Shown: positions 1-64,000 of the stretch, in pieces
Layout: the number at the start of each line of letters is the position of its first letter
Position numbering within the stretch: the stretch's first letter is position 1
The notes under the pieces: model-generated
What the model was told of the DNA's origin: nothing
Database searches by the model: none
The model's input: the letters and a program-made list of their open reading frames with translations, nothing else
Made by a program: the position numbers and the translations under genes
Assembly (NCBI GenBank): GCA_016748015.1
Contig: JAAOMT010000699.1
Coordinates: 248,001-312,000, forward strand
Length of the DNA stretch: 64,000 bases
From: Geosiphon pyriformis uo1
Lineage: Eukaryota; Fungi; Glomeromycota
Reading direction: 5' to 3'

Positions 1-660
1 CATTCATTCAGCATTTCCTAAAATAATAACTTTGACAGAAAAATATTTCCCTAACAGTCAAAATATGATGAAATACAAATGTTTACTGATGACTTTTTGA
101 GATTTTAAGCCTGATTTTATAATTGGATATAAATAATTAATAGCATTACTAATTCATTTCTTGGCGTCATCTGAACAAAACATCGATGATATAACATTTT
201 GCAATGCAAAACAACTAACCACACAAACAGGCAGAGGATCATTCCAAACACATGACCCCAATTTTCCTTTAACTTTCATAATAATAATAATAATATATAG
301 TCTTATTTATAGACTATTTTATTATACATTTTTTAGATATTCGATCGTGTCCTTATTCTTAGACAAATGAAAAATGTTGGTATCAGAACACCTAGTTTTA
401 TTAAACTTTTCATACAATAAATAAAAAGTAATAAAAATGACTTTAAGTAAAATATTTTTGGATTTGTAATGACAAATGAATTATCGAAAAAACTTTGAAT
501 TCTCTAAATATTAGCAAAAATAAATTTGAAATGAATGTTATTTAAGATAAGATCTTTTTTTTGTATTTATAAAGTAAACCAATTATTAATACATATTTTC
601 ATTTTAGAAATTTTAAACTTTATTATTTTAAATAAATTTATATTTTATCTTAATATCTTT

Positions 661-677
661 TAATAATAATAATAATA

Positions 678-723
<46 letters not shown>
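661..723. repeat. (TAA)n-(TTA)n inverted trinucleotide microsatellite
   Basis: taataataataataataatt followed directly by attattatt...; the two arms are reverse complements. Confidence 0.9.
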
Positions 724-724
<1 letters not shown>

Positions 725-1940
725 AAACTAAAATAGATGAACTTTTTATTTTTAATAATTCAAAATTTAAATTTAATTTCAACTAATTTACTAATAACTA
801 TTTTTTAAATTAAAAGAAGCATGATATATATTCTATATATTTGGTAAAAAAAATTGAGCAATTAAATCAATAATTAGGCAAAAAGATGCTTCAATTAACC
901 AATTAAATATTTAAATCTGTTTTAAAAATGACAAAATAATGACAAAATAATAATGCAAATTTCATAAATATTTTTAAATATCTCGCCATAAAAAATTATT
1001 TTAAAAAAAGCCAACAAAAAAACTTATTTTTCATTAATAAAAATTAGCTTTTTTTGACAAGAGATAATTAATTATAACAAATTTTCAATTAAAATTTTTA
1101 TTTATTTATTTATTTATAAAGTAATTCATAAACAAATTATTTTTTAATGTTAATTTTTATTTTTAAAATTTCAGTTAATGTTTAACATTGAATTATTATT
1201 TTTCATGATAATAAATTACATTTAAAAATTATTAATAAAAAAAATTATTTATTTTGATATCAATTTTTTTAAAAGCTGTTAAAATATTTTTAAAATGATG
1301 AAATTTAAAACTTATTATGAATTACATATTTAATGATAAACTAGATATTTCTAAATCAAAGAATTCTATGTACTTTAATTATTACTATAAATAAAAAGTT
1401 AAAATAAAAAACTAATACGGTTATAAAAAGGTTACTTTTAAGTTGAACAGCTAATCCCATGTAAAAAGTGCATGAACAGGATTATTAAAGAAAAGATTTT
1501 TTTTTTTAGTTAATCTGTTTAAAAGAATGTTTTTCATCAATTCAATGCTTTAACTTTCTGGTTGTGAGAGTAAGAAATCGGACCTCGCAACAAGTATTTA
1601 AAAGTCAATATCAAATCCATTATAATTTGATATCTTAATCAGTTAAGTAAATGAGACCTTTTATAATTCTTTTGTCAAATTAATTATAATGGTGCGAAAC
1701 GTATATCAGTGATTTAAAAAATTATACATATATGCCATAAATTTTATTTACTATTTATAAATTAACGATGTGATCAATTTTGAAAACTCCAATGGAAAAT
1801 ATATCATAAGTATATGCATTATGCAAAAAATACTGATGGGTCAATGTAGAAAGAAAAGCAAGGTTCCTCCTATAAAACTTGTTATAAAAAAACTTATTGG
1901 AAACTACTAAAAAAGAAAGATTTTTGTTAAATTTTTACAA

Positions 1941-3388
1941 TTATTTTGGCACCAAAGGCAAAGGAGGACATGCAGCCATAAGGTGTCCAAAATAAGGACC
2001 CTTGTGTGAGAGTAAAGAAGATCGATTTTTAGCTTTTTTTATCTTTTTTCAGTTATTGCAAAACTATTTAAAAATATTTACGAGTTAGCTTAAATTATCA
2101 ATTTATCTCTTATTTATAGAATTAAAATAACATACTTTAGATTCATATAAATCTTCCCTGGGACCTTTAAGCTCGTAACACTCATATAATTTTGGTTCAT
2201 TATCAGTACTCAAACCTTGACAATCGCAATCCACCTTTGCGATCCAGTACTCTCGTGCATGATGCGTCCATTTTATCTGACGAGTCGGTTGGGGCAATCG
2301 TGGAATCAAATCATCATAATTGGTCACTCGAAATACTGAGTCTTTAAGGAGAGTATTGATATGGTTGGAAAATTGTTGATTTCCAATTCTAGGTAAACCA
2401 TAGGTAAAGATTTTAATATCGGGTATGTGGCCAGGAGGAAGTTTACCATTGTAAAGTATCCCAAGAGCTGTGAATATTGCGAATACTGTAATTGAAAACC
2501 GAAATGATGACATAAGGTTATTTAGTATTAAATCAGGCATCAAATTTCAGAAATCTAAATGACAACCTCCCCCAACGCCATGCCCAATCAATCGATAATG
2601 CCACCGAATAGCAACAGCCCGATTCATCCGAGCCCAGTGAAGTTTCAATGATAATAATTTCCAACCCGCTAAAAATTCTGTATAAAATTCTTGATCTACC
2701 ATTACCCCCGTTGCATTTCGATAAAACATCGTAGGTCGACTTGCTTTCCTAAAATTTGCATCTAATCTCCAACCACGGAATAAAATTTGGGCATTCAATT
2801 TATGCTTGCCGGAAAGAATCAATGCTAAAGTTTGGTATAAAATTTATGATTGGGATTTTGAAATATACAATTCTTAAAAGTTTAAATTCTTAAAATTGAA
2901 GCGTTAATTACCATGAAAACGGTCAGTTAACTTTAAAACTTTTTTCGAATTACTGATCTGGTTTTCCTCTAGACAAGATGCAATGGCGGCGAAAGCTGCG
3001 AAATACTGGATATCCAAATATTTAGGGTCTTGTTTAGGTAGAAGTCTTCTTGTTAATTGAGGTAATATTCTTTTGATTACTGTGATTTAATGTTTAGGTG
3101 TTATACATTTATCAAAGGCCGGGTTTTTTTTAGGTAAGACACATGCTGAAATATTTGTTTGATTGAATTTCGAAATATTTCTGGATAAAGAATTTTGATA
3201 TTCTATTGGAAAAACGAAAATCAATTGATTCGGATGAGTTTCCATGGATTTTCATTAAGAACGGACGACACATACTGACCATACGGAAATTCATGGTGAT
3301 TTGATTGAAAAGATTGGAAAAAAATATTCAGAATTACAATGATCAGTGAAAGAAATCCTAATATTCGCCCAATCCATAACAATGGATT
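1941..3388 (-). pseudogene. Lipase_3-fold protein paralogue L1, Ser-to-Gly elbow, probably pseudogenised
   Basis: Hydrophobic N-terminus (MNPLLWIGRILGFLSLIIVILNIFF); exon ending ASCL..LTDRFHG; ILFRGW; GHGVGG|V-FAIFTAL across a phase-1 intron (donor 2566, acceptor 2486); TYGLPRIGN; RVTNYDDLIPRLP; HHAREYWI; CDC; last exon HKGPYFG. Disruptions: stop after KLIRIN in exon 1 and in-frame TGA at 2049-2051 in the last exon. Confidence 0.85.
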
Positions 3389-5543
3389 CATTTTCAAATT
3401 TATCATGTATTCAGATAAACTCAAATTGTAAATTCATTCACGATATCAATATTTGAAGTGAATTTTTTAAACCTAATCATATTATCTTGCTCAGTGGTGG
3501 ATTAAATGTTTAAACTTTAAAAAGTATTCGATTTGCAAGATGACAGGAAAAATATTTTAATTATTTATCTATGAAATAAATTTGATTGACACAAATTTTT
3601 AATATTTTGAAAATCGGAATAATTACATGTAAACCTTCCTGACTTTCATTGAGATATATGAGTCTTGAGTATTGAAGGGTTTAATTAGTAAAAGGAGTAG
3701 ATTTTTGTTATGATAAATTTTTTTAAAATTATATGTAGTAAGATTTTAGCCATTAATATGGTACTTGATTAAAATTTTCATTTTTTTTCCCAACAAGAGG
3801 AATTATAACAAAAACATTAATAAAATATTTATCAGTCAAAAATATTTAAAACTTCGACCTTTCATTTTCGAATAAATTATAAAATATAAGCCAATAATCT
3901 TTCAAACCGTCTCTTTCTATTTTCATTTCAATACGATTAATACTTTACATAAGGAAAATTCCAAAAAGTTTGATTTATAATTATTGATATTTTTCTTGAA
4001 TATAGATGTTTGGTATTGATTTTTCTTTCAAAGTTCATATTATGATTACCTCATTTTCCTCAAAATATGATATCTTTCATTTTATCCAAAAAATGAAAAG
4101 AGTTTCTCACCCACTTTAGAATTGGAAAACAAGAAACTTGAATAAATTGAACTTGAACAAATTTCATAAACCCGTAAGTCAGAAAATTAAAATCAACCAA
4201 AATTTCAAATATATCCCAGCTAATATTTTCCTCCCAAAACCTCCTGTGCTTTTTTTAAATTGTGAACTTGACGAGTATAAAATATCACGAGATTTCTAAT
4301 TAAAACTTTATCGTTTATCTATTGTGATATCTTCTTTTTTAAATCAACAATAAAAGAATCAAAGATCGATGTAAATAGTCCAAACAAAGATTTTCTGAAA
4401 CAACCAAATATTTATAAATTTTCTATACAAAGAAAATTATTGAGACTAAAAAATTTTAATGAAGCAAATAAAGTGGATTAACAACAAACGAGCCATAGAA
4501 ATTCTGTAAAGCGGGGCTGTTTCTTTAAATCAGGTGGTCTAAATAGTATTCCACGCAAAAGATGGGAGGAAACTCGCAATCATTTAAAATTTATATTTAT
4601 ATTATCCATGAATGCCACTTATCTTGGGAAACGGTTTGAGAACTCAGATGGTATCAAAGAAGTTTTATGATAAGTCTTGGGCTCGAAGCTCTGCTTCATT
4701 AATGGTCTCAAATATCAGGAGTTTGAAACTTTTGATTGGGTGATTCGCGATTTTGATCTAAACCCTTATCTGGCAGTCTCAACCTTAAGCTCGTCGAATT
4801 TTTAAAATTTAACATGCATGATTTATATCGTTACAGTTTTTATCTTCCGAACCACACAATTATGCGGAAACTGATTATTTTTCAGATTAAGATCAATAAA
4901 ATGATAGAAATATTCAGACTTTGAAAATTTTAACATTGATATTATCTGGTATTTAATTAAAAATGTCAAACATAACTTTAGATAATTCCAAGAATATTGC
5001 ATATATAATAGAGAAGCTAAGTTTTTTTCTGAAATATAAATTAATGTTAAATATTAATATTAATATTACAAAAAATGTTGTACAAGAAGGAGGTAGTAAA
5101 TGTCTTTCTACAGAATATGTTAATAAAAAAACTTCAATGGTTCTATATGAATTCTTGATATTTTCAAGACTCTAGTTTAACAAGAAAGTAATATAATATA
5201 TTTATAACTTTGGTAATTAATCAAATCTTATTTTTGTTAAATGAGATTATATAAATTTTTACAAAATTGTAATATGATGACAATAATCAATTTTATAATT
5301 GATAACTGAATGTTTAAAATTCAAATTAATCATTTCTGCATTATGTACACATATGTCAAGATGTTTGATGCACAAACAAGAAACACGTTTGCATATTTGC
5401 AAGGTCCACCTACTGTGGAAGCAATTTTAAGTAACGAAAATATACTATACTATTGTAAAATAAAATTCTGTTTTATTCCTTCATAACAGTGTGATGGCTA
5501 TTTAAACTTATTGAATTACAGAATAATTGTTTCGTTTTCCAAT

Positions 5544-8041
5544 TTATTTTTCTACCACGTGAATAGTTTTCTCCTCCCTTTTGGTTTGACGTTTAGAGGC
5601 ACTATACATTCGAGATATCTCGTAAGAAGACATCCAACCGGGAGGCCACAGTTCGAGGAGCTAGGTGTATCATAAAATAAGAAAAAGCATCAAGAAATTA
5701 CGAGAGGTTCAAAATTTTGATCACTAGAGTAAAAAAAAACCATTATTTACCCGCTGGTATAATATTTTTCGCATTTTTTGTTCTGAAAGACGCTCTGACT
5801 TATCTTCAGCCCCCCTTTGAAATCAAAGAAAAACAAATTTTTAGTTGAAAACGAAGTTATAAATTGAAATAAAAATTTATCAAATTACATAAGGTCATTT
5901 TTCATCATTGTAATAGCCATCTCCATCTGAATTATTTGCCATAAAAGCCCCTTTGTTTTGACGGTCCACTCGAATTTCTTGCCTTTACTGGAAACAGTGT
6001 GATTTGCCGTCGCATCTCTGTCTGTGTTTGCACTGGAAAGATCGGATGATAGTTCCGAACTGAACAGAGATGCATGCCTTTGTAGAATTTCGGGTATGAT
6101 TTCTTTCAATTCTCCTTCAAATTTTTTCATTAGATTATCTCTCTGTTGTTCCAATTCTGGTATTTTTATGGGATATAGGGTCCTTTTACAGAGTCTCTAT
6201 AAGAAAGAAAATAAAAATTTATAGATGAACGAAATGTCAGGTTTAATAGAATCATCAAAACTAATAAAAAAATTCTATGCAGTTTTCTGCGCGGTCAAGT
6301 ATGTTCAGAAAGCTGAACATACTCGACGTATTGATGTGGTTCTTATAGAAAATAAATTAAAAATGTTAAAATGTAACTAACCGTGACTGTATACTTATTG
6401 TATGGCAAAATATTGGTTACTATTTTGAAAAAGTTCTCATTAAACTCGTTATATTCGTAGGCTTTGTTTATAGTAGCTAATAAGTGAGGCTTAAGATTAG
6501 GAGGAAATCTATTTTTAAGCGCAAAAGATTCTGAAGGAGTGAAAATGACACATGGCAAATGATTAACAACAGTTTTATTTTAGATAGAGTAAATTATGGA
6601 ATTTTCTAGATTAACGTACCTGCAGCTACTTCTGATTTAAATGTGTCCAAAATTTTTTGCACCTCCGGATTTATAGATTCCTAAAAAGTCAATCAATAAT
6701 AAAAGAATGAGCTCAATTTTTCTACTAGTCAAATCTCTACGATCTTGGGTAAATAGATAGGTAGGTAGGTAAGTAGGTACCTACCACAGGATAAGGTTTA
6801 AGAGTTTTCCCCGGAGTTTTGTTAACTTCCGGAATAAATCTCGGGGTAGGAGAAGGAGAAGTTATATCTTTTCTATTACATGAATTATTGGCTTCATTTT
6901 TTGAATGAGGCATTGGATTGACGATAAGAGAGATAGTACCATTTCTGTTAGGTGGTGGTAGTGGTGCATGTGCGGGAATGGAGGAATCTTTAATTATATT
7001 TGCGGCCTTTGAAGTGGACGCATGATTTGAATCTTTCAAAGAAGACTGACTTGAACTCTTCAAAATAGGCTGACCGGAATACTTAATTGACGAAATTTGA
7101 TAATTGTCTTTGAAAATTAATTTTTGAGGGACAATAACCTCAAAAATTTGAGAATCTGAAAACTGTGATGATGATGTTTTCTTTGACCCATGGATAGTAT
7201 TGTTGCTATTATCTTCGGCACCTGTATGACCTTTCTTTGATATCTTTCGTACCCTAACGTCCATAGCGGTTGATTTTCGTTTGGAGAAGACCTTTTTCGT
7301 ATTAGGCGACGCATCACTAATTTAAGGAAATCGAAACATCAATAAATATTTCTATTTGGAAGGTTTGACAACAAGACCAACCAGATGAAACTGTGGAAAA
7401 TCATACTCAATATCCGAGTCCTCAACTTGTAGAGGACCTTTCCAAACAAAGAAACCATCAACAGAGCGACGAATCTCTCCAGTGTAGCGTTGTGATGGAG
7501 CTAACTCACTATCATCAATGAATGGATCTGAAAAATCATAATTTTCCATTCTTGCTTTCTTTTTTCGCACTTTTTTCTAAAAGGAAAAAAATGGCAATTC
7601 TTTGAAAAGAGGGTCGAATTTGTGAAAAGCTTACTATACCTCTTGTTCAATCTTTGCCCCTTTTGTGTTGATCTCTTCATTTTCAAGAATACGACGAAGA
7701 GGATCCTTTTCTGAAGAAAAATCACCGGGCTGTGTTGAAGTCGGGGATGGAGATTGAGGATCAGGGGTTTGAAAACCTTCTAATCCTTCACCCGACAAAT
7801 CAGACTCAGAGTCTGTTTCATTTTGTCTTGGAGGGGTTAGGGGTAAAACACCAGCTTCTTTTAACAAATCATGTATATCAACTATGTTGTTTTCTGGAAA
7901 TGTTAAAGGAATATTGATAGTTATCATTCTAGAAGGTGGTAGCAGAGTCGGTTCAGGTTTAAATTTTTCGCCCATTCTAACAATCTCATTAGATGGTTCA
8001 ACAGAGTCCTTTAAGCCTTTTCCGATTTTTTCTTTAGGCAT
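5544..8041 (-). CDS. HPC2: HIR/HIRA histone chaperone complex subunit Hpc2/ubinuclein (multi-exon)
   Basis: HUN-type motif YDFSDPFIDDSEL...DGFFVWKGPL; N-terminal ITINIPL..NIVDIH; C-terminal FPPNLKPHL, ILPYNKYT, KKFEWT, LLELWPPGWMSSYEISRMYS typical of fungal Hpc2/UBN; GT-AG introns link the ORF pieces. Confidence 0.85.
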
Positions 8042-8168
8042 TTCGTTCAAAGATCAAATCCTGATGAAATGAGTGAGAATTAGTCAAAAAACTTAGGCTG
8101 ACCCTGAATAAGGTTGGAATAGTCAGGCAACAAAGATTTCAGAGATCTGAGAAAAATGTAGAAATTAT

Positions 8169-8194
8169 GGGGGTGGGGGGGGGGGGGCGGGGGG
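8169..8194 (+). other. G-run (potential G-quadruplex) about 130 bp upstream of the HPC2 start codon
   Basis: Nearly pure G-run interrupted by single T and C in an otherwise AT-rich window. Confidence 0.5.
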
Positions 8195-8881
8195 TCTAGT
8201 GGAAGCAGAAAAAGCCTGGTTCTTGGCAATTTCACACGGGACAAAAGAGTTCAGTTTTTTAAGAACACAACTTCTGATTCACAATCTCACGAAGCCCTAA
8301 GTTTAAACCTTAAGAATCACGTGAGTTAGATCAAACGATCAAGTAGAATTACACGCGCTAATTTGGTATTGGTGTTACATCTAAAAGAATTGTTTACTTT
8401 TAGTAATCATGTAAATTAAGTTAAAATGTAAATTTCATTTGCTTATAAAATATAAGTAATATTAAGTTTTAAATAATTTTTTTAATTTTAATTTTTAATT
8501 TTAATTTTTATATATAAAATCAAAATATCTTTTGAAATTTGTGATTATTTTAAAAAATATTTTGATTTTAATTAAGTAGTAAAATATCAATTTATTCAAT
8601 AATTTATCAAGAATTTTTTAATATACTTAAAGTTGTGAGTTAAATAATTACTAAATATGAAATTGATGTAAATTATAAATAAAAGTTGATTAATTCTTAT
8701 ATTCTTCAAAGTTATTATAAAATTCAGGATATTCCTATTATACATGGTTCATTTTTTTGGTAATACACGTATCTTAATGCTATTGCGATAAAACTATTAG
8801 AATAAATTTTAAAATACATAAATAATAAATCAGTATATTATTTACGGTTCAAGTCTTTGGATACTTTTTTCCTCATAAAGC

Positions 8882-8996
8882 TTTTTGTTTATTGACCTGC
8901 TTCTACGAGTAGTACCCTAGCCACTATCTATTACATAATGACATACAAATGCTATGTACTAGACGTGACTCATGCTTTTCCAACACGTGACCCACT
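8882..8996 (-). mobile_element. Very short LINE 3'-UTR remnant
   Basis: agacgtgactcatgcttttccaacacgtgacccac resembles aggcgtgaatcatgcattttccacacgtgaccagccac of the LINE tail at 15310-15347; T-rich left end. Confidence 0.5.
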
Positions 8997-9807
8997 TTTT
9001 TTAAAATCTTTGTAATATGCGAAACTTTTAATTTTTTCATTGATTCATTGATTAATTTAAATATTAAGTTTCGACCTCAAAATAAAGATAAAATTATAAA
9101 TAAAGATTCCAAAATTTTAAAATTTAGTTTAAAATTTGTAGAAACTTTTACTTTAAAAGAAGTTATTTTTGATCAATTTTCTTATTCTCTATTGCACCGT
9201 AAATTTCCAAGATTTTTAATCATATTTGTTTATGCGATTGCTGTTTTATATTAATATATCAAAGAAACTTGAATCACTATCTCCGCTAGGACTTTTCTAC
9301 AAACATTAACACATAGCATACTATTCATTTCATAGATATCAAGAAACAAGATAACCCATTGCTTATCCAAAATTTATTCTTATCTTGAAAATAATTAATT
9401 AATTTTATTTTCAACACATGATATTGAGTTAGTATATGTAAAACTTGATGACAAATTTTAACATATTGAAAGCCCATTATTATTTTTTAATTATTACTAT
9501 TATTAAATGCAATGGATACTTTTTTATTTTTTCGGTTATAATTCTCTTTTCTTTTTTTAATTTTTTTGCCCATAATCTCATTAATAGTTAAAGATCCTTT
9601 TGAATCAAATAACACATTCATACTTCCCAATTTTATCCCGCTACCAAAGATTTTTTGTTTGAAGCAAAAGTGTTTACTGCGCACATTTATTGTCCAGATG
9701 TTTCAGTATCACAGATTTTTCTTACATATGAATTATCTAGTAACTTATTTTGTTTTTCATTTTTCTTTAAGAAATCATGCTCTCCGACTAAATTTTTATT
9801 GAAACAA

Positions 9808-10732
9808 ATGTTTAAATCGAAAAATAGCTATGATTCACACTTTCAGGTTATTGAAAGTCTAAGGTATACAAAGCAGTTTATCAGCGTAATATTTGCAACA
9901 TTCAAGACACCAGAATGGATTTATGATGAATTTGATAGTATGGGGGGAACATCAGACCTGATAGACGTTCATGGTTTTTAAGAAAATTTTATATAAAGTA
10001 TTGAAATCTTGTAGCCAATCAGATCTTGAAAATGTTGACAAATATGTAGATAATAACATAATCTACGACAAATTTTACTCTGGACATGGCTGGGGCGCAG
10101 GTAAGTAAAATGTTAATTCTCAAAAAAAAATTGTTTTCTTTGCAATTGACAGTTTTTTTTCATTCAAATTTTGGCCATTTTGCAGCAATAATTTTCAACA
10201 ATTTTTGGTCAAAGCGGCTGATAATATTAATTACCTATGGAGCTCCGCGCATAGGAAATGATATCTTTGTAAGATATATGCAGAAAAGAATTTGGGTTGA
10301 ACGAGTGACAGTTAACAATGATTATGCTCCTTTATTCTTTGGAGATGATTATTTGACTCACACCTCAATGGAAACTTGGATTGTTTCAGATAAGAGTTGT
10401 AATTTATGGACAAGGTATGATGAACAAATAGAATTTTACAACGAGAAAGATTAGTTTGACTGATGTACCAGTCCTGTAGGAAGGGAGAATAAGGTCTTGT
10501 AAAATTAATACTTTTTAACGTATGATAAATCTATTTCTCTTTTCTGACCATATTTATTCGTATTTTTTAGAAATGTAACCTACGATTTAAGAATTTTCAA
10601 GGCACTATTCAAGTCCAACAGACAACTGCTCATTTAGATCCATATTTTAGCTTTTTTATGTCTCGTGAAAGATGTCAGGGTAGTAGACTTTTACGTAGAG
10701 AAAATAATATTGCCAAAGAAAGACATTTATAA
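9808..10732 (+). pseudogene. Lipase_3-fold paralogue L2, Ser-to-Gly elbow, pseudogene
   Basis: SGHGWGA|gtaagt at 10082-10106; TYGAPRIGN; RVTVNNDYAP; THTSMETWI; last exon KCN...AHLDPYFSFFM; several stops/frameshifts (9979-81, 10452-54); 5' end uncertain. Confidence 0.8.
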
Positions 10733-13630
10733 GTTATGAAGTTTTAACTTGAACTCCTTCTTTTAAGGATTTTTCTGGTAAAACATGTTGATCGAGTGAA
10801 AATCAATGAATTCCATTTTAGAATATTTCAAATATTTTTAAAATATTTCAGATTTTAAAAATCAAGCTAATATATTAAGAAATGAACTATGTAAATTATA
10901 AAAACTTTTTTATTAATAAAATAATCAATTAATTATAATAAATATATGTTTTAAAAAACTTTATTAAATATAATTAATTGATTATTATGTAAACAATTGA
11001 TTTATTAAAAATTATTGATTAAAATTAAAATATAGTTATTATTCTCAAATAATAAATTATTAATTTGACGTAAAATGACAAATGTGATGAATCTTGAAAA
11101 AAATACACGTAAGTAACTAAATAGAAGATTACCGTACATAAAAGGATTATTTCCAATTAATTAAAAATTTATAAATTAAGTTTTTCCTACATTTTTTACG
11201 AAAGATAAGGAACTCGTAAAATTACCTAATAATAATTATGAAACTCCATTTTCAAAAAGGTATTTTTTAAACTACCTTTTTATTTTGGCTGCTGCTTTTA
11301 AAAAAAAATTGATAAATTCCAAAATATCTATATATAAAAATATAATTTGTTGATATTTTATAATGACTTTGTTTCTAAGAAAGAAATTTTAGTATAGCTT
11401 TTGTGGAGAAAATATATGAGTTAAAAGTTGTAAAATAATTGTTTTTGTAGCTATTGAATATTATTTTAAAGTTATCATGGGATTTAAATTAATAATTTTT
11501 TTGATGATTTGGAGGTCATAAATGAATTAAATTGCATTAAACTTTCTTTTATTATATTATTACTGAAATAATTTTTTTAAAAAAATCGATAATCACATAA
11601 TCAAAGAATGGGAGTTACTTCAGAATATATAAAATCATGAATCAATACTTGAAGGACATTATGAAGAGCTCGGGTTAACAACAGGGACAAAGGTAAAAAT
11701 TTTTAATTTATGAGCTTTTTAATATAAATTGATTTTATAAATTGTTAAAATGTTTATTTATTTCATTTTATTTAGAAAGTGAGAATATGTAAATTTACTC
11801 AACAAAAATAAGAGCAAAATTATTTTGATCTTTTATTTGGTTTCAATTTTTAAAGTGAATTTTTGAGAAAATTAAATTCTAATATTTAGAATTGCATAAT
11901 ACCAAACTTTATCTTGATAAATGTCAAATCTGCAAATTTATTTTGATAATTTGTGGTTTATCTTTTTTTAAATAATTTTTAAATCTTTGCTCAGTATCAA
12001 TTTTGAAAATTTTTTTAATAATTTTGGTTTGCTATAACTAGCAAAAAACAAATTTAAAAACCTAATGTTTTTTTTCAATAAAATTTGGCTTAATTTCTAT
12101 TTCTAAGAATTTTTATCTTGTTTTTTATGTAAAGTTATTTTAACCAGCTCCAAAAAAAATTGTCAAAATATTATTATTTTATTGTTTTGGCATTATTAAA
12201 ATATATTTAATGTGTGTGTACAATATTATTATGCCAATTCGGTAATAACCAAATTTCCAAAAAATTTTTAAGAAGTGACTATTCACCTCAATTATTATTC
12301 TTTTTTCACAATTAGTGGCAAAATTTCAAGACATAATATGTCTATTAAAGCCAAATATCTCAGGTCAAACCATATTTATATAATAAAAGTTTTCATATTA
12401 CACCTTTTATTCTTTTTGTTTCCTAAAATTATAAAGACTTATAAAGCTGATTATTAAAGTGATAATTTTGACTCAATTCGATATGATGTATGTGTGAACT
12501 GCCAATTTTCATCACAAGTTGTTTAAATAACAAACTTTATTTACTCTTGTGTAATGTTCAGATTAGTTAGCTTTTAAGCTTTAAAGACTTTCTAACATAG
12601 CAATTCTGGCCAAAAATTCATTTTTTTATTATAAAACTTTCTTGCTTTTGGGTATTTTCCAACCTTTTACTTATCTACCAAATTTTTAATCTATTTAACA
12701 TATATGAGATTGATTTATTGCTTTTATATGCTTTAAATAGCATTACTCAAATAAAACAAAACTTTTATAAAAATTTTCCAAAAATTAATATTGAGTAGAT
12801 AGAAAAAATCAACCAAATGAATTAATTTATGTGTAGTTACTGGCTTGTAAGTATTTTTGTTTTTGATTTATTCATCTGAAAATTTTTTGATCAATAACCA
12901 AAATTTTTTTTAATCTTTTCACAATAGTTACATGTTTATTCAGATTTACTATGCTTTGAAGTTTTGTATACAATTTGTTTTTAATATAATAAATCTATGT
13001 TTAGAGAATAAAAACTATAATATTTTATATGTTTATTTTGTAAAATAATAATTCATAAAGATCAAAGCATTTTTTTTTAGATTAAACAATAAGCAAGATG
13101 AATTTTTAAGAATTTAAAATGAGCTTTTGAGAAATAAATTATTATATTCATAAGTCTTTAAAAAAAATTACAAATTATTTATATTCTAATTTTTTTTTTA
13201 TAATAACCAATTTAGTCTTTTTTTAACAGATTTAATACCAAATATTGATTTTATTTTGGTATTTTATTATTGAGATATTTGACCAATCTCACTTATTTTT
13301 TTTTGATAGTATTTTAATTATATTTATTTATTTTTGTGATTCTTCAGGTTGATACATGGCCTTTAGATAGAAAAAATTTATATAATATATTTTTATTCTA
13401 TTTGATCCCAAAATATAATTTTTATAAAAATTATTTTTTATTCATAAACTTGTTTTTAATTATTATTTTGTTGATTTATTTAATTTAAATTTCTTCAAAA
13501 TAAGCAAATTTTTCTATTTATTTATATTTGCTTTCACTTTCTACTATATTGATAATAAAAATACAATTTTTTTTATATGATAATCTTAGTTTATATTATA
13601 ATACATCATTGAATCTTACATGTTATCACT

Positions 13631-15980
13631 TTTATTATATATTAAGTTTTTTACATATTTTATATCAATTATATCAAATTTCTGAATTAAATTTTAATAG
13701 ACTAAACAATAAATAGTAAATAATAAAAGTTTATTAAAATTGGCAATAGGTAAATAATTTTGGTATTATAAAAACTCTTTTTTAATAACTTTGTTATATA
13801 CTACTAAAGTTTTATTTCTATATAAATTAGATAAATATAGAAAAAATAATTAACAAATATAACTATTCTTTCCCACTTTTCATTCTTGTAAGAAATTTTA
13901 AACTGTAGTTCCTTCTATTTTTTATTTTTTTTTTATTTTTCATTCTTACAAAACATAAATAACAGACTAATAATTGTTAATTTTTTACTATTTAGTCCTA
14001 AAATTTAATTTAATTATTTGATAATTAATTGTTCATAATTTTTTATTTCATATTCATTGGTTATTTAAATATTAAATTTGGTAATCAGTAGTTATTTAAA
14101 TATTAAGTTGTGAATTATTAGTAAGTAATAATTAAATTTAAATGTTAAATTTGTGTATTTTTGGTGAGTGATAGGTATTCATATATTGAATTGCGAATTA
14201 TTAATAAATAATAGTTATATTCGTATATTGAATTCATAAATTATTAGTAGATAATAGTTATTTAAATATTAAATTTACACATTTTAGATAAATAGTAGTT
14301 ATATTTAAATGTTGAATTTATAAATTATTGGTGGATAGTAATTATATTTGAATATTGAATTGTAAATTATTGGTAGATAATAGTTATTTAAATGTTAAAT
14401 TTATAAATTATTGGTAAGCAATAATTATTCATCAATTGTTATATTAAACTAAAGTCAAGCTTAATAAAGTTTTCTTTTTCTACCGATTTTGTCAAGCCTA
14501 TTCTATTGGCTATAGTTTTATTAAATAGTAGATAGAAACAGTTTAATTCATAATATACATAAATATTTATAAATAAAAACAAATATTTAGTTAAAATATA
14601 ATATGCACAAAAATTAAATAAAATTCATATTATTGACTATAAGTAGAAATAAGCATTTAACAAAATAGGTGCGTGCACAAAAATTAGAAAAAATCATATT
14701 TAGTAATATAAAAAAGTTGTAAAATCCATGTTTGAATAGGTTTTTTTAGTTAAAATTAAGATTTTTTTTGGTAAAAAATGCTTTTTTCTTTTGTTTAATA
14801 CTTAAAGCTAAATAAAATACATTAATACTTTTATTTGAATTTTTTTATTAATTAAAACTTTTTAATTTTTAAAATCTGCTACAGTTATTAATATAATTAA
14901 GGATAAAAATAAATTTCTTAGATTTTTTGGTGTTTTTTGAATTTATAAGTTGTAAGTAATGAGTAATAAATAATATATTATTAGTTATATTGGTTATAAT
15001 TATTGTGTTTGTAAATTAGTAAACATTAATAATTTATTATTAGTAGTCAATAAAGATAAAAGTAATTTTATATAGAATAAAATTTTGCTTAAAAACAGAA
15101 AATATTTTTTTATATATGTTATTGTTTTTAAGTTATTGATTTTAAAATCAAGCAAAAATACAAAAACAAGAATTTAAAAATACAAAAATAGATTTAACCA
15201 ATATGTAATTTTTGAAAACAAAGCTTTACTTTTTTTTTTTTCTTTATTTATTTAACGAGCAAGGTCTAAACACTACCTAGAACTATACATCAAAGAAATG
15301 ATCTAAACTAGGCGTGAATCATGCATTTTCCACACGTGACCAGCCACTCGAGCCAGTCAGGACAACACTATGCAATTATATTAACTGAAACCGGGTCACC
15401 AATACCTGAAAAAAAAGAGCAAGATTTGCGAAAGCCAAAACGGACGCCAAAAGCTTCAGTAACACCAAGCAGTTTAATCACACCATCCGAGAATCTTAAT
15501 GCCAAACCAGAAAATGAGACGGGAACCGAGCCATCCACCGGGATCAGGCCATTCTTTTCCATGTATGCATGGTGCTTAGCACGGACCAACCAAATGTCAT
15601 TTCTGAAAGTGATACAAATAGAGCGTACAAAATCAGCAATCCTAACGCCAGCTTTACTTTTTAAAATCTTAGTACTTTTTAGAAATTTTTTATACTATTA
15701 AGCAAATTTTTATAACTAATATAATATTAAACAGATTTTTATAATTTAGTTTTTTAATTTGGCTATTCTAAAATAATTAAATACAATTAATATAAGAAAT
15801 CAAATTCATATTATTCTTAAAATTATAAAATTTATTATAATATTAAATTTAACTTATTTTTTTGTTTAAAAATTATATAAGAAAACAATATAAATAATTA
15901 AAAATAAATTAATTATTAAAAACATAATATCTATATCTTGTATTCAAAAAAATTAATATACTAGATTAAATAATATAAAT
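13631..15980. mobile_element. AT-eroded copy of the unclassified repeat at 43434-45350, interrupted by a LINE
   Basis: Colinear similarity including the ~40-bp minisatellite (14060-14430); differences mostly C>T/G>A. Confidence 0.85.
15230..15649 (-). mobile_element. 5'-truncated non-LTR retrotransposon (LINE): end of ORF2, 3' UTR, poly(A), TSD
   Basis: Open minus-strand frame ...FVRSICITFRNDIWLVRAKHHAYMEKNGLIP...VSVNIIA* (stop 15368); ~125-nt UTR; A12 tail (T-run 15230-15241); flanked by direct repeat AGCTTTACTTTTT (15222-15234, 15650-15662). Confidence 0.85.
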
Positions 15981-18359
15981 AAAAGAAAAACAATTAAACA
16001 TAGCCAATATACATATTTTTTGTTATAATACATAATTTGAAAATATAACTATTTACTTAAAATACATTCTCTAAACATTTAAAAGATTTCAAAACAATTT
16101 TAATGTTTATTATTATCATATTTTGATTCTAATAGATGTTTTATTATTAGCATTAATTTAATTACAAAAAATTATATTTTGAATATTAAAAATAAAAAAA
16201 AATTATTTTTTTATTAATTTTAAACATTTAAAGTTAAATTAAAATAAAAAATTTTGTTATAATAATTTATTTATCTTTAAAATAAAAATATTATTACATA
16301 TTACATATTACAAAGACAAATTTTTTTATACTTTCTATTTATCATATTATTTTTGTAATATTATTTTATATTATAATATTTAAATAATTTTAACTTGATT
16401 CTAACATAAAAATTTTTACATTATATTAATTTGTAATTAACAAAAATTGAATATTTGTGATTTATGTTAATATTAAATAATTGTATATTATAATAAATTA
16501 AAATTAAAAAACAAGAGAAAAACATATTATAAAGAACATATTAATATTGAAAACCACAAAATATAAACTTTGTTATTAAGAATAAAATTTGTCAATACAA
16601 CTTCTCATTTATAATAATTTTTGTCAAATAAAGCTAATTTTACAGGTTTTTTTAATTAATTTAACAACTATTAAAAATATATAAATAAAATAAAAATATT
16701 TAGAATTCTTAAAATCTTATTCAAAATTCCAAATATTATAATTTTTTTCAAATGGTTTTCAATAAAATAAAATATTTTATTAATATTATTATAGTCATAT
16801 AAATTTTAATATCTATTAATACAATGTTAAAAAATTAATTATTGTTTTAATATATATTAATAAATATCTAAAAATAATATTTAAAAAAAAACTAGTTTAA
16901 TCTTTAAGAATAAATTGAAATTAATCATTTTTTTTATTAATTAAATCATGATTTTCATTATTTATGTAAAATAAAATAGGTTTAAATATAATAATGTAAA
17001 TTTGTATTTTAAAATATTATTCTTTACTATGTATAAAATATTTAAATAAAACTTTTATCATTGTCTATTTTATCTATCAAATTTATTATAATTTAAATAA
17101 TAATTTCTATTCATATTTTTAATAAAAAATTATCTTAATTAGTATTTTAAAATTAAGTAAAATATTTTATTATATTGTTTCTACTTATTTTATTTAATTT
17201 AATTATTAATATTAAATATGTTTCTTTGCTTAATAATAATATTTTGACTTTTATTTTTTAGTACATAAATATTAAATTTGAATATTCTGTTGTAATATAT
17301 ATAAGATAATAAAATTTTAATTTATAATAATATACAATGTTTTTTGTTTTTGAGCTTAACTTATAAAACATTATATAATTAATTTTTATATATATTACCA
17401 AAAACAAAATTATAATGTTTTTGAATGATTTATTTTTTTTAAATATATTTAGAATTCAAATAAAATAAATTTTTATTATTGTAAAATATTATCAAAATAT
17501 TATTAATTAATAATTTAAGTGATTAATTATTATTAAATTAGGTATTAAAGAGCAACATAAAATAGAATAAACAATAAAATATAATAATTAAGATAAAATT
17601 ATTTGAATATAACACAAAAACTCATTTAAGCTTATAAGTTGAAAAGTTCGTGCTAATTTATGTAATATACAAATAACAATATTTTTATGTTTGATTATGT
17701 CTAATAAATGCTTAATAAGCATTAATAATAACTAAATTAAGATACTTTTTTTAAAATAACAATTTTTAATATAAACTTAATTACAATTAAATAAAAAGCT
17801 TTTTTTTCTTTTAGATTGGCCATTATTTTTTTATTAAATTCATTAAAAAGTACTGAAAATTTGTTTTTATATAATAATTATATTTAATAGTACAGTTAAA
17901 AATAAATCAAATATAAATAATAGAAAACTTTTTAAATCTGACAATTTATAAATTTGTTAATAAAAACAAATATACATAATTAAATCATTCAAGTTATTTA
18001 ACATTTTATAATAACATTTGTGTTTTCAAAAAGCCAATTTTTTTTGTATATTAATCAGTTATTTGTTTTTTATTTATTTTATGTTTTTTTCTTATTTAAT
18101 ATATTATTAGCAAGGTTATATGCATTTTTATACAAATAATTATTAATTTAACTTTTCTTTTTGGAATATAAATGCTAAACCTTTTTCTGTAAAGACAAAA
18201 GATAATATTTCAAAAAAATTATGTAAAATATTTTGAATTTAAAAATGCATGTAAAAAAAAGTTTATACAATTGGCAAGACATCTAAAGATCATAGTAAAC
18301 CATTTTTTCAATTTTTTGTTGTTCAAATATTAACTGTTCTACTACATAATGATCGAAAA

Positions 18360-18725
18360 TTGTTAAATTCAGCAGATCAAAAAGGCTTTGAATTAGCATA
18401 TATTGTGGAATTTAATCCCAATACAAACATGATGACATGTTCAATATACATTACATTTTGGGAGCCAGAAGCAGCTGATTTTGGTCATTATTTTCTACTT
18501 CATCAAGGTGAACCAAATTTTCAATCCTTTGAATCTATTCATTATTATGATGCTCAAATAAATGATGTTGTAAGATATTATTGTCTCTTGGCTGGAAATA
18601 AGAGAATTACCAAAATATCATTTCTTCAAAGCGGAGTAGCATTGGTATATGACTTAGAAAAATTTGGTAATAATATTGCTTTAACAATCCCACTGTCTTA
18701 TGATGGATTATTAATTGAAACCTAG
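18360..18725 (+). CDS. Hypothetical protein or gene fragment (121 aa, TTG start)
   Basis: Open frame with protein-like composition in an AT desert; the upstream ATG is out of frame; no family recognised. Confidence 0.3.
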   Translation: MLNSADQKGFELAYIVEFNPNTNMMTCSIYITFWEPEAADFGHYFLLHQGEPNFQSFESIHYYDAQINDVVRYYCLLAGNKRITKISFLQSGVALVYDLEKFGNNIALTIPLSYDGLLIET

Positions 18726-19613
18726 AATTATATGATTAATATAAAGCCTTGAATAATCCATGGATTATCTCGAGTCCTAATCATAATGCTTTTGTTATTG
18801 TCTTACTTTGAAAACCGCTTCAAAATATTATTTTTACTAAAATAATTTTTGCATTATAACCAATTTGAAGTTGTTGAAAAAAAGTTTCACTGAAAAGCGG
18901 ACGACATTTTCCACACATTGGTTTGATTACTTTTACAAGAGATATTTATAATTCAATTTAATGAATATTCAATGAATTGCTTTTTTAAACTTTTTACAGC
19001 TTAATACAATTAGACAATTTTGGTTTATAAAATTTAAACAAAATAAATTTTATTTACTTATTAAAATATACTTGTCTGATATAATTAATGTAATAAAATA
19101 AAGAAAATGTAGTAAGTTTTTAATTTTAATGAGTTCGATTTTGAAAATAATGAATTTGATAACTTTTGAAAACAAAGGTAAATGGTTTCAACTTTCTGGC
19201 ATCTTTAGTATTTATTTATTATAGTTTTACTCAATGAAAAATAAAATGTTATTTTTTCTAAAATACTATAAATAGAGATTTTAACAATTGTAACACAAAT
19301 ATAGGCATGAGCGAATTTAATTAGTAATAAATAAAACATTCTTATAAATTTCTTTGGTTTTTCATAATAACAGAAATCTAAATCACTTGCTATATTAAAC
19401 TTTTTAATTTCGACTAGTACATAATTGAAATCATTTCTAATTCTACAATGAAGATCATGCCCCAGGTTAATTAGTCTGGTTTCACAACAGGTTAAATGTG
19501 TCAAAAATCTATTAAAACGCAATCTGTATGACCCTCACCACCCACAACTTTGCTGCTCTAAAATCAAATTATAAACCTTCCCTCAAAAATCCACAAGCAT
19601 TTCATTAAAAACG

Positions 19614-22437
19614 ATGTCTTCAGCTGTAAAGTTACCTTCACTAAAAACACTGACGTTACAAGCATCAGCTGCCGAATGGTTTGAAACCTCTATTCGTGAT
19701 AGAGACATAAAATATTTTGAATACAATAAATTTCATAACAAAAAATACTTTGGTGATGGAGCTTCCAGCGTGATAGAGAAGGCAAAATATACTATTGATG
19801 GTATGGATATAACATTTGCATTGAGAAAACTCAAACGAGTCACACAAAATGATAAAACCGAAGTAGAGGAGTTTATAAAAGAGGTTTGAATGAAAAAGTT
19901 TTACATTGCTAGTAAAGTAAGAATTGCTATATTATTATGCCAATTTAAAATTAAAGAATCGCCTGAAAACCTTTAGATAAAATTCTTGCGAGATATTGAT
20001 TTTTTCCCAAATATTCTAAGATTTCATGGTCTTAGCAAAACTATAGAAGGTATTTATTTTTAAGGCTCTTGATAAAATTCTTTTAACAAACACTAACTTT
20101 ACTTTATAAAATGTATTAGATGACAATATAAAATATATTTTAGTTCTTGAATACGCTAATGGAGGTTCTTTACGTGATTACCTATCATTAGAGTTTCAGA
20201 ATATGAATGGGAAAGAAAAGCTTCGGATGGCACAGGAATTGGCAAGGGGAATTCAATGCCTGCATGAAAACGAAATCATTCATCGAGATCTTGTAGGTTT
20301 TACACTTTGATATTTTAAAAGCTATTTTAAGATTAGACTACATCACTAAATATTTTACTTTTAGAATTCATCAAATGTTTTGGTGCATAACAAAACGATA
20401 AAAATATCCGATATTGGTCTTCCGAAAAATCAAAGTGAAATGCTAGGTTTAGCCAATGAGATTAAAGGCCAACCTGCTTACATAGACCCTCAATGTTTCA
20501 AAGACGAAGGATTCATCCGAAATAAGAAATCAGATATTTATGCTTTTGGCGTCCTCCTATGGGAATTAACAAGTGGCCGCTCACCATTCAAAAATACTAG
20601 AAAATGGATGCTTATATGTAAGGAAATTTTAATTTACTATAGTTCTATAAAGGCTCTACTTATAGGTAAAACTTCTAAATATTATTAGCCCAAATTGCTG
20701 ATGGTATACGAGAAACCCCTGTCGAAAATACACCAACTGAATATATTGTACTGTATAAAAAGTGTTGGAATGAGTCACTTGATAATAGGCCTAGCATCAA
20801 CGAAGTGAACGAAAAACTCAAGGGAATTCAATGGAATTCGGAAGATGCCTTGAGTTTTCAAACAGGCCACGTCTCATTAACACCACAGCTAACAAGTGAA
20901 ACCACCTTAATAAGCTCTATGGGTTTGGCTAATACAAGCATCATGGCTCTTTTAGAAGACATTTTAACTATAATCAACGAAGGTTTAGACATCTATACAG
21001 ATGAAGATACCTCAAAAATAATTCCTCGTCTAGAAAAACATCTTGAAAATGTTGGACAAAGCTTCAAAGATCTTTTCGAAACTATAAAAGTAAATCAAAC
21101 TTCCTCCAATTCAGATTTTTTGCTTGGTTTTTTTTACCAATTTGGAATTGAGATTGATGTCAACCTTAAGCAAGCTTTTTTAAAATATCAGAAAAGTGCT
21201 TCTCAAAAAAATATTTGGGACAATTTTTTCTCGGGAAATGTTATATGGAGGGTACCGGTACTGAAAAAAACAAACAAAAAGCCGTCGAATGGTATATAGC
21301 AGCAGCGGAAAAAGGAAATTCAGCAGCTCAATATCACCTTGGCTATTGTTACGGACATGGGAGCGGAGTTTCTAAAGATCTTGTAAAGGCTGTTAAATGG
21401 TATGCCAAAGCAGCGAAAAAAGGAAATCCAAACGCACAATTTAACCTAGCAATCTGCTATTTTAATGGGGATGGCGTAATCAGAGATCTCGCAAAAGCTG
21501 TAGAATTTTTTACAGCAGCAGCGGAAAAAGGAAACTCCAAGGCACAATACAATCTTGCAAATTGCTATTACGTAACCAAAGATCTTGAAAAAGCAATAGT
21601 ATGGTTTACTAAATCAGCGGAACAAGGACATTCACTTGCACAATGTTCTCTCGCAAATTGCTATTACGATGGAACTGGAATGACCAAAGATCTTGCAAAA
21701 GCGATAGAATGGTTTACCAAATCAGCGGAACAAGGACATTCAGTTGCACAATGTAATCTTGGACTTTGCTATTACAAAGGAACTGGAGTAACCAAAGATC
21801 TTGCAAAAGCGATAGAATGGTTTACCAAATCAGCGGAACAAGGACATTCAGTTGCACAATGTCTTCTCGCAAATTGCTATTACGATGGAACTGGAGTAAC
21901 CAAAGATCTTGAAAAAGCAATAGTATGGTTTACTAAATCAGCGGAACAAGGACATTCACTTGCACAATGTATTCTTGCAAATTGCTATTACGATGGAACT
22001 GGAGTAACCAAAGATCTTGCAAAAGCGATAGAATGGTATACCAAATCAGCAGAACAAGGACATTCAGATGCACAATGTCTTCTCGCAAATTGCTATTACG
22101 ATGGAACTGGAGTAACCAAAGATCTTGCAAAAGCAATAGTATGGGGTTTACCAAATCAGCGGAACAAGGACATTCAGTTGCACAATATCTTCTCGCAAAT
22201 TGCTATTACAATGGAACTGGAATAACCAAAGATCTTGCAAAAGCGATAGAATGGTATACCAAATCAGCAGAACAAGGACATTCAGATGCACAATGTCTTC
22301 TCGGAAATTGCTATTACAATGGAACTGGAGTAACCAAAGATCTTGCAAAAGCAATAGTATGGTTTACCAAATCAGCGGAACAAAGACACCCCATTGCCAA
22401 GTATTATCTTGACATTACGATATTTTTAAATGAATAA
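19614..22437 (+). CDS. Tyrosine-kinase-like kinase fused to Sel1-like repeats (two apparent frameshifts)
   Basis: Spliced kinase: GDGASS, FALRK, EFIKE|IKFL, LVLEYANGGSL, IIHRDL|NSSNVL, KISDIG, GQPAYIDPQ, KSDIYAFGVLLWEL, CW..RP; then about 12 Sel1 repeats; frame shifts at ~21210 and ~22144. Confidence 0.85.
21610..22385 (+). repeat. Seven near-identical 108-bp Sel1 repeat units
   Basis: Unit aaatcagcggaacaaggacattca...gcaaattgctattacgatggaactggagtaaccaaagatcttgcaaaagc... Confidence 0.95.
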
Positions 22438-22659
22438 CCAAAGATTTAGCGGAGACAGTTGAATAGTATACCAAAGCAGGGGAAAAGAGATCCGATGCAT
22501 ATTAAATCAAGATCTTTGCCTAATAAAACATTTAGTCATAATAACCTCACATATTAAGAAAATTTTTTTTTTAGTACTGAGTATTTAAATATTGAGTTGT
22601 TTCTACAAAATCAAAATTCAACTAAAATTCATCTTGTATAAATTCTAGCCATTTTTATT

Positions 22660-22679
22660 NNNNNNNNNNNNNNNNNNNN
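22660..22679. other. Assembly gap (N run)
   Basis: Run of 20 n. Confidence 1.
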
Positions 22680-23288
22680 AAATCAGCGGAACAAGGACAT
22701 TCACTTGCACAATGTATTCTTGCAAATTGCTATTACGATGGAACTGGAGTAACCAAAGATCTTGCAAAAGCAATAGTATGGTTTACCAAATCAGCGGAAC
22801 AAGGACATTCAGTTGCACAATGTCTTCTCGCAAATTGCTATTACGATGGAACTGGAGTAACCAAAGATCTTGCAAAAGCAATAGTATGGTTTACTAAATC
22901 AGCGGAACAAGGACATTCACTTGCACAATGTCTTCTTGCAAATTGCTATTACGATGGAACTGGAGTAACCAAAGATCTTGCAAAAGCAATAGTATGGTAT
23001 ACCAAATCAGCGAAACAAGGACATTCAGAAGCACAATATCATCTCGCAAATTGCTATCACGATGGAACTGGAGTAACCAAAGATCTTGGAAAAGCGATAG
23101 AATGGTTTACCAAATCAGCGAAACAAGGACATTCAGAAGCACAATATCATCTCGCAAATTGCTATTACGATGGAACTGGAATAACCAAAGATCTTGCAAA
23201 AGCGATAGAATGGTATACTAAATCAGCGGAACAAGGACACTCCATTGCAAAGTATTATCTTGACATTACGATATTTTTAAATGAATAG
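22680..23288 (+). CDS. 3' part of a second kinase/Sel1 copy (5 repeats plus the same C-terminus); 5' end lost in the gap
   Basis: Open frame of 108-bp units ending EQGHSIAKYYLDITIFLNE*; downstream ~210 bp nearly duplicates 22438-22651. Confidence 0.75.
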   Translation, partial: KSAEQGHSLAQCILANCYYDGTGVTKDLAKAIVWFTKSAEQGHSVAQCLLANCYYDGTGVTKDLAKAIVWFTKSAEQGHSLAQCLLANCYYDGTGVTKDLAKAIVWYTKSAKQGHSEAQYHLANCYHDGTGVTKDLGKAIEWFTKSAKQGHSEAQYHLANCYYDGTGITKDLAKAIEWYTKSAEQGHSIAKYYLDITIFLNE

Positions 23289-25010
23289 CCAAAAATTTAG
23301 CAGAGACAGTTGAATAGTATACCAAAGCAGCGGAAAAGAGATCCGATGCATATTAAATCAAAATCTTTGCCTAGTAAAACATTTAGTATAAAAACCTCAC
23401 ATATTAAGAAATTTTTTTTTTAGTACTGAGTATTTAAATATTAAGTTGTTTCTAAAAAATCAAAAATCAACTAAAATTCATCTTGTTTAAATTCTAGCCA
23501 TAAAAAATTGCATTTGATTATTTGATTTATTGGTATCAATTTTAATATTTGAAATAATGATTATACAATTAATAAACTATTTGTAAATAAGAAATTAAAG
23601 TTTATTTATATTGATAATTTTAGACTTTTATTATTGTTGCATAATAATAAGCTAAAAATAGCAAAATTAATTCAATATGCTTGTTTTTTGAAAATGGATT
23701 ATATGTTAAGCATTTCAAATAATAAAAAGTTTATCTGTATATATTTTTTAATAAAAACCTGAGCTGCAAATATTTGTTAATTTTGAACTGTATAATAAAT
23801 TTTAATTTCTAATATATTATAAAGTAAAAGGGCGAATGAATGTGGCAAAGTTAGCCAAATAAATTCCCGTGACGCTTGAAATTATCACTTGAACAAATGG
23901 CATTTATCGCCAAAATACCCTATTTTTAACTTTATTAGTTTTTTCGTAATAAAAAATGGAATTAAAATTAATTATGGAGATTTGCAAAAATTTTAACTTC
24001 TAAATATAAAATAAAAATAGTTTGTTTATATTTTTCCAGTATGAAACTTTTATTGATGTGTAATATATTCAATAAGTTAAAGAATAACATTTGAAACTTA
24101 AATTTGATTCACTTTTAGAATTAAAAAATTTTAGTACTATGAATAAAAATTCTTAATTACACAATATAACAAAATAAATTGAGTTGAAATATATTCTAAC
24201 ATATTGAAATGAATATATGAAACTTTGTAGTCAATATATTTAAATTTTATATATTATAATATAATAAAAGCTATCTAAAATATATTTACTTATAAAAAAT
24301 TAGTAAAATTAAGCTAATTAAATATCGAGCGAAAAATTTCATTGCCGAACACGATTTGTCTAAATGTATATATATATACATGTAGTATAATAAATAAATG
24401 TTAAACAATTGCATAAAACTATATTCTCAATTTTATTTACCTTTTTTAAGCTAAATTAGAATTTTTAAAGTAATAAATAATTAATGGCAATTAAATTAAA
24501 GAAATGATATAGGTAAGCCCACAAAGTGGTTACTCAATAAAAACATATCACAATCTTTTATTGTAACCATATCTTCACAAATATTGGTGAATATGTAGAA
24601 TAAATACCCTATTTGTTACTATGTACAAAATAAACTTTTGTTAAAAAGCTACTATATTACGAGTTTATGAAATTAATCCCTGAATTATTAAACCTCAAGA
24701 AGCAAACTTTTGTTTCCTGAAATTTTGAATATATTTCTTTCATCGAATTTAGAAAGCATCAAAAATAATTTGAATTTTTATTAATTGAAACGAAACATAA
24801 TTTTAAAGATAAATCTAGTTCTATCATAAAACTCTCATCTATCATTTCACCCGGCATTGTAGCGTGCTCATAATGTGACCGGTTTTCACAATTTTTAAAA
24901 AATTTTTGATGACTCCCAAGTACCAAACAAAATTTTTTAAATATTTATAATGAAGATATATTGAATAACCGTCATTTTCTTTCGAAATAATAAATTTTTC
25001 ATTCGTAGTA

Positions 25011-25268
25011 GATCAAATCAATATATTTCGGTAGTAAGCGCATGGTTTTCGTTTTACACAGTGGGAAAGTATATTAAGAATGTTCAATATTGTCTAAACT
25101 TTAATATTTAAACCCGATATTAGATCTTCAAATAAACGGAACTTGCATATAAAAAGTCTCAAGAAGGATATTTGTCCATAATGAAAAAGAAAAAAAATTA
25201 TTATTGCCTAGACTTAAGCTAATATTAACAATTTTAAAGTTATTACCAAAGTATTATCATTTAAAATA
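25011..25268. repeat. Dispersed ~250-bp repeat, copy A (copy B at 43180-43412)
   Basis: Shared blocks atcaaat.aatatatttcg, ggttttcgttttacac, ttgtctaaa.tttaatattt, gacttaagc.aatatt, attatcatttaaaa. Confidence 0.8.
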
Positions 25269-25754
25269 TTTTAACGCCTTTCTTTTAAAATAAGTTGATC
25301 AAAAGCCTTCCAAATATTGAAAATCTTGTAATATGAATGAATAAATTTTGAAGAGGTAGAAATTAAAGAAATTGGGAATTTTCTCTAAAAAAGGTTAAGG
25401 AATAAAATCTTACTTGGCTTTCTTGAATAAAGGGTACTGTGGTTGCGAATTGTGAAAATGAGCTTGAGTAAACAATTCCTTTTAAATCTTAAAATTTTTA
25501 AAGGTTTTGATTTAACGAGAAACAAAGATTTAGGAGATTTCAGTTTTCCTCTCAAATTTATAGGCCTGATTGATCGATTTTAATAATTATTTTGAAAAAA
25601 GCTCTCATACAGATAAAATTTTCATTCATTTTAATTCTTTTAGATATATTTTTATACATCTATTGTAGTTTTAAAAACATTTAATTCTTGGACAAAATGA
25701 TTCATTCATTTTCATAGCTGTTATTTTCTATAAAAAAATTATCGAAATTTGTTT

Positions 25755-26598
25755 CACAACCCAACATTGCTCTATACCAAATCTATTTTATTTTTTCTGA
25801 AACGACGTAAAAAGATTTCTATTTAAAGATTCCTTAATAAGAACTTTTCAATCTTTTTTTTATTTCGCTAGTACAAAAAAGGATACAAAGTTCTACAATT
25901 AATTCTTGTGTATGTCACTTGCTACTCGTACCAAAGCAAAACCAATTCCTAAATCGATATAAGGACTCAAATGTGGAAATAGAAAAGACTCAGTTTCTTT
26001 CGATGATTAGCTGTTTGAAACGACTGCACAATTCTTAAGATCTTCTAAATATGTAAAGAAAAAACATGACGTTTAATCAGGTTGCGACACAAGAATTCGA
26101 ATTTGAGAATAGCTTCCAGAGAAAATTCGGAAAAGTTGTCATTTAAACTCTTGCTTCTTTGGTGTCAAATTTTAATGCCTTAAATTTATTTTATTTTCAA
26201 TCGAAATACTTGGCAAAAAGTTTAAAAGTAATTTTAATTTTAATATAATGTTTGGTTGCAAAATGTACATTTATTCAAAAAAAAAAACTATTTGTATTCA
26301 ATTTAATAAGATAAGAATTGTGGTTTTTAAAAAATTTATTATGATAATTTTTTTATGTTTTAATTCAAACATGTTGGTTAAAAAAAGGATTAAAATTGTG
26401 AGTATAAATGGAAATAGTGTTTGAAAGATGTTCTTTAGAAGTTTCCTTGAAGAGTTGACACAAAAAGAGACATTCAATTAAACATGCACAACTATTGATT
26501 CTTCCAATTCGGCTAAGAATCAAGAATTTTTGCAATGAATAATTATTAGGATAGACAGACTTGTTCCTGACAGAGGTATAGAGAATTTTACCTCGCAT
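25755..26598 (-). pseudogene. Possible decayed 7-TM GPCR paralogue
   Basis: Fragments in the expected order: IGRINSCACLI (TM1-like), LFPFILTI (cf. RFPFYLA), SISTF..YRFRNWFCFG (cf. AISTYLRVVRGYSFSFG), RFGIEQCW (cf. GFGPQKYW); many stops. Confidence 0.4.
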
Positions 26599-27459
26599 TT
26601 TTTTCAATTTCTATTTCTGATTCGTCTTTAATTCTTTTGACGTAAACCTCAAACTTTCAAAAATTTTAGTTAAAAAAATGGGTATTACGAATGATCATTT
26701 GACAACTTAATAATCACATAACGCTGGACATCAGTTGTCATAGTCTCCAAGAAAGACCCAGTTAAAGTTACTTTATGGTCGTATTATCATGAACCGATGT
26801 TTTCTAGAGCTGTCTGAAATACAATTTTGGAATTGCAATGCAAAACCATATTATCTACGACTATATTTGATCAATTACCATCACCTATCGCACATGCAGG
26901 AAGCTCAAATCAAATGGCGCCACTCTAGTTTTCCAAACCTGGTTAAAAAAAGTAATCCCAGCAAAATTATTTTATTTCCAAGGTTCCTAAACTACATTTA
27001 CCATGCAAAGGCGGCTTAAGAATATCCAATAATTGTTGAAATATATGTATTTGAGAATACACGTGGTGAAGTATCATAAAACTATAGTATTAAATTAGAG
27101 GCTAAAAAGGCAACGTTAATATGCGCGTGTGGATCAATTGATTTATTCAAAAGTATGTGCCAGTAATAAATGAATAAAACAGAAACAGTGTTATTCAATA
27201 AATTTTGCCAAATTACCATTAATCCGAAAAAGTAAAAATAAGTTGTTCATATGGGAAAAAATAAAATGGAAGAGAAAACTAAAGACTATGACTCTTTCTT
27301 TTTGAAATTTGTCGACTTTTTTTGTTTCTTTGAAAGTATAAATTTTCAATGCTCTTTTATCACTCTATTCTGAAAAATATATCAATTTTTTGATATATTA
27401 AATCCTGTAAAATCTCTGAATTACCGGAAACTCCCTCATTATCCGGTTCTATTTCATAG

Positions 27460-29392
27460 ATGCATAAAAATTCTCCAAAATTCAAATCATTTTTATTCTT
27501 CTTACCTATCCTGATTTTTAAGCTGGAGCCATCAACTGCTTTGCCAACAGTAACAAACAGCAACCTTAAACTCATACCAAACGATCCTTTTATAAGCAAA
27601 AATAAAATATCTAGTAGGAGTGCTATAATTACGACAGAAAACCAAAATCAAATTAATTCTACTAATATGAATGATACCACTTGGAGTCAAAAAGATAAAA
27701 GTAAAGAACCTGCTGAATCAATAAATAATGAAGCCAAATATAATAATACTAATAATATTAATAATAATATTCTCAACACGTTAAACGCAACTTTATCGAA
27801 TCTCGGAAATTTCGAACCCTCCCCAACCTTGGTCACAATTGCAAATCCTATAAAACAAAAACCTGTCACAAGCTCACCACTTGTTCAAACTCTCTTGATT
27901 ACTGAAATAAATATGCCCCAAGAAAAACCAATCCAAACTTCAAATATCCCCAATAAAAATTCAAAATCTACTCAAACAAAAAGTACAATTTTAATCGAAG
28001 AAACAGCAGAGCCTACTTTGTCAAAAAATGGACCTGTCAAAAGTCAACTGTATTATGGAAACCAATTTGGTGAATCTGCCGTGCGAGGCCAAGATTATCT
28101 TCAGTTTCTTATGATTATTATCGGTGGTTTATGCGCTACTTCGATATCACAAAGTTCGAATTTTTATATGCTGTATCGCATTGTGGGTAGGAATGGCTGG
28201 TACAATTCTTGGAATCAAAGGTATTTTTTATTTTGAATTAAAAGTAAATTTTCAAATTTCAAACTATATTCAGAAAAATTTACTTTTCATTGATTTATTG
28301 TTCCCCTAAAGATTTCCATTTTATCTAGCAGCACAAGATACCTTCCTCAGCTTAAACATGCTAACTGAATGGATTGAAATCCTCTCGACACAACATTTTC
28401 CTTCGCGTCTCGTTTGCCAGTTACAGGGTGGATTTCTAAACTTCGCAATTGCTTGGAACGTAATGCTAGTAACCTGTACTGCTTTAACAGCGTATATAAA
28501 AATTTATGAAGAACGACAAGTAAACTTTGGACGATGGGATTGGAAGTTTCATTTTGTTTGTTTGATTGTTCCTTCTGTCGGAGTTGGTGTTGGTGTCTTG
28601 AGTCATGCTTTTGGGACTAGTACCTACTGGTAAGAAAGAAATTGTTTTGTCACTTTCAAATAAAGGAAATAGTTTTTAAACCTAATTTCGTCTAAAGGTG
28701 TCAGATAAACGTTGCTTCGTTATCCGGTCGTATAAATATGTTATGCTTATGTGGCCTAATAACCTTGGGAACATTCATAACCGGCTACTGTTACTTCAAA
28801 GTGATCGCCAAGATTCAAGCATCTTTCACAAATTTACAATCGATGCGAAACTCGACAAAACCATTCTTACGGTCTACACTACCGAGCCCAAATTTTCAAA
28901 ATAATCAGCAAGCATCAGGCTCAATTTATTCTTTGGAAATGACAAAAAACCCAGCAGAAAATAAACAAAAGTCATTATTGCTTAACAAATGGAATATGAG
29001 AAAGGTAAAAGAAGAGCAGGGACATTTAAAGAGAACTAGTGATGGAGCTTTGGAAGGATTCATTAGTAATATCCAAGAAAAAGAGGGGCGGGTTCATGGA
29101 TGGGAAGATGAAGCTATCGATAAAATGTCTAGTTACATTTTTGTCTTTGTATGTCATTGGTGAGTCATTTTTTTGATTTAATAATTGACCAATAGATAAC
29201 TAAAGAAATAAGCTCACACAGTCCCAAAATTTTCTGGAAATTAGGGGGCCGAGCGTTTTAGCATATATTTTAATCTTTAACGGCTACGATAATATAGTAA
29301 GTAATACAATAATGGTCCTTTTCGTTCATCTTGGCGGTTTCTTTAACGCGATAGTTTATTTGCGTCAACATGGATATTTTAGTCCACGATGA
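27460..29392 (+). CDS. 7-TM GPCR-like protein G1 (cAMP-receptor/Git3-like) with signal peptide and long S/T/N/P-rich ectodomain
   Basis: Signal peptide FLFFLPILIFKLEPSTA; ~180-aa low-complexity stalk; TM1; RFPFYLAAQD; CQLQGGFLNF; FGRWDWK; FGTSTYW|C; long ICL3; KMSSYIFVFVCHW; GGFFNAIVY; GT-AG introns. Confidence 0.8.
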
Positions 29393-29462
29393 CGATTATG
29401 ATTAAAAGTCCGTCGGATATAAGATATTTGTGATATGCTTTTAAAATAGAATTAAAATAGAT

Positions 29463-29490
29463 ATTGATTGATTGATTGATTGATTGATTG
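29463..29490 (+). repeat. (ATTG)7 microsatellite between convergent GPCR genes
   Basis: attgattgattgattgattgattgattg. Confidence 0.9.
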
Positions 29491-29696
29491 GCTAACAATC
29501 TAAGATAGTTTTCTTTTCACCACCAAAAAATAAATCTTTTTTCCCTGTACAGCTAAAAGAGAAATTTATTGATTATCAAAATTTTTTTCTTATACTATGC
29601 AATAAAAATTTAAGAATTGGATTCTTCAAATTTTATTTATCATGGTAAATTCGAAAGATTACCTTCTAAAATTACTATCAGAACAGTCAATTAATT

Positions 29697-31423
29697 CTAT
29701 TTTTTAATGCTAATTTTCAAACTAGCTTTTGCAATCTCCATAATTTCTTCCAAGTCGATATTCTCGAAGTCATCATCATCATTATATGTCATTTCAGGGT
29801 CATATTCATCCCCGGACGGCCGAACTTTTCGTTCATCCAACGTGTATATTGACGGTGGTGATTGATGTGACGTTTGTTTACTTGAATCATAATTACCAAT
29901 TATAGTAGGAGATCCACCCCTATTAGGTAATTCCGAGATCCGATTCACTTTATCATACCATCCTTCATTTACCATATATTGAATTCCATTCAAAATACCA
30001 CCAAGTGGTAAAGAAAAAACAATAATATAATAAGTCCACGTTTCATGATATCCAAAGGCCGAAGGAATAAAGTATACCAATGCGGGTATCCATTGACATA
30101 GGAATATAAAGAGATAAGCTATTATTTTTTGTGCGACTTTCGCGCTACGATTTTCACCCATTTTAGAAAGTTCGATTGACTTTATTTTTCCGAGTAGACC
30201 AATATAGAAGTAGGAGGAAGACGAGAGCACGAGGAGATTCACCCCCATCAGAATCAATGGAATCGTGTAATTTTCTTGTGAAGTGTAACACCTAATCCGG
30301 GAAATTGGGAAGACATTATATGACGATCTCTGATTTTAAATAAATCAGTTTTTAAACTTTTTAATTACCAGAAACCATCAGCCCCAAAACTGTCCCACAT
30401 TGGAATATAAAATCCGCAAGGTATCAGAATAGCCTATATTAAAAGAAAATTAAAGAAAATTGAGATGAATCAGCTTAATAATTAAAATTTGGAGATCCAA
30501 GGACTCACCATGATCCAAATTTTATAATCAAAACGACCAAAATCAAAACTCAACGTCAAGTACACTATATTGATAGAAAAAATATTAATTATTTGAAATA
30601 TTAGCTACCAAAAAATTATGCATAAATGTCAATAAATTGATATAATTATTTTACCTCTCAACCACGTTGCAAGTGCTATCGTTCCTACCTTGGAGGTGGG
30701 ATAAAATATTGAAATTTAGGCACATTTAAACTTAATTTTTGAAATTAAATTTTAAAGATTAAAAATACAATTCACATACCAAAACCATATTTGAAATAAT
30801 TAGCCAATACATTGCACCACCAATTATTGTACAATATGGAGGATCCCATATTTCTTTTTTAAACGCGGGCATTGCCTTTGAAAATCAAAAATTATAATTA
30901 ATTAGAATACATCTTTATTGGAGCAATCAAAGAAAAAAAAACTTTATTTACTAAATTTATTGTTTCCACTAGATACAGGCCTAGCTCTGCAAAAAAAAAC
31001 ATTTTTCAAAATTTTAATTCTCAATTAATACATTAATACCTTAATAATCAAAACTTCATTCAAGCATTTTCTTATATGTTTACCAGGTAAAGCAATATAA
31101 AGTGGTAACTTATAGGCCATCGACAACGACTTTGATTGACTCTTCCACCGTGAAAAAATTCGGAAAAGAACATAACAAGAAATTACTCCATCAACTTGCA
31201 ATAATGACAGCCCAATCCAATATAATGGACGAATATTTTGTGGACCATGTTGGGTTATGTACCCTTTTTGGCTAATTTCTTGGAGGATTATTGGATGACC
31301 TGCATTTGTGTAGTGAGGTATTATTATTAAAGAGATAATTAAAATTAGGGGAAGGGTTAAAGATATAGATTTGATTGGGTTTAGATTTTGTTTTTGGCCC
31401 ATTTGCATTGCTCGTCTTATCAT
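29697..31423 (-). CDS. 7-TM GPCR-like protein G2 (cAMP-receptor/Git3-like), multi-exon
   Basis: N-terminal hydrophobic segment; KSLSMAYKLPLYIALP; CTIIGGAM; FGRFDYK; FGADGFW|C; KIIAYLFIFLCQWIP; GGILNGIQY; acidic C-tail. Confidence 0.85.
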
Positions 31424-33047
31424 AATAAATTTCTTTACTATTTTTGCTAGAAGAACTACGAGTCAATAAAAGATAAAGTAGGTGTCTACTCTAATGATGC
31501 AAAAACAATCAATGCTTTTGCTTTGAGTCAATCAAATTTAATTAAATTGTATGATCTAAAAATTAGAAAAAAAGACTGAGGAAAAGGCAAGCATGATATA
31601 AATGTATTTTTGGGATACGAAATATCGGATATTTCATTTTCGGGTAAATTTCAGCGGTGACAAGGTTGGGTTTTTGTGGAAAAATAAGTCCTCAGAGTGT
31701 GATAAAGCTAATAATATAAATATAATACTATTAAACGGAATAATATGTTTACTAGTTTTAACAAATTTTTTGTTCAACTGTTCACAAACGTTTCGAAACG
31801 AGGATGATATATTAAAATAGTTGCAAAAATTTAAATTCAAATCTACGAAAAAGTCTTTTATTACACCACCACTTTTAAATGAAGGAAGTGAATTGAATCA
31901 CATGTTTTTTTTACTACTTTCTTATCTTTTTCTGTAGATTGTGATAACAGATGTCACAAGAAGACCAATTTTTTTGAATTTCGTTAGGATTTTCGAGGGT
32001 ATTGATATTCAGCAGCCCGAGTATTTGTAAAAACATTTATAAATTTATTAGCGGACTTAATTTATTATCTAAGGATAAATTGGGTTTTGTACAGATTTGG
32101 GGTTTAGACCATACTTGAAATGAGATTCTTTAAAGAAATTTTTTCCAGACTCTCGTTCTATATCTTTGTGAATTTAGAATGTCCAAAAAAAATTAGTAAT
32201 TTAGTTTCAAATTAAAAAATTGAATGAAAAATGTATTTTTTCATAGTTTCTGGGGTTAAAAATCCCATTTTCAAGATTTAAAAAGTCGTCTCCTGCAAAA
32301 GCTAATAATTCTATCTGCTTAACAAAATAAATATGAATTTAGAATATAAAAAATACCTTAAAGCTTCATTGTGCCAAACAATTTATGTAAAGTACTGAAG
32401 CAATATCTTTGCCTTGAGCTTAAACAAAAAAATTATTTTTTACGAAAAATTTACCAGGTCATGTCAAACCTATACATACATATGGATTCTCTTGAACAAT
32501 GCTAAAATTTTCACAATGTTTTTCGGAAACTTCACTAATTCTATTCACTTGAAATATAATTAATATTTCGATATTAAATTAAAAAATTATTTTCACTCAA
32601 ATTGCTGTAAATATTAAAAAGACTTTTTATGGGTAATATACATGTATTAATTAAAAGAAAACGAAAATAGATTTCGCCTCATAAACATGTCTAAAACGTG
32701 TTTGCTGGCGACGATATATTCTCTTCAATTTTAGGGAGAAAGTTTTATGGTAACAAAAACGATTTTAATGGTGAACGAAAAAGTATATGAGCAAACATGC
32801 AACCTGTTTTGTAGATATAAAGGAAATTAAAAAGACCTTAGATTATGTTTCATGAATTTTATCTTATTTCCTTGTGATAAAACTAACCTTTTTGTTCATC
32901 AACAAGTTCGGCTAATCAAGGATTATTGTAATTTTAAATCTAAAAGATAAACTATCGATTATTTGAAACAAATATTGAAACTTAGTTATCAGTAATTTCT
33001 AAGATCGGGTAAATTGAAAATTTTCTCTTTCACAAAAATTTTAGAGA

Positions 33048-34424
33048 ATGGGGAACTTTTTATGGCATCAGCACTTTGTTAAAAAATGGAAAATAGTTTT
33101 AAAACATGTATTGCTGACAAATTTTGTGGTTTTTCTTTTGAATCCAGGTTAGCAAAAAACTTTTTAGTCCGCTAAAGTTACCCTGATTCATACAAATTAA
33201 TCCACACGATAAGTATACTTTATTAGGAAGTATCGATTCCCGTGATCTCCTAAATGAATTCACAATATTTCCGTCTTACAATAAGTCAGGCTTGGGGATG
33301 ATAAAACTTCCACTAATCTTTCCAGGTGGACAAAAAAGACCATGGGGATCTGACCTTCCTAAAGCTTCGTCTACAAGAATAATTGTTAAGGATCCCTTAA
33401 CAATTGAATTTCTCGGGGAAATGGCGATGTATGCACGTTCTGCCATTTGTGATCTGGATCCCAATAAGCTTGGTTTGTATTTTACCTCTTGTTGAAATTC
33501 ACGAGTTTATCCTGGATTAATTTTTTAAAAGAAAGTTTGAACCCCTTCAGCCGGTATCAAAGTGCAAAATCCTGCTGCTGGGGTTCGTCAAATAATTTCG
33601 TATTTTTCAGGTCCTGGAATGGTCCCAACTCACGAGGAATTCGAAGACCCTGTGATGAAGAAATACCCAGTGTCAAGAGCAGGGTTAGTGAACCATTATT
33701 GGTACACTCATTTTGAAAGAAAGAAGCCGGCATTCAAAGAGATGCTAAAAAGAAGTCTAAAACCTTCTGGAGTGATTAGTGAGGTTGTTTTTACAGGTTT
33801 TGGTTTGGGTGGGGGTAAGTATAAAATATAAACTATTTTTTCACCAAATTTTGAAAATTCTTAATTTAATTTATTAATATCTTTCAATAGTTTACGCAAT
33901 GTTTGCCGCATTAGAATTCAGCGACCAATACCCTACAATTTCTTCACAAGTTGTAACATTTGGTTCTCCGAGACCGGGGAATGCTGAATTTGTCCGATAC
34001 TTTAACTCAAGATTTCCTAATAATCTATATAGAGTCGTAAAGTTGTTTGATTTTGCTACATCTCTCCCACGTTTTCAGAAAGATTATCGACATCCCCACT
34101 TTGAATATTTGATCGTAGAGGAAAAAAATTGCGACTGTTATTACGAAAAATCAGCTCCATTTAAATTATTCAAGTGTTTACCTAATTGGAAAGGCGAGGA
34201 ATCGAATGTAAGTTATTTTTTCTTCGATTAAATACTTATTTTTATTACACATTAAATTTAAATTGGAAATTTTATATTACTTTTGGAATTTCTTCTCATT
34301 AATACAGAACTGCAATAAATTCAATATCCCCCATTTGTCACAAGACTGGTTAATAAGTTATAAAGCACATACAGGTCCTTACTTTGGAACCGAGATGAAA
34401 TGTGATTTAAAATCATTTGATTAG
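33048..34424 (+). CDS. Lipase_3-fold paralogue L3, Ser-to-Gly elbow, apparently intact (5 exons)
   Basis: MGNFLW..KIVLKHVLLTNFVVFLLNP; MYARSAIC; VVFTGFGLGG|VYAMFAAL (Gly GGT 33802-04); TFGSPRPGN; RVVKLFDFATSLP; YRHPHFEY; CDC; AHTGPYFG; stop TAG 34422-24; splices restore the frame. Confidence 0.85.
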
Positions 34425-36711
34425 TTGCCACCAGATTTTATTGCGAAAAATCACCGTCATAAAAATCAATCAAATATTTTAATGTGAACTTTGATTTACA
34501 TGTATCAACCATTGAATTAATGGGAAATTTAAAATCTAGTTAATAGATTATTAACTAATTATATTGAACCATTTACTTAAAATAGAAATTAATTTCTTGA
34601 CGAAACTTAAAAGAAAAAATAGCAAAATTTTTATTAATTGAATAATTATTACTATTATAGGTGATCAAGTAAATAATGCTAATATATCAATTTTCGAACA
34701 TATTTTTAAATTTCTTATCAAAATTAAATTTATTAAGAATTATACTTTTTAAATAAAGGTAAAACTTTAGTTTTAATAATATCACAAAAATCTCAAATTT
34801 TATTCTTCTTTTTTACAAAAAATAAAAATATAAAATATTAAAATCTGACAACCAAATATTTTCTCTGTTATACACTAACATATTATGAACAAAATTTTTA
34901 ATACATAAACCAGTCTTAACAGTATTTTTGAATAGTACAAGTAATTCAAAAAATCAATTCTTAAAAATAAAAGTCTTGACAATAATTATATAAATATATA
35001 TATTAATAGTAGCATTATGTAGTAATTAGAAAACAGATAAGCTTATAAGTAAATTGTTAGTTCAAATAATTCACTTATCAAAACAGTTTTCAATAACAAT
35101 TTTTTTTACAGTAGAATTGAAAGTACACACAAAAATGTGATTGGAATTCTCTTCAAAGAATTAATTAACAACTTAATAAGGTTTTGAAGCAGATTTTATG
35201 GCACCCAACTTAAAATCTGCAAATTCATTCACTTGTGAATAAAAAGCTTGCCAAAAATACCGTTAGAATTTACAAATGCCATTACAGAAGCCATTTTTTC
35301 CTTGTATTACACAGAAAAATTAAAAATAAATTTATTTTATTTAACTTAATTATATATTAACATTATATAATTATTAAGTTATTAATCAATTATATTAACA
35401 ATTGAATAACAAATGAAATAAAATAAAAATAATTATATATTAATTTTTGTGACAAGAAAATATAATTTTTTATATAATAATTAATAAACAAAAAAATTAT
35501 TTTTATATTACAAATATCAAAAAATGAAAATAAAAAATTATTTAATTAATAAAAAAAATGTAAAAAATTATTATTAATTATTTATTTTCTTTTAAAAATA
35601 ACGTTTAAAATACTTACTTTTGAATTCCTTTTAAATAAACTCAAAAACAAATAATATTTTATTTAATCATAACAGTAATAATAGTTTTTAACAATAATAT
35701 TTTTTTTATTTATCTTGCAAGACATTTGAAATTCATTAAAACACAATATTTAAATAAAATAGCTATAACTAATAAAGACAATAATACTTAAAAAATTTAT
35801 AAAAATTAAACCATTTATCAATTACATGGTTTTACAAAAAAAATTATACAGTCAATTATACAATAACTCTTTATTTATTAAGCAATTTTTAAAAACCAAT
35901 TTTTCAATATTTAAATGCAAAAGATTTTATTTATATCTCTATTTGCTTCATAGAAATAATTTAATTATTAATGTATCTGAAAAAATCAATGAACATACTT
36001 AATTTTATTCTACTTATTCTCTTGGCTCCCTTTCATATTGTTTCTTAGAAGGGTAAATTCTCGCAAAAGTTATTTACGTTAATTTAAAGCTTTGATTTAT
36101 ATGTGATTGTGGTATTATAAATGCATTGCCATCTGAAAACCCTTACTAAAAAAGCATTCAAATATAACACAAAAAGTACTTTATTTGCAGAAATAAGAAT
36201 TCTCAACTCGTGGTCACTACTCTGAATAAAACTTGGCAATCTAGGTAAAATCTAAGAATTCATTTGATCTTTACAAGATTTGTCGTCTTTTGCAATAAAA
36301 TCTTCATTTTTAAGTATAAGAAAAGATTGAGACTGCTATTATCTCATATTTAAGGGGTGACATAAGAATCCATCATTTTATCGTCTATTGAAAAAATCTC
36401 TAATCTTCTCTATATTGCGTGCGATGCTAAAATAATTTTATTTCATTCAGACTTCTTGAAAAAAATATTGGAAAACAGGCTCATATCTTGTTTTAAGCTT
36501 TGAAAAAAATTAAAAAATTGAATTTGGAATCTTTAAATTAGGGACGTAAAATTGAACTCTAAATATATAATATAAATGAGTTCTTAATACGAAGATTTTA
36601 ATATTTCAAGAGTTTGAATACTCTTTTCGTCGTTTAAAGGAATGGTATGCGTTTAGCTTACAATATGGTAAATCTAATAAGATTGTGTTTCGTTTAAACA
36701 TTTTTGGTAAG

Positions 36712-37906
36712 TTTTGTGATGGTAAAAATGGAAACAGAATATTAGGTAAGTGGCTGAGCTCTAAAAAAAAATTTTTGTGTATTAACTAATAGTTTTTTTA
36801 AAACTTGTCTTTGAAATGCTGACTTCAAAGCAAGAAATGCAATGGCAAGTCGTATTATATTTTTGGAAGCAAGGAATACGAAAGGCAAAAGAAGTACAGA
36901 ATAAAATGAATATGCCCCTTTCTACAATCTATAATATCCTCAAAAAACTCAAAATAAAAGGAACAATAAAGCATGCGGGTGGTAATAGTCGGCCAAGAAA
37001 GATTACGGGAAATGCTTCGAAAGTATTAGAGCAGATTATTCATAAAGATTTCTCAGTTTTCTCTAGATATTTAGCAATAAAGTTGGCTAAGAAGGGAATA
37101 AATATTTCTCATGTTACTATTCAAAACCATTTATCCTATCTTAATTATAAAAAAAGTCTTCCTAGAGCAACTCCAATACTGACCAAAGAGCATAAGTGAA
37201 AACATGTAGAATGGGCCAAAAAACACCTGAACAACGATTGGAAAAGAATAGTTTTTATTGACGAAACATCTTTTCAACTTTTTCAAAACACAGTAAAACA
37301 TTGGCATAAAAGTACTCAACCAATTCGTCCTATGCCTAAAGATCGAACAAAAATTCTTGCGTGAGAGGGTTTCTACGAAAAAGGAAAGACTAGTTTATTC
37401 TGTTTTGTTCAAATAATGAATGCTCAATTTTATATAAATATTCTTTGTAACCACTTACCTGAAATTAGAACAATGCTGGGGAATAATTAGCGATTCCAAC
37501 AAGATAATGACACCAAGCATACTAGCAAGCTTGCCAAAGAATTTATTGCTGAAAATACAACTGAATTGTTGGGGTGACTATCTAATAGTCCCGACTTAAA
37601 CCCAATAGAAAACCTTTGGGCTATTGTTAAAAAGAATGTAGAAAAAAGAATGCCTCAAAATCGTAGTGAATTAGAGAGATTTATGGCAAGATATTCCTGA
37701 ATCTACCTTAATTGGGTTAGTAAGATCAATGAGGCAGCTTTGTGAAATGATAATTGAGACAAATGGTAAAAGAATTTCCTATTAATTTTTTTTAATAAAA
37801 TTATAGGGTATTTTATTTTCTAATAATAGTTGTTTTATGTAATTTTTTACATTAGTTAAGACATAGTAATTATTTTTATGTTTCCAATTTTTTTATTACC
37901 AGACTG
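36712..37906 (+). mobile_element. Tc1/mariner (DD34E-type) transposon, inactivated
   Basis: HTH N-terminus; WKRIVFIDETSF; FQQDNDTKH; SPDLNPIENLWAIVK; right end ...ttattaccagactg|TA; left TIR degenerate; in-frame stops. Confidence 0.9.
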
Positions 37907-39162
37907 TATATCGCAAGTAAGACATCTTTGCTTCAACAGGTGTGAGGGAAATCTATTTTCTCACTTAGATTTGATGAAGACGATGAGTTTTATGGGACAC
38001 GTTCATTAAATTTGGTTTTTATCAAGATTTTGGAAATCATTGAAATAAGGTGTCATGGGAGGTCATTTGTAATTTTATTTTTGGGGGTGAAAATTTTCAT
38101 TCTGTAAAAAGTTCTCTAGGAACAAAAATAAGAATTATGATGTCAGTTTATTGATATTATAAACAAATGTTTGATAGATTTCATTCTAAACTAGCTAATT
38201 TTTTCATATGTATCTCTAATGAGATTGTCAATGTCCACGGGCTAATTTGTTTCAAGGGCATGTGGATCATAATAAAGAATCATTGAAAGATTTTTAGCCA
38301 AATTGATTATGGAAAAAACTAAGTAATGTTTGGTTTGGAACCAAAAAGCTTATTTTAGTTTGTTTAAATTATCTTTAACTCACATGGATAGTCAATATTT
38401 TTTAAAAGTTTACTGCTTTAGGTCAAATAACTTTATCTCATATGTCAATGCTGAATATCGTTAAAAATAATTCTTTATAATAATAAAAAATTTCATTTTA
38501 GTTTACACACAAAACCCTTAGTTTTGTAAACCTGGGGGTAAAATAAAGAAAATTTGAATACAAGTTAATATAAGTGGGATTTCTCTTAATTATTAATTAA
38601 AAACACAGGTATATTCAAGGTATGAAGATTCGTATATAATCATCAGTGAACTTTAATCTGACCTATCTATCTATCTCATATTCGATAATAAGCGATTTTA
38701 AATCTATCCTAACCAGAAAAACAGGCTTCTTGTTTAAATTCACGAATTGTTTTTGGATATTTGTAAATAATTTTGAGTTATGCAAATACAAAACTTGGAA
38801 AAAGAATACATAACATTAATATTAATTCGCTTTGTTATTTTTCTAGACCTGAAATATTCTCCCATAGAATCTTTAATTTGGATGAGAAAGTTCAAGAACA
38901 CAAATTTAGAAAATCTTAAAACAGATTATTTTCATATCATCTCCTCTGATTATATTGAACATTTGATTCTAATAATTAATTATCTAAATTCCCAATCTTT
39001 GCAACGGAAAAAGGGAAATGATACGTGATATGGATGTTGAATAGTTTATTCTGAAAATTTATAAAATATGGAATCAAAGTTAAATTTGTTAATCAAGCAT
39101 CTTCATATAGAAATAGTAAAAAATCTTCAAATGAAAGAACGACTTATTATTTTTCCTTCATT

Positions 39163-40712
39163 ATGACCACTATTTTTAATTTTTACTCCTGCATGGAGAA
39201 CATTCGAGCTCTAGTCAGAAATTATTTCAAAAGAAATATACCTTGGTTAATTTATTTGATTCTTTTAATTATTTTTGTAATTCAGTATGAAACTTTTTTT
39301 AAAGAGTTATCACTTGAAGAGAAACAAAATATATTGCTTGATGAGAAAATTTTCGAAACGTTTGGATTTGGACAAAATGGTTCTAAACCTATAGTCTATG
39401 GTCAATACAGAATCCTAAAACCAACATTGGAAATTAAACCATGCAAATTGTTTTGTGACATTAATAAAATATCTGATATTGAAAGTAAAAATGACACCAC
39501 TTCAAGGCTTAGATTTCAAACATATAAAAATGAAAAAATCAAATTAAGATTAAAGACGAGATCAATACCTAAAGTAATAGCTGCGGGTGAGCCGAAGAAA
39601 ATATTGATACCTTACGATCATGAAATCAGGAATTTAATCAACCGTTTTTCTGAATATGCAAAGTATGCATCATGTCTCAATGTTAAGAACTCAAATGTAT
39701 ATAAATTGAGTGATTCTTTTTATGGTAGGTGATTTCTTCACCTTTTTATCATTAATTTTAACGCTAATCTAATATTAATAAAATTTTTAGCAAAGATTAT
39801 TGACGATAGTCTTGAAAAGTATTTTGTCGTCTTAATTCGAGGCAGAGAATCATTGTTGTTTAACATTTCCAATATCGATTGGCAATCATCGATGGTCCCA
39901 TTTCGTAAAATACCCGGAGCAATGGTAAACAAGGTTTTTTATGAAGAATTTCAAAAAGGTTGGAGTGTTTTGAGACGAAAAATGACACAAAAAAGGATCG
40001 GCAGCCCATATCTACATCGATTGAGATTTGTGGGACATGGTGTTGGTGGCGGTACGAAATTAATCCAAATTATTTTTCGGATTGAGATTTAGAAATTTAC
40101 GAAAAATATACATCATTTTTTCCAGTGTTTTCATTATTGGCAGCGATCGATTTTCAAACATGGAATAGGCCAATAATGTTTCCAGTTCAACTCGACATTC
40201 AAGTGTTCACCTTTGGTCAACCGCGTATTGGCAACCGCCAATTTTCTACATTTGTCAATCATCATCTTAATGAACGCGTATTTCGTGTAACGAATAGGAA
40301 CGATGCCATTCCAAAATTTCCTATATATTCAGACGAAATTTTGTATATACATCATGCAACCGAGTATTGGATTTCTTCCGATACTAATGAGAATGATTGT
40401 GATTGTATTCATCAAAACAATTGGACAAGAGACAAAAGATCGTTGGATAAATTGTATAAATGTTTGGGAGAGGAAACTGTAGGCAGATATTTGGCTGAAG
40501 CAAAGGAAAGTTCAAAAATTGGTTCATTTTTCTTGTTACAAAATTTTGAGGTTAAAAATTTCTCTTTAAAATAAAAATCTAGATTAACGCATTCTTATTT
40601 TGACCTTTAGTCTTGTAATGCAGCTACCAAAAGTATTTATTCGAATGAAGATGTGTTTACTCATAGGGGCCCTTATCTTGGCTATTTAATGGGACATTGC
40701 CCACAATTATGA
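39163..40712 (+). CDS. Lipase_3-fold paralogue L4, Ser-to-Gly elbow, N-terminal membrane anchor (4 exons)
   Basis: IPWLIYLILLIIFVIQY; YAKYASCL..DSFY|A; VLIRGR; FVGHGVGG|VFSLLAAI (Gly GGT 40039-41); TFGQPRIGN; RVTNRNDAIPKFP; HHATEYWI; CDC; THRGPYLG; last donor probably 40551. Confidence 0.85.
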
Positions 40713-41352
40713 TTAAAAAATCAAAGATTTGAATTCTTTTAATATCTGCATTTCATTCTTTTTCATCAATAAAAGTTACAAAATTTCGAATGCAGCTATG
40801 AGATGCACCAAAAAATTTCTTGAAAAATAAAATTTTCATTTTGAATATAAGATATAAATCTCTTGTTTTATATATTTGTTCAAAAATTGTCAATTTTCTT
40901 TGGAAGAAATTCTTTTTTCGAGGTATTTTGGAGACTTTTCGTTAATGGTTAAAAATTAATTGTGTTAAAAGTAGTATTGAAATATTTTATAAATATTTTA
41001 TATAGTATATTTAATGAGTAATATTCTACTGTCAATATTCCTTCTTTAGACATGAATCCTCCCCTTCAGATAAAAGCTGAACAAAGTCCAATATGGCATG
41101 ATAAAAAATTTTATAATTATGAGCTAAAAGAATACAGCAAAGTTAATCGATTTAGCATATTTTGATATTAGAATACATATAAGGACCAAAAGTTGTTGAA
41201 ACTTTATATTTCTGGAGGCAAGCAAATATAAAAATAACGTATCCATGTGCATATTTTCAGTCACAATAAGGAAATGTTTTGATCATCAATAAATTATCAT
41301 ACATCTGTCCTAGTTTAAAAATTTTTTTCAAATGGAACATATCTGAATCACA

Positions 41353-42771
41353 ATGATTTCAAAAATTTTTACCCACTCTATTTTAAGGCGAATTTTCTAT
41401 TTCGGTTTTTCGTGTCTTTTGCTTTTCAAGATTCTCCCCGGAATATTACAGATACCTGATTCTCATTTGAAAGAAAAATCAACCAATGTCCTTAATAGAT
41501 ATTCTATAGGAACAAAATTTAAAAAGGAACTCACTAATAAACGTTTAAATTCGAGTAAAATTATTAGAAAAGTGTCGTTCAACACTCAAGTAAATTTATC
41601 TCATGAAAGCGATTATGATTATTATGGCTATTGGAACCGATCGAAATCATTTGAAAAACGTCATATAACCAACACATCATCTAAAAAAGGTTTACTCCGA
41701 TCGGACAATCTGTTTATGGAAAAATTGAAAAAATTCACTCTTTTCGCTAGTGAAGCATCTTGTTTAAATCCGGTCAACGATCAAAACGTTATAAAATTGA
41801 CTGATGAATTTTATGGTATTAGCATCTTACATTATATACATTATATTACTTTATGATTAATTCCCCAAAATTTCTTTTTTTTTAAATCTCAATCGTCTAT
41901 CTTAGCGAAAATAACAAGCATACGTAAAAACCAATTTTTCTTGATCCAGATTCGTGCCAAAGAGTTAGATTTTGACGTTACCTTGAAGAAGCGACTCCAA
42001 ACACGATACAAAAGTACAAATGATCTGATGATCGATAAAAATTTTTCCCTTAAATTTCAACTTGGATGGACAGAGTTAAGGCGTCATATTGGTCATAGAC
42101 GAAAAGGAATTCCGCCAGCATATAATTTGAGTTTTGTTGGACATGGGCTTGGTGGTGGTACATAAATATTTATATTTTGATCGAATTTCTTGACAAGACT
42201 CATCTAATTGACATTAATTTTTAGTGTTTGCTGTACTTGGAGCTTTCGAATTATTGACAGTAAAAGCGCCTGAATTATCTCAGATTGAAGTTTACACATA
42301 TGGTCAACCTCGATTCGGAAACTATCAATTCGCTCATAAGATAAATTCCTTTAAGAATCTAAAAATATATAGAGTGACATATTATAATGATTTTATACCC
42401 AAGTATCCAATGAGTTATCAGAAAGTACAATATTTACACCATGGACAGGAGCTTTGGATATCGCCAAAAGATTGTGGCTGCGCTACTTCCGATAATAATA
42501 ATGGGGATGATTTCAACATTTATTTATGCACAGGCCCCAAAACCACAAGCGGGATAAATTTGGAAAGTCAAGTAAGTTGTTATAGAATCAAAATTTTGTT
42601 TTTAATCTGAACAATCATTTAACAATTATTAACCATTTTTTAAATATTTAGGAATGCAATGGTGGAACCGAGGCTGCATCGGATGAAGAAGCTTTCGCAT
42701 CACATCTTGGTCCTTATATGGGACAAATGATGTCACAATGTCCTCCTATGGTAACAATCAATCATTCTTAA
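41353..42771 (+). CDS. Lipase_3-fold paralogue L5, Ser-to-Gly elbow, N-terminal membrane anchor (4 exons)
   Basis: RRIFYFGFSCLLLFKILPGIL; FASEASCL..DEFY|A; FVGHGLGG|VFAVLGA (Gly GGG 42145-47); TYGQPRFGN; RVTYYNDFIPKYP; HHGQELWI; CGC; SHLGPYMG; stop 42769-71. Confidence 0.9.
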
Positions 42772-43179
42772 ATGGCCATTTTTTAGTGTCAAAAATAGGT
42801 GCATTAAAATTAAATTTAATCCCGATAATTAAATTTTTCGAGAAAATATTAATTTAGATATATTGTCTATTGCCTTTTTTTAATAAATTTTTTTATGAAT
42901 ATTCTAATTATTTAACTAAATCTAAGGCTTCGCTATTTTTATATGAAAAGGTTCAAAAATTGAAGTAATTAAAATTTAATTTTGGCCATGCCTTCAGTGA
43001 AAAAGTATTTCAGCGTGGATTTAATTTGAAGCAAATTAAAATAAAATTATCAAATCCCAATAAAATTGTTTTTCAATTTAAAATTATGATTTTAATTAAA
43101 AATAAACACTCCTTTAAAATTTATGGACATAAAAATATTTCCGAATTAATACTGACCATAAAATTTTTTTATTCATGCT

Positions 43180-43412
43180 GATCAAATTAATATATTTCGA
43201 TAGCAAGGGCAGAGGGTTTTCGTTTTACACGGTGAAAAAGTATATTAAGCATACTCAATATTGTCTAAATTTTAATATTTAAATCCGAACTTGCGTAAAA
43301 AAGATCTCAAAGATATTTGATCAGTGGTTTAAAAATAAAAGTTATTATTACTTGGACTTAAGCCAATATTAGCAATTCTTAAAGTTATTACCGAACTATT
43401 ATCATTTAAAAA
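43180..43412. repeat. Dispersed ~250-bp repeat, copy B
   Basis: Colinear with 25011-25268. Confidence 0.8.
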
Positions 43413-43433
43413 TACTCATATTCATTACAATAG

Positions 43434-45350
43434 TTTATTATACATTAGGTTTCTTAAATATTTTATATCGATCATTTCAAATTTCTGAATTAAATTTCAA
43501 TAGGCTTAAACAATAAACAGTAAATAACAAGAGTTTATCAAAATTGGCAACGGGCGAACAATTTTGCCATTGTAAAAATCCTTCTCTGATAACTTTGTTA
43601 TATACTGATAAAGTTATATTCCTATATAGACTAGATGGATATAGAAAAGATAATTGACAAATATGGCTACCCCCTCCCGCTCTTCATTCTTGTAAGAAAT
43701 CTTACTCTACCCCCCTCCCACTCTTTATTCTTGTAAGAAATTTTAAACTACCCTCTTCCCACTCTTCATTCTTGCAAGGCATAATAACAGACTAACAATT
43801 ATCAATTCCTCACCACCTAACCCTAGAATTTAATTCAGTTATTTGATGATCGATTGTTCATGATTTCCTATTCTGTATTCATTGTTATTCGAATGTTGAA
43901 TTGCGAATTACTGGTGAGCGTGGTTATTCGAGTGTTGAGTTGCGAATTATTGGTGGGTGATGGTTATTCGAATGTTGAATTCGCGCATTACTGGTGGGTG
44001 TGGTTATTCGAATGTTGAATTTGCGAATTATTGGTAGATGTGATTATATTCGAAGGTTGAATTCGTGAATTGTTGGTGGGTGATGGTTATTCGAATGTTG
44101 AATACACGCATTACTGGTGGGCGTGGTTATTCGAATGTTGAATCGCGAATTATTGGTGGATGGTGGTTATATTCGAAGGTTGAGTTGCGAATTATTAGTG
44201 AGTGGTGGTTATATTCGAATGTTGAATCGCGAATTATTGGTGGGTAATGGTTATCCATCAATTGTTAGTGTCAAACTAGAGTCAAGCTCAATAGGGTCTT
44301 CTTTTCCTGCTGGTTTTGCCAAGCCCGTTCCATTGGCTGTGGTTTCACTAGATAGTAGATAAGAATAGTTTAACCCATTATGCACATCAATAACCATAAG
44401 TGGAAACAGACATTTAGCTGGAACGCGGCAAGCACAGAGGTTAAATAACAATTCATGTCATTGACCATAAGTGGAAGCAGACATTCGGAAGAATGGGTAC
44501 ATGCACAGAGGTATAACAATTCATGTTATAGACCGTAAGTGAAAACAGACATTCGGCAGAATGGGTGCATGCACAGTGGTTAGAGAACACCACATTTGGC
44601 GATATAAAGGAGTTGGAAACCCCGTGCTTGGTTGAGTTTCTTCGGTTAAGGTTGGGGTTCTTTCCAGTAAAGGATGCCCCCCTCCCTCACCCAACACTTA
44701 GAGCTAGAAGAGATACGTCAACACCCTTACCTGGATTGTTTCATCAACTAGAGGCTTTTAATCTTCGAGACCTGCTGCAGTTATCAGTACGACTGGGGAC
44801 AAGAATGAATCTCTCTTAGATTTTTTTAGTGTTCTTTGGATTCGTGAGTCGTCAGTGGTGAGTGGTGAGTTGTTAGTCGTACTGGTTATAGCTGTTGGGT
44901 TTGTGAGTTGGTGGACGCCGGTAATTCGTCGCCAATAAAGATAAGAGTAATCTTATATAGGATAAAATTTTGCCTAAAGGCAGAGAACACCTCTTTATAT
45001 ATGTTACTGCCTCTAAGTTGTTGATTTTGAGATCAAAAATTACGCGTTTGTTTTTCACGCGAAAACAAGAATACAAGAATACAAGGGTGGGTTTAACTAA
45101 TATGTAGTGATTAAAAACAAAGCGTCACTTTTTGAAACATTGGTACTTTCTGGAAATTTTTTATATTATTACGCGGATCCTCATGACTAATGTAATATTA
45201 AGCAGATCCTCATGACTCATTTTTTTTGACCCTGTTATCCTAAAATGACTAAATACAATCAGAATGGGAAATCAAATTCACATCCCCTTTAAAACCGTGG
45301 GACCCATATCTCTTATGCAAAAATTAATACATTAGACTGAATAATGTAAA
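43434..45350. mobile_element. Unclassified repeat/TE segment, GC-retaining copy
   Basis: Colinear with 13631-15980; internal minisatellite and short internal repeats; no recognisable transposase or RT. Confidence 0.7.
43884..44252 (+). repeat. Minisatellite, 9 units of ~39-43 bp
   Basis: Consensus GTTATTCGAATGTTGAAT(T)CGCGAATTATTGGTGGGTG(A)TG, head-to-tail, no unique spacers. Confidence 0.9.
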
Positions 45351-46001
45351 TGGACACAGCATAAAGAACATGGTGTTTATATTTCATAGCCGAGTCCAAT
45401 AGATGTTTCCCCCTTCCTTTTTTGATCGTCCATGGAAACAGACCTTTATTGCGTTTGCGAATACCCCAGTTTTTTAAAGCATCCTAAATTCTTTAATTAG
45501 CTTATCTATCAAATATCTAGGCTATCCATTTTTTGAGTTATTTGCGTCATTTAGTTATTCATTTATTTGCTTAATAAAATTGAAAGAAGCTCTTATTTGA
45601 ATAATAAAGAAAAATTTAATTATTATCATACTTTTGTATAGAAAATCTATTTCTGAACATACAATAGATTGTAATCTTACATTCCAATGTAAATCTGCAA
45701 TGACTAAAACACATCATAAGAAACAAGTCAAATTATAAAAATTAAAATATCAAAAAGATTCTTTTTCCTGAAAAAACGTTTTCACACAATTCCGACAAGG
45801 ACCTAATGGAAAATATTTTAAACAAGAAAATATCGTTCCATATGATTCCAAAGTTGACACAGCTGGAATTGCGATATTACCGTGGCCCGATTGAGAATCT
45901 TTGAAAGTTATGATTGTTGTCGTACTTCACATCACTATTTAATCATCCAGAACTTAAATGGTATTTAAAAAAGCCCGGAATGATCTTTCTGAATACATTT
46001 A

Positions 46002-47618
46002 GGGTATTGCTAAATCGACCCACCCGCAACACGTGATATTAATATATATAATTTTAATATTTATTTAGGGAATTGCTAAATCGACCCACCCGCAACACGT
46101 GATATCATTTACGTCATAGTTTCGTATTCAAATATATATAGGAACATATTAACGAATATTATGGTTAATTATAAAACACTATAAATTACTTAAGGCATAA
46201 TAAAAAATTAAATATATAATCTATATTCAATTTTATATAAGAAAAAGTTATTTTTTATTTTAATTAAACTAATATTTATTAGAATTACTAATAAATAAAT
46301 ATTAAAATTAATATCACGTGTTGCGGGTGGGTCGATTTAGCAATTCCCTTTATTTATTAGTAATTCGAATAAATATATAAAATTGAATATAGATTATATA
46401 TTTAATTTTTTATTATGCCTTAAGTAATTTATAGTGTTTTATAATTAAAAAACACTTAGTTGTGGACAGGTCCGAATATTATAGCCTTGTTTTTTACAAA
46501 TTTTACATTTACGTATTTGAATTTGAGAAGAAACATTTTCAACAATTTCAAATTGGGATAAATTTCGTTGAATAGATGATTCTTGATGAGCAATATTTTG
46601 TTGAGAGCGATTTAAAGCACCTAAAGGACGTTCTCGAGTTCGTTAATTAAAAGGATTCTCAATTGCAAGAGATGTGTTTGAAATCTGAATAAATTGAGTG
46701 CGCATTGCTTCTTGTTGATGTGGAGCCAAAAGTTGATATGTTCAATTTACTTCTTCAAGCAATGGATCCAAACTTGGAATAACTGTTGGAATATTAGCTT
46801 CAGGATTAATCATTGTAAAAATATGATTTGTATTTACTAGATGCCAAATAAAATGAAACTGATTCATAGAGAACTCCCCAGTAACAAGCATATTTCGAAT
46901 TTGATGTTCACATGGAAGGCCCATTGTTGTTGAAAAAACACCAGAGCAAGATGTTATATTATTATCCAATGGTTTTCGTGCAAGAAGATACTGTCCATAG
47001 ACTGCTTTTAAGGCAAAAATTAAGACTTGTCGTACAATATTTTGAAAGAAAGGGATGTTGTGATCATGACAAATTCGAATACGCTCAATACTTTGTTGTG
47101 TTTCAACTTCTTTAGTCGTATTTTCAAAGACATGTAGTCGTCGAACAGCAGGATGTCCAGCAATATTATCAGATGGCTCATGATTATGTTCAGCATTGCG
47201 AACTGTTAAATGCCAGCACTCATCAGCTTTGAGTAATCGTCCATATACAGTAAAAGGGCAGTTTGTTAATTGAGTTGCTGTTTTTCATTGTCGATCTTCT
47301 AATACAAGTCTTTTAGAAGCATTATATTCATTTTCCCGATCATATTTGAAGGTAATACGAGTACCATTAGCAGCAGAGCGTCGTTTTGAAACTACATATC
47401 CTTGGGAGTATGTAAAGGTGTTAAGACTTTGTATCATCATCTCATAAGAGCTATATGATGTTTCTGGAGGTGGTAACATTATATGAACATAATCTGTAAT
47501 TTTATAAAAAGGTAAAATCAAAAGAAAACTTATTAAGTTTATTCTAGAGCTCTTTAATTATAAACTCGTTAATATGTTCCTATATATAGTTGAATACGAA
47601 ACTATAACGTAAATGATA
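46002..47618 (-). mobile_element. Mutator/MULE-like (FAR1-type) transposon, internally deleted
   Basis: FAR1-like GYVVSKRRS..TNCPFTVYG..WHLTVRNAEHNHEP; SWIM-like CSGVFSTTMGLPCEH; C-terminal CKICKKQGYNIRTCP; no DDE core; TIR GGGTATTGCTAAATCGACCCACCCGCAACACGTGATAT at 46002; the other TIR is truncated. Confidence 0.85.
46068..46348. mobile_element. MITE (281 bp) derived from the flanking MULE, nested in its terminus
   Basis: Perfect ~38-bp TIR GGGAATTGCTAAATCGACCCACCCGCAACACGTGATAT; 8-bp TSD TTTATTTA (46060-67, 46349-56). Confidence 0.9.
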
Positions 47619-48558
47619 CCAAATACCTTGATTAATTTATGAACAAATAAAAAACGTGATTTAAAATAAATCTGCATATTTTCTATAAATACTTTTAAAA
47701 AAATATTTAAAAATTGTATATCAAAGACCAAATTTTCAAATAATATTGATTTTGATTTATTAATTAATCAAAAATTAATCTTTGATTTAATTTAAATTTG
47801 GAACTGATAAGTAAAAACATATATGAAGGATTAAAACAATAAAATAAGTTAGATAATAAAAAAAGAAAAAAAGAGCTTTGAATTAAATATTGTAAATTAT
47901 TCAATAAAAGAAATCAATTTCAATCAACAAAAAAAATCAAATTATAAATAGTTTTTATTAATTTTAAGTTGATTATATTTAATAAATAAAATTTGGAATA
48001 ATAAGAAAGAGATTTAGAAATTTTATACTATATCAATTATATTTTTCTATTTTTAAAATAAGATATTACCCTTTATAATTAATACATAGTAGCTGAATAG
48101 AAAAATTAACTATAACACTATTATTGTTAGAAAATCTAAGGAGTTTGGTAAAAATTTGATTTTTCAATAAAACGTAAAATTTTCTATGCTGCAAGATCAT
48201 TTCAACAAAAAATAGTTAGCAACTTTCACATTCAAAGAATTATTTTTTTTCCATATAATTTTCAAGTGATAACATGCTCTTGATCGAAAGTAAAGTATTG
48301 CATTGTTTATTTTTAAAAGAATAATAAACATAATCCTAAAATTAAGAAACTTGATTAATTTCGACAAAGAGATTTTTTTATAAAACAAAATCTTTAAAAA
48401 AAATAAGCATTTTATAAGGGCCTTGCTCGGGTTTTTTTATTTCTTAAATATTTCTTGCATTTTAGCGAGGAATTTAATTTAATTTTTTTTTCCAGATGGA
48501 AACTGCTTTTTCACATCCAATCTAAAGCCTTAAACCTTACATCTCTCATACAATCCCT

Positions 48559-48652
48559 CTTTGAGGCAATAAATATCAATAAATTTCAGAGAAGATAGAA
48601 ATCAACTTTGAGGCAATAAATATCAATAAATTTCAGAGAAGATAGAAATCAA
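48559..48652 (+). repeat. Perfect ~47-bp tandem duplication
   Basis: ctttgaggcaataaatatcaataaatttcagagaagatagaaatcaa twice. Confidence 0.9.
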
Positions 48653-49034
48653 ATTTCTGCAATTTCTAACAGGAGAATCAGGGTGATACCTGTTTATGAA
48701 AGAATATAAATAGCTTTCCTTTTGTTCTGCGTGAATAAAGTTATGCACACGAAAAAAATCTACCAAATAAGAAATTGCAGACTTCTTCGGCTGAAAAACT
48801 GGTTTATAAGTAATAGTTTGTTTCTATTTTAATAAAAAGATTTGTGCATCGAATCATTAACTAGTTGCAATTGAGCTATTGTGCAGGAATCTTAACATTT
48901 CGGCAATTAAACATGGATGATCTTAATAATGATGGTAACATCAAATACTTTTTAACAGATAAATACTCACCCCAGCAAAACTTTTTCAGCTTGAAAACTC
49001 TCCCCAAAGTAAGAACTTCACTTAAAATCAAAAA

Positions 49035-49999
49035 ATGGGAAACTATACCTTCCTTAAGATATTTAATGTTATGGCTTATTTCTTGTTTCTTGGTTTCCAT
49101 CTTAAATTCTGGACAAATGATGGAAGTATAGAGAAAGTAAGTTGAGTAGATGTAATAGTTTTATCCTTTGAGCTTAAAATATTAATTTGAAAATTTTTTC
49201 AATAAATCTATTAATTTAAAAAATTTTGCGATTAATTATCAATCAACAACCTTTAATATCATTTTAATCCCCTAATCCCTGACGATTTTCACAGGATAAC
49301 ATTCCAACAAAAAATTCTTATATAACATATATTACGCCGGCAGACTTTACACTCTACATAACGTCGGGCCTAATAAATGTACTCTTCCTCGGTTTTATAA
49401 TTTATCAATTCTTCGACTCAGCAAATGAAGTGGTGATCGATGGAATACAATGGGATTTCATAATCATCGCTAGCCTGACTTCAACATTTCTCTCATTGTG
49501 GGATCTAGAATACATTTTCTGTACATTTGTTGTATCAGCTGTTCTCGGAATTCAAGTTTCTTATCTGTACTACAGAATTCGCCAACAATTTCCAGCAAAA
49601 AATTGGGCTGATGTTTTATATATTCATGCTCCATTGTCAATTTATCATGCTTGGATAGTAGTGATTACATTGACAGTATTATTTGCTGCAGTGTTTCCTA
49701 ACCCTAAAGAAGGACATGAACCTGAGATATTAATTAGGATTGCGGTTGGATTGGCTTATATATGTTTGGAGTTGACTGCCATTTTTTATGTTGAGGCTGT
49801 TGGAAAAGAAGATATTCTTGGTGCTTTGGTAATTTCTTGGTCATTTCTTGGAATTTGTTTTAGGGTTGAGGATCTTGGATTTTCCATTGCAGCATTGGGG
49901 TTGGGGATATTTACTGGGATATATGCTGTTTCACCTTTGATTCGTCAGTGTTGTCGGGAGAATAGAAATTATGGTGAAAGTGTTTCATTATTAGCTTAA
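49035..49999 (+). CDS. Multi-pass membrane protein, TspO/tryptophan-rich sensory or DUF1774-like (2 exons)
   Basis: Exon 1 MGNYTFLKIFNVMAYFLFLG..EK|gtaag; exon 2 TYITPADFT, IIYQFF, YIHAPLSIYHAW; about 7-8 hydrophobic segments. Confidence 0.7.
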
Positions 50000-52857
50000 A
50001 ATATTATTTGATATTTTAAAAAGATACTTTATTGTTTTCTTTTACTTGGATTTGGTTATTTTACGATTTTATACATTTAGATTTCTCACATCTTCAAACT
50101 GATTTTCATTTTTGTTGATCATTGATTTTCTGAAAAACTCTTCAATTAATAAATATAAATTCTTTGCCAGTCTAAATCTTAAAAAGTTTTGTAAAAGCGG
50201 ATTATTTTTAAGAGATTATAATAAAGAAAACTTAAAATAAAATGAATCAAAAAAAGGGAAATCGATTTAGATAATTTGACTTTAAAAGAATCAATCTCAA
50301 AATTATAAATTAATCTTTAGTAATTTTAAGATTAAGAAATAGTTAATATTTTATTAATACCGTTGAAAGTTATTTACAATTTTTTCTTGTTTGATCCAAA
50401 AAAACTCAAAGCTATTTAATTGTTTTTTTGTTTTTTCATAAATTTGTTAATTATTTTGTTGAAAAGATTTTTTATTGCTTTTAAATGTACTTATCTAAAA
50501 ATATTAATAACTAATTATGATCTAAAATATTCAATACAAAATAAAATATTTGAATGATATTAAATAAAAAGTAACATAATAAGTCAAAAAGTTTTTATAA
50601 GATATTTCATTTTTTCCAAAAATTTGAAAAAAAAAATAAAAAATACATCTCTTATCTTAATAAATTATTATTGCTCATTTGAGTTAAAGTAGTAAGGTTA
50701 CCATATTTTGCTGCATCATTCTCTAGTAATTGGAAAAAAAAATTCCAAGATCGCATCAAATTAATATGTTGACAAAACAAGACAAAACAAACTAATATAT
50801 ATATATATGTATATGTTTGTTCGCATATTATAAGTTTAACTTTTAATAAATAGGATCAAAATTAAACTTTATTGGCTCTAGAACAATTAATGATTTTCAA
50901 AACAAGAAAGGGTAAATAAAAGATTAGATCTTTTTATCATAAATTTCAATTATCATAAAATCTATTTCATTTAAAAGGTGTTTGATAAGCGAAAATCATA
51001 ATCAACATTTCTAAAGATATTTTAATATATAAAAAAAAGCTATTAATTAATCATCTTTTAAAAAGATAAAATTATCATGTTAAAAAACTTTTATATATAT
51101 ATTTTACTTTATTACGAATAAATAAACAATTAATTGTTGTAGTTTTCATTTTTATTGTCAATTAAAAATAAAATAGCCGATATATTAAAATTCAAATTTT
51201 ATTATAAAAAATAAGCAATGATTAAGCGATATGCATTATTTTAATTGTAAATTTTTATTAATAATTAATAATTAATAAATGATAAATGATAATTTTATCA
51301 AACTTTGATTATCAATATCTTGTAATTTTTAATATTTTTAATATGGAAATTTTTATATGCTGATTTCAATTGTTATTAATTTTTGATGGATTCTTAAAAA
51401 TAAAATTTTATTAACATTATAATAATATAACCAAAGAAAATTTATTACATTATTAAAATGGAAATTTTAAGTTTCAAAATTTATATATATGATTTAATTC
51501 AACAATATTAAATCATTTAATACCAAACAAATTTGTAAAAGTTTTTAATTTTATAACAAAAAGCCTTTTATTTATTTCAAAAAGCTGGTAATTAAAATAG
51601 ATTATCTTAAAATTACGCTTTTAACTCAAAAACATAACAAATTTCACATGAAAGTCAAACTGTGATTTAAAGTATTTATATAAAAATCAAAAGTATTATT
51701 AATATTTTACAAATATCATTAAGAGATATTAGATTAAAAAGACTTTTAAAATATATTTTTGGGCAAAAATCAAATTGATTCACTTTGATTGTTTTATATA
51801 ATTTAGATCAAAACCAAAAATCAGAGAATTTGACCTGAACAATACAAAACTTGGTTAAATTCATCTAAATAGTCTAGCTATTGATATTCAAATATTTAAA
51901 ATTGACAAAAGAGCGATTTTTTATATATATCATTTTAAGCAAAGTTTTATTAAATCAACTTTAAATAGTTTCATTCTTTGACCTTGTTTTATTTCATTAA
52001 TGTTTATACTTTATTTCGCATTATATTTATCAAGTTTTAATGATTGAGAAAGTAAATATATTTCGTTTTAAATTTATAATAGGATCTAATGCTTTTTTTA
52101 ACGTGCCTTTCACATTCAAGAGCAAAAATATCATAACAAACCCTAGATCTTTAAGTAAAAAAAGGCTTTATTGTTGAAACACTGAACTAGTTTTCCTAAA
52201 AACCCCCGGGATATCTATTCCTTTAAATCCTAATTAAATAGCCTAGGTAAATTGATTTTTACAGAAACGCAATCGGTATGAATTATATTTAGCATTCCTC
52301 TTGATTTCTCTTATGCTCTTAAAGTTTTCAACTTGATAAAGCTGAAATCTTAACAAAGATTGGCTTTTTTGTTTGAGGATATCAAAAGATTATGAATATT
52401 CTTGTTTTAAACTAATCACAATCTTACATTATTTTATCTTTTTTAAAGTGAAAATCTTGCAATATTGGTGTTCCACTTTTTATCACTATATTTTTATCTT
52501 ATTATTATTTCAAATTTGTGATGTAAGCATAATCTCCAATGCTCGTTGCAAGTAATTCCGAACCCTATTTTGATAGTCTTTTTTTGATTGATTTGTAAAG
52601 ATAATTTATCTTAATATTTTAATAAAATCCGAAGATAAAACACTAAACGCAAGGTTTCTTGGTAGATAATTGAAACGGCCCTACCCCTGTGATATAAGTG
52701 CTCTAACTCAAAATTTATCAATTCAACAGCACGTCATTTTGTCAGCTTAAAGAGAGAGAGAAACAAGTTTATAAATAGTTGACACAATAGCTTCGATTTT
52801 TTGGTAAAGATCGGTTCTTCATTATTATATTACATTTCACAAAAAAAAATAAATGAC

Positions 52858-54326
52858 ATGAAAACGATAATATGGCTTCCCCTGATATCTCTTCATTTTG
52901 TTAATGCAGCGAAGGATATCAGCTCAGAAATAAGTAGCAAAAGTGACAATGAATTTTATGTTATTTATGTGACCGCAGCTATTTGCATGAGTTTGAATTT
53001 TCTGGGATGTTCTTTTATCTTTTTGAACACGTTTCTGAAATGGAGAGTGAATGTTACGAAGAGTCTTGCCATGTCGTATCGGCTCCCGTTTTATATTGCT
53101 TTAACCGGTACATTTCTTGATTAACTAATCAATTAATAATATCGCTTGGTATTAATAACTTTCTGTCCATTTTTTAGATTTTTCCATTATTTCGATACAT
53201 GCCTTTAACTTTGTAAGAAGGTTTTAAATCTTTTCAGTTAAAAAAAAGTTTCTCTTAATATCTTTTCAAAGACTTTGACTTAATAATAGGGATACTGGGC
53301 AAGATATGGTAGAACATGGCCTAATCCAGCATGTAAAATAATTGGTATTGCCCAAGCAGTTGCCAATTCCTATAATAATTACCTATATGGTGTAATTGCT
53401 ATTTCCACTTATTTAAGAGGTATTTATCTTTATGGAATCTTAATCAACTCTACAAACTTATTAAATATTTATTTTTATATTATCAGTTGTACGTGGATAT
53501 TCATTTAGTTTTGGTCGTTATGACTATCGGCTCTTTTTGATAATTACAACTTTTATGCTAGCCACTACGTTACCGTCGATTGATAATGGTTTTGGGCCAC
53601 AGAAATACTGGTATGTGTGAGAAATATATAGATTTTAAGAAATTTTCATATATAAAATTCTTTCTCGCATAGGTGCGCGACAAATGACCATCAAGCTAAA
53701 GAATATATAATTGGAATGATATCAATGATTGGAATCACTTTGATCACATTATTTTGTTTCGTGTGTATCCTCAGATTATTGGCACAAAACAGAAATCAGA
53801 TGTCTATAGAGAGTGACGGAACACAAATTTCCGAAAATCTCGAATATGTAGTGACAAGAAAAATTGCTAGTTATGTGCTAGTATTCCTGTTGCAATGGGT
53901 ATTTTTTTTGATTTGACAAACATTTCCATCCTTTTTTTCGAAAAACGAGATAATTTTAAGTCTTGTTCTATCAACTTTTTTAAGATTCCTGTGATGACCT
54001 ATGTAATAGCTTTGGCCTGCAGGGTAAGATTAATCCAAAATTGAACTTAAATTTTTCACCAGGCCCTAATGTTTTTTTAATTGTTACTTTTTAAAAAGGC
54101 TACTGGAACATGGATATGGGTAACAGTGATAATAGGTAAAAATTCAAAGGTTTCCTCTTTCTGTTACAAAAAAATTCACAAAAAATCTTAATTTTTCTCA
54201 TAAATAGGAATAAATTTCGGCGGAATAGGCAACTCAATTACTTACTTACTAAATGAAATTCTACTATCTACAAAAAAAAGAAAATTCGGGACATCAAGAA
54301 TAGAAATTAAAGAGATCGAGTCATAA
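52858..54326 (+). CDS. 7-TM GPCR-like protein G3 (cAMP-receptor/Git3-like), multi-exon
   Basis: Signal peptide MKTIIWLPLISLHFVNA; KSLAMSYRLPFYIALT|D; WPNPACKIIG; FGRYDYR; GFGPQKYW|C; KIASYVLVFLLQW; FGGIGNSITY. Confidence 0.85.
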
Positions 54327-55007
54327 GAATTTTGCAAAGTCGAATAACGCCTTATCATGCATGCAGGAAGTGAAAAAGGAATCCTTTTTTAGGATAAAAT
54401 GCATCTTTGCATCCATTGTGATTTCGTAATCTGAATTGTCAAAGTTTGGGAAATTTTCGTCAACGGATTATTTGTTTCAATTCAATTAGCTCCAAGATTC
54501 AAATATCAATGATATCTTGTTAGTCACCTATTTTATTGGATATACGAAAGAACACCGCTGGTTTTGAAAAACATGAAGGGAATCAATACGATCGATTATA
54601 CTAGTTTCCAAATGAAGTGATGAGAGAAACAAGGAGTCTGATTTCAAAAAACGTTTGATCTATTTAAATTCATTCAAGGTGATATAATGGGACATCCAAG
54701 AACATTTTGAATTAATCCTAGCCTTTTAAAAGTTAATTCGATTAGTTAAATGCCTTTGAGGCATAAATTTAGATTTGGCTTTAAAGGCCTTCTACAATGC
54801 ACTGATATAAAATTACGAAAGTATAATTTTCGTGAAAATTCTTAAATATTTAGTATGAAGAGTGAGATAATTCTAACCTTGAAATCAAGATGTCACCCGA
54901 ACTCTTTGCAATCCGATTCTCGTACTCCAGTTAAACGCAAGTTTTTGAAAGATTTTACAATTGAGTGGTCGATTTCAGTTGTTTTCTTGGGAAAAATAAC
55001 AAAGTTC

Positions 55008-56564
55008 CTAGGGCAAAGATTTGAAGTTTTTCAAGAAATTCAAAGTATTTCTGCAGTTTCCATTTGTAAAATCATACCTCGCTGATCCATTGTCACGAGG
55101 AAACACTTCCTCCCCATATTTCTGGAGAATCCTGATGTAAACAGCACTGAGATCTTTTTCAAAGGATAACTTTAAAGTGTTTGTCAAATTGGGAGAACAT
55201 CTTAAAAGGAATTTCTCCAAGGCAGCGGGCTTGAATTTAAACCTTGTGGCGCTTATATTCAAACATCTTAAATTGGATGGTAAATTGTATCCCCAGTCAG
55301 GTAGCTTCTTTGAAACATCAATTGGTTGAGTCACTTGAAGAACAGAGAGTTGAAGGTACTGTAGCAAAGAACATTTTTGCAAAATTATGGGAATAAAATG
55401 TAGCATATCATCAATATTCTCCAGAATAAGTAGAGTTAGATTGGGACAATTTTTCGCAATGGTTTCAGCGATATATTCCGAAGTCTCGTATTTACAACTT
55501 CGCCGCCATGATAGTGTTAGTTCTTCTAGACAACCTTCTGTGCTCTCAATCATTTTAGCAAACATTCGATGATCCATAGAATTCAATTTCAATACTAAAG
55601 ATTTTAAAGAGGGAAATTTTGCATCGGCCCATCCAAATGCACTCCCTGTTCCAAAAGTGCTTGGATGGTTATCACAAATGGTCAGCCGCTCCAAACATTT
55701 GTTTCCAGAAAAAAGTTGAGAAGGCAGACAGACTATAAATAACAAGGTCACTTCTTTCAAACCCCACATCTGGCTCATGATGACATCTAATGTTGCTCGT
55801 GGCAAAGGCTGATTTCGCCCACCTATATTAATGCTTTGAAGCGATCGTTGAAAGAGGATTAAGGTCAACAACCCCTCGGATTCTAGCCAGGATGAAAGGA
55901 TAGTTAGACATTTGAGATTTGTGCAGCATTCTGAGGCCTTCAACAATACTTGATTTTCTGGTATGCTTCCAGCAATGGTTAACTCGGTTAAATTTGAGAG
56001 AAAACGTGATGCATTGGGCGTCTGAAACAAAGCTAGCTGAATTTCTCGGGCTGAAATGTTCAAGATCAATTTCTGCAGACCTAGTTGGCTCTCTTTAATG
56101 AAAAATCGGTAAAAGCATTGAAAAAATATGCAGCACAATCGAGAACCACCTAGTTGGTTTTTTCGATCTAACCGCTCGGTATATCCAGCAATCGGGATCC
56201 AACGTCGAATAGCTTCTAACAAGCGTGCCGAATTTATTTCCTTCAAGAATGAGCCATATGCAAAAAAAACTGAAATAACTTTAGGGGAGACATTAACTGA
56301 CTGTTTCATCCCTTTATCATTTGTTGGAGCTAAAACTAAATTTTGCTGTTCCAGGAAATTTATTTCTTCTTCCCCGAAACAGTTAAAATAGGTATTAAGT
56401 AATGCCCAAGGTTTATGGAGAGAATCATTGAACGGCGAAGCCCACATGTAAGGAATTGCTGCGGTACACCACAAGCGATTGACTAATGTGCAAGAAAACA
56501 GATTTTTAAATGAGAGATTTTGAAAGATTTCTTGCAGAATCTCGGTTGGTAAACGGTCAGACAT
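55008..56564 (-). CDS. F-box / leucine-rich-repeat (RNI-like) protein
   Basis: F-box LPTEILQEIFQNL..LFSCTLVNRLWCTAAIPYMWASPF followed by LxxLxL repeats (CTNLKCLTI, CPNLTLLIL); single 518-aa exon. Confidence 0.92.
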   Translation of the reverse strand: MSDRLPTEILQEIFQNLSFKNLFSCTLVNRLWCTAAIPYMWASPFNDSLHKPWALLNTYFNCFGEEEINFLEQQNLVLAPTNDKGMKQSVNVSPKVISVFFAYGSFLKEINSARLLEAIRRWIPIAGYTERLDRKNQLGGSRLCCIFFQCFYRFFIKESQLGLQKLILNISAREIQLALFQTPNASRFLSNLTELTIAGSIPENQVLLKASECCTNLKCLTILSSWLESEGLLTLILFQRSLQSINIGGRNQPLPRATLDVIMSQMWGLKEVTLLFIVCLPSQLFSGNKCLERLTICDNHPSTFGTGSAFGWADAKFPSLKSLVLKLNSMDHRMFAKMIESTEGCLEELTLSWRRSCKYETSEYIAETIAKNCPNLTLLILENIDDMLHFIPIILQKCSLLQYLQLSVLQVTQPIDVSKKLPDWGYNLPSNLRCLNISATRFKFKPAALEKFLLRCSPNLTNTLKLSFEKDLSAVYIRILQKYGEEVFPRDNGSARYDFTNGNCRNTLNFLKNFKSLP

Positions 56565-58111
56565 ATGAAGTATTTTTTGTGTTTAAAAATAAAATTCAAG
56601 TGGTGAAGTAATTTATTGTAACAGAAACAGTCTATGACGCAAAGTGCTGATGCCCCTTCCAAAATAGGCACTCTAATCAATAATGATCTGTATCTCCATC
56701 AATTGCCTTTATCAAAGCCATTCGATTGGTCGGTAGTATTGAGCAAAAATGCAGGGTTATCACTTTAGCATTATCAGCCACCAAAAAGTCTAGATTTAAA
56801 CAGCTACTTTAGGCATGTACAAAATTAAAATTTACAATTGAATAATGATACATATTGGGAATTTGGGGCAAAGTTTTTAGGGAAGCAAGCGCCTGAAGTA
56901 ATAACAGCAATTTCTTAAAAATATTTTACTGGTTCTTGGATAAATTTTTTATAAATCACAGTTATTTCATTTTACTTTGCGAAAATGTTTCAACGAAACG
57001 TTTTGATGTCAACCATGACGCTAAGGCAAATTTTATTATTTTAATTGAACGAAATTTCCGAATAAAAGTAATATTAAAATTTTAATAAGAATTAAAAAAT
57101 TTTATGCTTTTGTATATTATGTCGGCTTTCTTACAGTTTGATTACTAAATTTTATATATAATATTAATAAAAAATATAATTGTTTAAAAAAATCTTTAAA
57201 TGTTATAAAACATTATAATCAATATTTTTTAAGTTATTAAATTAGTTTTTATTTTGATAATTATATAACTGTATTTTAAAAAGAAGATTTGGTAAATGAG
57301 TGTAAAAAATTTTAATATTTTTTGTTAAAATTGTAATAAAAAATTTGGCATATTTGGCATTTTTTGCACTTTATTTTAATTAAACATAAAAATTCTAATT
57401 GTACTCTTTGAAATATTTAAAATTATTTCATTATGTTGTATAATGTTAATTTTCAATGTTATTTATTTATTTTGAATATAAGATTAATTTTAAAGTTTTT
57501 ATACAAGATTAAAAATAAAATGACTACTATAATTTTTTTAAAATTATTGTTTATTTGGTAAACATTTTATTTTACAAGTCTAAGTTTCTTCTTAAGTTAA
57601 TTTCAACAAAAAATATTGTCATTTTTTATTTTAAAAAAATTGAGAAAAGAAATTGTTCAATGTGCAAGTGATACTTTTTATAACTTGATCAACTATTAAA
57701 GGTGATTTATATAAAAAATAAAAACTTATAAATTTATTAAATTGAATATTCAAATGTAGCAATAGTAATAATCAAGATAAAATGATAGGAGCAATTTAAG
57801 GTAAATAATAAATAATCAAAAGAAATAAGTTTTAAAAGTACAATCTTAAAATTACAAACAATGAATAGACTGTTAAAAAAAGGATACAAACAAGCCAAAT
57901 TGAATATAATATTTAAAAGTGATTCTTCAAACTTTGTTTGGTACCATGGGATGTGACTTTATTATTTCTATACTTTTTTTTAAAAGAGTTAAAAATCAGG
58001 TTAATGATCTGAAAGATTTCACCAGAGACGTTGGATGAATCAAGAAATGTAGATCTAACGGGAAGAATAAAAATTTCAATAGAGAAATCAATTTATTGTC
58101 ATACTTTCTTA

Positions 58112-58246
58112 GTCTATTAAATCTTTTTCTACTTTCACAATGATACTAGTACTGACAGGGTTAAAATTAGCTCTTTTATTTCTATTAAATCTTTTTCTAC
58201 TTTCGCAATGATACTAATACTGGCAGGGTTAAAATTGACTCTTTTA
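58112..58246. repeat. ~68-bp imperfect tandem duplication
   Basis: tctattaaatctttttctactttc.caatgatacta.tactg.cagggttaaaatt..ctctttta twice. Confidence 0.85.
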
Positions 58247-59794
58247 GATTTATATGAATTTCCCTCCCATTCATTAATTACATAAGCTATCCCGTTTGCA
58301 CTTCCACAAAAACCCAATGCTATTTTTTTTGAAGATATAAAATAATTTAAGACTTTGTACTTTCAAATTAAAAAAACTTATGACTTGATAAGATGAAAAC
58401 AGACCTATCACATTGATCAAATAAACCCAGACTTCGTGGTACTATCGATCGGCAATTCAAATTAGTACTTAGAATACTTTAAATCCTTTAGAAAATAATT
58501 GTACTTAAATGGGAACTTACCCCTACCATCAATAATAATAAATGCAGTAAATAGGGTAGCTAAAATTAAGGAATATGAATCTATGTTAATCACGATGATG
58601 AGAAAATCAAAATTTTGTCGGCTAACATGCATGCAAAATCTTAGCCAAAGCAAAGAAAAAACAGTGAAACATGACGAGAAATTTTTCGCGTGGCATGATA
58701 TTCCATTTTTGCCTCATGAAATAGTATGATCCGAGCCAGTTTTTAAAATATTCCGAGATGAAGAAATAGATTTGAAAATTCGATAATAGGCAACTGTTAT
58801 TGATATAAAAACTAGGCTATTGATTGTAATGTGTAGAAAAATTAAGCTTTTGTACCCATTTATTGAACCACACCTAAGAATTTTATCGGTTTTAGATTGA
58901 GATGCATGACTTTAATAAAATTATTCAAAATTGGAAGTCACTTAACACCATCTTTGTTCTCCTATAGCTCCTTCAAAAAGTGGGGGACCAACGAATAAAA
59001 TTTTAAGCAAATTATCAACAAAACGAGTTTGTAGTCTTATCTTCCCAGATCAGGGTTCCATTTCCGGCATACTAGGTATTCCACAAGAAAAATTTAAAAT
59101 TGAAGCATGTTTACAAATTAAAAAAGTTTGATTGATATAGCTGACCTTTGAAATAAGTCAAAAAATTTAGAGCGATGAAAAAAAGGAATCAAGCAAACTA
59201 TAGCATAACCCTGAAATTCTAAAAAAAAAAATTAGATATTGTTTCTCTGACCACGGAGTAGCATAAAAATTATGCCATGACTCTAATATTTAAAAGATAT
59301 AAAATGATTGTTCATGAGATTTTTGAGGATAAAAGTGAAGAATGTATTAAGACTTACTAAATTCAAAAAAGTTATAATATAATTGATTCCATCTAAAATG
59401 ATAGAGATTCAATCAAAATTTTGAAATTAAATATATAAATATTTCTTTTTGATCTACCTATTACAGCTTTATAAAATGTCAAACGTAATGACATGGGTAA
59501 AGAAATGATTTCCAATTTGCATAAGTTCAATAAAGAACATATATGACCGAAATTAGAACTATGTGTAGGGTGATCAGACATGGAAACATCATAATATATA
59601 GTAATCTGTTTCTTTAACCCCATAAAAAAGATCCAGAGTGAGGCCAGTAAATATTTGAGGGAGCATAAGAATTGGAAGAATTTTTACATATAAAAGTTTT
59701 AGGAATGGCATTAGCATTAAGTGAGAAAATTGACAAAATAAAAATGCTTTGAATTATTGGTTCCAACACGGATAAAGTTTGGGGATAAATTCAT
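58135..59794 (-). pseudogene. Decayed 7-TM GPCR paralogue G4
   Basis: Signal-like start; SLPMSLRLTFYKAVI; GFCGSANGIAYVINE (TM7-like); frameshifts and stops. Confidence 0.7.
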
Positions 59795-62700
59795 TTTTGA
59801 AGTGAATGAATGAATGAATTAGACCTTTGTTTTGAGTTGTAATTTTCATTTTAAGCATAAGATAGCAATACTTAGTTTAAAAAAAAAAACGAGAATTATA
59901 AACAATTTTACTTTAATCAATTTTTTTTTTACTCGCCAGTTATAAATATTATATTCAATTTATTTAAAAAATTCTAAAATAAAATAAAAAATATAATTTA
60001 AAAAATTAATTAATTTTATTCATTTATTAAAAAGCAATCTTTAAAAATTAAAATCAAAAATTATAAAACAATTAATAATTGTTTTATATATATATATATT
60101 TTTTGCAATTTTGACAAAAAATTCTTTATGTATGAATTAATTAGAGTTAATTCATAAGTTAAATAATTAAGTTAATAATTAAAAAATTAATGATCGAATT
60201 TGAATAAATTATTCATTTTTTTTTTTTAAAGATAATTATTTATTTTAAATAAAAAATTAATTGAATTTATTTAAATTATTTGATAAATGATAAAAAAAAA
60301 ATTAATGATTAAATTTAATTAATTATTTATTTATTTTGAGTTTTTTGTTACAATTTTAATCAAATGAAAAATAAATGAAAATTTCCAAATTGCAATAATA
60401 AAAATTCAAAATTGAATATAAACATTAATGATGTTGGAAAACTTTGATTGATAAAATTTTTTTTTTTTTTTCAAGAAAAATCTAATTTTTGGTGAAACTT
60501 TAAATTTTTTTAATATTTTGATATTTCCAATCATTTATATTTTACTATTAAATAAATAAAATGTAAAGAAAATTTTTTTTCCTCAAATTACGTAAATATA
60601 ACAAAAGAATTTGTCGTACCAAGAGAGGCATTTAATTTATTACATTATAGTAGATATCAGTAAAACAAGTTTACAATATCAAAAATAAATGCGTTTTAAA
60701 GTTGATATATTTCAAAAAACTGGACAAAATCCTGCTTTGATTTAAAATATTGAACTATTTTAAGCTCCTGTTTCATTTTTGTGCAATTTAAGGGAGATTT
60801 TGTATTTGTTCTTCTGAAAAGTATCGTGATTGTGCTCTTTACGAATCAAAGCTAAAAAGTGATTTTTAAAAGTAAAAGCTATCACATTTTTTTTTTCTTT
60901 ATATGATACAAAATTATACATTGTTCAGCTAAAAAAGGTATAGGTCATTGTCACATCGGGTTAAAAAGTTTCTCGATCGTTTTCATTTCCTACTTGCATA
61001 ATCGGAAGTGATTGTACAATAAAAACGACGCCAGAATCAGGAGGTTTTCGACGCGTTCAAATTCACCTTTTTTTTCACAATCTATGAATATCTACCAAGT
61101 TTGTAATGCCGCAATTTATTAATTAATTTTTATAGACCTTTTAAATATGATAACTTTTTATTCTTTAGGAAAAGATTTTCTAATAATTTGAATTTTAATT
61201 AGAGACGCGTCGAGATGAACAAGATTGCAATTCGGGAGAGCATATATTATTTTTAGTATTTTCTCTTGTAAAAAAAAATTTCAAGTTTTCGAGATTAAAC
61301 CTGTTTATCGGTAATACCTTTCACTGAACAATAAGTTATCTTCTTATCCTAATGAAGTTTAGGTGAAGGCGTATCATTAAACGTAGTAAGACTTTTAGCC
61401 TAGTTTATCTTTAACATGACTCATTCCAGACAAGAATTCCCATAAACTTATTTTTAAAGTTTAATGAAGTCTTTGATCAATACCTTTTTAAGAAATGAAG
61501 AATGAAATTATTGGCTGTTTTGACTCAAAATTTGATACTACATACTCTATGAGTGTGTTGTGAATGTTACATATTTTAAAAGAAACTTGTTTTTTAAACC
61601 AGTTGTTGAATAATAATTATTCTAATAATTGATGGAAAAAAAATACGAAATAAGGTAGTACACGTTACCAAAGATTTGGGATTTAGGTTTAGACATTCTT
61701 TATGGACTTTTTCCAAACGGTTTATACAAAGGTTTGGTACTATGTATGGGAAAACTCCTTGTTTGAGAGAGAGACTTTTTTATCTTACCAATCATTAAAT
61801 AATAATAATTTCTCAAAAGGATAAGTTGATCAAGCCAAAATGAATCACAATATTAAAAAAAAATTTTTTTTTTGGAAGTAGATTTCATTTTTTGAAATAC
61901 TTTTCATAAAGATTCGAAAAGATTCATGTGTTTCTTTGAAGTGATTTCGGGAAGTCAATATATGATCCAGAAAAAGGTTGTACAAATTTGTTGTGGACAA
62001 CAACGAGAAACTAAATCAAAATATAGTTTTTTTTTCCTATGTTTAATCCACACATGTCTAGTTTTTACCTTTTCGAACACAAAATGACAAAATTCAGAAT
62101 GTAGTCTTTAGTAAATAATTGTTTGAACCTTTGAAACTAGAGGAAGTGACCGAATTATTCTTTTAAGAATATTATCAAAGGTGATTGTGATTAGTTGTGA
62201 TTAATCATCTATCATCTGATCCATTAATATAATGGAATAATCAATAATTATGTTTTATATTTTAAATAAAATGAATTCTCATATAACATTATAAGAGTAT
62301 TTAAATTAAAAGAGTTTATTATAGAGTAAGACCGATTTTTCTTTAGTTTAGGTTGATTTAATCTTAGAGTATTGTGTATAACTTCATCCCATTTTTGTTA
62401 TGGATCTGTTTTTCATAATACGTGGGTATAACCTGATTTTATGTTTGAGGTCTTGGGCACAGTTAAAAGTCTAATTTGATAAAGTAACTATGAATATAAA
62501 GAAACGTGAATGAATTTAGGGTTTCAAAGGAAAATGTGCATAAACATTAGTTCAAATTTAAAAAAATTTTCCTCGTCATTAAAAAGTTTGAAAAAACTAT
62601 TTTTAGAAAATAAGTCAAAACTTTTAGTTGGGCAATCAAATATATATTAAATAATAATTATTATTATTATTTAAAATAAATGACGAAAAAAAAGGATAAA

Positions 62701-63005
62701 TATTTTTCTTAAATTCAAAAAAAATATGGGGAATTTTAAATTATTATTATGTAATTTTGAATCTTTAGCATAAAAATAGAAATTAATTAAATGTTCAATA
62801 TATTTTAGAATCCAATCAAACTTTTTACCAATCTCTAAATTAAAATATTTTGATTAGAATTTTAAATTCTTTAATAATTTTCTATTTGGGTATAGTACTT
62901 TTAAATTTTTTCATTTGGACAAGACAAATCTTTTTTCATAAAAATTTCATCAACCTACGAGAACTGCAATTTTCATTATTTATTATATGATTTATTTTAT
63001 TAGAG

Positions 63006-63076
<71 letters not shown>
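63006..63076. repeat. (AAT)n-(ATT)n inverted microsatellite
   Basis: aataataat... followed directly by tattattatt... Confidence 0.9.
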
Positions 63077-63078
<2 letters not shown>

Positions 63079-64000
63079 ATTACACTGCCGTTGTTTACAA
63101 CTTGAATTATAAACAAAAAACGGGATTGGTCATCAAATAAGGTTCCAAAGTTTAACGAATAATTTTCACTGGTTTTTCGTGTTGGTCGAACGTTTCATTT
63201 AAGATCTGCATAAAAGAAATACCTATATGAAGTGAGAAACCCTCAATAATGATTTTAATTAAACGTCATATAACTTTGTTAATAATATTAGATAATTTTA
63301 AATTTTTCAGAGTTTTTTGTTTACCATTAGATGGAATTTTTTTTTTAAAAAAAAGATCAGGAATAGATATTAAATTCAGAGTATTTTATTACTTTTCGGT
63401 TTAAATTTCACGACATAAATTTCAAAACTTTTTTTTTTTTTTTTTAATATAATGTTAAAGAAACTTCTAATTACAGTGTTCAAGAGTGAAGTTTACAATA
63501 AATATAAAATAGTTTCTTAAATGGTCATTTTTTGACTTTTGTACTCGTCAATTTACTTTTAATCGGACCATTTATGCAATAAAATCAAAGAGACCCAAAG
63601 AAGTTGACCTACCAAATCAATGGTTCCAATTAAATCAACAGAAATTCATAAAATTTTTGATACCAAACAATTGGACACGTTTTTTATTGGACCATTCTGA
63701 CCATCAGTTTGTCATAGCTTCTAATTCGTACACAAGTTTAAATTCCCACATTCAATATGATTGCATTCAACCTTGTTCTTGTGTAAAAAATAAACCTGAA
63801 ATTTGATTTTTCAACTTTATTCAAATGGTGGTAATACGTTAGAATATATTATTTGCATATTTTTCAACAAAAAAAAAAAGAAAAAAAAAAGAAACAAACC
63901 GAAAAATAGGGTTTTTTCTATTTTTATGATAAATTTTCTTTGGTCAAAGAAATTTTATTACACATGTGTCAGATATTCGAATTTTTTTCGGTAAATATAA

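What the first reader, a model, noticed from the sequence alone, without database searches (positions are those of the whole stretch)
1941..42771. Family of catalytically dead (GxGxG) Lipase_3 proteins with conserved Asp/His: candidate lipid-binding pseudoenzymes
Seen: all five lipase-fold genes have Gly at the nucleophile position. L1 GHGVGG (GGC 2577-79), L2 GHGWGA (GGC 10088-90), L3 GFGLGG (GGT 33802-04), L4 GHGVGG (GGT 40039-41), L5 GHGLGG (GGG 42145-47). The oxyanion motif FRG[ST] is also altered (FRGW, FKTP, FSGP, IRGR, IRAK). TxGxPRxGN, the Asp of RVT...D.xP and the His of the C-terminal HxxPY are kept. Known: class 3 lipases need the Ser of GHSxG; Ser-to-Gly loss is how neuroligins became non-catalytic, and other alpha/beta-hydrolase folds serve as receptors (GID1, D14/KAI2). 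Inference: the paralogues are highly divergent yet share Gly with three different codons, and gaining G runs against the local C>T/G>A erosion. The substitution therefore looks ancestral and maintained, not decay. These proteins would be mis-annotated as lipases but may bind rather than hydrolyse lipids, which matters in a lineage of fatty-acid auxotrophic symbionts.
Basis: partly seen in the sequence, partly recalled or inferred. Interest (0 to 1): 0.9.

Follow-up and report, generated by a model that had tools for sequence, protein, structure and literature searches.

The report
Serine-less lipase look-alikes in Geosiphon
Five lipase-shaped genes here (three intact, two broken) belong to a family of more than 200 copies, found so far only in the cyanobacterium-housing fungus Geosiphon pyriformis, that lack the serine a lipase needs to cut fat yet are kept by selection, so they probably bind something rather than digest it.

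Summary
In detail: all five genes have Gly at the nucleophile elbow at the stated coordinates. The genome is Geosiphon pyriformis. L3, L4 and L5 are intact (347, 434, 393 aa) with N-terminal hydrophobic leaders, and one RNA-like run holds spliced L4 and L5 contigs with Gly unchanged. L1 and L2 are pseudogenes. The assembly gap lies in a Sel1 repeat, outside every lipase gene. Genome-wide, 219 of 305 elbow-plus-intron motifs encode Gly, against 28 Ser(AGY) and 21 Ala. A family model has the Rhizomucor-lipase fold and keeps Asp and His. It has also lost the oxyanion Ser/Thr, the lid Asp and the VHxGF His, and gained a Cys insert. The core is conserved; lid and pocket loops are hypervariable. Best reading: a lineage-specific family of exported pseudo-lipases that bind or recognise rather than hydrolyse (0.6). 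Lipid as ligand is untested. Retained Asp/His does not imply it (DPP10 precedent), and Ser/Gly has switched more than once (AU p=0.0014). The scan already reported this family from at least eight other stretches of this genome.

The parts
1941..3406 (-). L1: five-exon Gly-elbow lipase-fold pseudogene (3406-3280, 3202-2912, 2824-2567, 2485-2136, 2063-1941). Hydrophobic leader; premature stops at 3089-3087 and 2051-2049.
   Evidence: NCBI model G9A89_005387 (P0007) fuses its core to a second lipase domain, probably the neighbour just outside the window
9512..10690 (+). L2: decayed Gly-elbow gene (GHGWGA, Gly 10088-90) with several stops and frame breaks; approximate ends
   Evidence: very long branch
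33048..34424 (+). L3: intact five-exon model (33048-33147, 33227-33472, 33551-33814, 33891-34207, 34308-34424), 347 aa, hydrophobic leader, GFGLGG elbow; no RNA test
   Evidence: stop position read from the sequence
39163..40712 (+). L4: intact, spliced (39163-39724, 39791-40051, 40126-40505, 40611-40712), 434 aa. Signal anchor at about residues 26-42, basic pro-like region, Gly271, Asp334, His419, 9 Cys.
   Evidence: (three joints in run X1)
41353..42771 (+). L5: intact, spliced (41353-41815, 41906-42157, 42225-42571, 42652-42771), 393 aa. Hydrophobic leader at about residues 16-32, Gly235, Asp294, His372, 7 Cys.
   Evidence: (two joints plus a loose end matching exon 4)
40039..40041 (+). L4 elbow codon GGT (Gly in place of the nucleophile Ser); unchanged in the spliced contig
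42145..42147 (+). L5 elbow codon GGG; unchanged in the spliced contig
33802..33804 (+). L3 elbow codon GGT
22660..22679 (.). assembly gap among Sel1-type repeats; not part of any lipase gene

Best explanation
L3-L5 are working members, and L1-L2 dead members, of a Geosiphon-specific birth-and-death family of exported or type-II-anchored pseudo-lipases. Shown: they share the elbow intron with the fungus's own canonical class-3 lipases, which carry Ser AGY, one transition away from Gly GGY. Shown: besides the Ser they lost the oxyanion Ser/Thr, the lid Asp and the VHxGF His/Gly, while keeping the core, the Asp-His pair and the Cys pattern and gaining a CxC insert. Inferred: without a nucleophile no acyl-enzyme can form; Gly persists because it best fits the strained elbow, and Asp/His persist as part of the scaffold. 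Inferred and untested: the conserved scaffold presents hypervariable lid and pocket loops outside the cytoplasm, where each paralogue binds an amphiphilic or surface ligand without cutting it. The most plausible place is the fungus-Nostoc interface or the cell surface, and the role is a recognition or sequestering repertoire rather than a simple fatty-acid shuttle. Step odds: not a lipase 0.85; acts by binding 0.6; ligand is a lipid or glycolipid about 0.35.
For: Elbow census 219 Gly / 28 Ser(AGY) / 21 Ala of 305. In 71 family proteins: Asp 71/71, His 56/64, elbow Gly 56. Oxyanion Ser/Thr in 8 of 117 Gly domains against 11 of 11 canonical. Further concerted losses and gains. Model pLDDT 88 with strand-turn-helix at the elbow; best matches are Rhizomucor/Rhizopus lipases. 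Column identity 0.46-0.55 in core motifs against 0.14-0.19 in lid and pocket loops. pN<pS in all pairs. Splicing of L4 and L5. Hydrophobic leaders in L4, L5 and 12 of 27 apparently full-length models. Ser-less mutants of this fold still bind ligand: PDB 1gt6 (S146A with oleic acid) and 2bjh. Every named expanded-clade protein checked is G. pyriformis, except one Rozella Gly-elbow protein that falls outside the clade.
Against: No ligand, localisation or activity data. Retained His/Asp is uninformative (DPP10). The pocket loops are not conserved, as one would expect for a single shared ligand. dS is near saturation, and the two closest pairs give dN/dS of about 0.5. Two of five local genes are dead. 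Expression rests on one low-depth run kept as contigs, tissue unknown. Sister taxa such as Ambispora were not searched directly.
Confidence: 0.6

Rival explanations
1. Protein-partner or decoy role. The pocket is vestigial and the proteins act through their surfaces, as modulators of membrane proteins (DPP10-like) or as decoys that absorb inhibitors or hostile enzymes and so shield the few active lipases.
For: DPP10 has Gly-His-Asp, is type-II anchored, and Gly-to-Ser does not restore activity (PMC4350108). Fast-changing loops and hundreds of copies suit an arms race. Active lipases coexist in the genome.
Against: The lid Trp (61/69), the Asp-x-Val-Pro pocket wall and the His-loop aromatics are kept. 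No partner is known.
Confidence: 0.2
2. Alternative chemistry. The intact Asp-His pair activates water or a substrate hydroxyl in the space left by the Ser, giving a slow hydrolase, lyase or transferase on an unknown substrate.
For: Asp is invariant and His about 88% conserved. Family-specific conserved residues exist: Asp in place of the VHxGF His (67%) and Tyr at nucleophile+5 (76%).
Against: The oxyanion hydroxyl is lost. The only strongly conserved Ser/Thr columns are the TFG and RVT motifs shared with canonical lipases. His is replaced in about 12% of members. The elbow tolerates Ala, Ser, Asp, Cys, Arg and Tyr.
Confidence: 0.12
3. Selectively idle expansion. Copies were spread by the repeat-rich genome, are weakly constrained and are decaying; only a few are needed.
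For: Two of five local genes are dead. The genome is 64% repeats (PMC9453076). Identity within the family is 29%, against 48% among canonical lipases.
Against: Synonymous sites are near saturation while the motifs and Cys residues stay 85-100% conserved. Reading frames are open, introns are retained (DNA duplication, not retrocopies), and L4/L5 are spliced.
Confidence: 0.08

Closest known systems
Fungal class-3 lipases (PF01764; Rhizomucor miehei, Rhizopus, Thermomyces lipases)
   Same: Fold (Foldseek E 8e-14; profile E 1e-33), Asp and His positions, lid Trp, TxGxPRxGN, leader plus pro-like region; the elbow intron is shared with canonical Geosiphon lipases
   Different: Gly at the nucleophile; oxyanion Ser/Thr, lid Asp and VHxGF His lost; extra CxC insert; hundreds of divergent copies
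DPP10 (and DPP6), inactive alpha/beta-hydrolase-fold proteins (PMC4350108)
   Same: Ser-to-Gly elbow with His and Asp retained; single N-terminal anchor; function unrelated to catalysis
   Different: Different family (S9B, with a beta-propeller); one or two genes with a defined channel partner, not a large hypervariable family
EDS1/PAD4/SAG101 plant lipase-like immune proteins
   Same: Same Pfam family (matched at E 1e-12 to 1e-3); used as signalling scaffolds (own knowledge)
   Different: Intracellular, fused to an EP domain, few copies; EDS1 and PAD4 keep the Ser (own knowledge)
Neuroligins and related cholinesterase-like adhesion proteins (own knowledge)
   Same: Extracellular, non-catalytic alpha/beta-hydrolase fold with Gly at the elbow
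   Different: Carboxylesterase clan, C-terminal membrane anchor, protein ligand
Lipase_3 expansion in Entomophthora muscae (348 domains; bioRxiv 10.1101/2023.09.13.557621)
   Same: Similar-sized lineage-specific fungal expansion of PF01764
   Different: Read there as host-digesting enzymes; the passages found do not report loss of the Ser; not checked here
Rozella allomycis EPZ35680.1 (P0117)
   Same: Class-3 lipase domain with a GHGQGG elbow
   Different: Keeps FKGS; falls outside the Geosiphon clade, so probably an independent loss

Membership tests
Lipase class 3 (PF01764) as a sequence/fold family | Pfam score above the gathering cut-off | tested here: met
   Post-elbow exons of L1, L3, L4, L5 score 35-48 bits against a cut-off of 22
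Lipase class 3 (PF01764) as a sequence/fold family | Rhizomucor-type alpha/beta-hydrolase fold with nucleophile elbow and lid | tested here: met
   AlphaFold model of family member P0085 (not a window gene), pLDDT 88; TM-score 0.7 to 1tgl and 3tgl by target length
Active class-3 lipase | Nucleophile Ser in GxSxG | tested here: not met
   Gly in all five genes; unchanged in spliced L4 and L5 contigs
Active class-3 lipase | Oxyanion Ser/Thr of FRG[ST] | tested here: not met
   Absent in L1, L3, L4, L5; present in 8 of 117 Gly domains against 11 of 11 canonical
Active class-3 lipase | Catalytic Asp and His | tested here: met
   L4 D334/H419, L5 D294/H372, L3 likewise; family 71/71 and 56/64
Active class-3 lipase | Ester or triacylglycerol hydrolysis | not testable with these tools
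   Needs an enzyme assay
Pseudoenzyme (non-catalytic homologue kept by selection) | Loss of an essential catalytic residue in an intact, expressed gene | tested here: met
   L4 and L5 intact and spliced; L3 intact, expression not tested; L1 and L2 fail (stops)
Pseudoenzyme (non-catalytic homologue kept by selection) | Purifying selection | tested here: met
   pN 0.50 against pS 0.71, pN<pS in all pairs; L4 and L5 against nearest kin dN about 0.55-0.6 with dS 1.6 to saturated. Crude estimate.
Pseudoenzyme (non-catalytic homologue kept by selection) | No alternative nucleophile in the site | tested here: inconclusive
Lipid-binding protein or receptor (GID1, D14/KAI2-like role) | Specific ligand binding | not testable with these tools
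   Only indirect: lid Trp and pocket-wall residues kept, loops hypervariable
Secreted or anchored protein | N-terminal signal peptide or anchor, disulfide Cys, N-glycosylation sites | tested here: inconclusive
   Hydropathy peaks 2.4 (L4) and 1.8 (L5), conserved Cys, 4 and 7 sequons; no SignalP run and no localisation data

The most novel reading that the evidence does not exclude
Geosiphon has turned a digestive lipase into a repertoire of several hundred variable, surface-exposed binding proteins that recognise or sequester Nostoc envelope or membrane lipids during capture and housing of the cyanobacterium. That would be a recognition or lipid-capture system for the only known fungus-cyanobacterium endosymbiosis, and a route by which a fatty-acid auxotroph handles a non-plant partner.
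Probability: 0.25. Interest if true: 0.88.

Novelty: new variant of a known kind. Interest (0 to 1): 0.62.

Why it matters
Domain counting would read these genes as a huge lipase arsenal for harvesting partner lipids. The census shows that about nine in ten motifs lack the catalytic Ser, and that most Ser-bearing copies inside the clade also lack the oxyanion residue. Only about seven of the loci examined look fully canonical. The largest visible enzyme expansion of Geosiphon is therefore mostly non-enzymatic. How this fungus recognises Nostoc, and how it gets fatty acids without a plant host, are open questions; intact expressed members such as L4 and L5 give direct handles for testing them. 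Dead alpha/beta-hydrolases are known individually, but I found no description of a species-specific family of this size.

Tried and rejected
Assembly gap as a cause: rejected, it lies among Sel1 repeats. RNA editing restoring Ser: no change at the codon in spliced contigs. Bacterial origin: unlikely, since the elbow intron is shared with canonical Geosiphon lipases and the best structural matches are fungal. One clean Gly origin with all Ser copies outside: rejected by the AU test, p=0.0014; loss followed by regain cannot be told from repeated loss, because deep branches are weak. A single-exon homolog search was blank, as expected from the length limit. ESM Atlas gave only generic Lipase_3 clusters. 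The look-up of encoding contigs had no record of the close L5 paralogue P0123, so no close-pair dN/dS for L5. The Geosiphon genome paper (Malar C et al. 2021) is not held. Literature searches found no description of the Gly clade. Database searches used single exons, one natural read-through ORF of L023, or stored proteins; searches with joined spliced models were left out, and joining was done only inside local scripts.
Full report
Observation. All five motifs are at the stated coordinates and have Gly where class-3 lipases have the nucleophile Ser. Each is followed by a phase-1 intron. The next exon carries TxGxPRxGN and the Asp strand and scores above the PF01764 cut-off for L1, L3, L4 and L5. 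No sixth lipase locus lies in the window. The assembly gap at 22660-22679 is among Sel1-type repeats, about 10 kb from the nearest lipase gene, and is irrelevant here.

Gene status. L4 (434 aa) and L5 (393 aa) are intact four-exon genes. Contigs of one public run, whose type is not on record, lie only on exons and skip introns: three joints in L4, and two joints plus a loose end matching exon 4 in L5. The Gly codons are unchanged. This shows spliced transcripts, not expression level or tissue. L3 is intact (347 aa) once a 5' exon at 33048-33147 is added; it was outside the stretch laid on reads. L1 has a good leader and core but premature stops at 3089-87 and 2051-49, the second upstream of the His. 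L2 has several stops. So the array holds three working genes and two dead ones.

Organism and family. Homologue names are Geosiphon pyriformis, and the assembly size fits the published 129 Mb in 795 scaffolds (PMC9453076). PF01764 gives 783 first-look candidates, counted exon by exon. An exact DNA pattern for GH-x-x-G[GA] plus the splice donor finds 305 places: 219 Gly, 28 Ser(AGY), 21 Ala; the reversed control finds 0. The pattern misses L1, L3, L4 and L5, so it undercounts the family; a few hits may not be lipases. Among the Gly codons 178 end in A/T and 41 in G/C, close to the coding GC3 of 0.28: the silent position has drifted while the Gly has held. An exhaustive phmmer search of 1.8 billion representatives gave 258 hits, and Gly dominates the top 150. 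Of about 45 proteins whose names I could check, all but four were Geosiphon. Three of the four were canonical Ser lipases (Coemansia, Panaeolus, Cooperia); the fourth was a Rozella protein with Gly that falls outside the clade. Restriction to Geosiphon is therefore likely but was not tested directly against Ambispora.

What was lost and kept. A model of one member, built on 71 family sequences, has pLDDT 88 and matches Rhizomucor, Rhizopus and Thermomyces lipases. The Asp is invariant, the His is kept in 56 of 64, and the lid Trp in 61 of 69. Relative to canonical lipases the family has lost the Ser, the oxyanion Ser/Thr (8 of 117 Gly domains against 11 of 11), the lid Asp, and the His and Gly of VHxGF. 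It has gained a Tyr at nucleophile+5 and a CxC insert. No new conserved Ser or Thr column offers a substitute nucleophile, though I could not measure distances in the model. Core motifs have 46-55% column identity; lid and pocket loops have 14-19%. L4 and L5 have a hydrophobic N-terminal segment, a basic pro-like region, conserved Cys and N-glycosylation sequons; 12 of 27 apparently full-length NCBI models also have such a leader, and many NCBI models are truncated or fused.

History. Seven fully canonical Geosiphon lipases (GHSLGG with [FY]RGT), plus two further GHSLGG loci, share the elbow intron, use Ser AGY codons, and sit outside the expanded clade (SH-aLRT 88-93, not firm). One A-to-G transition converts AGY to GGY. 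Ser copies inside the clade are scattered, use AGY in all 16 modelled from DNA (selected by a pattern search), and nearly all lack the oxyanion residue (1 of 17). A tree with all Gly rows in one clade is rejected (AU p=0.0014), with about 13 changes on a 80-row tree. Early loss with single-base regains is the simplest reading, but repeated loss is not excluded. pN is below pS in all 595 pairs, with dS near saturation. The family diverges faster than the canonical lipases (29% against 48% identity), and the two closest pairs give dN/dS of about 0.5.

Mechanism. From established lipase chemistry, a protein lacking both nucleophile and oxyanion hydroxyl cannot form the acyl-enzyme (0.85). The catalytic Ser sits in a strained conformation in most enzymes of this fold (PMC4861933), so Gly is the expected residue once catalysis is dropped; its retention shows that the fold is needed, not what it binds. 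Retained His and Asp are equally uninformative: DPP10 keeps Gly-His-Asp, is not revived by Gly-to-Ser, and works as a channel modulator (PMC4350108). Ligand binding without Ser is feasible in this fold (PDB 1gt6 with oleic acid, and 2bjh). Hundreds of exported paralogues with a fixed core and variable pocket loops fit a recognition or sequestering repertoire better than a nutrient carrier, which would need few conserved copies. I give binding 0.6 overall and a lipid or glycolipid ligand about 0.35. Rivals are a protein-partner or decoy role (0.2), alternative His-Asp chemistry (0.12) and idle decay (0.08). The link to the Nostoc symbiosis rests only on the family's distribution and is inference.

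Comparison and novelty. These proteins are members of PF01764 by sequence and fold but fail the test for active lipases. Dead alpha/beta-hydrolases are a known kind (DPP10; neuroligins and SAG101 from own knowledge), and large fungal Lipase_3 expansions are known (Entomophthora muscae). From memory, unverified, the Geosiphon genome paper noted an excess of Lipase_3 domains and read them as lipases; the paper is not held. Seven literature searches found no account of a Gly-elbow clade. The scan's own index lists the same family from at least eight other stretches of this genome. I had recorded my reading before seeing those notes, and they are not independent support.

Limits. Database searches were done exon by exon, with one natural read-through ORF, or with stored proteins. 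Searches with joined spliced models were left out; joining was done only inside local scripts. 

Verdict. A real, selected and expressed pseudo-lipase family, a new variant of a known kind. The ligand and role are unproven. Interest 0.62.

Noticed in passing
window 40506-40610: The spliced contig removes an L4 intron that reads GA...AG in the assembly (AAG|GAAAGT, one letter from a perfect GT donor). It is a GA-AG intron, an allele difference or an assembly error; the run differs from the assembly at two other sites (39631, 42444).
   Followed up: partly
window 21215-23221: Sel1-repeat region (336-aa ORF, 9 repeats, E 1e-105) with near-identical tandem repeats continuing across the assembly gap at 22660-22679.
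   Followed up: partly
window 55008-56564 (-): Intronless 518-aa F-box protein with a weak LRR match.
   Followed up: no
window 36816-37199 (+): Tc1/mariner-like transposase fragment (HTH_Tnp_Tc3_2, below cut-off) between L3 and L4.
   Followed up: no
window 29697-30257 (-): Weak 7tm_1 match (E 0.008), possibly an exon of a GPCR-like gene.
   Followed up: no
window 1941-3406; P0007 (G9A89_005387): The NCBI model skips L1's stops with invented introns and fuses it to a second lipase domain. Many two- to four-domain 'lipases' in this proteome may be fusions of tandem genes.
   Followed up: partly
P0117 (Rozella allomycis EPZ35680.1): An intracellular parasite of other fungi also has a class-3 lipase domain with a Gly elbow, apparently independently.
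   Followed up: partly
P0067, P0100, P0101, P0104, P0128; L031: A subclade with an Ala elbow (GHAIGG). L031 has Ser TCA, possibly reached through Ala GCA; it was not placed in the tree.
   Followed up: no
L006, L020, L041: Other Ser-type Lipase_3 genes (GHSLGA) that lack the clade's features; L006 and L020 also lack the elbow intron. They look like separate subfamilies.
   Followed up: no
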